Positions 1 through 64,000 of a stretch of 64,000 nucleotides of DNA are shown one piece after another. Source of the DNA: a virus (taxonomy: Duplodnaviria; Caudoviricetes). A program made the translations under genes and the position numbers. The notes below the pieces were generated by a model. That model had not been told where the DNA came from and made no database searches. It worked only from the letters and a program-made list of their open reading frames with translations. Within the stretch, counting starts at the first letter, position 1. Each line of letters starts with the position of its first letter. The stretch lies in IMG/VR virus record IMGVR_UViG_3300020112_000420, positions 1 through 64,000 of that record; one strand, written 5' to 3'.

Positions 1-11
1 ACAAGGCGTAT

Positions 12-2537
12 GTGCTGTCGCACGGCGCGGTCAGCACGAGCGGCGTGACGAACATTGTCACCAACGTCGTCAACAAGGCGTACATGACCGATGCTATTGA
101 CAGCGAGTATATCGGGAAAAACTACGGCAACGTTCTTCACGCGAACCTTTCGGGTTCTTCCTATGTGCTTTCGGAAGGTTGGGAACGTTCGCTGAACGTC
201 ATTACGAACGGTAGCCCCGCGTTTTGCAAGGTGGGAAATCAGAACTGGACTCGGTTGGAGTATTGGTATCGGTCGGTTTACGATGGCAGCCCGAGTTATG
301 TGGGTCAGTTCTTCGGATTGCAGTCGGGCGCGTACAATGCCACTTCGGTTATAGTCACCGTTTTGCCGAACGTCGGAACGGGCGTGAGTATTTCCAATTT
401 TCTGTATCAGCAGAAACTTGAGAGCGGAACGAACATCAAGACGATTAACCACCAAAACATCCTCGGAAGCGGAAACATAAACATTGAAGGTGGTGGCGGC
501 GGGTCTGCGGACTTCTACGACTGGAAAACGAACAGGACGGTTGTCGCAGGAAGGTTCGCGCAGTCGCAGGGCGATGCCGTCGCGCTAGGCGTTGACGCAA
601 AGGCAAAGACGAATTACGGAGTTGCTGTCGGTGCTAACGCTAACGCATCGTCGAACTGTGCGATTGCAGTTGGCCTTAATACGCTTGCGAAGAACTACGG
701 CATGGCAATCGGTTGCGGAGCAAAGGCGACGAACGACAATTCGATTGCGCTTGGCAGACAGGCGAACTCTCATGGCAACGGCACTTTCAACATATCCGAC
801 TACAACAATCTCGGACTTAACGGAGTCTATGTCGGAGACAAGAGCATGACTTCGCTTATAGACCACAAGCGCGACAAGACAGATTTAGGCGTATATATGT
901 CATCTCGCATATATTCATATCGAGCGGATGACCCGTCTTTATACACTGCGTTGACTAACGCGAGGCCAACCGTACATTATGTCGGAAGCAATGAATGGAT
1001 AGTTGATGAGCCGATGCTTGGCGGCTGGAACCTTCCTTCATCTGCGACGGGCGACGAATACGCCACCAGCCTCGTATTCACGGCAGTAGATTCATCGGGG
1101 ACTAAGTTTGAGCCGTGTACTATTTCGTTCGTTGACACTCCGCCAACACAAACCGCCGACATGCTGGCTCGAACGAGCGAGGTGTATGTGGCCGTGAGCG
1201 GCCTCGCGGCGACGCAGACTGTTCATACGACGAAACTTAATGATGTGTTGATAGGAGATAGATTTTCTGGATATCTGTATTTTCCGTCGTTCACGATGCG
1301 AGGCGGAAGCACTCTCGACATGTTGAACGAGTCAACGATAAACGTGGGAAGAATGGACGGAGGCACTATTAAGGTTGGAATGAGAGAAGACGGAACTGCT
1401 GGAATAGAAATCTGCCATCGTGGAGAATACTCAGAAAGTCCCGGTGACTACATAGAGATTGGTGGCACTAATGTGATGACTGCGATTAACGGCAAACAGG
1501 CGACACTTGTAAGTGGCACTAACATCAAGACGGTGAACGGCAACACGCTGCTTGGAAGCGGCGACCTTCCAATTCACGGTGAAAACTTAAAGGTAGCATC
1601 AACTGGAAGCACCACCATCAAGAGCGAACTCGACAACACCAAGACGATAGTACAGACATGGGAATCGTTCTTGGACGGCTCTAATGTCGTGTTTTCGATT
1701 ACGAACTACATCAGCGGAACATACAATCTTGACGCGGCGAAACTTCGCATCTTGGAATTGCGCGACGGAACTAACTATGTCGAGGTGTACAACTCACGCG
1801 ACGAAATCGACATGCACATCGACTACTTCCGTACAAACGACTTTGCGACCGCTCTGAACGAAAAGGCTGACAAGGCATGGGGTAAATACACTTCCGAAGG
1901 TACTGACGCTTCTTCAATCGGCTATTCCAACACCGTGTATCTGACCGCTCCAAACACTGTGTTTGCTGGCGGCATGGAGTACGAGCGCGTGTCTGTGGGC
2001 CTTGGTTCGATCTGCGTCCTCACTACGAAGGGCGCACCTACATATGCTCATGGCGAAGAGGGTACATTCAAGTTTCAGGATGACGGAGGAACAAATTACT
2101 TCGGGTTCGCCAAGTCGGACTCGTATACTCTTGGATGCGCTACGGACGGAATAAGCGTCAGCGGGAACCTTGTCACGCTAGCATACGAAGTGACGATGAT
2201 TGGAACGCCATGCATCTGGTACAAGCAGTCTCTTGCCGACGATACTCCGTGGGAGAAGTTGAACACGCCAGACGGCAATCCTATCCCCGGTGCTTCCAAG
2301 GCTGTGTCTTGGGACACCTCTACTCCAGGACATCTTGAGTGCGACATCAACTGCTCCGAGGCAAGCGGATTCTTCAAAGCAACAATCGAAGTCGATGGCG
2401 CGGCTAAGTTTATGACGAACATGCCAGCAGACCTAATGAGGGGAATCGTCTGCACAAATACATCCGCCAACAAGACTGGCGTAATCAAGCCGTCGTACAA
2501 CGGCTCTACCGTAATCTGGACTTGGAGCGAACAATGA
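12..2537 (+). CDS. Tail fibre / receptor-binding protein (5' end probably truncated by the window)
   Basis: YadA/Hep-Hag-like head repeats (AVALGVDAKA, GVAVGANANA, AIAVGLNTLA, SIALGRQANS). Two copies of the tail-fibre motif L(E/V)SGTNIKT(I/V)N..(I/L)LGSG. The frame is open upstream of position 12. Confidence 0.75.
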   Translation: MLSHGAVSTSGVTNIVTNVVNKAYMTDAIDSEYIGKNYGNVLHANLSGSSYVLSEGWERSLNVITNGSPAFCKVGNQNWTRLEYWYRSVYDGSPSYVGQFFGLQSGAYNATSVIVTVLPNVGTGVSISNFLYQQKLESGTNIKTINHQNILGSGNINIEGGGGGSADFYDWKTNRTVVAGRFAQSQGDAVALGVDAKAKTNYGVAVGANANASSNCAIAVGLNTLAKNYGMAIGCGAKATNDNSIALGRQANSHGNGTFNISDYNNLGLNGVYVGDKSMTSLIDHKRDKTDLGVYMSSRIYSYRADDPSLYTALTNARPTVHYVGSNEWIVDEPMLGGWNLPSSATGDEYATSLVFTAVDSSGTKFEPCTISFVDTPPTQTADMLARTSEVYVAVSGLAATQTVHTTKLNDVLIGDRFSGYLYFPSFTMRGGSTLDMLNESTINVGRMDGGTIKVGMREDGTAGIEICHRGEYSESPGDYIEIGGTNVMTAINGKQATLVSGTNIKTVNGNTLLGSGDLPIHGENLKVASTGSTTIKSELDNTKTIVQTWESFLDGSNVVFSITNYISGTYNLDAAKLRILELRDGTNYVEVYNSRDEIDMHIDYFRTNDFATALNEKADKAWGKYTSEGTDASSIGYSNTVYLTAPNTVFAGGMEYERVSVGLGSICVLTTKGAPTYAHGEEGTFKFQDDGGTNYFGFAKSDSYTLGCATDGISVSGNLVTLAYEVTMIGTPCIWYKQSLADDTPWEKLNTPDGNPIPGASKAVSWDTSTPGHLECDINCSEASGFFKATIEVDGAAKFMTNMPADLMRGIVCTNTSANKTGVIKPSYNGSTVIWTWSEQ

Positions 2538-3157
2538 TTGAAACGGTGCAGACATACCTTATGTACGGATGCCTAGCCGCACTTGCCGTCTTGGCCTCCA
2601 TCGTGTTCCTGTTTAGTATATGCGCTCCTACATGGGATGCCGTTCGCAGATTCTCGAAGTTGCCACGCATACAGCAAGTCGTGCTTCTTGTCGTTGCCAT
2701 TGGATTCATCCAATATGGCGCGACAAAGGGTACTTCAATATCGTTCGACGGCGGAATCAAACAAAACAACTTGCAACCATCCTCCGTGTCCAACAACACG
2801 GTAAAGATATACTGGATGCGCGATACCTCCGGCGGAGTTCTCGTTCCGTCGGACGCTCCGGTATACATCGACTATCGTCTTTCAGTCGATACGAACGGAG
2901 TATGGCAGACGCTTGGAGAGTCTACCGTCGGAGCATGGCAGTGGATTGGCGTTCTTGCAAACGCGACTAACTACGACTACAATGTCTGGGCCTACTATGT
3001 TCCGCCCGAGCCGGTGCATACGAACGGAGTATGGCTTTATAGAACGCTTGAAGATAGAAACGAAAGATATCCAATTCCGCTTCGCGCCCGTATCGAAATC
3101 AACGGCAAGGCAATCGCGACACCAAAGGAAAAGAGGAAGGACGAGGGAAATGATTAA
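2534..3157 (+). CDS. Hypothetical membrane protein (two N-terminal hydrophobic segments)
   Basis: ATGA overlap with the tail fibre stop; hydrophobic stretches LMYGCLAALAVLASIVFLFSI and VVLLVVAIGFI. Confidence 0.6.
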   Translation: MIETVQTYLMYGCLAALAVLASIVFLFSICAPTWDAVRRFSKLPRIQQVVLLVVAIGFIQYGATKGTSISFDGGIKQNNLQPSSVSNNTVKIYWMRDTSGGVLVPSDAPVYIDYRLSVDTNGVWQTLGESTVGAWQWIGVLANATNYDYNVWAYYVPPEPVHTNGVWLYRTLEDRNERYPIPLRARIEINGKAIATPKEKRKDEGND

Positions 3158-3629
3158 TCTTATTTGCGCAATTCTTGCCGTCACAAATGTGTATCGGCTC
3201 GAACTCGATACTGATACGGAAAGACTGAATCTCGTCGGAGATGACTACCAGAGACGCGAGTGCGTAATTCTATCCGTCGAACAATACGCCATGCTCACTG
3301 GCCGTCTCGACCAAGTGTGGCAGTCGTTCAACAAGACCGAGGACGGTAGGCTTAAGTTGCACGGCAAGCGCGACAAGACATATCTTTCTGACGACATGAA
3401 GGAGAAGGTTATTGTCTACTCGGATGGATTCGTCCATCGCGAAAAAGCAATCGTAAAATCAACGAATACTATAAGTCGCGTAAACATGAAGCGTCCTTCG
3501 TTCGACCGCGCGAGATTTTCCGAACGCCATGCCAATATGAAGGAGGCGATTGAACGCCGCAAGCGCGGAGAGATTAAGACGGTCACGCTCGAACATGATG
3601 CGGTAACCGGAAAGGACATCGTAAAATGA
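3150..3629 (+). CDS. Hypothetical protein with short hydrophobic N-terminus
   Basis: GAGG SD before ATG 3150; overlaps the neighbouring genes. Confidence 0.55.
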   Translation: MINLICAILAVTNVYRLELDTDTERLNLVGDDYQRRECVILSVEQYAMLTGRLDQVWQSFNKTEDGRLKLHGKRDKTYLSDDMKEKVIVYSDGFVHREKAIVKSTNTISRVNMKRPSFDRARFSERHANMKEAIERRKRGEIKTVTLEHDAVTGKDIVK

Positions 3630-4186
3630 AACTCAAAATTCTTACATTTTGCGTTTTGGCATCCGCAACTGTTCTTGCCGCTCCGTTCGTCACGCCAGCG
3701 ATGATGAAGCGCAACGGACTGACAGACGAACAGTATCAGCGCCTGTGGGACATCGGAAAGAACCCGCGCATCGACATAGGCGCGGCACGCGACTGGATGT
3801 TCCGCGCCAATCGCTACAAGAATGTGACCAACTGGCTCGACATCTGCGGCAAGGACGATGACTTCGCCGCGCTGTCCTACGACCTTCAGGACAAGAACTT
3901 CAAGTTGGACGACACGAACAAGGTGCTAAAGGCGGAGAACCGCGTACTCGTCTCGTCGAACGAAGTCCTTGTGGTTGAGAACGAATACCTCGTCGCAACG
4001 AACGCCGTGCTTGAGGTCGATGCGAAGAAGGCGCAGAAGGTTGCGAAGAACGCGGAGAAGGCGAGGAAAAAAGACCAGAAGAATTTTGAGAAGTGGGTCA
4101 GCGACACGAAGAAGGCGAAGTCGAAGTCGAGCGAGGACATGGCGGAGTTCTACGATTCCGTCCTCGAACTCGCAGGAGAGAAGTAG
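3626..4186 (+). CDS. Secreted coiled-coil protein (signal peptide; possibly lysis accessory)
   Basis: MKLKILTFCVLASATVLAA signal peptide; Lys/Ala-rich coiled-coil C-terminus; ATGA overlap. Confidence 0.55.
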   Translation: MKLKILTFCVLASATVLAAPFVTPAMMKRNGLTDEQYQRLWDIGKNPRIDIGAARDWMFRANRYKNVTNWLDICGKDDDFAALSYDLQDKNFKLDDTNKVLKAENRVLVSSNEVLVVENEYLVATNAVLEVDAKKAQKVAKNAEKARKKDQKNFEKWVSDTKKAKSKSSEDMAEFYDSVLELAGEK

Positions 4187-4259
4187 CAATGAGTCTGCGC
4201 CGTCCTACTTTCTGGGAGAAGGTCAAGATAATCTGGGGCGAAATCGTCGCGTCATTCAG

Positions 4260-4502
4260 ATGACACGCGAGAGATTTTACCAAAATGCGGCGCGTGCCGC
4301 GAAAACGAACGAGAAAGGAAAAACTGAAATGAACGAAAAGCAAAAAGAAATACTTGGAATCTGCATTGCCGGACGCAACACGCTCGACAAGCAGGAGATG
4401 ATGAACAACATCTGCGATGCGTTTGGAGTCGCCAGAGTAGAAGTGAAAATCACACCTGGTGATGTAGTTCGACTTGGAAAACAGATGATTGCAGATGCGT
4501 AG
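4260..4502 (+). CDS. Small hypothetical protein (start 4260 or 4329)
   Basis: Plausible protein composition; start uncertain. Confidence 0.4.
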   Translation: MTRERFYQNAARAAKTNEKGKTEMNEKQKEILGICIAGRNTLDKQEMMNNICDAFGVARVEVKITPGDVVRLGKQMIADA

Positions 4503-4593
4503 CGGCGCAAATGAGCGGACATACGCCAGGAACGGCAAGGAAGAGTTATGTGAGTACCGAATACAACAAGGTCTCGTAGGAGAATAACCCAAG

Positions 4594-4609
4594 TTGACCG
4601 CTTGGCTAT
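4594..4609 (+). promoter_or_regulatory. Putative late-promoter motif TTGACC-N3-TGGCTAT
   Basis: ttgaccgcttggctat, 65 nt upstream of the beta-barrel gene; one of 8 copies. Confidence 0.6.
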
Positions 4610-4650
4610 CGGCGTGGTGGTGGGAAGACCATCGCGCCGATTTTTGTTTT
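4608..4650 (+). terminator. Rho-independent terminator
   Basis: 14-bp stem atcggcgtggtggt / accatcgcgccgat (two G-U pairs) followed by ttttgttttg. Confidence 0.65.
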
Positions 4651-4674
4651 GGCAAATACAAAAGGACAGAAACG

Positions 4675-5394
4675 ATGAATATGCTACTCATGGCGGCGGC
4701 GGCGACGTTGCTGACTGTTGGAGAGACGAAGATAGAAATGCCGAATGCCGAAGCGGGGGCGTTTTTCTCATCCCGCAAGGTGGAAAGAGGCATGGTCGAG
4801 AATCCAGACCCCGTGTTTGGATGGGAAGTTGAAGTGGAATGGTATGGATTCCACGGTGGATTTGAAGCGTGTTATGACATGACCGACATCAATGGTCGTG
4901 GCGGTCGGTATAACGAATTGGCGACGACGGTTGGGTACGAATATGCGCCGTTTTCATGGTTGAATGTCGGCGCGGAGTACATTTACAAGCATGAATGGGA
5001 AGGTCACACGCAGGAAATCGAGTTTTCCGCCGAATTTCCATTGTCCTGGCTCGTTCCGTATGCGACATGGAATGTTGACGCGGACGAATGCGCGGGCGCG
5101 TTGTATGGCGTTTTAGGCATATATCGCGAATGGGAGTGGAAATACGGTTTTTCGTTGATGACCGAGGTTGGGTTCGGGTATGGCAACAAGAAGAGGAATA
5201 TGGAAGACTTTGAGTGTGGGCGTTGTGCGGCGCGTGACGTACATGCGAACTTGGAACTGTCGTGGGAGTTCCATGAAGGATTTGAGATTGTTCCGTTCGT
5301 CGGATTCTACGACCAATTCACGAAAGATGGGCGTAGCGCGTTCGACAACGGGTTTTTCGTCGTCGCGGGCGTTTCGGTTAAAGTGGGGTTTTGA
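4675..5394 (+). CDS. Outer-membrane beta-barrel protein (MipA/OmpV- or TIGR02001-like)
   Basis: Signal-like N-terminus (MNMLLMAAAATLL); alternating aromatic/hydrophobic beta strands; C-terminal Phe signature VVAGVSVKVGF; AAAGGA SD. Confidence 0.7.
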   Translation: MNMLLMAAAATLLTVGETKIEMPNAEAGAFFSSRKVERGMVENPDPVFGWEVEVEWYGFHGGFEACYDMTDINGRGGRYNELATTVGYEYAPFSWLNVGAEYIYKHEWEGHTQEIEFSAEFPLSWLVPYATWNVDADECAGALYGVLGIYREWEWKYGFSLMTEVGFGYGNKKRNMEDFECGRCAARDVHANLELSWEFHEGFEIVPFVGFYDQFTKDGRSAFDNGFFVVAGVSVKVGF

Positions 5395-5482
5395 CCTATA
5401 CTCGCTTGTCAAGATAAACAGTTTTTTTGTACATAGTTGACAACCAGAGCGGCTTTTGAGCCAAAACAAGGAAAGAAACAGT

Positions 5483-7393
5483 ATGAAAATCTGCGTTTAT
5501 GCCATAGCGAAGAACGAAGAGAAGTTTGTGGACGCATGGTTTGCTTCCATGTCGGAGGCGGACGGCATCTACGTCCTTGACACGGGTTCGACGGACGGCA
5601 CGGTGGAGAAACTGAAGGCGCACGGGGTTCATGTCGAATCATACCCGTATGCCGAAGGCGAGTTTCGGTTTGACGACGCGAGAAACCGCAGTTTGGCACT
5701 GGTTCCCGACGATTGCGATTTATGCGTTTGCACGGACTTGGACGAGACGCTGACGGAAGGTTGGAGAGCCGAGACGGAACGGCAGTTTGCGGAGGCGTTG
5801 GAGCGCAACCCGAACACGAACTGCGCGGAATACGACTATTACTACGCAATGGACGAGCATGGCAACCCCACAAGTCGGTTCAATCAGTTCAAAATGCACT
5901 TGCGCCACCATGCCAAGTGGATTTACTACTGCCACGAGGTCTTGGACTACGATGTTCCCCGCGTTTGCACGTTTATCAAGAACATACGGCTACTGCACCA
6001 TCAGGACGTAGGGAAGGAGCGGGCGAAGATGTATCTGACGCTGTTGGAGCGGCAGGCGAAGGACACGCCCGAAGATTGCCGAGCGTCGCATTATCTTGGT
6101 CGCGAATACATGTACAACGGAATGTATGACAAGGCGATAGCGGAGTTTATTCGCCATTTGTCGCTGAAGAACGGCTGGACGGCGGAGCGGGCGCAGTCCA
6201 TGCGTTTCATGGCACGGTGCTATCGAAACCTTGAAAACGCGAAGGACGCGGAGTATTGGTATGCGAAGGCGGTGGCAGAAGAGCCGACGCAACGCGAGGC
6301 GGCGGTGGAACTTTCCGAGTATGCGGCTGAAAACGGCGAGTTTGAGATATGCGCATTTGCGGCGAAGTCGGCGTTGCTTTGCACGGAGAAGACACCGATA
6401 TACCTTACGGAAGAAAGGTGTTGGGGCGCACTTCCGTATCATCTTCTGTCGGTCGGCATGTCGAACAAGGCGAACCGCGAATGGAAACCCGCCAGCATTG
6501 CGGCTTCCATCGCCTTGCGCCTCGAGCCGAACAACGAGAACTATTGGCGCAACATGATTGGGCTGAACGGACAAAGCCCCATATATCCTCCGATATACGA
6601 AGCGGAGCGTCTGACGAACGAGTGGAATGAGAAGCACCATGAGATGACATTGCCAGACTTTGGTATCTTCGACCATGTATATTGCATACACTACTTGAAA
6701 TGCAAGGTCAGAGAACCAAGAATGCGTTGTGAATTTTCGCGTATTGGACTTTGGAATAACAGTCTGTTTTCCGTTTGGGAAACAATTAGGACTCCTTGGG
6801 AAGAGAAGTTCTTGAATTGGGACAATCCTGGCGTGATTAACTTGGCGTTGCAGACGTTGAAGATACTTTTGACGGCAAAGGAAAAGGGGTATAAGCGCAT
6901 TCTTATCTTTGAGGACGATGTTTGCATGTTGAAAGACACGGGGCTTATGGCAGAAATCTTTGCCAATACGCCAGATACGGACATTGTTGTATACGACAAG
7001 TTGCCATTTATCCATCCTCAAAAGATGTCAGAAATATGTTCAAATGAAAAGTTGAACAAATGGTTCTGCCCGTGGACGAACGGCATATATTCATGTTCTT
7101 GTTATGCTCTTAACGAGAAGGCGATGGATGCGCTTATCAAGGCGTATAGTCAGAAACTCATACCGATAGACGATGCCTATCAGGGAAACGTGGTAAGCGG
7201 ACTTACGAGGTCTTTTTCCATTATCAATACGTCGGTACAATGCCTTTACATAGATTCCATGTTCCCCGAACGGTTTGGCGGCTACAATTCCAAGAATGGC
7301 TATGCGTTCCAGGGAATCGACTATTCCAGGTACAATGTACCTGACGGATATGGGTATGATGCCCCGCTTGACCCGAATGAACTGCTGAAGTAG
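5483..7393 (+). CDS. Multidomain glycosyltransferase: GT2 + TPR + GT25-like
   Basis: GT2 motifs ICVYAIAKNEE, VLDTGSTDGT, CTDLDE; TPR-like helices (ASHYLGREYMYNGMYDKAIAEF); GT25-like VYCIHY..R and ILIFEDDV in an AT-richer C-terminal third. Confidence 0.8.
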   Translation: MKICVYAIAKNEEKFVDAWFASMSEADGIYVLDTGSTDGTVEKLKAHGVHVESYPYAEGEFRFDDARNRSLALVPDDCDLCVCTDLDETLTEGWRAETERQFAEALERNPNTNCAEYDYYYAMDEHGNPTSRFNQFKMHLRHHAKWIYYCHEVLDYDVPRVCTFIKNIRLLHHQDVGKERAKMYLTLLERQAKDTPEDCRASHYLGREYMYNGMYDKAIAEFIRHLSLKNGWTAERAQSMRFMARCYRNLENAKDAEYWYAKAVAEEPTQREAAVELSEYAAENGEFEICAFAAKSALLCTEKTPIYLTEERCWGALPYHLLSVGMSNKANREWKPASIAASIALRLEPNNENYWRNMIGLNGQSPIYPPIYEAERLTNEWNEKHHEMTLPDFGIFDHVYCIHYLKCKVREPRMRCEFSRIGLWNNSLFSVWETIRTPWEEKFLNWDNPGVINLALQTLKILLTAKEKGYKRILIFEDDVCMLKDTGLMAEIFANTPDTDIVVYDKLPFIHPQKMSEICSNEKLNKWFCPWTNGIYSCSCYALNEKAMDALIKAYSQKLIPIDDAYQGNVVSGLTRSFSIINTSVQCLYIDSMFPERFGGYNSKNGYAFQGIDYSRYNVPDGYGYDAPLDPNELLK

Positions 7394-7404
7394 GGCGGTG
7401 GCGT

Positions 7405-7420
7405 TTTACCTTTGGGCTAT
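7405..7420 (+). promoter_or_regulatory. Putative late-promoter motif TTTACC-N3-GGGCTAT
   Basis: tttacctttgggctat, just after the glycosyltransferase stop. Confidence 0.5.
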
Positions 7421-7537
7421 AACTGAAATGAGGACGGTTTCAGATAGGGCGTTTGCCGCGTGTTCGGATTTGTGAGCGAATCACAACGCCCGACTCGTTT
7501 CCATGACGAAAAAAAAGGTTAGGAGCGCGTACTTAAA

Positions 7538-7891
7538 ATGACACAGAGTGAAATCGAACAATGGAAGCGGGAACGTGACATGGCTCTTCGGATTGAAGAC
7601 CCCGCGAACAGAGAAGCCGCGTTGCGCGATGTCTACAACCACCGAGACGATTTGATGATGACGTGCATTCAGCACCAGGCGGACAGGATTAAGACGGTAC
7701 TCGCGGACAGCATTTCAATGAAGGCGGACATATCCAAAATCAAGGAGGAGATGAAGCCGCTGAAGGAGTCGGACAAGGACTATCGGGAAGCGAAAATCGA
7801 AGCGCGTGGCATGGCGCGGCTGATAACGTGGGCGAAATATGCCGTGGCAATGGGAGGCGGCGCGGCCATTTTGAAACTATTGGGCGGCTGA
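7538..7891 (+). CDS. Coiled-coil protein with C-terminal membrane anchor (holin/XhlA-like candidate)
   Basis: C-terminal hydrophobic segment LITWAKYAVAMGGGAAILKLLGG; late-region position. Confidence 0.4.
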   Translation: MTQSEIEQWKRERDMALRIEDPANREAALRDVYNHRDDLMMTCIQHQADRIKTVLADSISMKADISKIKEEMKPLKESDKDYREAKIEARGMARLITWAKYAVAMGGGAAILKLLGG

Positions 7892-8230
7892 CGGCATGAA
7901 GACGGGGGCTTGTCGTGCTGAATGCGGCGATATTGGAAATCGTTGCGCTACCCGTGAGAGTTGAGACTAGAGATTGGAAGACAAAGGACGGCGGGATATT
8001 CCAAGGCGACATAGTGGATGCAAAGGGTCGGATAATCTGCGGGGCGCATACGATGACGGGTTGCACAATGGAAGCGCATAGGACGGTATGCGAAGAGAAG
8101 AAGATGACGCTTCACGCCGTGGCGCAACTTTTGAATGAAAATGCGAGACGGCGAAGATAATTAAACGATTTCGCAAAGGATTAAACGTTTCTTAAATTCC
8201 GTATGGAGAAATGAAAGGAAAACAAAAGCC

Positions 8231-8647
8231 ATGAAAAACATACTGATTAAACTGATTCCAAGTTTCATTCGCTCGATGATTGCATCCGCAATCATGGTCG
8301 AAGTCAGGGAGCGCATTGAAAAGCAGGCATTGGTTTCCTACGCGGTCAACGGAGTGGACTGGGCGATTGCAAAGAGTACGCAAAACATCAACGACGAGCG
8401 CATGACGGCGATTTGCAACGGATGCGAACTGGGTGGAGAGACGTTGCGCATTGTCGCGCTGGCTTGCAAGCCCGAAAGCGACGGAGGGCGTAAAATCACA
8501 TCCGTTGAGCGCGATGACATCGCCAAGAACATGACGGTGGCTCTTGACATGCTGATTTCGGATGATTTCATTGACAGCGTTAGCAACGTCATCGGCAACC
8601 GCGTGTGTGAATATCTAGGCATAAAGGCAATCAAGTTCGGCGCATAA
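8231..8647 (+). CDS. Hypothetical protein
   Basis: AAAGGA SD; 138 aa. Confidence 0.55.
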   Translation: MKNILIKLIPSFIRSMIASAIMVEVRERIEKQALVSYAVNGVDWAIAKSTQNINDERMTAICNGCELGGETLRIVALACKPESDGGRKITSVERDDIAKNMTVALDMLISDDFIDSVSNVIGNRVCEYLGIKAIKFGA

Positions 8648-8802
8648 TGGGCAACAAGTTCAAGGCACGGCAGAAAGCAAGGGGAGACTTCTCCAAGCGC
8701 AAGTTCGGAGTAAAGGGAAGACCTCCTCGCCGTTCCTTCAAGGACTTTGGCGACAGCGACGATTGGCAGAAGGGAAACCGTCGGCATGAAGGCAATTGGT
8801 AA
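8647..8802 (+). CDS. Small highly basic protein (51 aa, absent from the ORF track)
   Basis: TAATG overlap; MGNKFKARQKARGDFSKRKFGVKGRPPRRSF... Confidence 0.45.
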   Translation: MGNKFKARQKARGDFSKRKFGVKGRPPRRSFKDFGDSDDWQKGNRRHEGNW

Positions 8803-8971
8803 AGTGGTTCAGATTCTGATGTTTCTGATACTCATGGCGTTTGTATTCGCGATTGCGCTCTGTGTCAGCGGCGAGGGCATTTCGGAAGTCGGGGTCGGCG
8901 GCGTTCGGGAAGGCGCGTCGGCGGACGACTTAAATCATATCCCGACAAGCAACGGCAACCCATCAATGTAA
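8786..8971 (+). CDS. Small single-pass membrane protein
   Basis: MKAIGKVVQILMFLILMAFVFAIALCV hydrophobic helix. Confidence 0.45.
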   Translation: MKAIGKVVQILMFLILMAFVFAIALCVSGEGISEVGVGGVREGASADDLNHIPTSNGNPSM

Positions 8972-9005
8972 GTTGTCTTCCCGCAACTTGGGTTGCGACG
9001 TTCTT

Positions 9006-9065
9006 GCCGCCGTGCGGTTCGGGTTCTCGTTTCTGTCGCCCGTATTGTGCGGCGGTTCTTTTTCA
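9006..9065 (+). terminator. Rho-independent terminator ending the late unit
   Basis: Stem gccgccgtgcggttcggg / cccgtattgtgcggcggt followed by tctttttc. Confidence 0.6.
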
Positions 9066-9163
9066 AGAACGCAGTATAAGATACGCCTCAAGGCGTCTTA
9101 AAATGTAGGAAACAGTTTATTTTTAAGGTTGTTTATGCGGTTTTAACAAAGATAACAAATTTG

Positions 9164-9270
9164 AAAATACCCCCTTGCAAAGTCACAGCGACTCATGCTA
9201 TAATAGTGTCGTCAAGCGGGGGAAGGTGAGATTCACGGTGAGTCGAAGCCCCTCAATGACAGAAGGAGAA
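9164..9270 (+). promoter_or_regulatory. Early sigma70-type promoter P1 with structured leader
   Basis: aaaataccccc TTGCAA(9175) N18 TATAAT(9199), extended -10, downstream gtcaagcggggg. Confidence 0.75.
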
Positions 9271-9275
9271 AGACC

Positions 9276-10184
9276 ATGAAGAAGAACACGACGAACACGG
9301 CGGACAGCAAGAACTACACGGCGGACAAAATCGCCAACTTGATTCTTGAGCAGTTGGATAAGGGCGTTTGCCCGTGGACGAAAACGTGGCACGGCGGACT
9401 TGTGCCGCAGTCGGTTGACGGTCGCCCGTATCGCGGTATCAACGCGCTGATTCTCGGCATGTTGCCGTATGACGTGCCGCGCTATGTCACCTTTTCTAAA
9501 GCGAAGGAAATGGGCGGGATGGTGAAGAAGGGCGAACACGGCTACCCCGTGATTCTGTGGAAGCCGTCGAAGTGCGCGGAGAAGGACAAGGACGGCAACC
9601 CCGTTTTGGATAAGGACGGCAACCCGAAGATGCGCCGCTTTATGACGATGCGCGGGTACACGGTTTTCAACGTGGCGCAATGCGAGGGGTTGCCCGAAAA
9701 ATGCTACAAGGTCGAAGGTCTCAAGGCGCATGAGCCGATTGCCGAAGCCGAAGCCATTTGGAACGGGTACGAAGGCAAGCCGCATACGATGTACACCAAC
9801 GGCGATTCGGCGTTCTATGTGCCGATGCTCGATACGATTAACATGCCGAAGATGGGGTTCTTCAATTCGCCCGAAGAGTTCTACGCGACGCTGTTTCACG
9901 AGGGCGTTCATTCGACGGGTCACGAAAAGCGTCTGCACCGCGAGTTCGGTCACGGGTTCGGTACGGAGCAGTATAGCAAGGAGGAACTTGTGGCGGAAAT
10001 CGGGGCGACGTTGCTGTGCAACATGTGCGGCATTACGCGCACGGTGAAGAATGCGGCGGCGTACTGTGCGTCTTGGGCGAAGCATATCAGGGGAGAGCGT
10101 TCGGTCGAAATCGTGTATGCGGCGGCGAGAGCGCAGAAGGCGGCGGATTGGATTATGGGGAAGCGGTACGACAAGGAGGGGTAA
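9276..10184 (+). CDS. ardC: ArdC-family antirestriction / ssDNA-binding protein with zincin-like domain
   Basis: LDKGVCPWTKTW, GRPYRGINALIL, YVTFSKAKEMGG.VKKGE, YTVFNVAQ, FYATLFHEGVHSTGH..RL.R, YSKEELVAEIGA, AAYCASW. Confidence 0.9.
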   Translation: MKKNTTNTADSKNYTADKIANLILEQLDKGVCPWTKTWHGGLVPQSVDGRPYRGINALILGMLPYDVPRYVTFSKAKEMGGMVKKGEHGYPVILWKPSKCAEKDKDGNPVLDKDGNPKMRRFMTMRGYTVFNVAQCEGLPEKCYKVEGLKAHEPIAEAEAIWNGYEGKPHTMYTNGDSAFYVPMLDTINMPKMGFFNSPEEFYATLFHEGVHSTGHEKRLHREFGHGFGTEQYSKEELVAEIGATLLCNMCGITRTVKNAAAYCASWAKHIRGERSVEIVYAAARAQKAADWIMGKRYDKEG

Positions 10185-10245
10185 AATCTGAAAACGGCGG
10201 GAGCGGGAAACCGCCCCGCCATAACCAACCTAAAGGATAAAAACA

Positions 10246-10560
10246 ATGGTAAACGAAATCGTCAGATATCGGAACGCTATGGGAAAGAAGTATGCCCATA
10301 CATTCATAGATTACAATGGAATTGAACATAATCTCGTCGCGGAGTGTTATACGGATGATGATGAAGTTAAGGAGTGGAATGCCCGATGGGATGTGACTGA
10401 TTCTGCGCGTTCCGATGGGGAAGTTCGGACGCATGGAGTGAAGGAAGAAATGGAAATGGGTACGCATTTGTCCGTCTTGTCTGATTTGATAAAGAAGGAC
10501 TATCCTAGCATTAAGCGTCTTGGATTCGATTATGCGGAGCAGGCGTTTATCCAGTCGTGA
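10246..10560 (+). CDS. Hypothetical protein
   Basis: AAAGGA SD. Confidence 0.55.
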   Translation: MVNEIVRYRNAMGKKYAHTFIDYNGIEHNLVAECYTDDDEVKEWNARWDVTDSARSDGEVRTHGVKEEMEMGTHLSVLSDLIKKDYPSIKRLGFDYAEQAFIQS

Positions 10561-10593
10561 ACAAAACAACCAACAACCAAAGAGAAAGGTAAA

Positions 10594-11733
10594 ATGCACA
10601 TGAGCAACGAAGTCGAAAACGAAACCGTGGCGGACACCTCGCTGTCGGTGGTGATTACAACGGATTGGGCGAAGGAACTTCCCGCCCAGATTCATTGGAA
10701 CTACGAGCAGTTGAAAGCGTCCCTTGAAAAGACGCTGGAACCGTTGAAGAACATGGTTCTTGAGAAGACGGATGAAAACGTGAAGTTCGCCAAGGCGAAG
10801 CGGGCGGAAATCAACAAGTTGGGAAAGACGCTTCTCGATGCGCGGGTTGGAACGAAGAAGCGTGTCCTTGCGCCGTTCCTTGATTTCGAGGAAAAGGCGA
10901 ATGCGCTGATTGACATGTGCGAAGAAGCGTCGGCGGGGTTCGACGAGTTCGTGAAGGCGGCTGAAGCGGAAGCCAAGGGGAAGAAGTGGGAAGACATCAA
11001 GGCGTATCTGTTCGCCCGCATGGACGAGGAAATGTCGCAGTACGGCGATATGCGCGAGAAGTCCCTTGATGCGTTCAAGGCGTTTTGCAAAGGGAACGCC
11101 CGTTGGCTGAACGCGACCTACAAGATGATGGACATCCAAGCCGAAATCGACGCGGAGATTGCGCGGTGTATCGAGGCGTACAACAACATTGTCGAAATGT
11201 ACACGTCGGAATACGACGGCGCATACCTTGCGATTGCCAAGGAGGAAATCGTCAAGGACTTCGACAGCGGGCGCGTGACGCTGTTGGTGAGCCGCAAGCA
11301 CCGCGAACACGAGCGCATCCTTGCCGAAGAGAAGGCGAAAATGGAATTGGCGGCGAAACGCAAGGCGGCGGCGGAAGAGGCGGCGGCGGAAGCGGAGCGC
11401 AACCGTCTTATTCACGAAGCGGCGGAGAAGGCGAAGGAAGCGGCGCGACTTGAAGCGGAGCGCGTTCGTGCCGAAGCGGAAGCGGAAGAGCAGAAGCGGC
11501 GGGCGGAAGAGGCGGAGAGGCAACTTGCGGAGCGGTCGAAGGAAGATGAAAAGCCGAGCGTTCCCGCAAATTGCGTGTGCATCGACCGCGACGAATTGGA
11601 GTGTATTAAGCGCATTCTCAACCGCAATGTCAATCGTTTCAGCACCTACGACGAAATGGCGACTGCGTGGAGCAACGAATACTGCGGCGTAGCCATGAAG
11701 GATTGGATGTTCTCGCAGAAGAAGGGGGCGTGA
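10594..11733 (+). CDS. DUF1351-family protein with long charged coiled coil
   Basis: IHWNYEQLK...V...DENVKFAKAKRAEINKL..TLLDARVGTKK pattern; Glu/Ala/Arg-rich C-terminal coil. Confidence 0.65.
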   Translation: MHMSNEVENETVADTSLSVVITTDWAKELPAQIHWNYEQLKASLEKTLEPLKNMVLEKTDENVKFAKAKRAEINKLGKTLLDARVGTKKRVLAPFLDFEEKANALIDMCEEASAGFDEFVKAAEAEAKGKKWEDIKAYLFARMDEEMSQYGDMREKSLDAFKAFCKGNARWLNATYKMMDIQAEIDAEIARCIEAYNNIVEMYTSEYDGAYLAIAKEEIVKDFDSGRVTLLVSRKHREHERILAEEKAKMELAAKRKAAAEEAAAEAERNRLIHEAAEKAKEAARLEAERVRAEAEAEEQKRRAEEAERQLAERSKEDEKPSVPANCVCIDRDELECIKRILNRNVNRFSTYDEMATAWSNEYCGVAMKDWMFSQKKGA

Positions 11734-11734
11734 C

Positions 11735-12445
11735 ATGGAGCGCGTCAAAGACAACGATGGCAAAGTGCATTTCCGAGGCGTTTGTCAGAAGACGATATGC
11801 GGACGGGTGACGGACTGCAAAGACCTTTTGGGAAAACCATTGTTTGCCATGTCGAACACGGGAAAGCCCGTGACATGTCCCGATTGTGCTAAACTCTACT
11901 GCCGTATCAAGAACACCCCGTGGAACGAGGTGGACGACGCGGCAATGGATAAGGCAATGTACGATGCGGTAAAGTTGGACGATGAAATGGATGTTGGAAA
12001 TGAATAGCGAAATGAAGATTGTAAACGTTCCAAGGATGTTTCGGTATGGCGACTACATCATCAATGCCGAGCGCGTCGAATCGGTCAAGTTCAACAAGAC
12101 CTACGGTGCTAACATATTCCTTATCGGGTGCAAGACACCGTATTGGTGTCCGAATGAAGTGGCAGAAATCTGGTTTTCTCATGTAATGGATTTCAAGAAG
12201 GAGCAGAAATGAACGTCGCACCTTGGAACTTTGACACGCGCAACCCGACGACGGCCGCGCAGAGCATCCGAGAGCAAGACGTGTTGGCGGCTTCCGACGC
12301 GCTGGCGGCTTCGGTTCTCGATTTTGAGACATTGGAGTGCTTGGCTTGCGACGGCAAGAAGGACTGCGGAACATGCGCGTGGAAGAAGTTGGGGGAACTT
12401 GCGGAGAAATACCAAAACGAGCGGGAAGGAAGAGTGAAGAAATGA
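11735..12445 (+). CDS. Three small hypothetical ORFs (11735-12007, ~12000-12212, 12209-12445), Cys-rich
   Basis: Tightly coupled overlaps; CxxC motifs in the first and third. Confidence 0.5.
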
Positions 12446-12819
12446 AAATGATATACACGTCCTACTTCGGTTCATTGAAGCGATTGCCCGCCGATTTCGT
12501 ACCCGTGGCGATATGCGGCAAAATGGTATTTCCGTGGCACGGGCTTCGCTATCCGAAACTTGCGCCGAAGAAGTGCTTTTTCGACGTGTGGAAGAAGACG
12601 CACGACAACGGATATTACGTCAGCCACTACGAGCATCAAGTGTTGGCGGCGTTAGACCGCAACGAGGTCATCCGAGAACTGCGCGAGTTGGTGGGTGACG
12701 ACAGCAAGACGATATGCCTTGTGTGCTACGAAACGCCCGACAAGTTTTGCCATCGCCATTTGGTTGCCAAGTGGCTCGGTTGTGCGATGGAGTGGTGCGC
12801 CGAAGACACGACGATTTGA
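12442..12819 (+). CDS. DUF488-family protein
   Basis: MIYTSYF..., LAP, ICLVCYE.PDKFCHRHLVAKWL. Confidence 0.75.
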   Translation: MKMIYTSYFGSLKRLPADFVPVAICGKMVFPWHGLRYPKLAPKKCFFDVWKKTHDNGYYVSHYEHQVLAALDRNEVIRELRELVGDDSKTICLVCYETPDKFCHRHLVAKWLGCAMEWCAEDTTI

Positions 12820-12837
12820 AAACGGAGGTAGTGAAAA

Positions 12838-13958
12838 ATGAGTTTAGACGTTGCAATTCAGACGTTCCTTGCGAACAAGGACAGTATCTTTTGGAGGAAT
12901 GTCGATAAGCGCGGCATTGTGAAATACTACTACGCCGAGGATAGGGTGTATGTCTTGAAACTTGGAATGACCCATGCGTTCGTCAAAGGGAGAAGCCCGA
13001 AGGATGCGTGGCGTAGATACTGCCGCGAGAGAGACAAGGCGTTTGGATTTACGGAGGACAAGTGATATGGTATCAGAATCGGAATACATGCATAAACTCA
13101 TACAACCTATTCCAACGATTGCAGAAACCATGCATAACTACATTCGCGATGAAGCGAAGCGTCTTTATCCCGTCAAGGAATCGCCGCTTGCCGCGCTCGT
13201 CGGAATGGACGCATGGATGAAAGGAAACTACAAATGAGCGGTGAAGAAAAAGATTTTAAGCGCGTTGAACGGTTTGAGTGCATCCATTGCGGTCGTCTAT
13301 TCAAGACAATGCGGCATGACTGCAAGTTTGACCCCAAAAAGAAAAACTGCTTGTCTTGCAAGCATTGCCAAGGTCAGGAACCCGCCGTCGGTCATATTGA
13401 AGAAGGCGACTACGAGGACGCATACTTTAAGTGCGCGGCTGGAATGGATGGTAGTTGTAGTGGAATTGATGCCATTCAGAGCGTCGGGTGGAATATGCAA
13501 TGCGATAAGTGGGAACTCATCGACGGTTGGAAAGGTCGCGTTTCCTACTGTGAGCATTTGCGAAAAATTTGGGAAAAGGAGTTTGACAAAAACAAGAAAG
13601 AACTTGAAAAAATGACGGGTCTTTCGGAGGTGTTTTAATGCCGATACCAGACAACTATATCTTCCCGATGTCGGAGCGGATGAAGCGGAAGGAAATGCCG
13701 AAGCGTCTGCGGTGGGTGATTAAAACCAAATACGGCGTATTGGGCTACTATTCATACGACACGAACCGACATGTCCGTAAGTCAGTTCTGGCGTTCCGCT
13801 GTCCCGCCAAGGCGGAAAAGGTGGCGAAGGTGCTTAAGAACAGAACTGGCATGGCGCATTCTGTCGAAATCCGAAACGAGAAGTTTACGGGCGAAGGAAC
13901 GCGGGAAGAGCGTCGCATTCTCGGCAACACGACACCCGCGATAACGAGGGTATCGTGA
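12838..13958 (+). CDS. Four small hypothetical ORFs (12838-13065, 13067-13237, 13234-13638 Cys-rich, 13638-13958)
   Basis: Coupled starts and stops; SD motifs. Confidence 0.5.
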
Positions 13959-14113
13959 CATGAGAAAGTTCAGAGCGCGTCTTGCGCTGATAATCGTGTT
14001 GCCCGCCGTTCCGTTTGTCGCGCTGTCGTTTGCCGTGGCGGGCTACTATGAAGACGTTTCGGCGGCGTTCTCCAATTGGATTCGTGATTTCAAGAAAGGG
14101 TCGTTTTAGGAAA

Positions 14114-14407
14114 ATGGCACATCAGAGTGACGTAAACAAGTACCGTTTCAGCGGTCGGTGCAGTAATCGCGTCGGAGCGATACTCATGTATGTCGCGCAC
14201 AAGCGCAAAACCTCGGTTTCCAATATCATCAACGCGCTGATAGCGGATGGTGTCGGTAAGTTGTGGGGTGAAATGCCCTATGATGAGCGTGTCGTCATCA
14301 GCGACATACAAGACAGCATACTTATGAGAAATAAGGTAATCCGTGAAAAATATGACAAGTTGACGCGGGATGGATTTTATCGACGCAAAGGGTATGCAAA
14401 GGGTTAG
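14114..14407 (+). CDS. Small DNA-binding protein (ribbon-helix-helix-like) adjacent to candidate origin
   Basis: YRFSGRCSNRVGAILMYVAHKRKTSVSNIINALIADG pattern; AGGA SD. Confidence 0.45.
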   Translation: MAHQSDVNKYRFSGRCSNRVGAILMYVAHKRKTSVSNIINALIADGVGKLWGEMPYDERVVISDIQDSILMRNKVIREKYDKLTRDGFYRRKGYAKG

Positions 14408-14575
14408 AGACCCTATGGCTACCCTATCCATACCCTATGCAAAGGGTATACAAGGGGTATGCAAAGGGTCTTTGACCCTTATGTACTGTACATGTACAGT
14501 ACATATAATGTATATGTATAATAAAATAAGAAGAGTATACAATAGAGAAAGGGGATATAAAGGGGGAAACAAGCC
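14385..14575. repeat. Candidate replication origin: direct/inverted iterons, palindrome, AT-rich tract
   Basis: Repeated (A)AAGGGTATGC / ACCCTAT units in both orientations; perfect palindrome tactgtacatgtacagta; following AT-rich stretch. Confidence 0.55.
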
Positions 14576-14589
14576 GTTGGGAAAAAATG

Positions 14590-14695
14590 AAAACACCCCC
14601 TTGACGGTAGAGGTGATATTATGTTATTATATGTGTGTCAAGAGGGGGAAGAGTTTGGCACGGTGCTGAACGCCCCGAATGGCGGAAGGAGAAAT
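14590..14695 (+). promoter_or_regulatory. Early promoter P2 with leader
   Basis: TTGACG(14601) N18 TATTAT(14625); gtcaagaggggg; ggcacggtgctgaacgccccgaatggcggaagg. Confidence 0.75.
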
Positions 14696-15367
14696 ATGAA
14701 AAAGGTCGAGTTCTACGGTGGTACGAATTGCGTTCAAATTTGTTTTTGCGGATATAATTGGCTTATGAGCATGGATGCGCTCAACAAGGAAGCCGCGAAA
14801 CTTCAGCGAGAAGCCATCCGAATCGTGAAGGCGGCTGGCGCATACGACGAGTTCAACGAATACGATGTACATGTCGTCTTTCACGAAAAAAAGTTGTTCG
14901 TTTCGGTTTGTGGGAATCGGAACGTGTGCAAGGCAATCGTGAACGAAGCGAAGCGTCGTCATTTCAAAGAGGCGTTCTAAAGTACGGAAAACAAGGAGGG
15001 AATCAGAATGGAACTCTACGGCAAGGTGGTCTACGCAATTCATTGGCTTTTGCTGAACAAGTTACGGACAGATGAGCGGTATCGCATGATGTTCTGCACG
15101 GCGGGGTTGAAGTACCATATCGTTCACCGTGACAGCGCATTGGGACGATATGATGTCGTTCGATTTGAGAAGGACGTAAACCCGTCGCTGTTCCCACGGG
15201 CGAAGGTGGCTATCAAGAAGATAAAAGAGGTCTACCGATTGGCGAATATCAACGTCTGCGTCGTCATGGACGACGACAAGAAGACGAACGCCTACGAAGA
15301 TAAGGATTGGGACGGGTTGCCCGATGTCAAGGCGTATGCCGAGGAAAGCATGTCGTCTTGCTTGTGA
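14696..15367 (+). CDS. Two early hypothetical proteins (14696-14980, 15008-15367)
   Basis: Strong SD (aaggag, aaggaggg). Confidence 0.6.
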
Positions 15368-15374
15368 AAAACAA

Positions 15375-15450
15375 AAAAATACCCCATTGACATTCGTGAG
15401 GTAGAAGTGATACAATGTTCTTGTTGACGGGGAAAAGGCGAGTGCCGAAC
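15375..15450 (+). promoter_or_regulatory. Early promoter P3
   Basis: aaaatacccca TTGACA(15387) N18 TACAAT(15411). Confidence 0.7.
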
Positions 15451-15513
15451 CCCGAAGACGAAAATCCGTGCGACATGGAGGTATGTCGCGGAAAGAAGGA
15501 GAAGGTGGTTGAA

Positions 15514-16146
15514 ATGGGTTGGACGTATTACAACGCGAATCATTATACGAAGCGCGGAACGGTTGACCGCAAGGCGGAATGCGACAGCATGTTCAACACG
15601 TCGTGGAACTATACGGACAAGGACGGCATCGTTCACCCGTTGAGTGACCGTGTTGTCAAGAGCGCGATGGTCGGTCGCGTTTGGTACGGCGCGGTCGAGC
15701 GTTCGGAAGGTGGCGTTCCGAAGTATACGACGGCGTTGGTGCTTCTCACGAGTAGCGACAATAAGCGAGGTTGGAACTTCGGCTACAAGGACATGAGCGA
15801 GAGCATGGGGCCGTTTGAGCGTCAATGCCCCGTTTCGGTTCTCAAATGTCTGTCAAGCATTGAGGAACTAAAGTCGAAGAGCGGTTATGTTGGATATGCC
15901 GAAGAATGGCGGCGCGACTGCTATGCGTATGCGGAAAACAAGGGCAAGACGGAAAAGGCGCGTGTTCCCGCCTGCATGACGGCGAAGTATCGTGGCGGGT
16001 GGGTTTTGTCTTCGGCGAACTACCGTCGTCACAACCGATATGTTGGCGTTCGATACGGTCGTTGCAACAAGGAGAAAGCCGTCAAGACGTTCGTGACACA
16101 GTATTGCCCGATGATGGCAATGGTTAAGAAGGTGTCGGCGGCATAA
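15514..16146 (+). CDS. DUF6927-like protein
   Basis: MGWT..., WYGAVE, ALVLLT, FGYKDMSESMGP..QCP.SVL, AEEWRRDC. Confidence 0.6.
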   Translation: MGWTYYNANHYTKRGTVDRKAECDSMFNTSWNYTDKDGIVHPLSDRVVKSAMVGRVWYGAVERSEGGVPKYTTALVLLTSSDNKRGWNFGYKDMSESMGPFERQCPVSVLKCLSSIEELKSKSGYVGYAEEWRRDCYAYAENKGKTEKARVPACMTAKYRGGWVLSSANYRRHNRYVGVRYGRCNKEKAVKTFVTQYCPMMAMVKKVSAA

Positions 16147-16170
16147 TGGGGAAACGGAGGTAGTTGGAAT

Positions 16171-16515
16171 ATGACACAGGCGTTTTTCAACGAAATCGCA
16201 AAATTGCGAAAGACACAGCCAGCCGACACGGTGATGGTTTTCCATGCTGATGATTGCTTCTGCTATGTCTACGGCGTTTTCGACTGCATGTATGTCGGCG
16301 CGGCGTTAGGCATTGAGACACAGAAGGATGTGGACGGAGCGTTCTACATGTGTTTCAAGACGTGCGACGAAAACGGGAATACGACGATTGACGATACGCT
16401 TTCCCGTATCGCATTAAGGCAAAACGTCGCCTATTGCGAACGCGGAGAGCCGAAGCGTGGCATTTGCCATTACAAGGTGGTCAAATTCATCGAGAGAAAG
16501 GAAAACGAAAAATGA
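16171..16515 (+). CDS. Stand-alone MutS domain-I-like protein
   Basis: Resembles the MutS-I pattern (EIAKLRKTQPADTVMVFH..D...VYGVFDCMYVGAALGI...MCF...IDDTLSRI...NVAYCER). Confidence 0.45.
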   Translation: MTQAFFNEIAKLRKTQPADTVMVFHADDCFCYVYGVFDCMYVGAALGIETQKDVDGAFYMCFKTCDENGNTTIDDTLSRIALRQNVAYCERGEPKRGICHYKVVKFIERKENEK

Positions 16516-17987
16516 AAACTGAAATCGAAGAACTGCGTGACAAAGTGGCGGCATTGACCGTAAAGAACGAGTTGTTAAGTTGCGAAATAAAGCGCAAGGA
16601 GTCGGAGGTTGCGCACTGGCGGGCGATGGCGTTGGAGGAGAACGGCGCGGCAGATGCGCTTGCCAAGGCATGTCAGACGTGCAAGTATAAGTCATCAGTC
16701 GAAAAGATTATGTCGGTTGACACCATGCTTTGCACAAAGGGATTCGCTGATTGCCCTTATGTCGAAGTCGTCAGGAAAATTCAGAATGAAACATCAGAAA
16801 GCGGTCTGAAATGAGAAAGCCGATTGTGACACAGTTCGGGAAATGCACAAGGACTGACTGCGACGCAAATTGCCGAGGTTGGTGTCAGTCGCCGTGCGAA
16901 GAGCGCGAGAATGCTATCCGAAACCAAGAAGAAGGGAATTGAACCGTGAAGAACATCAACAAATACCGAACGCCATTGGATAAGGCAAGGGCTTTTGATG
17001 CGTATCTCAATACCGTTGAAGGAGACAGGGCGTTGAGCCATTTCATTGAATTGTTGCAAAGAAAATCGGGAAGTTTTGTAGGGCGCACATCGGCATTATA
17101 CGGCATGTGCTTCAATGCGTGGCTTCATTCCAACTCGGACTGTGTTCGTGTTCCACGAGGAACAGAAAGAGAAAACCCGTGAGACATAGGCGCGATAAGG
17201 TTTACGGCTTATGGATGAACCATCGGGAAATCCGAAACATGATGCGCCGCGTTGATAGGGCATGTGCGGTTCAATGCGGCATGACCATGAAGCAATGGAG
17301 AGCATATGAAAAATCGCCGTGCTTCAAATGCGCCGATGAGTATGCAGACATGGGAGAAGAGCCAAAATGCAGGGAGTGCAATGAGCAAGGTAAAGTTTTT
17401 CGTTAAGATAGGCGATACGGTTATCAACGAGATAATCCGAGAATTGAAGAAGCATGACAACGACCATGCAAAAGGTCTTGTCTTGTCGCTTCAAGGCTCA
17501 ATCGACAAGGCGGTGATAACCAAAGACGATTCTATTTATGAACGCAATTCGCATTTGACGCAAGATGATGTAAAGAACGGAGAAGTCGCTGGTCTTTTGA
17601 GTTCCTTGCGATTCTATTCTTCGATTTATGAACCTCATACGGCAAGCGTATTGTTGGCGGCACATGAACTTATATTGCGTCTTCTAGGTTCGCGTGAGAA
17701 GAGGAACATTCTTTGCAGTTCCTATAAGTCGCAACTGAACGAATTGCAGAGTCAACTCGACGACATTCACAAGGAAACCTTTTGACTACATGTCGCGATA
17801 CAAGGTCGATGTCTTGTTTGACGGAAAATGGTGCTGTACGGAATACACCAAGTCGAAGGATTGGGCGCATGAATGGTTTGATTTCCTTGCCTACAAAGTC
17901 CAAGACAAGGACATTCGGTTGCTTCAGCAAGATGAAAACGGAAGGTGGACGATTGTTCTTGGAGAAAGGAAGGTAGTTAAGACATGA
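16512..17987 (+). CDS. Run of small hypothetical ORFs (16512-16814, 16946-17182, ~17179-17406, ~17381-17785, 17790-17987)
   Basis: Coupled overlaps; individual starts uncertain. Confidence 0.45.
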
Positions 17988-18625
17988 GCAGTTCCAAAGA
18001 AGAAGACATCGCAAGCGTCTATAAAATACAATATGGTATACGCTGTTATCTCGGTACGCGGGAATACATTTGCATACCGAACGTGTCGTGGGGTTTCTTC
18101 AAGAACATCGAGTGCGACATGATTGCCATTGGCGGCAACAACAAGGTTCACGAATATGAAATAAAGCGTTCGTGGTCAGATTTCATGGCCGACTTCAAGA
18201 AAGTCCATTTCCACGACGACATACGGATTTGCAACATGACGTATGTTCTGCCGAAGTCGTTTGCCGATGAGCGGCTTGTCGCGTTCTGTGCGAACAACTA
18301 CAAGAACTTCAAGCGCGAGTTTGACTTTCTGTTCTACAACGATGACGACGGTGGCATTGTTCCGAAGGAGCGCATTACCGTGACAACGCAATGGGGTGGG
18401 TATGGCACGACAATGGCGTTCCCGAAGCAGTATCAGAGCGAAACGTACATCACGCCCGACATGCTGACAACCATACGGGGAAACGACGCGGCAGAACCGT
18501 ATCGGCGCGGGCTATTCCTCGAGGAACGCGCCAAACTGTATCGCCTTGCGCTTATCAAGATTTGGTCTGACATAGCGAAAATCGAAAAAAACACCCTTGC
18601 TGGTAGAAGCGATAATATGGTATAA
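17984..18625 (+). CDS. MmcB-like PD-(D/E)xK nuclease-fold protein
   Basis: CIPNVSWGFF..ECDMIAI...VHEYEIKRSWSDFMADFKK. Confidence 0.65.
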   Translation: MSSSKEEDIASVYKIQYGIRCYLGTREYICIPNVSWGFFKNIECDMIAIGGNNKVHEYEIKRSWSDFMADFKKVHFHDDIRICNMTYVLPKSFADERLVAFCANNYKNFKREFDFLFYNDDDGGIVPKERITVTTQWGGYGTTMAFPKQYQSETYITPDMLTTIRGNDAAEPYRRGLFLEERAKLYRLALIKIWSDIAKIEKNTLAGRSDNMV

Positions 18626-18630
18626 TGTCG
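18586..18630 (+). promoter_or_regulatory. Early promoter P4
   Basis: aaaaacaccc TTGCTG(18597) N18 TATAAT(18621). Confidence 0.65.
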
Positions 18631-18656
18631 TCATCTAATGGAAAAGGAAGGAAAGC

Positions 18657-20917
18657 ATGACGGAAACCGAGAGAAGGCAGATAGCGCAGTTCGCCAAGGA
18701 AGTTCGCAATGCGGTGGCTTGCAAGAATCCGGGGAAGAAGGAACGCAAAGTCTTGAGGGCCGTAGATGGAATTGACCTTGTGACGGGAATTATTACGAGG
18801 GATTCTGCAAAATGAAAAACAACCGCAACAAGAGCATGAAGCCGTTGAGCCAACCCGACACAATTGGCGTGCCGTTTGGCGACCTTGAGGGGGATGATGG
18901 CGCACTTGAGCGTTTCCAAGACACAAAAAGGAAAATGTATGGTATTGGAGTGGCGATTCGTAAGATTGCTCCGATTCGACGCATGAGCAAGAGCGCGTTT
19001 GCAAAATGGAAATCTGGCATTTGCTACATTGGTGATGATGAACCGTTGCGCAACCACATTTGAATAAAAAAACAAACGGGAGAACATGGAAAAATGAAAC
19101 GAGACAAGGATGACGGTCTGTATGTGATGTACCATGGTGACGTGTATCGCGTCGTCAAGTACGCGAAATGCGACAAACGCCATTGTTCTCTTTTCACAAA
19201 AGGCAAGTGCGACCACTACGGACTCGTTCGCGATTGCCCGTGCTTTCCGCTGATTGACATTATCGACAAGGCAACGCCAATGACGCAAGGCGTGACGTTT
19301 CAGCGTGTCCGTCTATTCGACCGTCCGCATTGCGACAAGTGCGTTCACTTGGCGCGTTTTTCTGAAACGGGCGCGAAGGGTAGGCGCGTCTGGTGGATGG
19401 AATGCCCGCACAACAAGAACATGAAGAAGTGGGATGGCTCTCTCGCTTCGCATTGTTGCAACTACACGAGGGGCTGTTGATTCCTTGACGACATGACGCG
19501 GAAAGAAAAATACGGCGAACGCGCCGACGCGGAATTTGAAAACGCAATGGCGTGGTATGCACAGCACCATGAGCGTTGCAAGGAGAATTGCGGGCGTTGC
19601 GGAGAAATCGACTGCAAAGAGGCGTGGATGGCTACGGAACTCGATGAAAACGGCGACCCGATATGCAACTGATTGCCATAGCGATTGTCGGCATGTTCTT
19701 ATTCGTCTCTTGTGCGGTCATCGTGCATTACAAACCAGACGGAGAAGAATGGAAGGGAGTTGAAGAATGACAGACCCTTTATTTTTTGTTCTTTCCAATG
19801 ATTGCATGGTTAATCCTAAACGAATCATCGGGTACAAAAATAGAAAATTGTATCTCGATGGTCTTAAAGAGCCGTATTTTGTATTAACAGAAGAAGAGGA
19901 CAAGAAACTTATAAAAATACTTGAAGTGAAAGGAATGATTGACGATGGCGAAGAGGTTATTTAAGGCGGCGTTGGGGTTCTGCGTTGGAGTAATGACAAT
20001 TCCACTCGCGGCAATCGCATACCCATTTTTGATTTCGTATTACCTTTACACAGAGAACACCGAGGACTACGACATTATCTGACTATGAGCGGTTCTGAAA
20101 ATAATAACGCCGAATGCCTTTGTGAAACGTGCGCTTACTGCATTGAAAGCGTTTATGGTAAAAAGAGATGCGGATTTAGCATAGTTTGGAAATTGGAAGG
20201 TCGCAAGACGTGTAAAAACTATCACAACAAAAAAATTCCTTTCGTATCTACCGAAAAGACTACATACCGTGGTCAGGTGTTCGGAATCCGCATGACATCG
20301 CCTACGGTAAGGCGTTCTGATTATGAGGTGAAGACGACGAGGAAGTTCGGTGAGCGTTCCGAATGTTGGCATGGCGGAGGGATGTTCAAAAGCAAGACAA
20401 ATTGAAGACACGAAGGGAAATCGAAAAAATGACGGTTGACTTCAGAATCGGGTTTTCGCACGAAGTGTTGCAGTATTTTGCTCATTTCAGATACACGGGA
20501 AGATACAACGAGAGTTGCAACAAACTCGCGCTTAACCTTTGCGAAGCGATGAACAACACGATTGAAGCGTCCATCAAGGAGCAGAACATATTACCCGTTT
20601 CGGTAGAACACGCAAGAGAAGCAGCCAAGGGGAGCCAGACAATGCACGTCTGGCTTGACATTTCGACCATTGGCGGAAAAATCATCTGCGAGGTTTTGTT
20701 CGACCCGACGAATGAGCAGAACACATGGGGCGGGCCGAGGAAGATTAAAATGGCGTACAAGTTCGCGGATTGCCTTTGCGAGTATGTCAAGAACTTCCGA
20801 AAGACGGCGGTTCGCAACGGTGCGTGGCCGAAGGATTGGAAGTTCATTGAACTTCGGCGCAAGATGCCGTCGTGGGCGGGATATGGTCTGACCGAAGACG
20901 AAAAGAAAGGCGACTGA
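18657..20917 (+). CDS. Cluster of small hypothetical ORFs (18657-18815, 18812-19063, 19094-19480, 19767-19964, 20085-20405, ~20429-20917)
   Basis: SD motifs and overlaps; several Cys-rich. Confidence 0.45.
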
Positions 20918-21074
20918 CGAGCAATGAAGACATGCGAACACAAGGAACGCGCCGTATGGATTCAAGGCACGACGTTGAATTTGGGATGCTGGCGTTGCTC
21001 CATAACGCACAATGAATGTTCATGGGCTAAAATGAAACAATGCCCGTTCTATACAAAACAAAGGAAAACAAGAA

Positions 21075-22529
21075 ATGAAGAAGTTTGAATCATTGTTTTT
21101 TGCCTTTTTAACCTTTTCCATATCCTTATTAGCATCTCCGTTGGCGGGGCGTTCATTATGGTGCGACGAAATGTTGAGATGCAAGGTATTTACGACATAT
21201 TCTCTTGCTGATATATGGAACGGCGTAGCATTGGCAAGTTTCGATTCCCAAACGCCTCTGTGCTATACCATCTACATACCAATGCAAGTTATTTTCGGAT
21301 TCAGACTAGGCTCGTGTCTAATTTCCGCTTTGTCAGCATCTGCATTGTTTCTATTGTCCGTCAATGCGTTTACATGTATTTCTGGAAGTAAGCCAAGTAG
21401 AATTTCAATGTTAGTTGGGTCGTTAAGCCCATCGCTTTTATACTTCGGTTCTGAACTATGGTTTTACATGCCGTTTGCTTTTTTCGTCTCATGGTTTTCC
21501 TACGAATCAATGAGATATTACGTCGGTGTTCGCAAGTTAGTGAGCATACGTCTCGTGATTTCATCGTTTCTTACATTCGGAACTCATTTTTCCGGCGCGT
21601 TTACGGTTGCTACAATCGCATCGTTTGTCATCGTGTCTTTTATTGTAAAAAAAGAATGGTTTAAGACGGCGTGTTATTTGTCAAATTTACTACCATGCGC
21701 ATGTCTCGTGCCGATGTATCTAATCGCAAATACATCCGCTCGTCACATGGATTGCATAGGAGGAATACGTTGGAACGCACTAGGAACTTCTATTTGGTGG
21801 ATATGGTCTTATCTGACTACGCAGATACCATTCTACTGCTATGGGGTTTTTGGATTTGCGGCCATTTTGTTTGGTGCTTACCGAATGTTGAAATCAAGAA
21901 AATGGGTAGCGTTTTTTGTATGTGCGACCATGTTTTCTGTAATTCCATATCTTGTCTACTCACATATGAGGGGATATGATTTCAACGCCCCGCGTTTTTG
22001 GTCTTTTGCAACATACTCGGTACTTGTATGCGAAATGTTTGCATTGAAGTCATGCAATCGAATTTATGAAAAAATGATTTTCATTTTGTTGTCGGCGGTC
22101 TGTTTCGTTTCAGTCTATGGTTTGGTTTCCGCAACTGGACGTGCTGTTTCATATCGCAAGATGTCAGAGCAGATTGACAAGGTTGCTCCGAATGTAAAGG
22201 CCGTATTCGTAAACCACTATGAGACAAGGTGGTTTATGTGGAATTACAAATTCAATACAAACAGGAAAATGGAAGTTGCGGGATATTGGGAAATGGGGGA
22301 AAGCACAAGAGCCAAAATTCTTTACTCGATAAAGCAACGCAAAGAGCCGTTTGTAGTTTACATAGGAGGAGAGGCAGATGAGAAAATGTCTCGTTTGGTT
22401 GGAATAGACACAACTCCGCTCGTGGTGTCGGATGATGACAATCTTGGGAATATGCTTTCCCTTGTCGGTATTCAGCGAAAAGTAAAGTTCTTCAAGCCGT
22501 ATTTCACGGTGGTAAACAACAATAAATGA
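21075..22529 (+). CDS. Polytopic membrane glycosyltransferase, GT-C fold (PMT/ArnT/Gtr-like)
   Basis: LAGRSLWCDE motif after the first TM helix; about ten hydrophobic segments; soluble C-terminal domain; markedly AT-rich. Confidence 0.7.
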   Translation: MKKFESLFFAFLTFSISLLASPLAGRSLWCDEMLRCKVFTTYSLADIWNGVALASFDSQTPLCYTIYIPMQVIFGFRLGSCLISALSASALFLLSVNAFTCISGSKPSRISMLVGSLSPSLLYFGSELWFYMPFAFFVSWFSYESMRYYVGVRKLVSIRLVISSFLTFGTHFSGAFTVATIASFVIVSFIVKKEWFKTACYLSNLLPCACLVPMYLIANTSARHMDCIGGIRWNALGTSIWWIWSYLTTQIPFYCYGVFGFAAILFGAYRMLKSRKWVAFFVCATMFSVIPYLVYSHMRGYDFNAPRFWSFATYSVLVCEMFALKSCNRIYEKMIFILLSAVCFVSVYGLVSATGRAVSYRKMSEQIDKVAPNVKAVFVNHYETRWFMWNYKFNTNRKMEVAGYWEMGESTRAKILYSIKQRKEPFVVYIGGEADEKMSRLVGIDTTPLVVSDDDNLGNMLSLVGIQRKVKFFKPYFTVVNNNK

Positions 22530-22543
22530 AAGGAAAGCGATAA

Positions 22544-23159
22544 ATGAAAAATCTGCCCCTGAAGGTTCATATTCCAAAAGGCGACAAGCAAGTGGTCACG
22601 CTTGTGCCGATTGGAAACATACATTCGATACGCGAGGTGACGGACGAAAAAGACCTTTCCTACGGTTTTAAGTCGCGTATATTCTTTTTGGGCGAGTCGG
22701 AAGGGTGCATATCCGTGTCTGACGACATACTAGACATTCTGAAGCAATACCAACATATGTTTGAGTTCGTGCAGTCAACTAAAAGCAAATTCAAAAAGGG
22801 AGCGTGAAAAAATGCTTTCACCACTTGCAGTTGCCACGGAACTTGAGACGTTCAAGAGGGCGCATAACGGAGGTCAGATTATCACCGATGCCGTCCGAAC
22901 GATACGGGAGCAGAACGATGAACTTCGGCATTACCGCGCAATGGAAGCGCAGTTCGGTGATATGTTGAGGTTTGTCAAGAAGCACATGGGTCGCCGCATG
23001 GAGATATATGCTCGGCGCAAGAAATACAAGCGAACGGCGGGAGGATTGGAAGAGATACGGTATGTGATTCCGACGGGCGCGGAGCGCAACATGTTCGACG
23101 GCATGGTTCGCGAGTGCGAGAAGTATGTGCCGAACGCGGGAATTTACGGGAAACTGTGA
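22544..23159 (+). CDS. Two hypothetical proteins (22544-22807, 22810-23159)
   Basis: SD motifs. Confidence 0.5.
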
Positions 23160-23404
23160 AAGAGTACAAGTTTCAGATACGGTTTTCGCCGTGCTATTCG
23201 GACAATCCAAATCGCGATTGTCATTGGCACGATGTCGATACGATGACGGATGTTTCCCGCCGTCATGCATTAGCGCACTTGAAGTCATTGTCACATGATG
23301 CTATTAGGTACGATTACAGACTTCTTGAACGCGAAGTGTTGCCGTGGAAAAGGTCGTTTGTCGCCTACAAGTCAACAGAACAGCAAGAAAGGAAAAAACA
23401 AGGT

Positions 23405-23662
23405 ATGGATAATAAACGTGAGCAGTTTGAACGGCGCATCGAGGAAATCGTCGTGGCACAACTCGGCGTAAACAAGGAGAAAGTGAAGGACGACGCGAAC
23501 ATCTGCGCCGACCTTGGTGCTGACTACCTTGACATGGTTGAACTCGTGATGGATGTCGAATGCAAACTTGAAATCACGATTCCCGACCAAATGGGCGAGA
23601 CGATTCAGACCGTCAAACAACTGAAGGAAGTTGCTTGGGCGGAGTATTCTAAAGGCATTTGA
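23405..23662 (+). CDS. Acyl carrier protein homologue with the phosphopantetheinylation Ser replaced by Tyr
   Basis: RIEEIVVAQLGV.KEKVKDDANI.ADLGADYLDMVELVMDVE.KLEITIPD..GETIQTV, versus canonical DLGADSLD; the frame is also open from GTG 23156. Confidence 0.8.
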   Translation: MDNKREQFERRIEEIVVAQLGVNKEKVKDDANICADLGADYLDMVELVMDVECKLEITIPDQMGETIQTVKQLKEVAWAEYSKGI

Positions 23663-23678
23663 CGGGCGAAAAAAAATT

Positions 23679-23785
23679 AAAATACCCCCTTGCGGTGGAT
23701 GCGACAAATATGCTATAATGTAAGCGTCAAAGGGAGAGAAGGTTTTGGCAAGGTGCTGAAACGCCCAATGGCAGAAGGACAAAAA
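23679..23785 (+). promoter_or_regulatory. Early promoter P5 with leader
   Basis: aaaataccccc TTGCGG(23690) N18 TATAAT(23714); ggcaaggtgctgaaacgcccaatggcagaagg. Confidence 0.75.
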
Positions 23786-23802
23786 AGGAAAGAAGGTCAG
23801 AA

Positions 23803-24452
23803 ATGGCGGAAATGATGAAGAGGTACGAAATGACGCAGGACGAGCGTAATGCCATGCGTCGGATTGCGGGCGACCAGTCGTGGGGATTCACCTACGATGA
23901 AGTGCTTGCCATGTCAAAGGTTGCGCAGATGTGCGACATTGGCTCTTTTACTATGTTCGACATGAAGAAGTATCTGCCGAAGACGTGGGATATTCCCGCA
24001 AGCATCGACAAGCCGAACAAACTCAAGGTGTTCATTTCGGACTTGCTTGAGGATTGCAACTTTCACGGCGAGTCGTGCCTTATCGACGGTTGTTGCTATC
24101 GTCTTCTCGACGAGCATTACAACATGCTGAAGGCGCACGAGGAGGAATGACCATGAGCAAGTACAACACATTGGACGAGTTGCAGACCACGCCAGGGAAT
24201 TGGCAAATGTCGTCGCCAACGAATGAGTTGGCTATAATGACGGATGCATCGCCTTGGGTGATTGCGACCATATGCGACTATGCGACGGGAACTTCTATGG
24301 CGAAACGGAACGGTCGTCTTATGATGGCTTCCCGTGAACTGTACGATGCTTGCTATGAGGCGTTGCATTGCGGAAAGGCGGTTTATCTTGGTGACAAGGT
24401 GCTGTCTAAACTGATTGCGGCGTTGGAAAAGGCGGGAGGGCTTGAAAAATGA
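23803..24452 (+). CDS. Two hypothetical proteins (23803-24150, 24153-24452)
   Basis: SD motifs; follow P5. Confidence 0.55.
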
Positions 24453-24903
24453 AGACTGTTGAAGAGTTGGATGAAAACAAGGTTCGCGATGCCTCCCGAA
24501 AACTCTATTCGGCATTGCGCCGTTGCTATGTGGCGTTCGGTCATGTCAACGCGCCTTCCTTGTGGGAAGAGGTCAAGTGTGCGCTATCGGAAGCGTCGGG
24601 GGAGCAACTGACATGACAATGGAATTGTTTGCATGAGTGATATGAAATTAAATAAGACGAGAAGTTTCAAAGTGCCTGAAAGAAAACATCCTACATTGAT
24701 TTCACAGCCCCATCGTGAGGCGCGTGTTAAAACGGAAATCACGAAGGCAACAGACGTGCGTGGGTGCAAACACGGAAGCGTTGAGCCGACAACGGGGAGA
24801 TAATACTGCCAACCATGGAGAGCGACTTCATTGCCCCAAAAAGGAGAGTAATACTGGTACCACCGTTCCCGTTCGGTGTCCTCGCAAACGGGATGGTCTT
24901 GAA

Positions 24904-25416
24904 ATGAAAAACAACATGATAATAACAGAAGGTAAACACATTCTCGATGTGACGTGTAGCAACCGTTCAATCTGGTTTGACAAGGAATGTCCTATAGCGT
25001 TGTATTGCGATAAGCGTAAATGCGTAGAAACGGTAGTGTTTGCAGGTGGAAAGAAAAAACAAGATTGCGTTGTCAACCCCGATGTTGTGTGCGACTTCAC
25101 AGACCTACCATTCTTCGACAATTCATTTGAACTCGTCGTCTTTGACCCTCCCCATGCTTTGAACATAAACGAGGATTCTTGGACGTGTAAGAGATATGGA
25201 ACTTTGCTCAATGGGTGGGAAGAGGTGGTAAAAAGCGGTATCAATGAATGTATGCGCGTTCTGAAGCCATACGGAACTTTGATATTCAAATGGAGCGATG
25301 TTCACATTTCCACAGCCGACGTTATAAAGGCAATCGGAATTACGCCGTTGTTTGGGCATAGAAGCGGTAAGAAAATGAACACACATTGGATGGTTTTTAT
25401 GAAAGGAGATAAATAA
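24904..25416 (+). CDS. Small phage SAM-dependent (DNA) methyltransferase
   Basis: ILDVTCSNRSIWFDK, PDVVCDFTDLPF.DNSFELVVFDPPH, ECMRVLKPYGTLIFKW, PLFGH. Confidence 0.75.
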   Translation: MKNNMIITEGKHILDVTCSNRSIWFDKECPIALYCDKRKCVETVVFAGGKKKQDCVVNPDVVCDFTDLPFFDNSFELVVFDPPHALNINEDSWTCKRYGTLLNGWEEVVKSGINECMRVLKPYGTLIFKWSDVHISTADVIKAIGITPLFGHRSGKKMNTHWMVFMKGDK

Positions 25417-25417
25417 C

Positions 25418-26526
25418 ATGGTCATTAACTTCAGCACCAGACGACGGGATGTGGATAATTCCGTATACTTCGGGTCGTGCATTATTCAGAATTGGCTGTT
25501 TGCCGCCATCAAAGAAGAGGCATGGAAAAAGCACATTAGCGAGAACACCTTGATACGGAAGATTCTTGCCGAGCATTTCAAGTCCAAGAAGCCGAACGGT
25601 TGCATTGCCGACCCCGTGGATGAACTCGACAAGCGTATGAGAACAAGTGACTAATGGTTTTGTATGCACGACGTGGAAAGTGCCATTTATCCAGTTGTTG
25701 AATTTGCAAGAAGCCATTTGTTGGTAAACCAATGGGATGCGGCAAAGGTTGTATCTACTGCATATTTCAAACTCGTTGCATGTGGTGACGAAGCAGAACA
25801 GAATGAAGTTGCGAAAATCATCATGTCCGTTGATTGCAAGGTAAGCAAAAAACACCATAACCTTGAATGTGGAATAAGGATAAATGAATGGGATGCACTT
25901 GATGCCATATTTGAAATACAAAAGATTTTTGGATATGGCTTTTTCTCAAAAAGGTTTAGAAGAAAACTGACGAAGATTGTTGAAAATTCAAACTTATTCA
26001 AGGCACGGACAACTCTTATTGAAGTTTTGAAAGCCGCATATTAGGTGTTTTGTATTTGATTACGAAAGGAATTAAGCATGACAAACAATAAAAAGGTAAT
26101 GGTTTGCGAAGCGGAAGATTCGCGCATGGTTGGGTTGAAGTTCGACGTTCCCGACCTCTTGGCGCAGTCCAGCGACTTCGCCGTGAAGAAGTTTATGAAG
26201 CGTTATATCGCGGAACGATTCGACATCGACATGTCTGGCGTTTCTCTTACCGTCACTTCCGAAGAATAACATTGACAATGAAGAGATTGAAAAATCTTGT
26301 GTATGCCCTTTTGTTTGGTATGGTAATCGGTATTGGGATTGACATAGCACATAGCGTAGAGGTTATTCCTATAAAGCATGACGAACTTTCAAAAGAGATT
26401 AATGACCTTAAAAGCACCATTAAAGAACAAGAGCGTTTGATTCGCGCACAGCATGACACGATTGAGAACATGCAGAGGCAGATAATTAAGTACAAGCGGC
26501 TGTCTGAAAAGAAATCGTCTACTTGA
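25418..26526 (+). CDS. Four small hypothetical ORFs (25418-25654, 25664-26044, 26078-26269, 26278-26526)
   Basis: SD motifs; the last has a TM helix plus coiled coil. Confidence 0.45.
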
Positions 26527-26539
26527 CACGGTATAGAAA

Positions 26540-27232
26540 ATGCGAGAGATATACAATACCGACTGTTTTTCGTGCATTGAAAAGACTGTTTCCGAAGTCA
26601 GCAACCCAATCATTGTGACTGACCCACCCTTTAACGTTGGATATGGGTACGATGAATATGTCGATAGGTTGCCAGAAGAAGAATACCTTGAAAAGTTGGA
26701 TTATATTTTTAGTCTTTGCCCATCTGTCGTGATACACTATCCCGAACATTTGTATAAATTGTCGGTAAAGATGGGAAAGATACCGATGCGCGTCATATCT
26801 TGGGTTTACAATTCAAATACGCCACGTCAGCACCGCGACATTGCCTATTTCGGTATCGAGCCTGATTTTCACGGGTTGGGTGAATATAAAAATCCAACAG
26901 ACAAGAGAATTGCCGAGCGTATATCAGAAGGGAAAAAGCCGATTGGCTATGATTGGGTGTATGCAGACCAAGTGAAGAATGTCAGCAAGGGTGTAAATTC
27001 TCATCCGTGTCAAATGCCTCTCGCTGTCATGTTGTATGTGGTGAGGACTTTGCCACACGACTGCACAATCATTGACCCATTTATGGGTAGCGGAACAACA
27101 TGTTTGGCGGCAAAAAGGAACGGCATGGAGTATGTCGGAATTGAGATAAGCAAACGGTACTTCAAAATTGCCTACAACAGATTGAATAACGATTCTCCAT
27201 TGTTTGATACCATTGAAGGTAATGAAAAATGA
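26540..27232 (+). CDS. DNA amino-methyltransferase (N6/N4 family, beta class)
   Basis: IVTDPPFN; HPCQMP; IIDPFMGSGTT; YVGIEI. Confidence 0.9.
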   Translation: MREIYNTDCFSCIEKTVSEVSNPIIVTDPPFNVGYGYDEYVDRLPEEEYLEKLDYIFSLCPSVVIHYPEHLYKLSVKMGKIPMRVISWVYNSNTPRQHRDIAYFGIEPDFHGLGEYKNPTDKRIAERISEGKKPIGYDWVYADQVKNVSKGVNSHPCQMPLAVMLYVVRTLPHDCTIIDPFMGSGTTCLAAKRNGMEYVGIEISKRYFKIAYNRLNNDSPLFDTIEGNEK

Positions 27233-27717
27233 AAATAAAAAAGCAAATCAAGAACAAACCAAAAACGCTGTCACCTTGGGAATGGACGCTCATTGTTGCC
27301 GCGTGGCGATACTACGAGAACCGCATGACGATTGCATCTTCCATGTTCCCGCATGAAATCATCGAGCATTTCTTCTGTGGCGCGTATGACGAAGATTCAT
27401 GCAACCGCATTGCCCGTCAGTTTTCCTATATTGACCACCACAATGGCGAAAGCGATTGGAGTGGTACGAAGTACCTTATGGATATGGATAAAACGCCGTG
27501 GTGCAAGTTCTACGCCTTTATGAAGGCGTGGATAGACGGATTCGCAACCGTGACGGTCAGCGACGGGAAAAAGACCGAGGTTGTCGAGGCGTTTTACTGC
27601 GAGTTCACGAAGCGATGGCATCCGAAGCAGTTGTATATGGCGGGTGGACTGCACGAAAGCGCATACATACCACCGGAATACATTAAGAAGATTGTCGGGG
27701 GAAATCGAAATGTTTGA
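27229..27717 (+). CDS. Hypothetical protein
   Basis: ATGA overlap; 162 aa. Confidence 0.55.
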   Translation: MKIKKQIKNKPKTLSPWEWTLIVAAWRYYENRMTIASSMFPHEIIEHFFCGAYDEDSCNRIARQFSYIDHHNGESDWSGTKYLMDMDKTPWCKFYAFMKAWIDGFATVTVSDGKKTEVVEAFYCEFTKRWHPKQLYMAGGLHESAYIPPEYIKKIVGGNRNV

Positions 27718-28468
27718 ATACGACACGATATGTCAAGGGGATTGTCTGTCAGGCATGAAGGCAATGCCCGATGCTTGCGTTGACACGATTGTGACTTCTC
27801 CGCCATACAATAAGAAAGGGCAATCCAAGAAGAAGGGAAATCAGATTTGGGGAGGGTTTCGGATAGATTACGACTCGTATCAAGATAGTCTTGACAATGA
27901 CGAATATGATGATTGGATGCGTCAATTGCTTTGTGAGTTCAACAGGATTCTCAAGCCGAATGGTTCTGTATTCTTTAATCATAAGGTTATACTTGAAAAT
28001 TGCACGGCTCATTTCCCTTCTTTCGTATTGGATTGTGGAATACATTTATATCAGTTAGTAGTATGGAATAGGATGTGCAGTTGCAACATTAGAAATGATA
28101 CATTGTTTCCGACATACGAACTTGTGTTTTGGCTTTCAAAAGGTAAGCCGAATGTTTACAAGGAGCAGGCGACATACAAGAATGACATTTGGAACATACC
28201 ACCCGAAAAGAATAGCGAACATCCAGCACCTTTCCCTTATAAATTGGCTGAAAACTGTATTCTTCTGACAAATCCTAAAAACAGCGGAAATTTGATATTC
28301 GACCCTTTTATGGGTAGTGGAACAACGGCTGTTGCGGCTAAAAATACTGGAAATCATTTTTTAGGTTTTGAATTGTCTGAAGATTATCGAAGAATGGCAA
28401 TGAAACGAATTGCTAATGTAAAGTCATTCAAAAATGGGATTGTTCAGAACGACCTTTTTGGAGATTGA
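27710..28468 (+). CDS. DNA amino-methyltransferase (N4-C/N6-A family)
   Basis: IVTSPPYN; EHPAPFP; IFDPFMGSGTT; FLGFEL; ends VQNDLFGD. Confidence 0.9.
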   Translation: MFEYDTICQGDCLSGMKAMPDACVDTIVTSPPYNKKGQSKKKGNQIWGGFRIDYDSYQDSLDNDEYDDWMRQLLCEFNRILKPNGSVFFNHKVILENCTAHFPSFVLDCGIHLYQLVVWNRMCSCNIRNDTLFPTYELVFWLSKGKPNVYKEQATYKNDIWNIPPEKNSEHPAPFPYKLAENCILLTNPKNSGNLIFDPFMGSGTTAVAAKNTGNHFLGFELSEDYRRMAMKRIANVKSFKNGIVQNDLFGD

Positions 28469-28569
28469 ATATGCACGAAGACCTCATTGTGAAGTTAGCC
28501 GTCGTCGTTTCTTGCTTGTTCTCTTTTACGCTTGTGTTCTTGGCAAGCCGACACATGGAGCATTGATTT

Positions 28570-28731
28570 ATGAGCAATGGAATATACATTGATAGGTCGT
28601 CCAAGGGCGACGGTCGAAGGCACGAATCCTACCGTGCAGAGGTAAATGTAAACGGAAAGCGCATACGCAAACGGTTCTATACCTATGCTGAAGCCCGCGC
28701 TTGGTATGACACGAACAAAGGAAAAAAGTAA
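28570..28731 (+). CDS. Small AP2/integrase-arm-like DNA-binding peptide (53 aa, absent from the ORF track)
   Basis: SYRAEVNVNGKRIRKRFYTYAEARAW three-strand-plus-helix pattern; TAATG coupling. Confidence 0.4.
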   Translation: MSNGIYIDRSSKGDGRRHESYRAEVNVNGKRIRKRFYTYAEARAWYDTNKGKK

Positions 28732-29441
28732 TGAAAATAGACGGCAAGGTGCATTGTTTCTTTGAACAGTCGGGGACATTCAAGAACGAGTTTATCAAAC
28801 TCGGTGTTCCCGCCGAGGACTACGACATACAAAACAACTTCGGGCAGACAGACCACGTTGTGGACTTGTTCGGAGAAATCGAAAAGGCATATGACGGCAA
28901 GCCGAGTCTTTTCGACGGAATAGGCAAGGACGATTTGATTATGGCGTTCTTCCCGTGCATATACTTCTGTGACAATAATTCATTTTACTTCACCGATGTT
29001 GCAATAAATCTCCGTCATTTCAAAGATGACATAGCAGGAAGGTATCGTAGTATAATTCAAAGAAGCAAGGATAGGGAGTTTTTTTATCAGTTGCTATGGA
29101 AATTGGTTTATATCTCGAAAACAAGGCATATTCGACTAATCATAGAGAATCCTTGGGACACAAATGGAACGACATATCTTCAGCACAATTTCATAAAACC
29201 ATCTTTGATTGACAAGAACAGGATGGTTCGTGGTGATAAGTTCAAAAAGCCGACAGCATACTGGTTTATAGAGTGCGAAAGGACGCACGCATTGTCACCT
29301 CAAAACGACAAGGTGCAAGTTAAAATTAGAAAATCTAAAGGAGGTTCAAAAGGGGTGTGTAGCGAAGATAGGTCGATGATAAGTTCCGACTACGCAAGGA
29401 ACTTCATTTGCGACTTCATATTCGGTGGGGGGGGGGTATAA
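28731..29441 (+). CDS. Cytosine-C5 DNA methyltransferase-like protein (divergent), ending in a G10 tract
   Basis: VHCFFEQSGTF (motif I-like), MAFFPC (catalytic PC), LIIENP, FKKPTAYWF; G10 at 29427-29436. Confidence 0.6.
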   Translation: MKIDGKVHCFFEQSGTFKNEFIKLGVPAEDYDIQNNFGQTDHVVDLFGEIEKAYDGKPSLFDGIGKDDLIMAFFPCIYFCDNNSFYFTDVAINLRHFKDDIAGRYRSIIQRSKDREFFYQLLWKLVYISKTRHIRLIIENPWDTNGTTYLQHNFIKPSLIDKNRMVRGDKFKKPTAYWFIECERTHALSPQNDKVQVKIRKSKGGSKGVCSEDRSMISSDYARNFICDFIFGGGGV

Positions 29442-29482
29442 TACCGTTCCCCAGCAGATAGATTTGTTTGATTTATAATGCC

Positions 29483-29498
29483 TTGACCCATTGGCTAT
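29483..29498 (+). promoter_or_regulatory. Putative late-promoter motif TTGACC-N3-TGGCTAT
   Basis: ttgacccattggctat, 22 nt upstream of ATG 29521. Confidence 0.6.
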
Positions 29499-29520
29499 CC
29501 GTGGAAGGGTTTTCAATGCT

Positions 29521-30648
29521 ATGGAAGACAATATCACGGAATTGGTAAGGGAGATTGGTCGATTTTCATCTGTTGGAAACGCTGTCCGTGTAATGGCAAC
29601 GGACATGCGTGATAGGTTGGGTCTAGAACACGACAAATTGGGTCGATTTGCCAAGAAGGACGGGAGTTCCTCCGAGACGGGTGTTGAGTTCGCTCTGTCG
29701 CTTGTTGACAAAAAGAAACTTGAGTCGGTTCGCGCCGTCGGAAACTATACGACGGCAGATGGAAAGAAGCACGACACGCGCATTAACAACAATACGGGTA
29801 AGCCGATTTCAAAGGCGTTGAACGACTGTATTGACGCGCTTATGTGCGGCGTAGCGGTCACGGCGGCGGAAATAGAGCAAACGCCCGAATGGAAGTTGGC
29901 GAGAGAGCAGTTGCGCCAGCACCGAGCGACGAATTGGAAGAAGAACGGATTTGTCTATACGCATAACATCGACACGAAGGAGCGCGGAGAACTCCGTAGC
30001 AAAGTCGAGAGTGACGCGCTTGCCGAAGTCATTACGCGGGAGCAGAATCCAGACGCATTCGACTATGCGGACAAGACTGGGGCTGAACTGAAGCCATGGA
30101 AGGTGAAGCGCGGTCATGTCATTGACGTTATCACGGGACTTCCCGCCGCTGGAAAGTCAACGACGTTTGCCAACAAACTGTCGGTCGAGAACGAGGCGCG
30201 TCTGATTGATTCTGACGAGTTCAAGAAGCGTATGCCCGAATACAACCGAGGTCTCGGCGCGGATATGGTTCACGAGGAGTCGTCCCGCATTGCCAAGCGT
30301 GTATTTCAGAAGGCGGTCGAGCGTGGCGAGAACATTACCTATCCCGTCATTGGTTTCAAGGCGGACAAGTTGCGCGAGATGTTCAAGTATCTGCGCGACA
30401 ACGGCTATACGATTCGCCTCCATTTGAACGAGATGGACGCGAACAAGGCGAAGGGGCGTATGCTTCTGCGGTTCGCGGAACGTGGTCGTTTTCTTCCCTT
30501 GTCGCTGTTCCGCAAGTACGGCAACAAGCCGACGGACGCTTACAACGCCGTCAAGGGCGAGGTGGACTTCTATGAGAAGTACCGTAGCGAGACGGGGATT
30601 GGCGAGAAGCCGAAACTCATTGAAAAGGGCGGCAAGGAATCCAAGTAA
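29521..30648 (+). CDS. Zeta-toxin-family P-loop kinase with long N-terminal extension
   Basis: VITGLPAAGKSTT, RLIDSDEFKKRMPEY, VHEES; N-terminal VMATDM and HDKLGRFAKKDG. Confidence 0.8.
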   Translation: MEDNITELVREIGRFSSVGNAVRVMATDMRDRLGLEHDKLGRFAKKDGSSSETGVEFALSLVDKKKLESVRAVGNYTTADGKKHDTRINNNTGKPISKALNDCIDALMCGVAVTAAEIEQTPEWKLAREQLRQHRATNWKKNGFVYTHNIDTKERGELRSKVESDALAEVITREQNPDAFDYADKTGAELKPWKVKRGHVIDVITGLPAAGKSTTFANKLSVENEARLIDSDEFKKRMPEYNRGLGADMVHEESSRIAKRVFQKAVERGENITYPVIGFKADKLREMFKYLRDNGYTIRLHLNEMDANKAKGRMLLRFAERGRFLPLSLFRKYGNKPTDAYNAVKGEVDFYEKYRSETGIGEKPKLIEKGGKESK

Positions 30649-30674
30649 TCTAACGAGAAAGGTCTGATAGGGTT

Positions 30675-30899
30675 ATGGCGGACAACCATGTGATTGGCGA
30701 CGACAAAAGCGCGGCGGAAGTTTACGCGGAATACAAGGACGGAATGATTGACCGCGAGATGTTCATGGAATGGCTTATCGAGCGTCACGATGCGAAACTC
30801 ATCGACGACGCGACGTATGACAAGTATGCGGACGAACTGACGTGCGACGTGTACGGCGAGACCGATACGGTGGCGGATGTCGAAGACGAGGAGGAGTGA
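30675..30899 (+). CDS. Small acidic protein (candidate antitoxin/immunity partner)
   Basis: Asp/Glu-rich 74 aa directly after the zeta gene. Confidence 0.55.
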   Translation: MADNHVIGDDKSAAEVYAEYKDGMIDREMFMEWLIERHDAKLIDDATYDKYADELTCDVYGETDTVADVEDEEE

Positions 30900-30904
30900 A
30901 GGTC

Positions 30905-32467
30905 ATGGCGGAAGAGAACGAGAATGTCGAGACGTTTGACGTGGCGGAAAGCGTCAGGGAGATTGCGCGTATGGCTTTGGATGCGTCCGAAGTCAAGCGT
31001 TCCGTGGCGGATTGCACGGCAAAGGGCGGCCCCGAAAACTGCCCGTACCACCGTCAGTTCATACATAAGGAAGGCGAAGGCGTAGCGTCATACTACAACA
31101 AGAAGAAGATTGTCGAAAAGAACGGCAAGCGCGTCTATATCGACACTGGCGCGTCGGAGAACAGCAAGTTTCTGACAGACAAGGAGAAGAAGGATGGCGT
31201 TCGGAGCGACCCCGAATTTGGAACGAAGATTTACAAGGGCGGAGAGAAGAAGCGCAAGCCACCGAAAGGTGCGCGTTCCATTGGTATTGTGTTGCCCGAA
31301 GCGAAAGCACCCGATGCCACGCCGAACCTTGACAGTTTCAAGAACGTGGAAGAGGTGCGCGTTGCCAAGATAAACGAACTCGCCGCCGACCAAGTGTACG
31401 TCCGTTCTGAAGACCCGATTGCTGGCGTTGAAATCAAGCAGAACGACCGACTGAAGAAAGAGGAGCGCGTCGCCAAGAAAGGCGAGGCGGGTATGCCCGT
31501 CTACAAGTGGACGAAGGGTGGCAAGGAAGTCGAGCCGTCTGAAGCGTTGCGCCTTGAAGCCGCGCTCGGAGAATTGAAGATCGGTGCGGCTCTTTCCGCC
31601 GACAGCGCGGACGTGAGGATTCGCGCCGATATTGCCAACGGGTTCGGGCAGATTGCGCAGTACAAGGACGGCAAGGGGAACGTGAAGTACGGCTATTCGC
31701 AGACGTTCAAGGACGCTTGCGCCATTGAGAAGTGGAAACGCCTTGAAGGTCTTTTCGGACATTACGATGACATTCTCCATAAAATCATGGGCGACTGTCA
31801 GAAGGGGCGCAAGGAGGCGATTATCGCCTACTTCATGTACCGAACGAAGTGCCGCATTGGGTCGAAGAGTAACCCGAAGCCGAACGAAGGGCGCGGGGCG
31901 ACTTCGCTCACGACGGGGAACTTCGCCGTGGATGGTGACGACGTGTTCCGCGTGTCGTTCCCCGCCAAGAACGGCTATTGGCACGTCAGTTGCCAGGACA
32001 AGTTCCTGACGGACTTCATTCGCAAGCGCAAGGAAGAGATACGGGCAAGCGGCGAAGGAATGAACAGCGAGAAGGTGTTTGGCGTTTCCTACGGTAAGGT
32101 CAACGACTATCTCAAAGAAATCAGCCGAGAGTATGTCGGAGGCGACGACAAGTTGGCGTTTCGTCCGCACAATTTCAGGCATTTCGCCGCAACCCGAATC
32201 GCCGTTCAGAAAATGGACGAGTTCGCGGCTGGCGTTGACCCCGAAAAAGACCCGTTGAAGTACCAGACAGCCGTGTGCAAGGCAATCACGGAAGCGGCGA
32301 AGGTACTCAACGATACCCCGAAGGTGGTTTACGAATCCTACGTCATACCGCGTATGCTCTATGCGAAGAATCCGAAGATGATGGTAGGGCAATTCCCGTA
32401 TTTGAGCGAAAAGCGCGGTCTTGAAGGTCTGACAATGGAAGACTTCGACGAGGACGACGACGACTAA
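30905..32467 (+). CDS. Type IB DNA topoisomerase with N-terminal extension
   Basis: QYKDGKGNVKYGY, CRIG(R), GATSL, FPAKNG(K), VNDYL, FRPHNFRH(R), VLNDTP.VVYESYV(Y): bacterial/poxviral TopIB pattern. Confidence 0.8.
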   Translation: MAEENENVETFDVAESVREIARMALDASEVKRSVADCTAKGGPENCPYHRQFIHKEGEGVASYYNKKKIVEKNGKRVYIDTGASENSKFLTDKEKKDGVRSDPEFGTKIYKGGEKKRKPPKGARSIGIVLPEAKAPDATPNLDSFKNVEEVRVAKINELAADQVYVRSEDPIAGVEIKQNDRLKKEERVAKKGEAGMPVYKWTKGGKEVEPSEALRLEAALGELKIGAALSADSADVRIRADIANGFGQIAQYKDGKGNVKYGYSQTFKDACAIEKWKRLEGLFGHYDDILHKIMGDCQKGRKEAIIAYFMYRTKCRIGSKSNPKPNEGRGATSLTTGNFAVDGDDVFRVSFPAKNGYWHVSCQDKFLTDFIRKRKEEIRASGEGMNSEKVFGVSYGKVNDYLKEISREYVGGDDKLAFRPHNFRHFAATRIAVQKMDEFAAGVDPEKDPLKYQTAVCKAITEAAKVLNDTPKVVYESYVIPRMLYAKNPKMMVGQFPYLSEKRGLEGLTMEDFDEDDDD

Positions 32468-32487
32468 TAGCGAAAGGAAACAGCGAA

Positions 32488-32847
32488 ATGGAAAGCAAGG
32501 ACATCATGACACCCGAAGCGTGGGAAGCGAAAAAGCGGGAAATCGTCAGCGATTTCGTCGGCAAGGAACTCGACAGGCTCGACGTGGCGGAAGCGGACGG
32601 CGTTCCGTTCGACGAAGCAGAAGGAGAAGGGAATGCGGATGTGGCGTTCGCGGATTCCGACATGGGCGCATTCATAGAGAAGTACCCAATGGCGGGAGAA
32701 GTTCTCGGCATGTTGGAAAAGGCGGATGGCGGCGAAGGCGGCGATGAAGTCTATGGTGGGAAGGTGGAATCGGACGGGTGCGTTTTCGCCATTACGAAGG
32801 ACGGGGAAAGTCCCGATTGGGACGATGACGAAGACGACGACGAATAG
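32488..32847 (+). CDS. Small very acidic protein
   Basis: Asp/Glu-rich; ends DWDDDEDDDE. Confidence 0.55.
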   Translation: MESKDIMTPEAWEAKKREIVSDFVGKELDRLDVAEADGVPFDEAEGEGNADVAFADSDMGAFIEKYPMAGEVLGMLEKADGGEGGDEVYGGKVESDGCVFAITKDGESPDWDDDEDDDE

Positions 32848-32873
32848 AATACGTTGGAAGCCATTGTAAAACA

Positions 32874-32916
32874 GCCGCCCCGTGCATTTGGTTAGCGTGT
32901 GCGGGGCGGTTTTTTC
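32874..32916 (+). terminator. Rho-independent terminator
   Basis: gccgccccgtgca / tgtgcggggcggt followed by tttttc. Confidence 0.7.
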
Positions 32917-32932
32917 GTCTTGAAAAATTCTT

Positions 32933-33035
32933 AAAATACCCCCTTGACGGTAGAGGCGATATTATGTTATCATAGTGTCGTCAAGAGGGGAAAAGGTTTC
33001 GCATGGTGCGGGACGCCCCGAATGGCGGAAAGTCA
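32933..33035 (+). promoter_or_regulatory. Early promoter P6 with leader
   Basis: aaaataccccc TTGACG(32944) N18 TATCAT(32968); gtcaagagggg; gcatggtgcgggacgccccgaatggcggaa. Confidence 0.75.
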
Positions 33036-33047
33036 AGGAGGTTGGTT

Positions 33048-33419
33048 ATGGCGCAGAAGTTGATTACCAAGGCAATCGAGAACGCGATTAGGAAAACGCC
33101 CTACGGTTCGCAGGACGGGAAGAAGGAGAACGCGAAAGTCATTGCGCGTCTGTTCGGCGGGAGCGTCACGGCGTACATTCTTGAGGGCTATCAGATGCCA
33201 AGCGAAGAATGGGACGGCAACACGGTGTACGGTTTGGTTGACATGGGCTATGGCTTTGAATACGGCCCGTTCAACCTCAACGACTTCAAGCGCGGATATG
33301 CCTACGGGCCGTTTCGTCTGCCTTATGAGCGCGATGCTTATGTCGGCGTTCTAAAGGAAACCATTGGCGATTTGTCGAAGGAAAACAACGAGACCGAGAA
33401 AATGCCGTTCGGAAAATAA
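33048..33419 (+). CDS. DUF2958-like protein
   Basis: KLITKAIE...PYGSQDG...VIARLF...AYILE...YGLVD.G..FEYGPFNL; AAGGAGG SD. Confidence 0.6.
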   Translation: MAQKLITKAIENAIRKTPYGSQDGKKENAKVIARLFGGSVTAYILEGYQMPSEEWDGNTVYGLVDMGYGFEYGPFNLNDFKRGYAYGPFRLPYERDAYVGVLKETIGDLSKENNETEKMPFGK

Positions 33420-33424
33420 CGAGG

Positions 33425-34514
33425 TTGAACATGGGAGCGGAAATCAACAAACTTATCAAAAGCGACGCGCTGACCAACAATCAGCGCGAGACGCTGTATC
33501 GCCGCCTTTGCTTCATTATGACGAAGCGACCGACGATGATACCCCGTTGCTATCTGTGCGACCCGTTCAATGAAATCATCGATGAAAAATTCATTATCTA
33601 TCCGCTGAAAGTGGAGAAGTGGATGAAGCGTCGTGGTCATTGTTTGAAGGAAAACGAGAGCATTAAGGAACTTGTCGAGCGGGTATACGGCAAGGAGGCG
33701 GTCAACATTATGCTCAAACTCATGTGACACGGAGGTAAAGCCATGAAATACATTAAGCCGAAGTTCGGTATACCTTTTGAAGTCGGAAAGCGTTATGCGG
33801 GTTCTTGCGTGTTTGGAATAGGGCGCATTGGCGGTGAGTACGATTTCCTTGACATGCAGATTGATTCGGTCGAGATTCTGCACCGTGACGGCGACGAACT
33901 GACGGTGTGCATTCACAATAACTACCACCCTTCGCTTGGTTGCTGTGTGTGCGAGACGAAACTTGTCACCGTCCATGTTGTCAAGTGCGGAAATAATTGC
34001 GAGTGCATTGGCGATGGCAACGGCGTTTTCTTCTCCAAGTATGAAATAAGCGATAGGGCATGTGATGCTTATGAGCGCAGGCTTCAAGTTTACGCGAGAA
34101 GGTGGCGGGCGAATAAAAGTAAGGAGGCGGCGGCATGAAACTGGGAAATTGTTTCAAAATGACGGGTCGCTATGATAACACGTTGGAGCAGACGGCTCTA
34201 TCCATTGAGCATGACCGCAATTGGTTCATCAATTGGGCAATGGGGCGAGGCATGACCTACAAGCAGGCTTTGCAGAAGTACAAGGAAATGATGACGAAGG
34301 ATGAAAGAAGAAAAAGGAGGTAGGAATGTCGGATTTTCAGATAATTGACCGACTTGAACAATTCTGTCGTGGTCAGGGAAAGTTCAAGTACAACAAGAAC
34401 ATGCGGCGTATCGAAAATGGCGCGGGGCAGTTGATTGACGAATCGTTGCTTGTTTCCATACTGAACGCTGTTTCGGAAAACGCCAAGAAACGGTATGACC
34501 GAAAGGATATGTAG
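33425..34514 (+). CDS. Four hypothetical ORFs (33425-33727, 33743-34138, 34135-34323, 34326-34514)
   Basis: Strong SDs; coupled. Confidence 0.5.
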
Positions 34515-34518
34515 AAAA

Positions 34519-35214
34519 ATGGGGTATTCTTACGCGAAGACGAATATCAACGGATGTTTCTTTGAACTGCACCATAGCGATTGCTTGGAGCAATTGCGCG
34601 GCGAGGTTGGGTTGACGGTTGACTTGGTGATGACGGACATTCCCTATGGGGAAGTGAATCGCAAGACGAACGGTTTGCGCGACCTTGACAAGAAGGCGGC
34701 TGACACCGTTGACTTTGACGTGTGCGAATTGACGAGGTTGCTGTGCGCCAAGACGAAGGGTAGTATTTACATGTTCTGCGGGACGGAGCAAGTGTCGGAC
34801 ATTCGGCGCACAATGGTCGAGTGTGGGCTGTCTACTCGGCTTATCGTGTGGGAAAAGACCAATCCGAGTCCGATGAATGGCGAGTACATTTGGTTGTCGG
34901 GTGTCGAGGTGTGCGTTTTCGGAAAGAAAAGCGGGGCGACGTTCAACGCCCGTTGCCGCAATACCGTCTTGCGATACCCGTGCGGTGAGCGCGACTTGCA
35001 CCCGACGCAGAAACCGCTGTTGCTCATTCAAGACCTCATAGAGGTATCGACGAAGGCGGGCGATGTTGTGTTCGACCCGTTCATGGGAAGCGGAACGACG
35101 GGCGTGGCGTGTGCCAATACGGGGCGTTGCTTCATTGGCATCGAGCGCGACGATGGCTATTACGCGATTTGCGAAAACCGCATCCGCAACGAAACGGAAG
35201 GGCGGCTGTTGTGA
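34519..35214 (+). CDS. DNA amino-methyltransferase (N6/N4 family)
   Basis: VMTDIPYG; HPTQKP; VFDPFMGSGTTGVAC; FIGIE. Confidence 0.9.
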   Translation: MGYSYAKTNINGCFFELHHSDCLEQLRGEVGLTVDLVMTDIPYGEVNRKTNGLRDLDKKAADTVDFDVCELTRLLCAKTKGSIYMFCGTEQVSDIRRTMVECGLSTRLIVWEKTNPSPMNGEYIWLSGVEVCVFGKKSGATFNARCRNTVLRYPCGERDLHPTQKPLLLIQDLIEVSTKAGDVVFDPFMGSGTTGVACANTGRCFIGIERDDGYYAICENRIRNETEGRLL

Positions 35215-35223
35215 TTTAATGCC

Positions 35224-35265
35224 ACAAACCCCATTGACGGCAAATGGGTAGTTGTGATATACTTA
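35224..35265 (+). promoter_or_regulatory. Early-type promoter P7
   Basis: acccca TTGACG(35234) N18 TATACT(35258). Confidence 0.65.
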
Positions 35266-35294
35266 CTCACGGTCAAAAAAAGAAAGGAATCGAA

Positions 35295-35684
35295 ATGGCA
35301 CAAGCAACATTCAACGGGGTCACGGGTGAGATAATCAACATGACCTTGAAATACCATTGGTTCAACCGCATTCTGTCGGGAAAGAAGCATATCGAGTACC
35401 GCGAAGCCAAGGACTATTGGCACAGCCGACTTATCGGACACGACTACAAGTTCATTCGGTTCAGCAAGGGCTATACAAGCACGTCGTTCGTCATCGAGTG
35501 CAAGGGCATCAAGGCGATGCTGATTGACAATCCGAACGTCGGTTCAGAACCAGAAGAGGACGAGAATTACGAGAAGGACTTTACCGAAGGTACGATTGCG
35601 CTGGATTCCGACGAGTTCGACAAGGACATCGTGGCGGAGTATCAGATTAAACTCGGCAAAATCGTCTCGCGCCACTTGTGCTGA
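35295..35684 (+). CDS. ASCH-domain protein
   Basis: LKYHWFNRILSGKKHIEYRE.KDYW.SRL...IRFSKGY. Confidence 0.7.
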   Translation: MAQATFNGVTGEIINMTLKYHWFNRILSGKKHIEYREAKDYWHSRLIGHDYKFIRFSKGYTSTSFVIECKGIKAMLIDNPNVGSEPEEDENYEKDFTEGTIALDSDEFDKDIVAEYQIKLGKIVSRHLC

Positions 35685-35724
35685 AGACGCGCTGATTTTT
35701 TGTTGGAAAGGAGAAAAAGGCAAA

Positions 35725-35988
35725 ATGAGAAAGCAAGACCCGAACACGCATTGTTTCGCCGTGCGCTGTCCGTTGCAAGTCGCGGCGAAAATCGTCACGG
35801 ACGCTGACGAAAAGGGAATCACCGCATCGGCTCTCATCGGAGCGGCGGCGGCTGAAAAGGTGAAGAACGTCAAGGCATCCCCGAAATCGCTGAAATGGGC
35901 GGCGGGTCGTCGTGCCGTGTACGCGGAACGCCGTCGCAAGATGGACGAACTCTACGGCAAGCGTAACAAGGGTGTGCGTAGCAAGTAA
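35725..35988 (+). CDS. Small basic DNA-binding protein (RHH-like)
   Basis: FAVRCPLQVAAKIVTDADEKGITASALI; AAAGGAG SD. Confidence 0.4.
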   Translation: MRKQDPNTHCFAVRCPLQVAAKIVTDADEKGITASALIGAAAAEKVKNVKASPKSLKWAAGRRAVYAERRRKMDELYGKRNKGVRSK

Positions 35989-36088
35989 TAGCGTCACAAA
36001 CGCGCCATTGCATGACGGGTAACGGGATTCTCGTCATTGCAATCCGCGTTCCGAACAAGAAAACAAAAGACAGAAACGGAGAATAATC

Positions 36089-37036
36089 ATGGATAAGGCA
36101 TTGGACGAAGCCGCATGGAAGCAAATGCGGCGTTCGGGCATCGGCGGCTCTGACGTTGGGGCTATCGTCGGCGTGAACAAGTGGCGCACGGCTCTTGACG
36201 TGTTCCTCGACAAGACGGGACAGGCACCGGAAACCGAACCGAACGAGGATATGGAACTCGGTACGGCTCTTGAACCGTATATCGTCAGCCGATACGAAAA
36301 GATAACGGGTCACAAATGCGTCGAACAGCAAGGCATGTGGCGCGATGGCGTGGTTGTCGCCAACGTAGACCGCATCGTTGACATGGGCGACGGCAAGACG
36401 CAGGACGCGCAAGGTCGCATTGTCAGCAAGCGCATTGTCGAATGCAAGACCTCGAACTACGATTGGGAAGACGGCGTTCCCGAATCCTACCAATGCCAGG
36501 TGCAATGGTACATGGGGCCGTTCCCCGAAGTCGAATCGTGCGATGTCGTGGTGTATTTCAAGCACCGAAAGACCGACCGCGTTCAGATTTTCAACGTCAA
36601 GCGCGACGACGACGTGTATGCCGTGCTTCTCAAACGCGCCACGGAGTTTTGGGAGAACTATGTCAAGACGGGCATTATGCCTCCGCCAGAAACGGAGAAG
36701 GACTGCAAATTCCTCTACAAGAAGGGAAAGACGGCAACATCCGTTGAAGCGAATGGGAAGGCGCAGAAGGCATATAACGAATGCAAGAAGTTGGAAGAGC
36801 AAATCGACGCGCTTGAAGAAAAACTCGGCAAGTGCAAGGCGACGATTATGGCGGAAATGAAGGAAAACGAGATTCTGAAGGACAAGAAGGGGAAGGTTCT
36901 TGTCACTTGGAAGAATGACAAGGATTCCGTCAAGGTTGACTTCAAGGCAATCGCCACCGCGTTAAGGGCGGATGACAAGGTTATCGCCCGCTATACGACG
37001 GTCAAGCCAGGTTCGCGCAAGTTCTGCATCAAGTGA
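36089..37036 (+). CDS. YqaJ-like viral recombinase exonuclease
   Basis: RRSGIGGSDVGAIVGVNKWRTALDVFLDKTG, G..LEPYI, ANVDRIV, VECKT, YQCQVQWYM. Confidence 0.9.
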   Translation: MDKALDEAAWKQMRRSGIGGSDVGAIVGVNKWRTALDVFLDKTGQAPETEPNEDMELGTALEPYIVSRYEKITGHKCVEQQGMWRDGVVVANVDRIVDMGDGKTQDAQGRIVSKRIVECKTSNYDWEDGVPESYQCQVQWYMGPFPEVESCDVVVYFKHRKTDRVQIFNVKRDDDVYAVLLKRATEFWENYVKTGIMPPPETEKDCKFLYKKGKTATSVEANGKAQKAYNECKKLEEQIDALEEKLGKCKATIMAEMKENEILKDKKGKVLVTWKNDKDSVKVDFKAIATALRADDKVIARYTTVKPGSRKFCIK

Positions 37037-37103
37037 TTTTTTCACATGGGGCAACGCCACTTATCCCCAGTAAAGGTGTGGCACAAAAAAGGAAAAAAAG
37101 ACC

Positions 37104-38030
37104 ATGAGTAATGAAATGGTTAAAGTCGAGGGTGAACTCACCCAAACGTCCAACGGTTCGGTAGCGGTCGCGCAGTCACGCGCTATGGCGGCTACCATTG
37201 CGAAGATGCAAGTCGCGAAGCAGTTTCCTCGTGACGTGAAGACTGCCATCGCCCGCATTAACAACGAGTGTATGCGCCCGACGCTTGCCGCCGTAGCGAC
37301 GTACACCTACAGCCGTGGCGGTACGGAAATCACAGGGCCGTCGATTCGCCTTGCCGAAGTGCTTGCCCGAAATTGGGGCAATGTTGACGCGGGCATCAAG
37401 GAAATCGAACAGCGCGACGGCGAAAGCACCGTTCTCGCGTACTGCACCGACCTTGAGACCAATTTCCATGACGAGAAGGAGTTTCAGGTCAAGCACATTC
37501 TCTTCAAGAAGAACGGAGGCGCGAAGCGTCTGGTTGACCCCCGCGACATCTACGAGAAGGTCGCCAATGACGGCGCAAGGCGCAAACGCGCCTGCATTCT
37601 CTCGGTCATTCCGAAGGACATCGTTGACATGGCGGTCGAGCAATGCGAAAACACGCTCAAGGCGAACGTCGAAGTCACGAAGGAACGTATCGAAGGAATG
37701 ATTGCCAAGTTCTCCGACTACGACGTGACGACGGAAATGATTGAGAAGCGCATTCAGCGTAGCATTAGCGCGATTACGCCCGCGCAGTTCCTTTGGCTCG
37801 GAAAGGTCTACAACTCGCTGAAGGACGGCATGGGCAAGGTCGAGGACTTCTTTGAGAAGGCGGAAGCGGCTACGACTGAAAATGGCAAGGAAGCGAAGCC
37901 CGAAGGCAAGGCGGCGGAAAACCTCCGTGGCAAACTCGGTCTCGGCGTGAAGGAAGACGACAAGCGCGAAGAGCCGAAGCAAGCGACCAAGGCGGACGCG
38001 CAGAAGGGTGGCGAACTCAACCTCAAGTAA
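37104..38030 (+). CDS. Putative single-strand annealing recombinase partner of YqaJ
   Basis: AKQFPRD, YTYSRGG..ITGPSIRLAE.LARNWGN; position after YqaJ. Confidence 0.6.
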   Translation: MSNEMVKVEGELTQTSNGSVAVAQSRAMAATIAKMQVAKQFPRDVKTAIARINNECMRPTLAAVATYTYSRGGTEITGPSIRLAEVLARNWGNVDAGIKEIEQRDGESTVLAYCTDLETNFHDEKEFQVKHILFKKNGGAKRLVDPRDIYEKVANDGARRKRACILSVIPKDIVDMAVEQCENTLKANVEVTKERIEGMIAKFSDYDVTTEMIEKRIQRSISAITPAQFLWLGKVYNSLKDGMGKVEDFFEKAEAATTENGKEAKPEGKAAENLRGKLGLGVKEDDKREEPKQATKADAQKGGELNLK

Positions 38031-38038
38031 ACAACCCG

Positions 38039-38092
38039 TGGCGTTGGCACGGCACGACTTATCATCGACACGGTTGTGCCAACGCCATTTTT
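38039..38092 (+). terminator. Hairpin/terminator between recombination and replication genes
   Basis: Perfect 12-bp stem tggcgttggcac / gtgccaacgcca followed by ttttt. Confidence 0.55.
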
Positions 38093-38131
38093 CAATTCGG
38101 AAGGAATCACGAAAGGTGGAAAACACAAGCA

Positions 38132-38914
38132 ATGAAAGAGGATGCCATGCGAATGTTTGACACGGAGTTGTTCGGTCAAGAGTGGTTCGGAGAACTTCGC
38201 CCAATCCACAAGTTGCTCTACATCTATCTGCTGATGGCGTGTGACTGCGCGGGTGTCATCGAGGTCAACATGCGTCAGTTGCGGTTTGACTTGAACGTAG
38301 GTAGCAAGGAAAACCCGATTGACGGCATGTATATCGAGAGGGAGGACTTGTTCAAGGCGTTTGGAAAGCGCGTACTTCCCGTCGGCGGCGACGCGCATAC
38401 GGCGACCAAGGCAATCATTCCCGACTTCATACGCTTTCACTATGGCGAGAAGTTGTGCAATGACCACAAGCACCGCATACACCTTGCCGTCGTCAAGCGT
38501 ATCAAGTCCATTGGACTCACCGTTGAAGAGGTCAGCAAGATGTCATCCAAGCCGTTTGCATACGATGACTTCGGAAACGTCAAGGCGAACGTGCTTCTGC
38601 AAGATGAGTTCGGCGGATTGAAGAAGGCGAAGCGCGAGGAGAAATCCGACGCAAAGCCGATGCAGGCGGTTCGTCCTACCGTCGAAGAAGTACGCGCCTA
38701 CTGCGAATCGCGCTCAAACGGCGTTGACCCGCAGGCATGGTACGACTTCTACAGTTCAAATGGGTGGAAGGTCGGCAAGAACCCGATGAAGGACTGGCAA
38801 GCGGCGGTCAGGACATGGGAGAGACGCGACAAGGCGAAGAATACGCCACATCGCGGCGACAACTTCCGTGGCGGAACGTCCGAGCAAATGAAGGAGATGA
38901 GCCGTGTCCTCTGA
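38132..38914 (+). CDS. Phage replication initiator / replisome organiser
   Basis: N-terminal winged-helix-like KLLYIYLLMACDCAGV; C-terminal PTVEEVRAYC...FYSSNGWKVGKNPMKDWQAAVRTWE; precedes the loader. Confidence 0.7.
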   Translation: MKEDAMRMFDTELFGQEWFGELRPIHKLLYIYLLMACDCAGVIEVNMRQLRFDLNVGSKENPIDGMYIEREDLFKAFGKRVLPVGGDAHTATKAIIPDFIRFHYGEKLCNDHKHRIHLAVVKRIKSIGLTVEEVSKMSSKPFAYDDFGNVKANVLLQDEFGGLKKAKREEKSDAKPMQAVRPTVEEVRAYCESRSNGVDPQAWYDFYSSNGWKVGKNPMKDWQAAVRTWERRDKAKNTPHRGDNFRGGTSEQMKEMSRVL

Positions 38915-39542
38915 AAGCGAAGCGAACGCGGGTCTTTTGCCCGTTGGTGCGGCGGGACAAACGCTTATCGACCAAGTAAAGGCGATGCCAGTAGAAGAGA
39001 AAGAGCGTAAACCGCGCATTTCTCCACGCGACTACCTTCTTTCTCGTCTCGCGGCGGCGAACCCGCCGTGGACGAAGGAGGTGGCGGGCGACGACTTCGA
39101 CCTTGCCGTGGATTCGCTTCTCACGGCGAACGAAAAGAAAATAGGTCTCATTGTCAGCGGCGACTATGGTTGCGGAAAGACATCGTTTGTCATGTCATGC
39201 GGTTTCGTCGCGAAGAAGATTGAATGCACCATTCCCGAACGGGTTGAATGCCTCAAGTTCTCCGACTACCAAGACTATGTAAACGAACTGCTGTCACGCA
39301 ACGTCCTGCTCGACGACATTGGGGCGGAGTGCCTTCAAAATGACTTCGGCATCAAGCGCGACTTGGTGGGAGATTTCATTTGCCGATACCACCTCTATGG
39401 CAAGGGGCGGTTGTTCATCACGACCAATCTGCGCGGCGCGGAACTTCTCGACCGATACGGCGGGAGGGTCATGTCGCGCTTGAAAGACTTGTGCTATCCC
39501 GTCCGATTCAACGGCAAGGACAAGCGCAAGTGGGAATTGTAG
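38904..39542 (+). CDS. DnaC/IstB-like AAA+ helicase loader
   Basis: Walker A GDYGCGKT; Walker B LLDDIGAE; ITTNL; RYGGRVMSRL. Confidence 0.8.
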   Translation: MSSESEANAGLLPVGAAGQTLIDQVKAMPVEEKERKPRISPRDYLLSRLAAANPPWTKEVAGDDFDLAVDSLLTANEKKIGLIVSGDYGCGKTSFVMSCGFVAKKIECTIPERVECLKFSDYQDYVNELLSRNVLLDDIGAECLQNDFGIKRDLVGDFICRYHLYGKGRLFITTNLRGAELLDRYGGRVMSRLKDLCYPVRFNGKDKRKWEL

Positions 39543-39575
39543 TCAATCAAACACAAACGAAAGTAGGTTGCAAAA

Positions 39576-39971
39576 ATGGAAGACAAGAAGGAAACAATGT
39601 ACGAGTTCACCTATCGTGGGCGCATTGTCACGATTAGTCCCGTGCAGACGTTCGACAGCGGGTTCAAGAAGCGTGAAATCGTCATCGACAAGGCGGCGGT
39701 GGACGCGAAGTTCCACAACCCTGTGTCGTTCTCGCTCACGAAGGACGACGTGTCGAAGGGCGACTCGCTGAAGGTAGGTCAGACCGTGACTGTCCGTGGT
39801 TTCATCAACGGACGGGAATGGAAAAGTCCGAAGGACGGCAAGGTGAGGTTCTTCAACGACCTCGTAATCTTCGGTAAGATTGATGTCGAAGGCGGTGCGG
39901 CGGTTGACGATGACGCACATGCGGAGGCGACGCTTGCAGAAGCGGATGGAGATGACGAAATGCCGTTTTGA
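39576..39971 (+). CDS. SSB-like OB-fold protein (DUF3127-like)
   Basis: GFKKREIVI, VGQTVTVRGFINGREW, RFFNDL; acidic tail ending DDEMPF. Confidence 0.75.
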   Translation: MEDKKETMYEFTYRGRIVTISPVQTFDSGFKKREIVIDKAAVDAKFHNPVSFSLTKDDVSKGDSLKVGQTVTVRGFINGREWKSPKDGKVRFFNDLVIFGKIDVEGGAAVDDDAHAEATLAEADGDDEMPF

Positions 39972-39978
39972 TTTGCGC

Positions 39979-40025
39979 GGCGGCGGACGTGTCGGGAAGC
40001 GCGTTCGCCGCCTTTTATTTTTTTT
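39979..40025 (+). terminator. Rho-independent terminator
   Basis: ggcggcggacgtg / cgcgttcgccgcc followed by a T-run. Confidence 0.7.
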
Positions 40026-40026
40026 G

Positions 40027-40130
40027 AAAATACCCCCTTGCGGTAGACGCGATAAATATGCTATAATGTGTGCGTCAAGAGGGGAGAGTAGGGAGGCGAA
40101 GTGCTGACCGCCCCGAATGGCGGAAGGGAG
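40027..40130 (+). promoter_or_regulatory. Early promoter P8 with leader
   Basis: aaaataccccc TTGCGG(40038) N18 TATAAT(40062); gtcaagagggg; gtgctgaccgccccgaatggcggaagg. Confidence 0.75.
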
Positions 40131-40136
40131 AACAGC

Positions 40137-40574
40137 ATGTCGATTTGGACGAACAAGGGCGGAAACGAGACGGCGAAGGTAAGTGACTTCAAATGGGCGC
40201 AACTTCTTCGGAACGGAAAGCCGTATTGTATGCGCATTGTTTCATGTGTAAACTATAGCGTGACAATGGAAGATGTTATCAAGCAATACCCGAAGGAATG
40301 CACGATACTTCGGTTTCAAGGCGATTTCTTGGTGTTTCCGTCGGAACACGACTACTTGACTTGGTGCAATGACGAGAAGTAAGGAGGTTTTTTCATGGCT
40401 CTTACTTCGCATGATGGCGTGGAAGTGAAAAAGGGTATGCGCGTGGCGTATTCTGACTACTGCGGTTTTCTTACTATGGGGACGGTGACGGGGTTCAAGT
40501 ACGGATTTGCCGTCGTCAAGTTCGATGATGGGTACTCGCGCATTTGCAATGGTTCTGAAATATACGCAAGGTAA
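40137..40574 (+). CDS. Two small hypothetical ORFs (40137-40382, 40395-40574)
   Basis: SD motifs (AAGGAGG for the second). Confidence 0.55.
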
Positions 40575-41272
40575 TGAATATGGTTCAGCCTTTTTACGAA
40601 AATTCTAGGGTTCGTCTGTTCTGCGGTGACAGCCGAGATGTTCTCAAGCAGTTGTCTGAAAACGGTGAGCGTTTTGACTTGATGCTGACCGACCCGCCGT
40701 ATGGTCTCGACCAAAAGCGGAACAAGCCGAGCGGCGTTAATGCCGAACGTGCGAAAGCCGCCTACAAGGACGACCTTTTCCCAGATACGCCCGAATATCT
40801 GCACGATGTCGTTCTGCCGATTATCGAATTGGGTCTTCAAGTGAGCGAATTGGGCATCGTCACGGGCGGCGTTGGATGTTGGAAGTATCTGCCTCCGCCA
40901 TCCGAAGAGGGGTGTATGTACATGCCATCTGCGCCAGGGTTCAACACTTGGGCGCATTCGGACTATCAGCCGATTTGGTACTACGGACACCCGAAGGGGA
41001 ATACGGGTAAATATCGCACGTTGTCGCATACCGTCACCGAGCGCGGGTTCTGCAAGTCGCACCCGTGCGCGAAGCCGTTGGAGTTTTGGAAGAAACTCAT
41101 GCTGTGCGGGACGGACGGCGAGAAGGACAAGCGCGTTCTCGACCCGTTCGCGGGTTCGGGTACGACGGGACGCGCCGCCCTTGACCTTGGCATGAAGGCG
41201 ACGCTCATTGAACTCAATCCGCGCTACTGCGAACTGATTGCCAAGACGTGCGCACAAGAATCTTTGTTCTAA
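40574..41272 (+). CDS. DNA amino-methyltransferase (N6/N4 family)
   Basis: MLTDPPYG; HPCAKP; VLDPFAGSGTTG; LIELN; ends AQESLF. Confidence 0.9.
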   Translation: MNMVQPFYENSRVRLFCGDSRDVLKQLSENGERFDLMLTDPPYGLDQKRNKPSGVNAERAKAAYKDDLFPDTPEYLHDVVLPIIELGLQVSELGIVTGGVGCWKYLPPPSEEGCMYMPSAPGFNTWAHSDYQPIWYYGHPKGNTGKYRTLSHTVTERGFCKSHPCAKPLEFWKKLMLCGTDGEKDKRVLDPFAGSGTTGRAALDLGMKATLIELNPRYCELIAKTCAQESLF

Positions 41273-41291
41273 ACGAAAGGAAAAACAAGAC

Positions 41292-42281
41292 ATGGGAGAG
41301 CATAAGTTGCCCGAAAAGGTGGCAGAATCGAACGAGCGCAAGGTGTACAAACTCGACGAAAAGGAGTTGGAATATGCAAAGACGCTCATGGGAACGTTCC
41401 AAATCGACCAGACGGAAGCCGAACAGCGGACGCTGATGGTCAAGAGGTTCGTGCTAGAACATGGGTCGCTCAAGAGCAACAAACGACTTGACATGAAGTT
41501 GGTCGAAGCGGCGGTTGACCTTATCAGCGCGGGGCTTGTCGTGCCGACATCGCAACACAAGGAAGACTACCCTCTGTCGGCGTTCGCGCTTCTGTTTGAA
41601 GCGGAATCGCGCAACAAGCCGAAGAGCAAGTTTCTCCGACTTTCCTTCAAGATGAAGGCGGGCGGCGACGAAGTGCGCGTTATCGTCATGCAGGACAAGT
41701 ACGCCGAAAAGGTGTTTGGCCCGATTGCCACGATGGATAGCCATTGCGTACCCGTTGACGAAGGTATGCCGAACAAGGCGGCAGATGAAAATGAGCAAGG
41801 TGTGGAGTAGGAAACGTAGGTGCGACGTGGATGAACGCGAACTGACCAACACGGAAGTCGCGGAATACCTTGAATGCATATACATCGCCACGTCACATTG
41901 TTGGTTTCCCGACAAGGCTAGAAACAATGTTGAAGCGGCATTGCGTCAGGCGATGAAGAGATTGAGAAAGTTAGACCGTATCGAAAGGAAGTCGAAATGA
42001 GTTTTATCAAAGCAATCAACCCGTTCTACGTTATGAAGGTTCGCCGCATTCGCAAGCGCGACGAACGCATGACGCGGGACGCGCTTCTGTTTTCGTATCT
42101 TGAATACATTACCGTTCTTTTGGAGAAGAACCTCCATTTGCAGGCGGTGAACGCTGGTTATGAAGACGGAAACCGAAATTTCAGAATGGACAAGTACGTT
42201 CGCAAGGGACGCTCGTGCCTTGACCGTTGGTGGAGCAACTACCGTTCCGCCAACGGCATTTCGCGTGACCCCCGTGACTGA
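41292..42281 (+). CDS. Three hypothetical ORFs (41292-41810, ~41788-42000, 41997-42281)
   Basis: Coupled ORFs. Confidence 0.5.
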
Positions 42282-42308
42282 CGAAAAAAAACATAGGAAA
42301 AAATAACA

Positions 42309-42707
42309 ATGACAAACGAAGAATATCAGAAGGCGGCGCATGGATTCGCGCAGTACGGAAACAACCCGCACTATCCCGAACTCATGCTTGCCGAAGAAGT
42401 CGGAGAACTCCTTGGCGTGGAGGCGAAGTTCATACGAAAGCACGAAGGCATGGACATTGAGAAGGCTATTGGGTGGGAAACGATGCGCGGCGATGCCTTG
42501 AAAGCACGAGACCGAATCAAGGGGGAATTGGGCGATATTCTATGGGGGGTGTCAGAATACGCCACGAGGCATGGGTTCACGCTGTCGGAAATCATGGACT
42601 ACAACATCGCCAAACTGACCGAGCGCAAGGAAACTGGTACAATCTGCGGAAGCGGTGAAACCGTCGAAGAGCGCAAGGCTAACGCCGAAAGGGAAAATGC
42701 AAAATGA
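42309..42707 (+). CDS. mazG: MazG-like nucleoside triphosphate pyrophosphohydrolase
   Basis: LMLAEEVGEL...IKGELGDILWGV...LSEIMDYNIAKL.ERK..G.I.GSG. Confidence 0.8.
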   Translation: MTNEEYQKAAHGFAQYGNNPHYPELMLAEEVGELLGVEAKFIRKHEGMDIEKAIGWETMRGDALKARDRIKGELGDILWGVSEYATRHGFTLSEIMDYNIAKLTERKETGTICGSGETVEERKANAERENAK

Positions 42708-43473
42708 ACCGCATTTTCATTGAGTGCGACGGTGTTCTCATGTATCTTGCCAAGCCCGACATGGTGTCGGTGCATGATGGAATGGCTACGATAGCCGTTA
42801 AGGGTAGCATACCTATCAGCGTTTCCGTTGAGAAGATTGAACAGTTGAAGGTGGTGGAAAAATGACAAACCTCGTCGCTATTCTCGTCGTGACGAACCTT
42901 GTGCGCGTTTCTTGCCCGTGCGGGTATTGCCACCATAGCATCGTCGTACCCGAACACGTCAACCGCCTTGGGTATGACTTGCGACTTGTCGTGACGACCA
43001 ACTACCTACCCGTCGTCTCATGGGAGAAAGTGAGGGAGAAATGACAAAATCTGAAAAGCATGAAAACGACATTCTTGCCAAAATCGACGAGTGCCTCGTA
43101 TTCCTAAAGAACTCTCCTTCAGAAGCGACGGTGCGTAAGGCGGCTGAACTTGAAGGGTACATTCTGAAATGGCGCGAAGGTTGCGTGTCTGCCATGTTCA
43201 AGAACGCAACAGAAATCGCCAAGACATTTATGGAAAGTCTTGGGCAGATTGGCATCAAGTTCGATATCCCGACCGAAAAGAAGGGAGATGGCAAATGAAC
43301 CTCGTCAAGTTGTGTCTGAAGGACAACTACGACCCATGCCCGTGGCGTAGGAAGCGTCACGAACACGACGGCGTTAGGATTTCCCGCTCGGTACACCGTT
43401 GCGCGAACCCGAAGGGTTGTGTGTGGGAGTATTGGGGCGAAGTGTGCGAAAAACTGAAAAAGGAAAACAAGTT

Positions 43474-44301
43474 ATGATGGAAAGCGAAAGCAAGGACACG
43501 CACGGCGCACTTGGAACGCCGTGGTACGGATTCGACCTCGATGGTACGCTGGCGTACTACGACCATTGGCACAACTACTGCCATATCGGTGCGCCCGTTC
43601 CGAAAATGGTGGAGCGCATCAAGGCGTACCACAATGCGGGCAAGTTGGTGAAAATCGTCACCGCCCGCGTCGCGCCGAAGGCGACCGACCCGAAGAAGCC
43701 ATGTGGCGGAACGCCGAAGGAGTGCCGCGAAGTCATTGAGAAGTGGTGTCGCAAGTACCTGGGGTTCGTACCCGAAATCACGCACGAGAAAGACCACCTC
43801 ATGTTGGAACTCTACGATGACCGCGTGAAGCAAGTCCGTTCCAACACGGGCGTTCTCGTCGAAGAGGAACTCGACGAAGTGACGAAGGAGAACCTCGCGC
43901 AGGCGGCGGAACTACTTGCCTTGAAGCGCGAGAAGGCGTACAGCAAGCACGTCGTGACCAAAAAGGAACTGTTGGACGCGCTGAACGAAATCGCGGACGA
44001 AGTGTATCTGACGCGCTATGTCGGAAACGTGAAAGAGCCGTATTTCCAAGAAGACGACATTACCGAAGACAACGGGCTGTCGTTCACCATAACCTTCTTG
44101 CGTTGCGACACGGAAACCATTGAAAAGCGCATTATGCGTTTGGTGCGGAAAGCCGAGAAGAAGTACGAAGTGAAAGACAGAAAGAAGAGCGGCATGTTCG
44201 CGGAAGTGCTTGAAGAGGAGTTTACGGGAAAGAAATACACCATGTATGAATGGCATTTCGACCCGAACTACGTCAGAAACCCCGAAGACGACGAGGATTG
44301 A
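43474..44301 (+). CDS. HAD-superfamily phosphatase fused to an unknown C-terminal domain
   Basis: GFDLDGTLA (motif I), IVTAR (motif II), K..LYDDR (motifs III/IV). Confidence 0.7.
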   Translation: MMESESKDTHGALGTPWYGFDLDGTLAYYDHWHNYCHIGAPVPKMVERIKAYHNAGKLVKIVTARVAPKATDPKKPCGGTPKECREVIEKWCRKYLGFVPEITHEKDHLMLELYDDRVKQVRSNTGVLVEEELDEVTKENLAQAAELLALKREKAYSKHVVTKKELLDALNEIADEVYLTRYVGNVKEPYFQEDDITEDNGLSFTITFLRCDTETIEKRIMRLVRKAEKKYEVKDRKKSGMFAEVLEEEFTGKKYTMYEWHFDPNYVRNPEDDED

Positions 44302-45098
44302 TGGGAATGACGGAAAGACGATACGATACGGCGGCGGACGGGAACGCCATATCCCCGTTTCTCGACAGGAACTTCTACGGCGAAATGTCGTGCAACATGG
44401 GCATTACGCCGACGAGGATTGACGACAGAGCGTTGCAGTACCGTGGCGTGGACGTGAAAATCGAAGGAATGCGCGGCACGTCGTACATAGACGAAAAGGT
44501 GAAACTCAACAACATCAACAACCCGCCGCCGAACTTCTGCTTTGAACTGTCGTCCATCCAAGGCGCGAAACAACGCGAAGGGTGGCTTACGCACCCCGAA
44601 TCGCTGACGACGCACTATCTCATCGGTTGCGTGTTCTCGCGAAACACGGACAAGAAGACGCTTACCGAAACGCAAGTAGACCACATTACCGCGTCGCTGA
44701 TAAGCAAGACCGACGTTATCGTCTATCTGGCGTCGCTGGGTCTGACGGTCGATTATCTGCGCGACTTCGCGGCGAAGTTCAACCGCACATGCGAAATCGC
44801 GGGAGGCGTGAACGGACGCATTCAGCGCATTAGCGTCAAGGACACCGATGCCGTGTGGATGACGTGTTCGCATTGGCTTGACGAACGACCGCTCAACATC
44901 GTCATACCGTCCAAGACGCTCAACCTTCTCCCGCATACGAGGAGGTACTGCATATCTCGCGGCGGCTACGTCGAAATCGGCTACCCGACGAGCGAGGACG
45001 TGCTGACGGCGCGTATCATCGAAATGGAACGGCGCATGGGCGAAATCGAAGAGAGGTTGGCGAATTTGGAGGATTCCGACGTTGACAAGGCGATATGA
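44301..45098 (+). CDS. PD-(D/E)xK nuclease-fold protein
   Basis: LQYRGVDVKI...YIDEKVK pattern. Confidence 0.45.
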   Translation: MGMTERRYDTAADGNAISPFLDRNFYGEMSCNMGITPTRIDDRALQYRGVDVKIEGMRGTSYIDEKVKLNNINNPPPNFCFELSSIQGAKQREGWLTHPESLTTHYLIGCVFSRNTDKKTLTETQVDHITASLISKTDVIVYLASLGLTVDYLRDFAAKFNRTCEIAGGVNGRIQRISVKDTDAVWMTCSHWLDERPLNIVIPSKTLNLLPHTRRYCISRGGYVEIGYPTSEDVLTARIIEMERRMGEIEERLANLEDSDVDKAI

Positions 45099-45107
45099 AA
45101 AAAACTC

Positions 45108-45150
45108 AAAATTCCCCCTTGCGGTACAGTTGGTAGTTGTGATATAATTT
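45108..45150 (+). promoter_or_regulatory. Early-type promoter P9
   Basis: aaaattccccc TTGCGG(45119) N18 TATAAT(45143). Confidence 0.7.
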
Positions 45151-45175
45151 ACGCCGTCAGCGAAAACGGGAGTCG

Positions 45176-46895
45176 ATGACCATGAAAGACATAGACAGAA
45201 AGCCAAAGACCATTGCACAATGGCGACAGTTCCTCGACCGCTTCAACGAAACGGAGCGGTGGAGGACGGGGGAAGACGACCGCACGATGAAGGAAGTCAT
45301 ACCCGACATCGGACTCTACCACATGGAAATGCGCATGGTGGCGACCATCATCAGGGAATCCATTGCGCTCTTGCCGAAGGCGTTGGAAGAGTGCGAGAAC
45401 TGCCAGCCGTCCGTGCCGTGCGCCGACGGTTGCCTTGCCGAGGCGTTCCTCACCATTTTCGGACTTCACGGAAAGCCGAAAGGCGACACCACGAAGACAA
45501 AGGAAAAAAACAAGATGAAAGGGAAGAAATGAAGAAGAAAACCAATGACAAGCGGGAAACCGACGGTCTGCCCGACTGCAAGAAGTGCATGAAGGAGAAC
45601 GGAGGCAAATGCCCCGATGAAATCAAGCCCATCCGCATGGCGGTCTGCGACCTTCACGCGCTGTTGGATTTCGCGTTCAATGCGCGTTTCCTTCTGCTTG
45701 CGCTTGCGCCCGACTACAAAAAGGACACCAAGGGCTACCGCATGATGAAGTGCATCGACGAGAGCGGGACGTTCCTCCGTCAGATGGCAAAGACAGTCGG
45801 TTTCAAGTCCCCCGTTTCGCTCTGCGACAGCGATTTCGGCGGCAAGAGCGACAAGTCGGGAGGCAAGAAGACCGTCGGCAAGGCGACCAAGAAGACCGTC
45901 AAGAAGGGGGGCAAGTGACATGAGGTACGCGCTCAAGGACGTAAGGCAGAACGCCAAAGACCTTCTTGCCTTGCAGACGAAGGAAATCCAGGACGCGAAG
46001 AAGCGCAAGGTTGCGGAAGGCGAAATCGACCGCGAGGTGGCGGAGAGCGGACGCGAGGCGATGACCACGGCGTTCCTCATGCTTGGTCTCGTGACGAACG
46101 AGGAAGCCCAGGCGATTTACAAGAAGCGGTGGACGAACGCCGACATCAAGGCGATTGAGTCCACGAAGTCGTGGATGTGCGCCGAATCGCGCCTAGCCAA
46201 CGACTTCCGCCGCGTCGAAAACGGCAAGAAGAAAGGAGCGAAGTGACATGGCTATCATCATTACCGACGGCAAGGAACGAGGCGCGGACAAGGGCAAGCG
46301 CGAATCCAACGGGCGTTTCGCCAAGAAGACGGACTTGAATACCGTCGCTCCGCACGATTCCCGCAACAATCTCTGCGTCATGTCTTTCAGCGATGAAGTT
46401 CCTCATCATGTTCGCCGTCGCTGTGCCGAGTACGTCAACGAAGTGCTGAACCGCGACTTCGACGAAACGACCAAGCCATGGTTCGCGACCGATTACCGCG
46501 ACAAGATTCTGTTGATTGGCGAACGCCTTGCGAACATGCGTCTCGCAAGGATTCTTGGCGAAAAGAACGCCACCATCACGAGCATGGAAGAGCGCATCAA
46601 GAACCTTGCCGCGTTGGTTGACGAACGCGACAGGCAGATTCACGACCTTGACCTCACGGCGGAATCCAAGTTGAACCAGACGCTTGCCGAAAAGACCGAC
46701 ATGCAGAATACCATCGACGACCTCCGCAAGTTGAGCGACAAGCGTCTTGAAGACAACCGCTTACTTTGCAAGTACCACGACTTCAAGTTGGCGGAATCGA
46801 ACAACTTGGGTTGGTTCAAGTGTTTTATGGGCTTTGCGCTCGGCATCGCCATCGCCATGCTCGTTTCAAACATCAAGGTGGGAAAGTTGTTCTAA
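45176..46895 (+). CDS. Four hypothetical ORFs (45176-45532, 45529-45918, 45920-46246, 46248-46895; the last is coiled-coil with a C-terminal TM)
   Basis: Coupled ORFs. Confidence 0.5.
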
Positions 46896-47617
46896 TGGCG
46901 AACATGCGTTTGGAAGACCTACCCGAACGCTATCAGACGCAGGCGAGGCGGCAGTTGAACGCCCCCCGCCTTGCGTCTTTGCTCGTTAAAAAGGTCGGTT
47001 GCGTCGAGAAGGGGGCTAAAAAGCCCATAGGAACGCTTGGCGGAAAAGGCGGCTCATTGACCGAAAAACCGAAACGGAACGCCTGCAAGGGCGGAAAACG
47101 CGCAAAATCGGACATCGTGACATGTATAAGGGGTGTCGTGTGCGATTTTTCATTTTATTCGGGAAAAACCACCCTTAAAATAGACGTAGACCCATCCAAA
47201 ATACCGACGGCACAGCAGAAGGGAGCGGGCATTCGTGGCGGAAAACTCCATTTCTTCACGAAAAAGAAGGTCGCCGCATGGGAAAAGGCATTGGTTTCGG
47301 CATTGAAGCCTTTGGCTTCCAAATTTGACCAATACCGCCGTGCCGCGCATGAAAACGGCATCGCCATTGACATGGAGTTCGCCTTCCGATACCCCGTCCA
47401 AACGCCGAACCGCGTCCTTTTGCTCGGCTCTTCGGCCATGGTGAAGCGTCCCGACGTGGATAACTTGTGCAAGGGGGTCATGGACTGCCTTACAATGTCG
47501 GGCATATTGGACGACGACAACTGCGTTTCGACGCTTCACCTTCGGAAATGCCGCGAAACGTGCGAACCCTATATCATGGTTTCCATTGCCAAGGACACTT
47601 GGATGAGCGCATGTTGA
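46895..47617 (+). CDS. rusA: RusA-like Holliday junction resolvase
   Basis: KRPDVDNLCKGVMDCL...ILDDDNCV; TAATG coupling. Confidence 0.8.
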   Translation: MANMRLEDLPERYQTQARRQLNAPRLASLLVKKVGCVEKGAKKPIGTLGGKGGSLTEKPKRNACKGGKRAKSDIVTCIRGVVCDFSFYSGKTTLKIDVDPSKIPTAQQKGAGIRGGKLHFFTKKKVAAWEKALVSALKPLASKFDQYRRAAHENGIAIDMEFAFRYPVQTPNRVLLLGSSAMVKRPDVDNLCKGVMDCLTMSGILDDDNCVSTLHLRKCRETCEPYIMVSIAKDTWMSAC

Positions 47618-47681
47618 CCGAGGGGCTGTCGTTGAAAGGAATGCGACACGGGTGAAACGGAAGATACGATAGCGCGGAAAA

Positions 47682-48707
47682 ATGGCACGAAGCGACGAAA
47701 CGGGGAACTGCACCAAATGCGCTCACCAAGCGGAGATAGCGGCGGCGACGACCGACGCGGAACGCACACGCCTACAGAAAATCTGCCTGCGGTGCATCCG
47801 TGGTTGCGACAAGTGCGAACACGGAAAGCGAAAGGACGCGCTCGACGGATTCATCGACATGTGCGACGGCGGCAAGTCCGTTGCCGACTTGTACCTCGAA
47901 AAGTCAGACATACGCAAGCGGCATTGCGAACCATGCAAAGACCCTCGGCAGAACACGGGTTGCCGCAACTGCCCATTCCGAGAACGCATCGACACCATTT
48001 CGCTTGTCGTCCAACTCATTGAGCGCAAGGGCGTTTTAGCTGGCAAGAACAAAGTCCCGTCGTCATGGAACGACGGCGTACCGACGCGCCTCGATGCCTT
48101 GAAGGAGCGAAACCGCATTACCTACGAGGTATGCACAAAGTGCCGCAAAGCACCATTCACCGATGACTGCGCCCCGCACGGCGGGAAGGAAGTCGTCGCC
48201 TTTGAAGCCGCCGAAAACCCCGACTCCATACTTGAATACGCCGACCCATTCGCCTTCCAGCACGACAAGAAGGACTTTCGACACTTCGACGAAACAGCGA
48301 CGGAACAAGAGGATTTCGTCCGCAACAAGGTCACGAAGCAACTCACCGCCGCCGTCGAAGAACGCCTCAAAATCGAGATTTCCAACTTCGGGTCGAAACT
48401 CGACATGATTGACCGCGAACTCGTCTTCTTCATACTTCACGGCGGACACCTCAAGGACTTCGGCTCGATGCAATGGGCGCAGAAGTACATGCAGAAACTC
48501 ACCACCCCTATGACCAAGCAGGCGATTCACAACCGATTCAAGAAGGTGTGCCACGAAATGCCCATTCTCCGCTCCGTAGCGCATGGCATGATTGGCAAGG
48601 GAAAGGGCGGAAAGGGACGCGCCAAGGCACAGCCATCCTATCAGCAACTCGACATGTTCTCCGTTCTCGCGGGAATTGCGTCGGCGGCGAACGGTTCGGG
48701 CGAATAA
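47682..48707 (+). CDS. Cys-rich protein with C-terminal sigma-region-4-like HTH; candidate late transcription regulator
   Basis: Several CxxC pairs; LDMIDRELVFFILHGG...MTKQAIHNRFKKV; located between RusA and the packaging genes. Confidence 0.45.
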   Translation: MARSDETGNCTKCAHQAEIAAATTDAERTRLQKICLRCIRGCDKCEHGKRKDALDGFIDMCDGGKSVADLYLEKSDIRKRHCEPCKDPRQNTGCRNCPFRERIDTISLVVQLIERKGVLAGKNKVPSSWNDGVPTRLDALKERNRITYEVCTKCRKAPFTDDCAPHGGKEVVAFEAAENPDSILEYADPFAFQHDKKDFRHFDETATEQEDFVRNKVTKQLTAAVEERLKIEISNFGSKLDMIDRELVFFILHGGHLKDFGSMQWAQKYMQKLTTPMTKQAIHNRFKKVCHEMPILRSVAHGMIGKGKGGKGRAKAQPSYQQLDMFSVLAGIASAANGSGE

Positions 48708-49493
48708 AAAGCAAAACCGCATGGAAAGAACTTATCCGACCACCTACTTGCTGATGAAAAGCGGCCCGTGTGCCTACGCCTGCAAACATGACGGCGACTG
48801 CGACAAATGCAAAGAATACGGCGACATCCGATCTTGCCCGTGGAACGTCTACGTCACGAAACGCTATTGCCGCTTGTGCCGTGAGCGCATGTTTTCAGTA
48901 GAGCAACTAACAAAGAAGGTTTCCGAGGTTTCCGAATGAACGACATTGAAACGCTAATGGGTGGCATGAACATCGGAGGCGATGCGGCGCACATGTCGCC
49001 ACGGCAGATTCTAGACATGCGATTCGGCATTGCGCAGAAAATCGCACAACGGGCCGCCCAACAGCAAAAACTGATTGCCACCCGTGGTCTCGACAAAGCC
49101 TTGCTTCAATCGGCTCACCGTAAACACTTGTTTCCGGTTCGCTCTATCCCCGCGCCCGCACACGCGACGCTCGGTAGCATACCAAATGAAGAAAAACGTT
49201 ATCAAGAAAGATTAACAATCATCAATGCCATTCGGCAGAGAATGGGCGCAATCCCCATGCCAAAAAAAGTGCGCGAAGAACGCATAAAAAAGGGCTTGCC
49301 AGTTCCAGACCCAAATGTACCCTATGTTATCGTCGAAGCACCCGATAACTCGCAAGAAAACAAAGAACAACAACAATTCCAATCATTTTCGTGAGTTCGT
49401 TAAATAGGTTGGACATAGCCGTGGCGTGACCCGTGTATAGATAGCGCACACGCACGCGCACGAATGGCATTATAAACATAAGGAGAAAACAGT

Positions 49494-50366
49494 ATGGCGA
49501 AAAGTTTACAAACGCGGTTCGGGAAGATTAAAAAACTGCACAATAATCCTCGGAAAATCAGCAAGGTGCAAATGCAGAAGTTGGTAGACAGTCTGTACGA
49601 GGACAAGGACTTCATGCCGTTCGGCGGCATTGTGATAGACGAGAACAACGAGATATTGAGCGGGAACCAGCGGTACACGGCGTTGCAGACCATCCACGAA
49701 GAATTGCAGGGACAAGACGACATCGAGGATGTGGATTGGCAGTCGATACGGGACGGCGTGATACCCGACAAGTGGGTATTGCAGATGACGCGACCGTCGG
49801 AGTTGAGCGAAGCGGAGTGGGAAGCGAAGAAGAAGCGGTATGTCATCAAGATGAACTCTCCCGAAGGAATGAGCGGCGAGTTCGACTACGAGATATTGCA
49901 GGCGGAGTTCGGCATGGAAATCCTTGGGGAGTCGGGCATTGACTTCGCGAACTTGACGGACGACGTGCAGAAGAACGACGGGGAAGAGAAGACGGAGGAG
50001 ATAGAGGGAAGTCCCGTCGGTGAGAACAACGAGCGCATAGCATCGTTCAAGGATTTGCGAAATTCGTTCAAGAATCGCGCATGGGACATGGCGGAAGCGG
50101 CGCACTATGTCTGTTTCGTGTTTCAGAACACGGAGCAGAAGCATGATTTTCTTGAGAAGGCGAAAATCGGAAGCCGCTATGGGCTGTTTGCCAACGGCAT
50201 TGACTTGGCGAAGGCGATGGGCATTGAACTTGTGGAAGCGAAGGGAGTCCGTGCGGCGGTTGAACTATCGCCCGTCAAGGACTTGAAGGCGATGACGCTG
50301 AATCCCGAAGCGGACGAAGACGACAAAGAAGACGACAATGAAGATGGCGAAGGCGAAGAATCGTGA
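49494..50366 (+). CDS. ParB/Srx-like domain protein
   Basis: LHNNPRKIS...LVDSL...IVIDENNEILSGNQRYTAL; AAGGAG SD. Confidence 0.8.
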   Translation: MAKSLQTRFGKIKKLHNNPRKISKVQMQKLVDSLYEDKDFMPFGGIVIDENNEILSGNQRYTALQTIHEELQGQDDIEDVDWQSIRDGVIPDKWVLQMTRPSELSEAEWEAKKKRYVIKMNSPEGMSGEFDYEILQAEFGMEILGESGIDFANLTDDVQKNDGEEKTEEIEGSPVGENNERIASFKDLRNSFKNRAWDMAEAAHYVCFVFQNTEQKHDFLEKAKIGSRYGLFANGIDLAKAMGIELVEAKGVRAAVELSPVKDLKAMTLNPEADEDDKEDDNEDGEGEES

Positions 50367-50372
50367 TTGACT

Positions 50373-50388
50373 TTTACCGAATGGCTAT
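50373..50388 (+). promoter_or_regulatory. Putative late-promoter motif TTTACC-N3-TGGCTAT
   Basis: tttaccgaatggctat, upstream of 50444. Confidence 0.55.
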
Positions 50389-50443
50389 AAGTGGACTTTG
50401 ATAAGTCCATTATTCCAATAAAATAAAAAGGAGATACAAGAAA

Positions 50444-50677
50444 ATGGCTACGAAGAAGAAAGCGGCGGGAATGCCTGGGCGCGTCAAGTCCGCAAGTGGT
50501 GTCAAGGTCGCGAAGGGTAGCGGCTTTACGGCGTTCGCTCGGACGCGGAAGGTCGGCAAAGGCGGCGGTCGTACTGCCTATGGCAAGATGTCGGTCGTTC
50601 GCGGCGGCGGCAAGGTCGCGGTGAGCGGCAAGGGTACTCACGCCTACAAGAACGGTTCGCACGAGCCGAGCAAGTGA
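50444..50677 (+). CDS. Small basic Gly/Lys-rich protein, paralogue A
   Basis: MATKK...HAYKNGSHEPSK; AAGGAG SD. Confidence 0.65.
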   Translation: MATKKKAAGMPGRVKSASGVKVAKGSGFTAFARTRKVGKGGGRTAYGKMSVVRGGGKVAVSGKGTHAYKNGSHEPSK

Positions 50678-50697
50678 TTTCAACAGGAGGTGTCAGA

Positions 50698-50865
50698 ATG
50701 GCTACGAAAAAGAATGGCAAGGGCAAGGCGAAGGCGACGAGGACTGTTCCCAGGAACATTAACGACACTTGGGGGATGCTGAAGCGCGGCGCGAACGCCC
50801 ATGTGACCACGAAAACGAAGGGCGGACATACCTACAAGGGTACGTCGCACGAGCCGACCAAGTAA
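50698..50865 (+). CDS. Small basic protein, paralogue B
   Basis: MATKK...HTYKGTSHEPTK; AGGAGG SD. Confidence 0.65.
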   Translation: MATKKNGKGKAKATRTVPRNINDTWGMLKRGANAHVTTKTKGGHTYKGTSHEPTK

Positions 50866-50868
50866 GGT

Positions 50869-51699
50869 ATGGTTTTCGACCTTCCTTTCAACACGCCCGA
50901 AACCGACGCGCTCTGCAAGGAGATTGCCAAACGGTCGAAGGGCGTGTGTCTTTTAGGGTTCAGCGGAGGCAAGGATGCCGTCTGCGCGTGGCTGAACCTT
51001 TCGCGCTATTTCAAGCGCATCGTCCCTTTCCATTGCGCCACGATACCGAAACTCCCCGTGCGGGAGGAGGCGTTGCGGTACTATGAGCATGTGTTCGACA
51101 CGCATATCTACCGCATGGCGGAAAAGGACATTTTCACGATGATGTCCCGCATGATTTACCAACTCTACGGCGACGAGGACTTCATCGACTCGCTCGGATT
51201 CTTCGACTACGACAAGTGCGACATAGCCGACTTTCTGCGCTACAAGTTGAACCTTCCGAAAGCGTGGTGCGCGTTCGGCATAAACGCCTGCGATTCGCTT
51301 GAGCGTCGCTTTCTATGCAGTTCGTGCGGGGGTATGCACGAAGAGGGCATGTCGTTTTACCCGACGTGGAACTGGCCGAGGGCTGAAATCCTCAACACCA
51401 TCCGCGTCAATGAAATCAAACTGTCGGATGAATACAACCACTTCTGCGGTTCTATCGACACCGCACCGACGTGGCACATGATTAACAAGTTGAAGAAATA
51501 CTATCCGACGGAGTATGCTATTTTGAAGGACTACCTACCGCTGTGCGAGGCGGAACTTGCGCGTCAGGACTTTCGCCGCGAATGGCTGAAGGTGGACGAA
51601 CGGGGACGCAAGCGCGACTCGGACGAAGAAGCGGAAAAGGAGGAACGTTCCAACGGGAAGGACGGAGCAAATGAAACCAGCACAAGGGAAGAAGGATGA
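50869..51699 (+). CDS. PAPS-reductase-like PP-loop (adenine nucleotide alpha-hydrolase) protein
   Basis: LLGFSGGKDAV; GINACDSLERR; YPTWNW. Confidence 0.75.
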   Translation: MVFDLPFNTPETDALCKEIAKRSKGVCLLGFSGGKDAVCAWLNLSRYFKRIVPFHCATIPKLPVREEALRYYEHVFDTHIYRMAEKDIFTMMSRMIYQLYGDEDFIDSLGFFDYDKCDIADFLRYKLNLPKAWCAFGINACDSLERRFLCSSCGGMHEEGMSFYPTWNWPRAEILNTIRVNEIKLSDEYNHFCGSIDTAPTWHMINKLKKYYPTEYAILKDYLPLCEAELARQDFRREWLKVDERGRKRDSDEEAEKEERSNGKDGANETSTREEG

Positions 51700-52225
51700 C
51701 AAGCCGAAAGGCACGGCACCGGATGCCGCGCCCATGCACGAGAGCAACGGGAAGAAGGCGAACGGTAGCGTGTCGCACTTCCGTTTCAACCGCAAACTCG
51801 GCAACGACGACATTGAGTTGATTCTGACGGGGCTGAAACGCTACCGCCCCCTCGTCAACATCGCCAACGAACTCGACTGTTCCTACGGCGCGTTGCTCAA
51901 ATTCATCAAGGACACCCCCGTTCTCGCGGAAATGAAGTACCGTTCGGCGGAAGGGCGCATCGACATCGCGGAGTCCGCGCTGATGAACTCCATTGCCGAG
52001 GGCAACCTCAACGCGATATTCTTCTTCCTTGACCGCATGGCGCGTAGCCGTGGCTACGGTCAGCATCATGAAGTCGAAGCGGCGGTCAAGGAAAGTGCGC
52101 CGCGCATTGTCATTGGCACGATTGGCAAGGAGCGCATCGAAGCGGCGAAGAAACTTGTGGAAGAAGCGACGAAGGCGGCGAAGGCTTGTATGCCAGACGA
52201 CGAAAACGGCGGTGGCGAACAATGA
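51671..52225 (+). CDS. terS: Terminase small subunit (probable)
   Basis: HTH-like IANELDCSYGALLKFI; DIAESALM..I.EGNLNAIFFFL...ARSRGYG; near TerL. Confidence 0.65.
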   Translation: MKPAQGKKDDKPKGTAPDAAPMHESNGKKANGSVSHFRFNRKLGNDDIELILTGLKRYRPLVNIANELDCSYGALLKFIKDTPVLAEMKYRSAEGRIDIAESALMNSIAEGNLNAIFFFLDRMARSRGYGQHHEVEAAVKESAPRIVIGTIGKERIEAAKKLVEEATKAAKACMPDDENGGGEQ

Positions 52226-52686
52226 GAAAGCCAAGGTTGCAGATTATCCGTGGACTGCCAGGAAGCGGCAAGTCAACCTACGCGCACAAGCATTGGCCGA
52301 ACCTTCTAAAGTTGGAGTTCGACTACTACTGTATGCGCGGAGGCGTGTACGAGTGGGGCGTGAAGCGCAACGAAGAAGGTCAGCGTTGGCTTGAGGTGAC
52401 GATTTGCTCCATGTTGTTCCAACAGATTGATTTCGTCGTGTGCGGCGTGTTCGCGGGAAACGCCGAGCGTTTGGAGTACCTCGTCAAGTTGGCGGAGGCG
52501 TTCGGCTACGACGTGTGGATAAAGACGCTGACGGCGAACTTCGGCAACGTCCACGGTTGCCGTCCCGAAGACCTTGAAGACATGAGAATCGGGTTCAAGC
52601 GGTATGACGAATGGCTGGCGCACAAGGATAACGTAAACATTGGCGACATGCCGACGGAGTATGCCGTTGCGCCATTGGTGGACTGA
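52222..52686 (+). CDS. AAA_33-type P-loop kinase
   Basis: LQIIRGLPGSGKSTYA; GNVHG.PEDLEDMR. Confidence 0.75.
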   Translation: MRKPRLQIIRGLPGSGKSTYAHKHWPNLLKLEFDYYCMRGGVYEWGVKRNEEGQRWLEVTICSMLFQQIDFVVCGVFAGNAERLEYLVKLAEAFGYDVWIKTLTANFGNVHGCRPEDLEDMRIGFKRYDEWLAHKDNVNIGDMPTEYAVAPLVD

Positions 52687-52720
52687 ATAAAACTGAATAA
52701 TCAGAAAAGGTAGGCATTTC

Positions 52721-53245
52721 GTGAAGTTCATGCCTGAAAGCGGCTTCAAATCAAACGATGTCGTGTATACGCCGCCTCGTTTGGCGCGTCTGTTCGTACA
52801 GCACTTCAACCCGCAAGGAAAGGGTCTCGACCCGTCCCGTGGTGGTGGCGCGTTCTACAACGAGTTCCAAGGCGAAAAGGACTGGTGCGAGATAGCCGAG
52901 GGGAGATATTTCTTCGACTACAAGGAAAAAGTGGACTACATAATGACCAACCCGCCGTGGTCGCTCATGCGCAAGTTCTTGATTCACAGTTATGAGATTG
53001 CCGACCATATCTATTTCCTTGTGACGCTGGGGCATTGCTTCACGAGGGCGCGGTTGAACGACATGGAGAACGCGGGTTTCGGAATGGTGGAGTTGTGCCG
53101 TTGCAACACGCCGAAGGACGGCAAGTGGCCGACGACGGGGCTTCAACTCGGCATGGTGCATATCGCACGGGGCTATACGGGCAACATCGCCTTGACGCGG
53201 CTCGACGAAAGCGACGGCAAGGTGCAGGGCGTTCTCGCAATCTGA
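52721..53245 (+). CDS. Small adenine DNA methyltransferase
   Basis: DVVYTP, LDPSRGGGAF (motif I), IMTNPPWS (motif IV). Confidence 0.75.
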   Translation: MKFMPESGFKSNDVVYTPPRLARLFVQHFNPQGKGLDPSRGGGAFYNEFQGEKDWCEIAEGRYFFDYKEKVDYIMTNPPWSLMRKFLIHSYEIADHIYFLVTLGHCFTRARLNDMENAGFGMVELCRCNTPKDGKWPTTGLQLGMVHIARGYTGNIALTRLDESDGKVQGVLAI

Positions 53246-53259
53246 GGAGGTGAAAGGCA

Positions 53260-55086
53260 ATGGTAAACTTATCCACGGGTCGTGACTTCGACGAAGCGGA
53301 CGAAGAGGAAAGCGGTAATGCCGACATTACCGAACACGCCTTTTTCGCCCCCGCGTTCTATGAAGCGTGGGACGATTGGATAACGGGTACTTACACCACG
53401 CCCGACGGAGTGACGCACACGTTGCGCGAGATGATTCTTGCGGGCGGGCGAGGTTGCGTGGACGGTGACACGCTTGTAGACACGCCTATGGGCAAGGTTC
53501 GCATCCGCGACTTCAAAGGCGGCAAAGTGCTGTGCTTTGACGGCGGGCGCATGACAGTTGGCGAGGCGAAGCGTCCGACAATGGGTACGGAAGAAGACCT
53601 TTATGCCGTGACGGTCGAGGACGGTCGAACGATTGTCTGCACCGACCAGCACAAGTTCCTTACGGGCGGCGGCAAGTGGAAGCAAATGTGCCAACTCGCC
53701 CTTGGAGAGCCGCTTGTCATGCTCGGAAAATGCGGCTACGCGGAGAGTGTCAGCGTTGCGTCCATACGTTTCGTCAAACGCGACTACTACTATGACCTCG
53801 ATGTCGTCGGGACGCACAACTACTTCGCCAATGGATTCCTCAACCACAATAGCACAAAGTCATCGTTTGCGGCGGCGGCTATCGTGCTGGCGTTGGAGCG
53901 CGATTGGCAAGACGCGGAAGACCGCAAGTGCGGGCGAAACGGCATGGGCATCGGGCCGAACCACGACCTTCCCGACAAGAAGTGGTATCGCCATCTGACG
54001 AACGCCATTGTCTATCGAAAGGTTGCCGCCACGCTTGCCGATTCCGTCTACAACCAATTTGCGCAGACGATGGGCGACTACATGGGCGAAGCGATAATGA
54101 ACCATTGGAAGTTCAGAAAATCGCCGCTCTCGATTGTCAACGAGGAGTCGGGTCAGGTCATTATGTTCCGTGGCTTGGACGACCCGCTGAAGTCGAAGTC
54201 CATCAAGCCGCCGAAGGGGTACTTCAGATACCTATGGTTGGAAGAATGGGCGGAGTTCGACGGCATGGAAGAAGTGCGTTCCGTCCGTCAGTCCATTCTT
54301 CGCGGCGGTAAGAAGATGCAGTCGATTTACTCGTACAACCCGCCCGAAACGTCGTCGAACTGGGTCAACGAGGAAGCGGAGCGCGTCGTCGAAGGGCGCA
54401 AACTCTACAAGTCGGACTACCTATCCGTGCCAAAGGAGTGGCTTGGGGAGGACTTCTTCATCGAAGCGGAGAACCTCAAAAAGCAGAACTACCGCGCCTA
54501 CCGCCACGAGTATTTGGGAGAAGTCACGGGTAATGGTGGAACGATATTCCCGAACCTCGTTGAGCGCGAGATTAGCGATGAAGAAATCAAACACTACGAC
54601 ATTATTAGGTATGGATTGGACTTTGGTTTTGCCATTGACCCTGCGGCGGTTGCGTTCCTTTACTATGACGTGACGAGAAGGCGCGTGGTGTGCTTTAACG
54701 AAATCTATGAAAGGGGATTGACAAACCAAGAACTTGCAGAGAAGGTGCTGAAGAAGATTGTCAACCTTGAGTTCGTCCATTGTGATAGTGCTGAACCGAA
54801 GTCGATAGCCGAACTCATATCGTGTGGCATCAACGCGCTTGCCGTCCGAAAAGGCCCTGACAGTATTCGTGCGGGCATCCACTTTTTGCAAAGTATGAAC
54901 TCGATTGAGTGCGACATGCGCAGAACGCCAAACTTTTACAATGAGTTCAAGAAGTATGAGTACGAGAAGGACAAGAGTGGAAATTTCGTGTCACGCTATC
55001 CCGACGGGAACGGCGTTGCGAACCATCTCATCGACGCCTGCCGCTATGGATTAGAGGATGATATGACGCACGGTGGACTGTTCTGA
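53260..55086 (+). CDS. terL: Terminase large subunit, PBSX type, containing an intein
   Basis: Walker A GGRG|STKS split by the intein; FRGLDDPLKSKSIK; LWLEEWAE; SYNPP; YGLDFGFAIDP; DSAEPKSI; NHLIDACRY. Confidence 0.92.
   Translation: MVNLSTGRDFDEADEEESGNADITEHAFFAPAFYEAWDDWITGTYTTPDGVTHTLREMILAGGRGCVDGDTLVDTPMGKVRIRDFKGGKVLCFDGGRMTVGEAKRPTMGTEEDLYAVTVEDGRTIVCTDQHKFLTGGGKWKQMCQLALGEPLVMLGKCGYAESVSVASIRFVKRDYYYDLDVVGTHNYFANGFLNHNSTKSSFAAAAIVLALERDWQDAEDRKCGRNGMGIGPNHDLPDKKWYRHLTNAIVYRKVAATLADSVYNQFAQTMGDYMGEAIMNHWKFRKSPLSIVNEESGQVIMFRGLDDPLKSKSIKPPKGYFRYLWLEEWAEFDGMEEVRSVRQSILRGGKKMQSIYSYNPPETSSNWVNEEAERVVEGRKLYKSDYLSVPKEWLGEDFFIEAENLKKQNYRAYRHEYLGEVTGNGGTIFPNLVEREISDEEIKHYDIIRYGLDFGFAIDPAAVAFLYYDVTRRRVVCFNEIYERGLTNQELAEKVLKKIVNLEFVHCDSAEPKSIAELISCGINALAVRKGPDSIRAGIHFLQSMNSIECDMRRTPNFYNEFKKYEYEKDKSGNFVSRYPDGNGVANHLIDACRYGLEDDMTHGGLF
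53455..53850 (+). mobile_element. Mini-intein (132 aa, no homing endonuclease) in the TerL Walker A motif
   Basis: Starts CVDGDTLV; block B CTDQHKF; ends YDLDVVGTHNYFANGFLNHN with +1 Ser. Confidence 0.9.
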
Positions 55087-55091
55087 TTTAT

Positions 55092-55548
55092 ATGCTTGAA
55101 GAATACGAAAACCGTCTCACGGGAGAGCGATACCCAATTTACGGCGACATGCGTTTGCCGCAGATTATATCCATTGTCAAGACATTGACGCGGTTATGGA
55201 ATGACCGTCGATTGAGTTTTGCCCGCATAGGCGACGGGGAACTTACGCTTATGGGCGGAAATGCGGGTTGCGTCTACGAGAAGGGTGGTGATGGGTTCGC
55301 TGAAATGGTGGCGCGTATGCTGACGGAGCGCAATGCCCGTTGCATGGTGGGTCTGTCGTTGCCGCATTATGAACGGGAGCGGCACGAAGTTGGTGTGCCT
55401 CTGTTGCGGGCCGCTTGCATCTGTTCTGGCGTGGGAGTTGTCGCACGAAATGCGCTGTCTCGACATGGGACACTTCCCACGGGAGTTCGCGGAGTTTGAG
55501 CAAGGTGTCGCGCCTACGAAGAATTTTGGGCTGTTTTTCTGCTCGTGA
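55092..55548 (+). pseudogene. GT-D-fold (DUF1792-like) glycosyltransferase with internal deletion and frameshift
   Basis: N-part SIVKTL..SFARIGDGEL...MVGLSLP in the frame of 55092; C-part LVCLCCGPLASVLAWEL..CLDMGH in the frame of 55333-55548; central region missing. Confidence 0.65.
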
Positions 55549-55549
55549 T

Positions 55550-55565
55550 TTGACCTTATGGCTAT
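55550..55565 (+). promoter_or_regulatory. Putative late-promoter motif TTGACC-N3-TGGCTAT
   Basis: ttgaccttatggctat, 20 nt upstream of the portal ATG. Confidence 0.6.
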
Positions 55566-55585
55566 CATCGGAAAGGTGTAGACCT

Positions 55586-57472
55586 ATGTTTGGCAAGATT
55601 AAAGACATATTCGGCAAGGGCAAGCCGTTGGAAGAAGTGAAGAAACCGAAGCGCGAGAAGTCCGCGCTTGAGCGCATTAAGGAGAACCGCGCCCTCAACG
55701 GGCGACCGAAGGTCGGACTGCACAAGACGTTCGACAAGGAAGCCGCGCTGAAGCGGTGCTTTCCCCGTCAGGGCGTAGGCACGAACAAGGGCATTTGCAT
55801 TACGCCCGACGTGCCGATGGGTTCGGCGGCGAACGGTGCGTCAGACGCGCCCCGTGGCACGGTGGCGACGGACGCAAGCGAGGAGGGTGGCGCGGAGGCG
55901 GCGCGTCGCCAAGACCAGTTGGAGCGCATGGAGTATTTCAACCCGCTGTCCCGTTGGGGCATGGACGAGAAGGTGCTGGAACTCTACGAGAGCCGCGTCT
56001 TCATCGGATTCCCCGCAATGGCGCAGATTGCGACGCATGAAATCGTCTGCGGTGCGCTCGACATTCCCGCGAAGGACGCAATCGCGAAGGGCTACACGAT
56101 TGACATTGCCAACGAGGGCGGCGAAGAGAGCGACAAGGACAATGACGGCGTGGACGAGAAGAACGCCGACATGGTGCGGAAGATTCTGAAGGTGGCGGAC
56201 GGCGAACACCGCATCGGCAACGTGTGCCGCAACTTCTGCTTTCAGAAGCGCGAGTTCGGCGTGGCGTATGCCGTGCCGATTTTCAAGGACGAGGAGAACC
56301 ACGACTACAGCAAGCCGTTCAACCCCGACGGCATTGCGAAGGATTCCTTCATCGGCATGAAGGTCATCGAGCCGATTTGGATGTCTTGGGAGTTCAAGAA
56401 GGCGGACGCGAACAACCCGCTGGCGTTTTCGTTCTACGAACCGGAGTGGTATCGCGTCCAGGGCAACGAGCGCATCCATAAGTCGTGGGTCGTCAAGGCG
56501 ATACACGTCCCCGTGTCGGATTTGAAGAAGCCGACCTACTACTTCGGCGGCATGTCGCTGACGCAGATGATTTACGAGCGCATGTACTGCGCGGACAAGT
56601 GCGCCAACGAAGCCCCGATGTTGGTTATGACGAAGCGTCTGTTGGTTGCCGACGCGAACGTGCAGGCGATGCTGTCGGACGACACCGTGGCGAAGAAGAC
56701 GATGGAATCGCTCAACTACTTCCGCGACAACTTCAGCGTGTTCTTCAAGAACCCGAACACGCAAGTCAACCAGATTGACACCTCGTTGGAAGGCGTGGCG
56801 CAGACGGGCATGACGATGTATCAGTTGTGCGCGGCAATCGCGGGTATGCCCGTCACCAAGTTGATGAAGAACGTGCCGACGGGACTCCAAAGCACGGGCG
56901 ACTACGAGATGGCGGACTACCACGAGTTGCTGACGGAAATCCAGGAGCATGACTACAAGCCGCTCATGGATATGTACTTCAAGTGCCTCACCAAGTCGAT
57001 GTTCGGCAAGGTGATAGACGTTGTGGTGAAGTTCAACCCGCTCGACACGCCGAAGCGGGGCGAAATCGTGCAGGAGGAGTCGTCGTTGGCTTCCACGATT
57101 TCGACGTATCTGACGGCGAACGTGATTACGATTGAAGAGGCGCGTGACATTCTTCGCAAGCGCAAGGACGGTTTCTTTTCGGGCATTGGCAAGGTGCTTC
57201 CCGAAACGTTGGAGAAGCGCAAGCAGACGGAACTCGCGCAACTCGACCAGCAGATACAGCAGGCGAAACAGCCGCAGAACCCGATGGGCGGCATGGGCGG
57301 AGAGCCGACGGCGGAGAACGACCCCGCCGCGCAGGAGGAAGAGCAGTTGACATCCCAAGCGGTAGCCGAAGCGGAGAAGGTGATTCAAGGCAACGGCGCG
57401 GAAGGTGGCAAGGAAGAGGAAGGTGGCGAGAACGCCGAACAGCCGCCGAGCAAGGAAAGCGCGGAGGGATAA
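55586..57472 (+). CDS. Portal protein, DUF1073 (HI1409) family
   Basis: FIGFPAMAQIA..., NPLAFSFYEPEWY, IHKSWV, YFGGMSLTQ, IAGMPVTKL...PTGLQSTGD; position after TerL. Confidence 0.85.
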   Translation: MFGKIKDIFGKGKPLEEVKKPKREKSALERIKENRALNGRPKVGLHKTFDKEAALKRCFPRQGVGTNKGICITPDVPMGSAANGASDAPRGTVATDASEEGGAEAARRQDQLERMEYFNPLSRWGMDEKVLELYESRVFIGFPAMAQIATHEIVCGALDIPAKDAIAKGYTIDIANEGGEESDKDNDGVDEKNADMVRKILKVADGEHRIGNVCRNFCFQKREFGVAYAVPIFKDEENHDYSKPFNPDGIAKDSFIGMKVIEPIWMSWEFKKADANNPLAFSFYEPEWYRVQGNERIHKSWVVKAIHVPVSDLKKPTYYFGGMSLTQMIYERMYCADKCANEAPMLVMTKRLLVADANVQAMLSDDTVAKKTMESLNYFRDNFSVFFKNPNTQVNQIDTSLEGVAQTGMTMYQLCAAIAGMPVTKLMKNVPTGLQSTGDYEMADYHELLTEIQEHDYKPLMDMYFKCLTKSMFGKVIDVVVKFNPLDTPKRGEIVQEESSLASTISTYLTANVITIEEARDILRKRKDGFFSGIGKVLPETLEKRKQTELAQLDQQIQQAKQPQNPMGGMGGEPTAENDPAAQEEEQLTSQAVAEAEKVIQGNGAEGGKEEEGGENAEQPPSKESAEG

Positions 57473-57628
57473 ATGCCGACGTTGCCGAAGGGTGAGCCGC
57501 TTCCGCTTGTGAAAAAGGAAAACGCGACGCTGGCATTTCTCAAAAAGTGGTTGCCTCGGTTCGTCGTGAAGACACGGGACGCGACGGGGCGACCGACCAT
57601 CTTCATTGGGTTCAAATGGAAGTTTTAG
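57473..57628 (+). CDS. Small hypothetical protein (51 aa, absent from the ORF track)
   Basis: Starts immediately after the portal stop; ends FIGFKWKF. Confidence 0.4.
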   Translation: MPTLPKGEPLPLVKKENATLAFLKKWLPRFVVKTRDATGRPTIFIGFKWKF

Positions 57629-57704
57629 GACTTGGGCGAACGCCCGCATCGTCGTTGGTGGTGTTCTGAACGGGCGGCGGTGCGGGCGAAAACCCTAACG
57701 AAAA

Positions 57705-57737
57705 GGCGGTTTTCATAGCGAAAGCCGCCATTTTTTT
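57705..57737 (+). terminator. Rho-independent terminator
   Basis: ggcggttttc / gaaagccgcc followed by attttttt. Confidence 0.65.
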
Positions 57738-57754
57738 CGCCCTAAAAAAAGTTT

Positions 57755-57840
57755 AAAATACCCCCTTGCGCGGTAGATGCGATTTATGGTATCATATTGG
57801 TGTCGAAGGGATAAGAGGAAGGCAAGGTGCTGACCGAACT
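57755..57840 (+). promoter_or_regulatory. Early promoter P10 with partial leader
   Basis: aaaataccccc TTGCGC(57766) N18 TATCAT(57790); ggcaaggtgctgacc. Confidence 0.7.
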
Positions 57841-57943
57841 TTGCAAGTATATCGACGAAGGCGGGTACAACCCGAAAATCAAAAAATACGTTCGTTCGCA
57901 AAATTGGGTTGCGGCGGCATAACGGGAAATGAGGAGGTGCGAT

Positions 57944-59578
57944 ATGGCGAACACGAAAGAGAGAAATGCGAAAATCGTCCAGTTCTTCGACGAGGCATTT
58001 GACGAGGAAATGGAACGCAAGTTCAAGGACATGCTCAAGGCGCATTTGTTGGATAACAAGGTCTATGTTTTCGGACACGGGAACTACACCATTGTTCACC
58101 CCCGAAACGGGCGGCTGATGGTCATGCGCGACAAGAGCGCGGCGACGGCGTTTGCGGCGATTCACGAAATCAAGTTTGACAATTGGAGGTGATTGAAAAT
58201 GGACTACATGATGATGGCTACCCACTTCTTCGGCACGGCGCAAGACTTGACGCTCAATGCGAAAGGGTGCGAATACTACGTCTCTATCAGCAAGGGCGGG
58301 TTCAGATACCGCGATACCGAATACGAGGACGATAAGTTTGAGTGCGCGGGTTCGCCAGCCTTTCCGACATACCAGGCGGCGGCGGAGTTCTATTGCAAGT
58401 TGGCGGCGGAGTTCGGTGCGGGCAACTATGATTGGGAGCATCGCGCCCGTTTCGTCAGGGAAGGTGAAATCGCGTAATACGGAGGTTGAAACAATGAAGC
58501 GCAAGCAGAAAGACGGCGGCGGTTTTTGGGTTGAGGTGTCGCGTGAAGGTGACACGAGCGGGGCGCGTATCGACTTCGGGCAACTGCACAAGTTCAAGAC
58601 GCGCCTGGGCGCGGTAGCGTTCGGCACAAGGTTTGTGGAACTATTCTACGACACAATGGCGGATGAGAAGTATACGAAGAAGCGGCTGAACCTTCCCGAT
58701 GTGGCGAATGCGCTTCTATCGGGTGGCAACGTGATTTGCATGGGTCACGAGTTCCTTGTTTGCGGTGGAAAATGAAAGCGAAACGCATTGCAATCGGTCA
58801 TTACAACTATCGTGGTTTAGACATTAGAAGGCACGATGGACGCGGTGTTTCTCATTGGCGTTGGGTATGGGAGATAACCGATAATGATGGCTGTTGGGGA
58901 CATTGGCCAACGCTTGAAATGTGCAAGGACGACATTGATTCAGAAATAGAGAAAGAAAATGCGAAGAAAAGCGGTCACAACGGTTGAGAGCGAAATGCCG
59001 ATGACGGCGTTGCGCAAGGTGCTGTCAATAGCCGAAGACGGCAATCTGACGGAGCGCAAGCGTCTCTCGATGATAGTCAAGGCGGTTCGCATGGCGTTGA
59101 AGAGGAACGACAAGCCGAAGGCGAGGACATGGATTCAGCGCGAACGCGAGGCGTTCCTACGGAGATGGGGCGTATCGTATGCTTATGCGGAGCATTTATG
59201 GTATACTGAAGTCGTGGCGGGAAGGCGCATATCGTCTGATTTTCAAATGGCTATCGTGCGACATGCACAGTTGGAATGCGCGTGGGAAGAGACGGGCGAA
59301 CGCCCCAAGGAGATTGAATAAGTATGACGCAATATGAATACGAGCGCAAGACGACGGGTGAAATGCGGGCTATGCGGCGCGAAATGGCGCGGCGGGCGCG
59401 GTCTTGCTTTTGGTATGCGGTGGGTCATTTCTGTTTGGCGGTGATGACATTCGCCATTCCCCGCGTTGGTCGCCGCGAACGCATGAAGTGCCTAGATGGT
59501 TGGTTCACTATGGGTATGTATCGAAGCGGAATCAAGGTATTGCTTCAGCATAAGGGCGTGGCAGAGCCATTGTTTTGA
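57944..59578 (+). CDS. Six small early-type hypothetical ORFs (57944-58192, 58199-58477, 58494-58775, 58772-58987, ~58959-59321, 59324-59578)
   Basis: Strong GGAGG SDs; coupled; driven by P10. Confidence 0.55.
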
Positions 59579-59590
59579 GTTTATGAAAAA

Positions 59591-59674
59591 CGGAAGGTGT
59601 CAGAATCGGTCAATGAACTGGTCTCATAATCCAGCGCGAAAGCATTGCGGGTTCGAGTCCCGCCCTTCCGACCA
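59591..59674 (+). tRNA. tRNA with CAT anticodon (elongator Met or Ile2), extended variable region
   Basis: Acceptor cggaagg/ccttccg + A + CCA; D-arm tca/tga; anticodon loop ctCATaa (59625-27); T-arm gcggg TTCGAGT cccgc. Confidence 0.9.
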
Positions 59675-59688
59675 TTTTAGTTGTCTGT

Positions 59689-59704
59689 TTGACCGTGTGG
59701 CTAT
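59689..59704 (+). promoter_or_regulatory. Putative late-promoter motif TTGACC-N3-TGGCTAT
   Basis: ttgaccgtgtggctat, 21 nt upstream of ATG 59726. Confidence 0.6.
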
Positions 59705-59725
59705 TGTTGAACGGAGTTTACAAAC

Positions 59726-60601
59726 ATGAGCCATAAAGAAGCAGTTGACAGCCTTTTGAGCGAACTTATCGGCAAGCGTGTCCGCACGATTGCCCATGAT
59801 GCTCTTGAAACCATGAATAAAGCACCGACTTCCACGGCGGTTGGTGGTGGCGACGGAGATGGCGACGAAAAGACCATTGAGGAGCATGACAGGAAGCATC
59901 ATCCCGATGGCTACAAAGGCGGCAAATGCTCATGGCGCGATAAACACGGCATGACGGCGGGACAAGTTGCGACGGGAGCGAGTGGCGCAAGCGGTGCGGC
60001 GGTGGCGACGACAACTCCGACTTGGAACACGGGCGTGACTGCCACGGGCGCAAGCGGTGCGCCGAGCAACGAGGCGACGGGCGCGACGGGGGAAAGTGGA
60101 AACGCCGAGCCGATGGAAAAGGACTTCACGGGCATCAAGGATGGCAAGGTTTGGAAGTCTGGAGCGGAACTTGCGCCGACTTTCCAAGATGAAGGAACGA
60201 AGTCGAAGTACCGCATGGCGCGAAACAAGTTCGTGCGCGAACTCCTCGGCAAGGAGGATGGCACTTTCGACCTTGAATCTGGCAATCCCGTGTCCTACAA
60301 CGACGGCTATCAGGTTGCGTTTCAGACCACGGAATCCGAAGATGGCAAAATGTCGGACGAGGAATATGACAAGATTGTGGAAGAGATTGTAAAGGCAACG
60401 GGCGCAAAGCCGAACCTTGGCAATTTTGAAGTGCCGGAGATTTCGTTCCATGTCGCCACGAAGAAGCAGGCGAAGGAACTTATGAAGAAGTACAACCAGC
60501 ATTCGATATGGGATTGGAAGGCTGGCGACATAATTCTAAACGAAGACCTTGACGTTGCGACGAACAGCGTCAAGAGCGGAGAAAACAAGGAGGAGAAGTA
60601 A
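59726..60601 (+). CDS. Head-region protein: shared N-terminal His/Cys module, Gly/Ala/Thr linker, globular C-terminal domain
   Basis: IAHDAL; GGDGDG..TIEEHDRKHHPDGYKGGKCSWRDKHG; repeated ATGASG linker. Confidence 0.7.
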   Translation: MSHKEAVDSLLSELIGKRVRTIAHDALETMNKAPTSTAVGGGDGDGDEKTIEEHDRKHHPDGYKGGKCSWRDKHGMTAGQVATGASGASGAAVATTTPTWNTGVTATGASGAPSNEATGATGESGNAEPMEKDFTGIKDGKVWKSGAELAPTFQDEGTKSKYRMARNKFVRELLGKEDGTFDLESGNPVSYNDGYQVAFQTTESEDGKMSDEEYDKIVEEIVKATGAKPNLGNFEVPEISFHVATKKQAKELMKKYNQHSIWDWKAGDIILNEDLDVATNSVKSGENKEEK

Positions 60602-60605
60602 TACC

Positions 60606-60926
60606 ATGATTGACGAAGCGAAGTTGGACGAGGCGTTGGCGGCGTTTTTGTCGAACCCGAAATGGGCGGAATACTACGGTAATGCGCCGAGCGGAGCAAA
60701 GGAACTCATTGCGCTTCAGTTCTATCGTTCCCATGTGGATGACGAGGACACGCCCGAAATGCTGGAACTCGTGAAAGAGACGAAGGAAGCATTGGATGGC
60801 GAGGATTTGGACTATCTGATTGAGAATTGCCCTAATGCTCAGGCGAAGGCGGAGTACCGCGCTTTGAAGGATAATCGCGGAGGTGGCGTTCAGACTGATG
60901 GAGCGGCGGTTGGCGAAGGCAAGTGA
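60606..60926 (+). CDS. Small acidic protein (candidate partner/immunity)
   Basis: AGGAG SD; acidic helical 106 aa. Confidence 0.6.
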   Translation: MIDEAKLDEALAAFLSNPKWAEYYGNAPSGAKELIALQFYRSHVDDEDTPEMLELVKETKEALDGEDLDYLIENCPNAQAKAEYRALKDNRGGGVQTDGAAVGEGK

Positions 60927-61043
60927 TTTGTGTTGGTTGGGTGTTGTTTCATGGTTGGTTGTGTTCATGGTTACTCCTTGGTTTGGGTGAACGGCTAAAA
61001 GGTAGGCCGTAGAAGGTAAAACGCGGCAAATGCTTGCGTTTTA

Positions 61044-61091
61044 GGGCGGGTTCGGGGTCTGCAAGGGTTTCCTCGTTCCCGCCCCTTTTTT
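61044..61091 (+). terminator. Rho-independent terminator
   Basis: gggcgggttcgggg / cctcgttcccgccc followed by a T-run. Confidence 0.55.
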
Positions 61092-61105
61092 GACCTAGTG
61101 GCTAT
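61090..61105 (+). promoter_or_regulatory. Putative late-promoter motif TTGACC-N3-TGGCTAT
   Basis: ttgacctagtggctat, upstream of 61132/61141. Confidence 0.6.
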
Positions 61106-61131
61106 GGTTAGATAGACAAGCATTAGGAGAA

Positions 61132-63315
61132 GTGCCGAAAATGACAAACAGAGAGTTCTTGCTTGAGGCGATTAAGAAAGCCATTGCGGTGAGCGGTGGC
61201 ATTGAAGCATTTGACGAAATGCCGAAGCCGAACATGGGGGCTGGCATGGGCAAAGGCGGGAACGGAGGCACGGCTGGCGGCGGTGGTGCTATGGGCGGAT
61301 TGGGCGGCGACGGCGATGGGAGCGAGGCGACGCTTGAAGAGCATGACAAGCGGTGGCATCCCGACGGCTACAAGGGAGGGCCGTGCGGTTGGCGCGAGAA
61401 GCACGGCATACCAACTACCGACCCGAACGGAGGAAAAGACCCCAAGGCGCAGAAAGCGGCGAAGGAAGCGGTCAAGGGGACAAACATCAACCCCGATAAC
61501 GTATCAGAGGTCTGGACGCCTGGTCAGAAGCCGCAAGTCATCCAACAGCCCGAAGGCGAGTTGAAGAACACGCAAGGCGGTCTTGGCGACTTGAAATCAC
61601 CGAAGAGCGCGGAGAACGTGGAGAAGTTGGAGCAGTTGAACGCGCAGGCGAAGACACCCCAGCAGAAGACGCTCATACAGGAAATATACGCACGGCTCAA
61701 GTACAAGTTGGGCAATCTCGGCATTTCGGGCGGCGCGGAGGCGGGTTCAACGGGAGCGGCGGCTGGCGGTCAGCCCGAAGCGAAGTACGAGAAAGAAGAG
61801 GATATTCCCTATCTCGACGACATTTCGGACGATGACTATGCGAAACTGTCCCCGACGCAAAAGAAGCAGATTGACGAAAAGGAAGACAAGAGAATCGAAG
61901 AAGAGGCTAAAAAGGGCGACGAAGAATTGGACAAGGAGTTTGCCGAGAAGGAGAAGAGCGACAAGAAGGAATCGGACAAGCGCATCAAGGCACTTGACAA
62001 AAAGATAGCATCCGAGCGCAAGAAACTTGTCGCCAAGCAAGTCGGCATACTGCGCGAGAACGAGCGCAAGGCGTTCCGCAAGTCCTATGACGACGAGTTC
62101 AACGCCATCGAGAAGCGGGTCAAGAGCGGAGAGATTACTCGCAAGCAGGGCGACCGCTTGCAGAAGAAGGCGGAAGACAAGTATTTCAAGGCGCACGAAG
62201 GTTGGAGCGCGAAGAAGGACGAGGACTATTTGGCTGAAGCGAACAAGCGCGTTGGCGAACTGTTGGCTAATGCGTATCAGCCGAAGCCTCCCGCCGAAGG
62301 GGCGAAGCCCGCATCGAAAGCGCGTCAGCAGTTCCAACATGCGCTAGGAAACGCGCACAAGGGAGCGGCGGAACGCGCAAACGGCGCGACGGCGGACGGT
62401 GGAGACAACAAGGGAGATGACATTCTTAACATGTCGCAGGAGGACTTCGACAAGTTGCCCGATGACCAGAAGCGCACGAAGTACATGGAATATCTGCAAA
62501 AGGCGCATGGTCTCAAGGGTTTCGCAAGCGAAGCGGAAACGCCAGATTTCGACAGGATTTCCCCCGAAGAATACAAGAAACTCAATCCTCTTCAGCAGAT
62601 GCAAGTGACGGAGAAGTATCACAAGGCAATGGCTGAAGCGAAAAAGCCGAAGCCTGAAGCGGCGGCGAAGATTAAGCCATATACTCCTAGTTGGGCGGGC
62701 AAGCCGCTGGCGAAGCCGCCGACACCTATGCGCAAGAAGTTGGGTGACGCGCTTCAGCGTTGGGGCAAGGCGTTGAGCGATATGGGCGAAGGCAAGGTAC
62801 AGCACACATACCGAGACTTGGCAATGAAGCACAAGTTGGAGATGAAGGCGCGGGGCATCGACATTTCCACGCCGAAGCATTGGAGCGTCAAGGACTTGAT
62901 GGCTGACAAGCAGAATGCAATCGCCGAGCAGAAGTACGGGGCTGAAGCTGACATGCGGCTGGGTGGTGGTCATCAACCGCAAGGCAATCCTAACGCGCAA
63001 CCGTCGGGGAAAGTCGGAGGCGCGGAGAACAAGTCCGATGGTCTGACGCTCCACAAAAACTCTCTGTTTGGAGAAATCAAGAACCTCGACAATCCGGACG
63101 TGATGGGAATGGCTCTCGACATTGAGAAGGAATACAACGATGCGAAGCGGAGCGGCGATAGAAAGAAAATGATGTCGCTGATGAAAGAGTGGAAGTCGTT
63201 GAAGAAGCAAATGGACGGCGATGATGAAGATGGCGACGAGCAGAAGCGTTGGAACGCAATGGCGGACAAGGGCGTGAAGACGCGGACGAACTACGGAAGT
63301 CCAGACTTTTCATAA
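61132..63315 (+). CDS. Large charged low-complexity head-associated protein with the same N-terminal module as 59726
   Basis: EAFDEM; GGDGDG..TLEEHDKRWHPDGYKGGPCGWREKHG; Lys/Glu/Asp-rich helices. Confidence 0.7.
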   Translation: MPKMTNREFLLEAIKKAIAVSGGIEAFDEMPKPNMGAGMGKGGNGGTAGGGGAMGGLGGDGDGSEATLEEHDKRWHPDGYKGGPCGWREKHGIPTTDPNGGKDPKAQKAAKEAVKGTNINPDNVSEVWTPGQKPQVIQQPEGELKNTQGGLGDLKSPKSAENVEKLEQLNAQAKTPQQKTLIQEIYARLKYKLGNLGISGGAEAGSTGAAAGGQPEAKYEKEEDIPYLDDISDDDYAKLSPTQKKQIDEKEDKRIEEEAKKGDEELDKEFAEKEKSDKKESDKRIKALDKKIASERKKLVAKQVGILRENERKAFRKSYDDEFNAIEKRVKSGEITRKQGDRLQKKAEDKYFKAHEGWSAKKDEDYLAEANKRVGELLANAYQPKPPAEGAKPASKARQQFQHALGNAHKGAAERANGATADGGDNKGDDILNMSQEDFDKLPDDQKRTKYMEYLQKAHGLKGFASEAETPDFDRISPEEYKKLNPLQQMQVTEKYHKAMAEAKKPKPEAAAKIKPYTPSWAGKPLAKPPTPMRKKLGDALQRWGKALSDMGEGKVQHTYRDLAMKHKLEMKARGIDISTPKHWSVKDLMADKQNAIAEQKYGAEADMRLGGGHQPQGNPNAQPSGKVGGAENKSDGLTLHKNSLFGEIKNLDNPDVMGMALDIEKEYNDAKRSGDRKKMMSLMKEWKSLKKQMDGDDEDGDEQKRWNAMADKGVKTRTNYGSPDFS

Positions 63316-63320
63316 GGCGA

Positions 63321-63361
63321 AACCATCCCACTTGCGTATTTCGCCCGTGGGATGGTACAAT
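63321..63361 (+). promoter_or_regulatory. Sigma70-type promoter P11
   Basis: TTGCGT(63332) N18 TACAAT(63356), extended -10; inverted repeat ccatcccac / gtgggatgg. Confidence 0.6.
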
Positions 63362-63373
63362 ATCCCGCAAGCA

Positions 63374-63521
63374 AGGCGCGAGTGGGATAAGTGCGGAACT
63401 TGACCTCTGCATGAAGCGGCTGGTGGAAAGCCGCGCCCCGTGGATGGGTTTTAGGTTTGTTGCATTTCCTTTCGGCTCATGTCGCGGAGTCCCGACGGCG
63501 GGTTCGATTCCCGCCGCGTCT
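63374..63521 (+). ncRNA. tRNA/tmRNA-like structured RNA candidate (~150 nt)
   Basis: T-arm gcggg TTCGATT cccgc (63498-63514); 7-bp closing stem aggcgcg / cgcgtct with a G3-U70-like wobble; flanked by a promoter and a T-run; no CCA. Confidence 0.4.
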
Positions 63522-63531
63522 TCTTTCTTTT

Positions 63532-63547
63532 TTTACCCTTCGGCTAT
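63532..63547 (+). promoter_or_regulatory. Putative late-promoter motif TTTACC-N3-CGGCTAT
   Basis: tttacccttcggctat, upstream of 63625. Confidence 0.5.
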
Positions 63548-63624
63548 CTGCGGAACGGTCAGAACCGACCTAATCCTAAAAACGAAAAAAACGAAACAAA
63601 AACAGAAACGGAGTGATACTCACT

Positions 63625-64000
63625 ATGAATAAAATCCTGGTGTTTGCCACGCTGTGCATGACGTTGTTCGCAATAGTCGGTTGCGCCACAATGCCCAGCA
63701 CGGAGAAAATGTACAACGCATCCTACGCCATTGGCGTTTCGGGAGGTCTTGTCGCAAACATGACCGACATGGACGCTGACACGCGGAACGCAGTATGCGA
63801 TATCCTTGGCATCGTCAGCGTAGTGATTCCCGCCACGAACGAGACCTTTGAGGCGGCGTGGACGGAAACCGCGCAGAAGCACACGCAGAAACTCATCGAA
63901 GAAGGCAAGATTGACGAGAAGCAGGGGCAACTCGTAATGGCGGCGTTCAAGGTCGCCGTGAAGGGGCTTGACTATGTGTTTATCGTCTACCCGAAGGCGA
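63625..64000 (+). CDS. Lipoprotein (partial, runs off the window)
   Basis: Signal peptide with lipobox MNKILVFATLCMTLFAIVG-C; GGAG SD; absent from the ORF track because there is no stop in the window. Confidence 0.65.
   Translation, partial: MNKILVFATLCMTLFAIVGCATMPSTEKMYNASYAIGVSGGLVANMTDMDADTRNAVCDILGIVSVVIPATNETFEAAWTETAQKHTQKLIEEGKIDEKQGQLVMAAFKVAVKGLDYVFIVYPKA

Follow-up and report, generated by a model that had tools for sequence, protein, structure and literature searches.

A family of promoter cassettes, probably portable, with a conserved leader RNA in the genome of an uncultured phage

The 86,458-bp genome of this phage carries 13 copies of one promoter unit, all on the + strand, as identified by a weight-matrix scan. 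Ten of them (P1 to P10, Table 1) lie in the window, which is the 64,000-nt stretch of virus record IMGVR_UViG_3300020112_000420 that was analysed here, and three more (P11 to P13) lie beyond it at genome positions 64329, 66543 and 68125. All but one of the 13 are intergenic, the exception being the copy at 18597, which overlaps the final codons of the gene before it, and each is followed by a gene. The genes placed behind these promoters encode anti-restriction functions, methylases, recombination proteins and small ORFans; downstream of P1, for example, is an ArdC-like anti-restriction gene (ATG at 9276; Pfam ArdcN and MPTase-PolyVal). A separate, late-type motif, present in 11 copies, is found at the portal, protease and other virion genes. 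Comparison with the DNA of cultured phages gave no match, and the portal protein is at most 35% identical to that of any cultured phage. The promoter family was carried by three contigs only, this genome and the related contigs L119 and L120.

Table 1. Coordinates and scores of the promoter cassettes and associated features in the window (all on the + strand; PWM, weight matrix; CM, covariance model).
Feature	Span	-35	-10	Leader	Upstream terminator hairpin	PWM (bits)	CM (bits)	Remarks
P1	9153..9268	9175	9199-9204	stem-loop, 9210-9268		53.8	42.3 (E 5e-9)	
P2	14579..14691	14601	14625-14630	full, 14636-14691		59.9	76.4	
P3	15365..15461	15387		variant, 15422-15461		51.6		class B
P4	18575..18656	18597	18621-18626	short, unstructured		55.3		
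P5	23668..23780	23690		23725-23780		64.9	62	
P6	32875..33034	32944		32979-33034	32875-32915	66.8	77.3	
P7	35212..35294	35234		no stem-loop (no fold)		41.8		class B
Terminator-like long-stem hairpin	38038..38092							stem 38038-38088, then T5; between RecT-like gene and next gene
P8	39979..40129	40038		40073-40129	39979-40022	59.8	68.5	
P9	45097..45175	45119		no stem-loop (no fold)		63.3		class B
P10	57673..57860	57766		partial	57673-57737	58.3	10.1 (hairpin alone)	directly past portal gene
Generic sigma-70-like match	63332..63361	63332						outside family; 18-bp spacer and TGn present

An earlier note on this DNA had listed eleven related early promoters, ten of which (-35 boxes at 9175, 14601, 15387, 18597, 23690, 32944, 35234, 40038, 45119 and 57766) proved to be a single repeat family. 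The 58-nt weight matrix, which was trained on these same ten sites and used with a listing cut-off of 12 bits, scored them at 41.8 to 66.8 bits, compared with a best score of 12.4 bits in 20 shuffled genomes; P11 to P13, which were left out of matrix building, scored 38.0 to 54.8 bits. The eleventh site, at 63332, does not belong: it falls below the cut-off and lacks both the A-tract and C-tract and the spacer box described below, and it sits in a 165-nt strongly folded intergenic region with CCATCCCAC/GTGGGATGG repeats. The 18-bp spacer and TGn that had been attributed to all eleven sites are indeed present at each of them, but the upstream tracts are present at only ten.

The 13 copies have in common an A-tract, a C-tract of the ACCCCC type, a TTGNNN -35 box (variants TTGACG, TTGCGG and TTGCAA), exactly 18 bp between the hexamers, and a TGn preceding the -10. 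Within the spacer is a conserved GGTAGNNGYGAT box, whose exact sequence occurs eight times in the window and only in family promoters. The box is found in two registers, 8 bp apart, with the hexamer spacing unchanged. Three promoters (P3, P7 and P9) form a class B, in which a GGTAG box abuts the -10. Family members are putative sigma-70-type promoters, in line with the promoter reading of the earlier note; they would be read by host RNA polymerase with its primary sigma factor, with the A-tract serving as an UP-like element. The spacer box is a candidate operator, through which one factor would act on all family promoters jointly. A Pfam scan of 119 ORFs returned 26 family rows with no transcription factor among them, and a six-frame scan of the whole genome with models for sigma regions 2 and 4, Q and CsrA gave no match.

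A conserved leader follows eight of the 13 promoters (P1, P2, P5, P6, P8 and P11 to P13), and four further copies are found in L119 and L120. The GTCAAG(A)GGGG continuation and the leader behind it had been recognized at the first five of these; the last three lie beyond the window. Two promoters that had been put down as having part of the leader differ from each other: the leader of P3 is a variant, and that of P10 is incomplete. The P3 variant keeps the outer and middle helices and a short GGC/GCC hairpin (fold -17.6 kcal/mol, z -4.3), and in the orthologue of this cassette in L120, at 8309, the bases differ while the helices are kept. In P10 the NGG hairpin is retained, and a different 3' arm, lying further away, closes the outer helix. 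A covariance model recovered 12 leader copies (E <= 0.035), each immediately past a family promoter, and none away from family promoters in 112 kb. At P4, P7 and P9 neither folding nor the covariance model detected a leader. Because these three promoters lack it, the leader appears to be unnecessary for promoter use.

The leader, some 50 nt long, folds into a single stem-loop with three nested helices. The outer helix (GUCA/UGGC) forms its base; above this, a purine internal loop leads to a GGGG/CCCC helix, which a purine bulge separates from an apical helix of 6 to 9 bp capped by an NGG triloop. The stem of the leader ends 2 to 4 nt upstream of a purine-rich, SD-like tract (GAARG). In P1, P2, P8 and P12 an ATG lies 7 to 9 nt beyond this tract, and the remaining copies have a second SD further downstream.

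Several lines of evidence support the conclusion that the leader works as RNA. Aligning the leaders and examining covariation, a check that the earlier note had proposed, revealed that the helices covary: 90.8% of cells are paired, compared to 75.6 ± 1.9% in shuffles, in an alignment that was fitted to the model and is made up of paralogues that may exchange sequence. Double-sided changes occur in nine of 17 pairs, a figure matched by none of 500 shuffles, though with three contigs only and possible exchange among paralogues these counts are not independent events. Control alignments that were slid out of register were 37 to 53% paired. RNAalifold independently predicted the identical three helices, and the nested structure appeared in 12 of 13 single-sequence folds, including that of P2. 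The fold z-scores of individual leaders are modest, from -1.3 to -2.6. G-U pairs make up 30 of about 177 paired cells, where the opposite strand would have A-C mismatches, and for this reason the fold is strand-specific. The compensatory TCA-CGG-TGA change that had been spotted in P1, and read as a hint of RNA-level pairing, is real and belongs to the longer covarying apical stem. The two-hairpin architecture that had been suggested was not borne out. Its second mini-hairpin, CGCC/GGCG, is 65% paired with zero covariation, and its bases pair instead with the 5' GUCA and GGGG segments.

The strand-specific pairing bears on a different proposal, that the functional unit is a DNA inverted repeat, CCCCCTTGAC / GTCAAGAGGGG, bracketing the core promoter and serving as an operator for a dimeric protein or as a hairpin promoter of the Frpo or N4 kind; the earlier note had named an operator or an Frpo-like promoter as an alternative. 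The two arms are complementary in several copies and pair in three of five predicted read-through RNAs. However, the upstream C-tract and -35 do not covary with the +1 arm. The C-tract is equally well kept at P4, P7 and P9, where the +1 arm is missing, and at L120c, where that arm has no G-run; changes in the +1 arm (L119a, L120a, L120b and P3) are unmatched upstream but matched in the downstream RNA partner, and the -35 varies without compensating change. Abundant G-U pairs, moreover, suit RNA rather than duplex DNA. We consider an inverted-repeat function very improbable.

Equally improbable is a coding role for the conserved stretch, as a short leader peptide or an N-terminal extension translated from a GUG or AUG of the apical loop. 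In 11 of 12 copies such a codon lies in the loop or beside it, preceded by a purine tract. The codon shares the reading frame of the downstream gene at P2, P6 and P8, and at P10 a 31-codon ORF starts from it. Yet the frame and the stop position vary, with P1, P5 and P11 out of frame and P13 having no start, and an extra C in P12 shifts the frame and leaves nucleotide conservation undisturbed. Conservation tracks base pairing, not codons.

Terminators precede some of the promoters. Strong terminators are located 25 to 35 nt upstream of P6, P8 and P10 (-23.3 kcal/mol and 34 nt from the -35 at P6; -25.6 kcal/mol at P10), and another lies 116 nt upstream of P1; a search ahead of the other nine family promoters found none. 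The terminator-like hairpin that had been reported near 38039-38092 is a robust feature (-30.8 kcal/mol, z -4.58, equalled in 0 of 200 shuffles), and three genes lie behind it with no family promoter after the terminator. The stems are long, about 18 pairs at 38038 and 14 pairs followed by a T-run at 39979.

An alternative reading is that the leader is a cis-acting antitermination RNA of the put or nut kind. It would fold while emerging from the polymerase and remain bound there, unaided or through a small phage protein, so that the enzyme could pass terminators such as that at 38038-38092. In favor of this, that strong internal terminator has three genes behind it and no family promoter, and the leader adjoins early-type promoters, as putL does (PMC9378689), and has covarying stems and conserved loops; long terminator stems, of the length that resists antitermination in the conAn system described below, would also fit a genome in which ordinary terminators are read through. 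The architecture, however, differs from that of both known types. In phage HK022, put is likewise a cis-acting structured RNA with paired stems and conserved unpaired bases, and putL lies right past an early promoter, but put RNA is about 70 nt long, contains a triplex and two stem-loops that together form a V, and is present at two sites per genome (PMC9378689). The distance from its promoter to putR is some 270 nt. Termination is suppressed by put in the absence of protein factors, by way of the zinc-binding domain of beta'. Here a single nested stem-loop follows eight of 13 promoters. With one stem-loop, and with a proposed second hairpin that does not covary, the leader is not supported as a member of the put class.

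Comparison with nut led to the same result. The lambda nut site consists of boxA and a boxB hairpin with a GNRA-like pentaloop, and is used by the N protein. The two are alike in that early transcripts bear a small hairpin whose loop contains purines, but the loop of the leader is the 3-nt NGG, its position is fixed at the predicted +1, and no N-like factor was found. Words resembling boxA occur in the window at chance level (36 found, 42 expected), and none falls inside a leader, so that nut membership is not supported either. At the gathering score, Rfam covariance models matched only a tRNA-Met in the window and nothing in L119 or L120, and at E <= 10 gave only noise over the P6 cassette, leaving the leader with no matching family. 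The put-like or nut-like identity proposed in the earlier note is not supported.

A third antitermination system, the bipartite conAn of Gram-positive conjugative elements, also has a leader RNA opening an operon and long-stem terminators, the conAn operon ending in one that is antitermination-resistant. It differs in requiring the ConAn1 protein and in acting once per operon of >30 kb with many internal terminators (PMC8191782, PMC10325885), and neither a ConAn1-like protein nor a matching layout was found here. Antitermination by conAn is resisted by stems of at least 14 bp (PMC10325885), and the sole clear internal terminator of our phage is of this long-stemmed type. Thirteen promoters, four with a terminator upstream, describe short insulated units, and no long operon dependent on read-through is apparent. 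The stem also starts strictly at the predicted +1, which put and nut do not require. This layout, with terminators ahead of four leader-bearing promoters and the stem at the first transcript bases, speaks mildly against antitermination, which we regard as unlikely.

A closer parallel is provided by the PeSL (promoter-early stem-loop) cassettes of T4-type phages (Arbiol et al. 2010, PMC2839356; Comeau et al. 2014, PMC4122927). PeSLs are many scattered copies of one composite unit, in which an AT-rich upstream region and a sigma-70-like early promoter are followed at the 3' end by an SD and start codon, some copies having a terminator stem-loop immediately upstream, and they are located at seams where the gene content or order of related genomes diverges. 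The present family has 13 copies of a sigma-70-like promoter with an AT-rich upstream region (38 to 67 bits), an SD and start codon at the 3' end of the unit, and gene-order differences at cassettes in both relatives. In L119 the portal gene is followed by a P10-like promoter and then by the genes found behind P12 here, with about 8.8 kb missing, and in L120 by a promoter and then by the block that lies at 15.0-18.6 kb here (P3 to P4). The switch in gene order falls, in both contigs, at the promoter past the portal gene. The PeSL stem-loop is a terminator upstream of the promoter, whereas here the conserved structure is a transcribed three-helix leader that lies past the start. Spacers measure 17 bp in PeSLs and 18 bp here, and the C-tract and conserved spacer box are features of the present family. 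The genome is not that of a T4-type myovirus, as judged from the cultured-phage and portal comparisons above. Since the phage is unrelated to T4, the cassettes are best described as a PeSL analogue outside the T4 set.

Taken together, these findings lead us to favor, with a probability of roughly 0.55, the reading that the units are portable expression cassettes for host polymerase, whose leader gives 5'-end protection and insulation to early and accessory messages. A full cassette runs, often from a long-stem intrinsic terminator, through the A-tract and C-tract and the promoter to the leader and the SD-like tract. Transcription would begin at the G of GUCAAG, about 7 nt past the -10. A stem with 0 to 2 unpaired 5' nucleotides would guard the message against 5'-end-dependent decay and would hold the ribosome site clear of whichever gene follows, so that any gene behind a cassette would be expressed strongly and early. 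Gene modules would move by recombination between cassettes, as has been proposed for PeSLs.

There is precedent for such protection. The ompA and aprE mRNAs are stabilized by 5' stem-loops, B. subtilis RppH requires at least two unpaired 5' nucleotides, and a 5'-terminal stem-loop blocks the entry of RppH, RNase E and RNase J (reviewed in PMC3997798). In the stabilizers of E. coli ompA and papA and B. subtilis aprE, the stem-loop begins at the 5' end or no more than about 2 nt from it, and a ribosome site follows (PMC3997798). The leader would have the same arrangement relative to a predicted start: the outer helix begins 6 to 8 nt past the -10 in all copies, the diverged ones included, where the transcript is expected to start. 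The cellular stabilizers belong to single genes and share no common sequence, whereas here one sequence family with conserved loops is reused throughout the genome. Sequence conservation is not required for stabilizing, a point that runs counter to a pure stabilizer role.

In the leader, very little varies in the triloop with its closing pairs (C-R-NGG-U-G), in the GGGG/CCCC helix or in the purine loops, while the stem beneath changes, and this pattern hints at a specific partner. One candidate is a trans-acting regulator, either an early or middle phage protein or a host RNA-binding protein, that would recognize the NGG triloop and purine loops and jointly switch the translation or stability of cassette messages, in the manner of RegA or CsrA. 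The third loop position is G in 12 of 12 copies and is followed by U-G in 11 of 12, the lower stem covaries, conservation extends to the purine-rich bulge and internal loop and to the GAARG of the 3' tail, and the element lies 2 to 4 nt from the ribosome site. Set against this, Pfam and CsrA scans gave no candidate protein, and the conservation could stem from recent common ancestry or from gene conversion among cassettes. A CsrA/RsmA site has GGA in a hairpin loop and a second GGA at the SD; the leader has NGG followed by U, so that its loop reads GGU in place of the GGA core, and the phage encodes no CsrA. Membership of this class is not supported. A regulator site is a possibility that we entertain only tentatively.

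A bolder reading, which we likewise consider speculative, is that the three-helix leader, whose NGG triloop is invariant, represents a new class of phage cis-regulatory RNA. Its specific partner would be either the transcribing polymerase, in a put-like manner that would match the unusually long-stem terminators, or a phage protein; the GGTAGNNGYGAT box would be a second, DNA-level handle, and the two in combination would allow one factor to switch all thirteen cassettes simultaneously.

The 13 host-type cassettes and 11 copies of the late-type motif amount to an almost complete predicted transcription map of a phage lineage that is uncultured and has no cultured relatives. They extend the PeSL concept, in which portable regulatory cassettes are recombination seams, beyond the T4-type phages, with a transcribed leader as the conserved structure. 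The leader itself is a compact RNA motif with covariation support that is missing from Rfam, and the cassette would be a ready-made promoter and 5'UTR part for expression design. If the leader has a specific partner, it would offer a new handle on how phages co-ordinate their early genes.

We define the promoter cassette as an A-tract and C-tract, a sigma-70-type promoter, a leader stem-loop where one is present, and an SD-like tract. The earlier note had proposed eleven such promoters in the window. A 58-nt weight matrix trained on ten of them (P1 to P10) scores these sites at 41.8-66.8 bits and recovers three unseeded copies further along the genome (P11 to P13) at 38.0-54.8 bits, compared with a maximum of 12.4 bits over 20 shuffled genomes; by this measure ten of the eleven sites belong to one family, which extends beyond the window. 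The minus strand gave zero matches, and a divergent minus-strand promoter was rejected because its spacing is unsuitable. When 30-50 kb was scanned with a generic sigma-70 consensus, 12 sites came up, against 10.2 in shuffles, which is no excess, indicating that the signal lies in the family and not in mere promoter-likeness. The eleventh site, 63332, falls under the 12-bit listing cut-off and sits in a different intergenic stretch that folds strongly. That stretch, 63316-63480, 3' of a 724-aa gene, has a very strong fold (-71 kcal/mol, z -3.8) and three copies of ATCCCAC/GTGGGAT; it may be a set of operators or a structured RNA.

Features of the virus genome, in window coordinates except where genome coordinates are indicated
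Feature	Position	Strand	Remark
Family promoters P1 to P10, in order	-35 starts 9175, 14601, 15387, 18597, 23690, 32944, 35234, 40038, 45119, 57766		training sites
Family promoters P11 to P13	genome 64329, 66543, 68125		unseeded copies
Clear intergenic terminators	9006-9063, 32875-32915, 38038-38092, 39979-40022, 57673-57737, 61044-61091		-23 to -31 kcal/mol
TT(G/T)AC-N4-YGGCTAT motif	4594, 29483, 50373, 55550, 59689, 61090, 63532; genome 71553, 74194, 75913, 85456	+	
Terminase	53260-55086		recognisable
Portal	55586-57472		recognisable

All copies, including five in two related contigs (L119 and L120), share the A-tract, ACCCCC or a near variant, TTGNNN, a spacer of exactly 18 bp, TGn and a TATAAT-type -10. 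Within the spacer lies a box, GGTAGNNGYGAT, whose eight exact occurrences in the window are confined to family promoters. The box occurs in two registers 8 bp apart, with the hexamer spacing at 18 bp in both: class A has the commoner register, and in class B (P3, P7 and P9) the box abuts the -10. This arrangement would be easier to explain by a separate protein site, for example a shared operator, than by a contact with polymerase.

At several copies the C-tract and -35 upstream are complementary to the arm at +1, and pairing of this inverted repeat was considered as an alternative basis for the conservation. It was rejected because the C-tract does not covary with the +1 arm. The tract is equally conserved where that arm is absent or altered (P4, P7, P9 and the L120 copy L120c), and when the arm changes, the C-tract stays as it is and the downstream RNA partner changes along with the arm. 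The upstream arm is paired in three of five predicted read-through RNAs, which may represent an alternative conformer and nothing more.

Folded from 6 nt past the -10, the leaders of P1, P2, P3, P5, P6, P8, P11, P12, P13 and four copies from the relatives give one nested structure in place of the two neighbouring hairpins that had been proposed. From the base upwards, an outer helix of GUCA with UGGC leads to an internal loop of purines (AGA facing GAA in most cases), then to a GGGG/CCCC helix and a purine bulge of 5 nt; the apical helix has 6-9 bp and ends in an NGG triloop. These three helices are also predicted by RNAalifold. A covariance model trained on seven copies found 12 copies at E <= 0.035 in 112 kb, all immediately 3' of a family promoter and none elsewhere.

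Several lines of evidence support action of the leader at the RNA level, as the earlier note had suggested. In an alignment that was fitted to the model and holds only 12 sequences, paralogues from three contigs, 90.8% of cells are paired, compared with 75.6 +/- 1.9 when partners are shuffled, and both-sided changes occur in nine of 17 pairs; none of 500 shuffles reached the observed values. Sliding the partners by 1-3 columns lowers pairing to 37-53%. Most of the covariation is in the apical helix (five of six pairs), and in both related contigs the outer helix switches from A-U to G-C. The G/C helix is invariant, so that covariation neither supports nor contradicts it, and the z-scores of single-sequence folds are modest. 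The second hairpin of the original proposal, CGCC/GGCG, is 65% paired and shows zero covariation. G-U pairs make up 30 of the roughly 177 paired cells, and the fold therefore exists on the sense strand only, that is, in RNA. A conserved leader peptide was rejected since the copies do not keep one reading frame through the leader, and a hammerhead-like core since not all copies have CUGA.

Some cassettes have departed from this plan. At P10 (57820-57915) the leader no longer has its usual 3' arms; reading by eye, a GUG in the hairpin loop is the start of a 31-codon ORF and is preceded by an SD-like tract. The cassettes at L120 14216-14290 and at window 18597-18656 (P4) are orthologous, each lying 3' of the same 213-aa gene. 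The former retains a miniature leader (outer helix and a small hairpin) and P4 has none, indicating that the leader can be lost while the promoter is kept.

In all copies, even the diverged ones, the outer helix starts 6-8 nt past the -10, which is where a primary-sigma promoter would be expected to initiate. The message is therefore predicted to carry at most two unpaired 5' bases. At the other end, a conserved GAARG tract lies 2-4 nt 3' of the stem; it is the SD at P1, P2, P8 and P12, and other copies, such as P6 and the L119 copy L119b, have a second SD further on. [quoted passage not shown] The triloop has G at position 3 in 12 of 12 copies and U-G next in 11 of 12, and so nearly invariant a loop suggests that protection and insulation would not be the whole story.

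The earlier note had suggested a put/nut-like role, in which the leader makes polymerase resist termination. The terminator-like hairpin it had pointed to is real (38038-38088 followed by T5), and three genes 3' of it are without a family promoter. In favour of antitermination are two clear intergenic terminators with stems of at least 14 pairs (14 at 39979, about 18 at 38038; 7-9 bp is usual); terminators with stems this long resist the conAn system (PMC10325885). However, the leader has the architecture of neither the put (PMC9378689) nor the nut family and no match in Rfam, models of antiterminator Q, sigma-70 regions 2 and 4 and CsrA found nothing in six frames, Pfam lists no transcription factor on 119 ORFs, and the genome is divided into many short terminator-promoter units. 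We consider antitermination improbable, and the put/nut assignment is unsupported.

The virus record is a single sequence of 86,458 bp, classed linear and about 94% complete, and the window covers its first 64 kb; ORFs cover 91% of the + strand. No DNA match to cultured phages was found, and the portal shares at most 35% identity with that of any cultured phage. Beyond 64 kb lie a cell-wall hydrolase, which gave no host clue in a protein atlas, the major head protein and the head protease. In a set of 86 early-region ORFs (9276-53245), Pfam recognises four N6/N4 DNA methylases, ArdC-like, YqaJ, RusA, MazG, a zeta-toxin-like kinase and a type IB topoisomerase, and no replicative polymerase, primase or helicase. 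The GC content is 0.43-0.46 at 20001-30000 and 0.50-0.56 elsewhere; this island, with two N6/N4 DNA methylase genes and an ACP-like gene, may have been acquired.

A second motif, TT(G/T)AC-N4-YGGCTAT, has 11 copies, all 13-71 nt 5' of genes that include the portal, the head protease and other virion genes. It is probably the late promoter class, and its placement supports labelling the sigma-70-type cassettes as putatively early or accessory. The six-frame search for sigma-70 regions 2 and 4 recognised no phage sigma factor able to read it. A tRNA-Met (CAT) gene, 59591-59674, lies immediately 5' of one copy.

In the collections reached, the only related contigs are L119 (portal 83% identical) and L120 (74%). 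Apart from these two, searching viral and metagenome contigs for exact leader and promoter words gave chance matches. One good promoter-like site, in L089, turned out to be without a second in its record of 54.8 kb. Portal-profile searches brought up 62 viral-contig and two genome-contig loci, of which about 840 kb contained zero cassettes, as did two RecT-based loci (L188 and L189); portals P0004-P0011 are 53-58% identical.

Downstream of the L119 portal comes a promoter with a core that matches P10, and next to it lie homologues of the genes found behind P12 here, so that the present genome has about 8.8 kb extra between two cassettes. The L120 portal leads into a cassette; beyond this cassette are homologues of 15.0-18.6 kb, where the cassettes matching P3 and P4 also keep their places. 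The promoter-early stem-loops (PeSLs) of T4-type phages behave in the same way, with gene-order changes at the cassettes, and their stem-loop is an upstream terminator (PMC2839356, PMC4122927); here strong terminators lie closely 5' of P6, P8 and P10, and that of P1 at 116 nt, with none found before the other nine promoters. By this comparison the element is a variation on an already known type.

Follow-up and report, generated by a model that had tools for sequence, protein, structure and literature searches.

Several unrelated late proteins of this phage are probably loaded into the head by means of N-terminal leaders, which its own prohead protease would cut after an Asp residue. We analysed a window of 64,000 nucleotides from the 86-kb genome of an uncultured phage that has no near relative among the 50,697 phage records searched. 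Table 1 lists the features of interest; genes are named by their first position. An A-x-D site had been proposed in the N-terminal extensions of four proteins, and the translations bear this out: MATD/M in 29521 (Asp 28), MALD/ASE in 30905 (Asp 26), IAHD/AL in 59726 (Asp 25) and EAFD/EM in 61141 (Asp 25), the slash marking the putative cut. A matching VATD/ASE is found in the portal protein.

Table 1. Putative cargo genes, neighbouring small ORFs, portal gene and promoter-like motif copies in the window.
Feature	Position	Strand	Remarks
Promoter-like motif heading the zeta - 30675 - TopIB - 32488 unit	29483..29498	+	motif match
Zeta-toxin-type kinase	29521..30648	+	Pfam PF06414 Zeta_toxin, 3.9e-14
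Small acidic ORF, 74 aa, pI 4.05, net charge -19	30675..30899	+	directly 3′ of kinase
Type IB topoisomerase (TopIB)	30905..32467	+	Pfam PF01028 Topoisom_I, 8.3e-7
Small acidic ORF, 119 aa, pI 4.05, net charge -28	32488..32847	+	directly 3′ of TopIB
Promoter-like motif before portal	55550..55565	+	motif match
Portal with N-terminal extension holding VATD/ASE	55586..57472	+	PF06381, 2.9e-56
Promoter-like motif before 59726	59689..59704	+	motif match
Four-piece putative cargo protein	59726..60601	+	19 homologues
Small acidic candidate partner ORF, 106 aa, pI 4.33	60606..60926	+	3′ of 59726
Promoter-like motif before 61141	61090..61105	+	motif match
724-aa Lys/Glu-rich protein	61141..63315	+	leader, linker and module

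The head module lies outside the window and is PB1-like, with a DUF2213 protein (1.2e-35), a cement protein and a capsid protein (PF09950) that matches gp26 of Pa193 (7.5e-55). The protease gene lies 12.6 kb past the window end; its product joins a DUF2213 domain to the scaffold and matches the PHROG head maturation protease (8e-68). The top structural match of the modelled protease domain was the T4 gp21 protease (5jbl_A; Z 8.2, rmsd 3.5, 125 residues aligned); herpesvirus proteases ranked after it, with that of VZV as runner-up (Z 5.8). Residues H71, S126 and H156 are invariant among homologues. Judged from this model, the prohead protease of the phage is of the gp21 fold. The structure papers on E217 and Pa193 assign no protease role to gp24 and leave cleavage open.

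The predicted cut site has an experimental anchor in a homologue. By Edman sequencing, the mature capsid protein of the PB1-like phage KPP12 begins SNFTAPVTT (PMC3474789), a sequence which in an alignment directly follows GSAMD64 in the capsid proteins of Pa193 and PB1; the homologous capsid protein of KPP12 is experimentally cut after the Asp of A-M-D. This cut site aligns with FAGD66/AAE of our capsid protein, and relatives carry G-Q-D/A (L004), G-M-D/A (L003) or A-T-D/A (L009) at the same position. The portal Asp is at about residue 96 counted from the ATG at 55586 (codon ~55871-55873), with AAMD/SAE in L004, VAMD/SAD in L003 and VAMD/SAY in PB1, and the E217 portal structure model begins at residue 97. 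Besides the four cargo leaders, [AT]-x-D sites number three in the capsid protein, five in the protease-scaffold and one in the portal, and those of both head proteins and leaders are kept in relatives. Moreover, the leader Asp is invariant or nearly so in all four cargo families. A-x-D by itself is weak evidence and commonly arises by chance. A simple site pattern, set post hoc, was present within residues 12-50 of 11 of 133 proteins, and 8 of these 11 belong to head or late units. A PSSM built from the leaders of the 59726 family scored zeta and MuF leaders no higher than shuffled proteins, and at the sequence level the likeness among leaders of unrelated proteins, taken alone, is not significant. 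The case for the site rests on conservation of the Asp in homologues and not on motif counts.

Two of the cargo proteins carry recognisable enzyme domains. The kinase (53 bits against a PF06414 cut-off of 22.3) conserves the Walker A motif GLPAAGKST and DSD. Its leader, residues 1-28, ends in VRVMATD/MRD and is followed by an HPR-GxF-type module (LEHDKLGRF) and the kinase domain; the leader Asp is present in 9/9 close homologues. At greater distance, homologues have different modules. In other phages zeta kinases are fused to the DUF2213 protease (P0061, P0065, P0070 and P0071) or lie inside polyvalent proteins of 1288 aa and 2556 aa (L018 and L019). The topoisomerase scores 29 bits against a PF01028 cut-off of 23.7. 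It consists of a leader ending in VREIARMALD/ASE, a Cys-x8-Cys-x2-His-x4-His knuckle (C37-H54), the catalytic core and an acidic tail. Among 12 homologues R18 and D26 are the sole invariant residues ahead of the knuckle (D26 in 12/12). R317, K355, R425, H426 and Y479 are likewise invariant, and the catalytic-core residues Arg, Lys, Arg and Tyr mark the predicted protein as a type IB topoisomerase. The initial annotation had related a C..KGGP..C..H segment of this protein to the His/Cys module of 59726 and 61141. The segment is present and invariant in the 12 homologues as C..KGGPE.C.YH..F.H; its kinship with that module is uncertain because the ligand order differs. No fusion of TopIB to a portal, protease or polyvalent protein was found. 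TopIB and 59726 homologues occur together on short contigs.

Protein 59726 comprises a leader (RVRTIAHD/ALE), a His/Cys module (59873-59950), a Gly/Ala/Thr-rich linker and a conserved C-terminal domain of ~140 aa, which elsewhere occurs in a portal fusion (L008) and within a 2591-aa polyvalent protein (L014). The best structural matches of this domain, all weak, were SAM lyases (7ock_L, Z 5.4; 6zm9_A, Z 4.4, 22% identity; Foldseek E ~0.5). A profile search of the PDB found no SAM lyase, and hhalign against T3 SAMase gave a probability of 0.3%. The modelled fold resembles phage SAM lyases (T3 SAMase, Svi3-3) only weakly. Protein 61141 comprises a leader (GIEAFD/EMP), a Gly-rich linker and a His/Cys module (61330-61407). 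It has no Pfam or PHROG match, no enzyme domain was detected in it, and only four homologues were found among 1.84 billion representatives; the Asp is kept in three, with EM or Y after it, and the module in all four. No portal or protease fusion was found for it either, and it is probably an internal head or ejection protein. The 26-aa His/Cys module held to be common to both proteins is indeed so, with 19/26 residues identical and GGDGDG ahead of each copy. The mature ends of the two proteins are uncertain, since 25-40 residues separate the first Asp site from the module downstream; GDGDG may be a second cut site.

Small acidic ORFs had been noted after three of the four genes, and these (30675, 32488 and 60606) have the three lowest pI values of 85 small proteins, together with SD sites and gene-like GC3. 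Conserved synteny among the three is confined to the 60606 family, whose members lie immediately 3′ of a 59726-type C-domain in L007, L008 (two copies), L017 and, weakly, L009. For 30675 no family match was obtained, with no Epsilon_antitox or other Pfam family even at E 10; its position alone suggests a partner of the kinase. The product of 32488 looks disordered, its Atlas model being of low confidence (pLDDT 0.40), and no relatives were found via that model. This ORF also holds a site-like GVPFD/EAEG at residue 42.

A 16-bp promoter-like motif, TT[GT]AC-N4-[TC]GGCTAT, occurs in 11 copies, all on the + strand and all intergenic. The claim that a late-type motif starts each transcription unit agrees with copies at the head of all three cargo units. 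No separate copy precedes TopIB, which belongs to the zeta unit. Further copies lie ahead of the genes for the portal, MuF, ferritin-like protein and protease.

Behind the Asp site we find one of several short modules, namely His/Cys, Cys-Cys-His knuckle, HPR-GxF or WITV-G-H-I, which are exchanged within both the zeta and the 59726 family. The initial annotation had envisaged a modular tag joined to a swappable enzyme. Conservation of the Asp and its match to the capsid, portal and protease-scaffold sites favour the cleavable leader, and module swaps together with the zeta and 59726 fusions favour modularity; the enzyme part finds no support in 61141, in which no enzyme domain was detected. 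Each cargo protein has one recognisable domain, and Pfam and PHROG searches revealed no multi-effector polypeptide in this phage.

Taken together, these data suggest the following scheme, in which the targeting, cleavage and injection of cargo and the function of the partners are what we infer. The four proteins would be made late, along with the head proteins, each beginning with a helical leader of ~20-28 residues that ends in [IVM]-A-x-D. By analogy with the capsid-targeting sequence of T4, the leader would carry the cargo into the assembling prohead, where the DUF2213 protease would cut after the Asp; at similar sites it would trim its own scaffold part as well as the capsid protein and the portal. 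Mature cargo would then begin with one interchangeable short module, whose role, at a guess, is DNA or portal binding for co-ejection, and would exit the head together with the DNA when the next cell is infected. The acidic ORFs behind three of the genes may encode cognate partners, whether inhibitor, chaperone or counter-ion. A bolder version, which we regard as possible but doubtful, is that Asp site and interchangeable modules form a general code, hitherto undescribed, for addressing head cargo and releasing it, used by DUF2213-protease phages and polyvalent proteins. Any enzyme with the layout leader - Asp - module would then be loaded, trimmed and co-ejected, TopIB would be delivered with the genome as in poxviruses, and each cargo would be paired with an acidic inhibitor that stays behind.

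It is also conceivable, if unlikely, that the short module after the Asp site serves as the address, the leader being a mere propeptide that silences the enzyme or marks the cut. The modules are the best-conserved N-terminal elements and are interchangeable at one position; they recur at portal/scaffold extension junctions (L003, L004) and between protease and zeta kinase (P0061), and some members have a module without a leader (e.g. P0008, P0046, P0047). However, the capsid protein and the portal have Asp sites without any module, and targeting in T4 is by a cleaved N-terminal peptide (PMC3012670). We think it quite improbable that the proteins are unpackaged, late cytoplasmic enzymes with toxin-antitoxin-like partners, TopIB relaxing or resolving replicated DNA before packaging, the kinase acting on host metabolism and A-x-D being a short-motif coincidence in N-terminal helices. 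The chance frequency of A-x-D and the failure of the PSSM across families are in keeping with this, as are the location of the zeta-TopIB unit amid replication genes, 23 kb from the portal, and the small antitoxin that classically accompanies zeta kinases. Nevertheless, four unrelated families share the same layout, and in the otherwise free TopIB leader only the Asp and an upstream Arg are invariant. Moreover, the zeta-TopIB unit is under the head-gene promoter motif, other phages fuse the zeta domain to their prohead protease, and TopIB and 59726 homologues share short contigs.

Very improbable, to our mind, are polymorphic toxin-immunity pairs that act against competing phages or in exclusion, with delivery other than via the head and the acidic ORFs as immunity proteins. 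A small ORF is conserved 3′ of the 59726-type domain in many loci, and its family differs between loci in the manner of immunity genes; yet no signal for secretion or for lysis-linked delivery was seen, and the domains have ties to genes for portal, MuF and protease. Since such a pair and head delivery are compatible, this scarcely counts as a model of its own. Loading by a leader that would be cut after Asp is our preferred reading.

The system appears to be a version of two established arrangements, T4-type capsid targeting and polyvalent head effectors, known in this phage from sequence alone. In T4 a short N-terminal leader takes IPI-III and Alt into the scaffolding core and is removed by the gp21 prohead protease, and the proteins are co-injected with the DNA (PMC3012670). 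As in T4, unrelated proteins here have only a short N-terminal leader in common, with a putative targeting role, and the protease is of the gp21 fold. The protease differs in being a scaffold-fused member of the DUF2213 family, and the putative cut follows Asp in A-x-D, whereas T4 cuts after Glu in I/L-x-E. The cargo differs too: a zeta-type kinase and TopIB, extra interchangeable modules behind the site and acidic neighbours of the cargo genes. The prohead protease motif of phiKZ and SPN3US is S/A/G-x-E. Many head and ejected proteins of these phages are reported to be trimmed at one short sequence-recognisable motif (PMC5694885, PMC7411985, PMC10052503). One short motif across many head proteins is likewise seen here, but with another protease lineage, another P1 residue, a far smaller phage and a PB1-like T=9-type head module.

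Polyvalent proteins and MuF- or portal-fused effectors bring effector domains into the host within the phage head (Iyer et al. 2017, PMC5512222). In our searches, zeta and 59726-type domains turned up in multidomain proteins of this kind and, for 59726, in a portal fusion. Iyer et al. do not report TopIB as a polyvalent domain, 'topoisomerase' appearing once, in the reference list (PMC5512222). Unlike polyvalent proteins, each effector here is encoded as a polypeptide of its own, with a leader, and not as part of a single giant protein, and processing is ascribed to the prohead protease instead of a zincin-like peptidase. The small ORFs 3′ of the cargo genes recall the immunity genes found downstream of MuF toxins. 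In the AvrRxo1/Arc1 pair the kinase AvrRxo1 is injected as an effector, and its binding partner, Arc1, is encoded downstream of it. Both this pair and zeta/epsilon resemble our zeta-type P-loop kinase with its small neighbour gene, a putative partner; the small ORF here is downstream, whereas the epsilon antitoxin is classically upstream. Loading of the Dar proteins of phage P1 depends on a DarA/Hdf order and is not known to use a shared leader. These accessory anti-restriction proteins are reported to be head-loaded in a process coupled to morphogenesis and to act on entry (PMC12810830, PMC9024508). Loading of several accessory proteins into the head would be a shared trait, and no homology was found between P1 Dar proteins and the cargo here.

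If the preferred reading is true, the cut site of the widespread, unstudied DUF2213 prohead protease family, which is found in therapeutic Pseudomonas phages of the PB1 type and in many uncultured phages, would be readable from sequence, and the portal of cultured PB1-like phages would be expected to be cut at V-A-M-D/S. Head cargo would become predictable across thousands of phage genomes, and the system would offer a compact tag to load foreign proteins into non-T4 heads. Moreover, the list of enzymes that phages bring in with their DNA would grow by two, a zeta-type kinase and a type IB topoisomerase.

Every element named in the initial annotation of this region was found in the sequence. 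The protein encoded at 29521 is a zeta-toxin-type kinase (Pfam, 3.9e-14) and that at 30905 a type IB topoisomerase (TopIB; 29 bits, cut-off 23.7), whilst the two head-region proteins encoded at 59726 and 61141 have in common a His/Cys module identical at 19/26 residues, with GGDGDG ahead of both. The small ORFs that follow the kinase, TopIB and 59726 (30675, 32488 and 60606, respectively) possess SD sites and a gene-like third-position GC, and rank first to third in acidity among the genome's 85 small proteins. The motif TT[GT]AC-N4-[TC]GGCTAT occurs in 11 copies, all intergenic and all on the + strand. Within the window, copies precede the zeta-TopIB unit, the portal gene, 59726, 61141 and a lipoprotein-like gene; beyond it they head the MuF, ferritin-like and protease genes. 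Since the same motif precedes both, the candidate cargo units and the head genes have the same promoter type. The lipoprotein-like gene, whose signal peptide ends in Cys, has a late-type motif of its own.

The genome is a single virus contig of 86,458 bp; the window covers its opening 64 kb, and virtually every gene is encoded on the + strand. Portals of BcepF1-, PB1- and Felix-like myophages match its own at about 30-35% identity. No near relative was found among 50,697 GenBank phage records, either by DNA search or by protein search with TopIB, and the zeta kinase had only distant matches amongst GenBank phages. In IMG/VR, none of three queries (TopIB, the zeta kinase, the His/Cys module) found a match, and a metagenome scan with a TopIB profile was likewise empty. 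Collagen-like Gly-x-y repeats end the contig at genome 86164-86458 and a large gene runs from its start; we are probably dealing with a circularly permuted genome opened inside a tail-fibre gene. G+C climbs from about 0.44 to 0.55 exactly at the start of the zeta-TopIB unit (window 29000-31000), suggesting a module boundary. The large terminase seems to bear an intein, and a site-like sequence is scored in its N-terminus as well (GRDFD↓EADE, residue 11; ↓ marks a predicted cut point).

Positions of features in the window, in the remainder of the genome and at a related locus
Feature	Position	Strand	Remarks
Large gene at contig start	genome 1-2537		
Motif of zeta-TopIB unit	29483	+	
Large terminase	window 53260-55086		Intein_splicing PF14890, 2.4e-10, near residues 173-197; long N-terminal part
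Motif of portal	55550	+	
Portal	55586-57472	+	
Motif of lipoprotein-like gene	63532	+	
Lipoprotein-like gene	63625-64182		crosses window edge
MuF/SPP1-gp7-like protein	genome 71663		
Head module	genome 74.2-79.3 kb		order: ferritin-like; 363-aa HPRGKGGQF protein; DUF2213; E217-gp24-type cement; PF09950 capsid protein
Ferritin-like protein	genome 74228-74797 (L001:10228-10797)		Pfam Ferritin, 8e-7; own late-type promoter motif
Neighbour of ferritin-like protein	L001:10820-11911		
DUF2213 protein			427 aa; Pfam 1.2e-35; PHROG head maturation protease, 8e-68
Protein after capsid gene	L001:15517-15939		
Portal of a relative	L003:1918-5484		1188 aa
Protease-scaffold of the same relative	L003:6426-9122		898 aa

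The actual head module lies beyond the window and encodes a DUF2213 protein; the genes for this protease-scaffold and for the capsid protein fall within genome 75955-79345. The best structural match to the model of its N-terminal domain is the T4 gp21 prohead protease (5jbl_A; Z 8.2, rmsd 3.5 A over 125 residues), followed by herpesvirus proteases; His71, Ser126 and His156 are invariant. Its C-terminal half aligns with the portion of Pa193 gp24 that is seen as scaffold within the capsid. The ferritin-like gene is directly upstream of this prohead protease, recalling the ferritin-like cargo of encapsulins; its product has two Asp sites in the leader (EIAAD↓E and DVFD↓AW), and the neighbouring protein has a like leader and carries an HPRGKGGQF module. 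At the related locus L003 both the portal and the protease-scaffold are greatly extended, with extra domains delimited by WITV-G-H-I and RD..GRF motifs. By eye, one of these looks like an ADP-ribosyltransferase.

The protease-scaffold contains five [AT]-x-D sites followed by S or H, any residue and then E, and the capsid protein, a homologue of Pa193 gp26 (7.5e-55), has three such sites (Asp 22, 46 and 66). Edman degradation of the mature capsid protein of the PB1-like phage KPP12 gave the N-terminus SNFTAPVTT (PMC3474789), which in our alignment of Pa193 and PB1 comes right after GSAMD64; the E217 model begins at residue 66 (PMC10329688). Therefore, the protease of this lineage cuts the KPP12 capsid protein after Asp (A-M-D↓S). 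The KPP12 cut aligns with F-A-G-D66↓A-A-E in the capsid protein of this phage, and Asp is found at the aligned position in every other lineage read (loci L003, L004 and L009). The portal has V-A-T-D↓A-S here and A-M-D↓S in L003, L004 and PB1, where S-V-A-M-D↓S almost duplicates the proven capsid site. We found no published statement of this specificity in the literature, and the E217 (PMC10329688) and Pa193 papers leave cleavage open.

The leader Asp is conserved across all four candidate cargo families. Among 12 TopIB sequences at 41-84% identity, the only invariant residues before the knuckle are R18 and D26, and the knuckle itself (Cys-x8-Cys-x2-His-x4-His) is invariant. All 9 close homologues of the zeta kinase have [VI]-A-x-D↓[MK]-R-D and then LGLEHD..GRF, most members of the 59726 family have R-x-[IV]-A-x-D↓[AS]-x-E, and in 3/4 homologues of 61141 the Asp is followed by E-M or Y. 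Like leaders are also present in this genome's MuF protein (V-R-T-V-A-Y-D↓A), ferritin-like protein and the neighbour of the latter. A PSSM built from 59726-family leaders did not score those of the other families above shuffled sequence, and a simple site pattern, defined after seeing the data, occurs in 11 proteins, with an enrichment for late or head ones (8 of the 11). The case for the leaders is one of conservation and context, not of motif statistics.

The Asp site is followed by a short module of one of four types, and the type varies within a family. The same modules occur at domain junctions of the portal and scaffold extensions of relatives, and in one database protein (P0061) a module separates the protease domain from a zeta kinase. 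The initial annotation had proposed a tag fused to diverse domains, and this is borne out, because the modules change within families and recur at portal, scaffold and protease-zeta junctions.

Number of sequences with each module behind the Asp site
Family	His/Cys	Cys knuckle	HPR-GxF	WITV-G-H-I
59726	10	none	4	3
Zeta kinase	2	7	11	none
TopIB	none	12	none	none
61141	5	none	none	none

The candidate cargo domains themselves are joined to other domains elsewhere, which favours their carriage in phage heads. DUF2213 and a zeta kinase form a single chain in four database proteins, and the zeta domain is found within 1288-aa and 2556-aa proteins on two MAG contigs. The C-domain of 59726 ends the portal protein at locus L008 and lies inside a 2591-aa protein at L014. 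These fusions are of the kind described as polyvalent proteins by Iyer et al. (PMC5512222). For TopIB and 61141 we found no portal, protease or multidomain fusion of this kind, and they are assigned on leader, module, promoter and contig sharing; homologues of TopIB occur on the same short contigs as those of 59726 and the zeta kinase. Contigs on which TopIB accompanies a 59726 or zeta homologue measure 6.9, 10.7, 13.7, 16.8 and 85.5 kb.

Catalytic motifs are intact in the zeta kinase and TopIB, as judged from homologue alignments. The C-domain of 59726 is modelled confidently (pLDDT about 90), with no Pfam or PHROG match, none in Foldseek at E <= 0.001 and no structural relative that is clear-cut. 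Both structure searches are headed, at weak scores, by phage SAM lyases, and profile searches and hhalign against T3 SAMase were negative. The reading of 61141 as an enzyme was rejected, as no domain was detected and homologues number only four; the protein is long, charged and mostly non-globular, and a role inside the head or in ejection is likelier for it than an enzymatic one.

A homologue of 60606 follows the 59726-type domain at L007, L008 (twice) and L017, and weakly at L009, and at the remaining loci an unrelated small ORF takes its place. A small ORF that changes in this way is typical of effector-immunity pairs. In alignment the partner sequences proved too divergent to support a scan of the collection. 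The case for 30675 and 32488 as partners consists of position and extreme acidity; the 32488 product appears disordered, with no relatives and no usable Atlas match. None of the three ORFs matched a known family, and relaxing Pfam to E 10 brought no meaningful hit. That they neutralise their neighbours is a guess. Four proteins, TopIB, 30675, 32488 and the one encoded behind the capsid gene, terminate in runs of Asp/Glu (FDEDDDD, VEDEEE, DDDEDDDE and RDDDDE, respectively); all 12 TopIB homologues retain the acidic tail.

Taken together, we consider head loading with cleavage after Asp reasonably likely. The original interpretation, of tagged enzymes packaged in the head, is supported in part: it gains from the conserved leader Asp, the module swapping and the fusions, and finds no support in 61141 as an enzyme. 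In T4, unrelated internal proteins have only a leader in common, which gp21 removes (PMC3012670). The system proposed here would work alike, with candidate leaders and a head protease, and also resembles head proteolysis in phiKZ and SPN3US. It differs from T4 in that the protease is a DUF2213 domain fused to the scaffold, the predicted P1 is Asp and not Glu, the cargo is other, a layer of modules is added, and acidic neighbours are present. This case anchors the Asp cut in experiment, through the KPP12 capsid protein, and puts forward TopIB as a candidate cargo.
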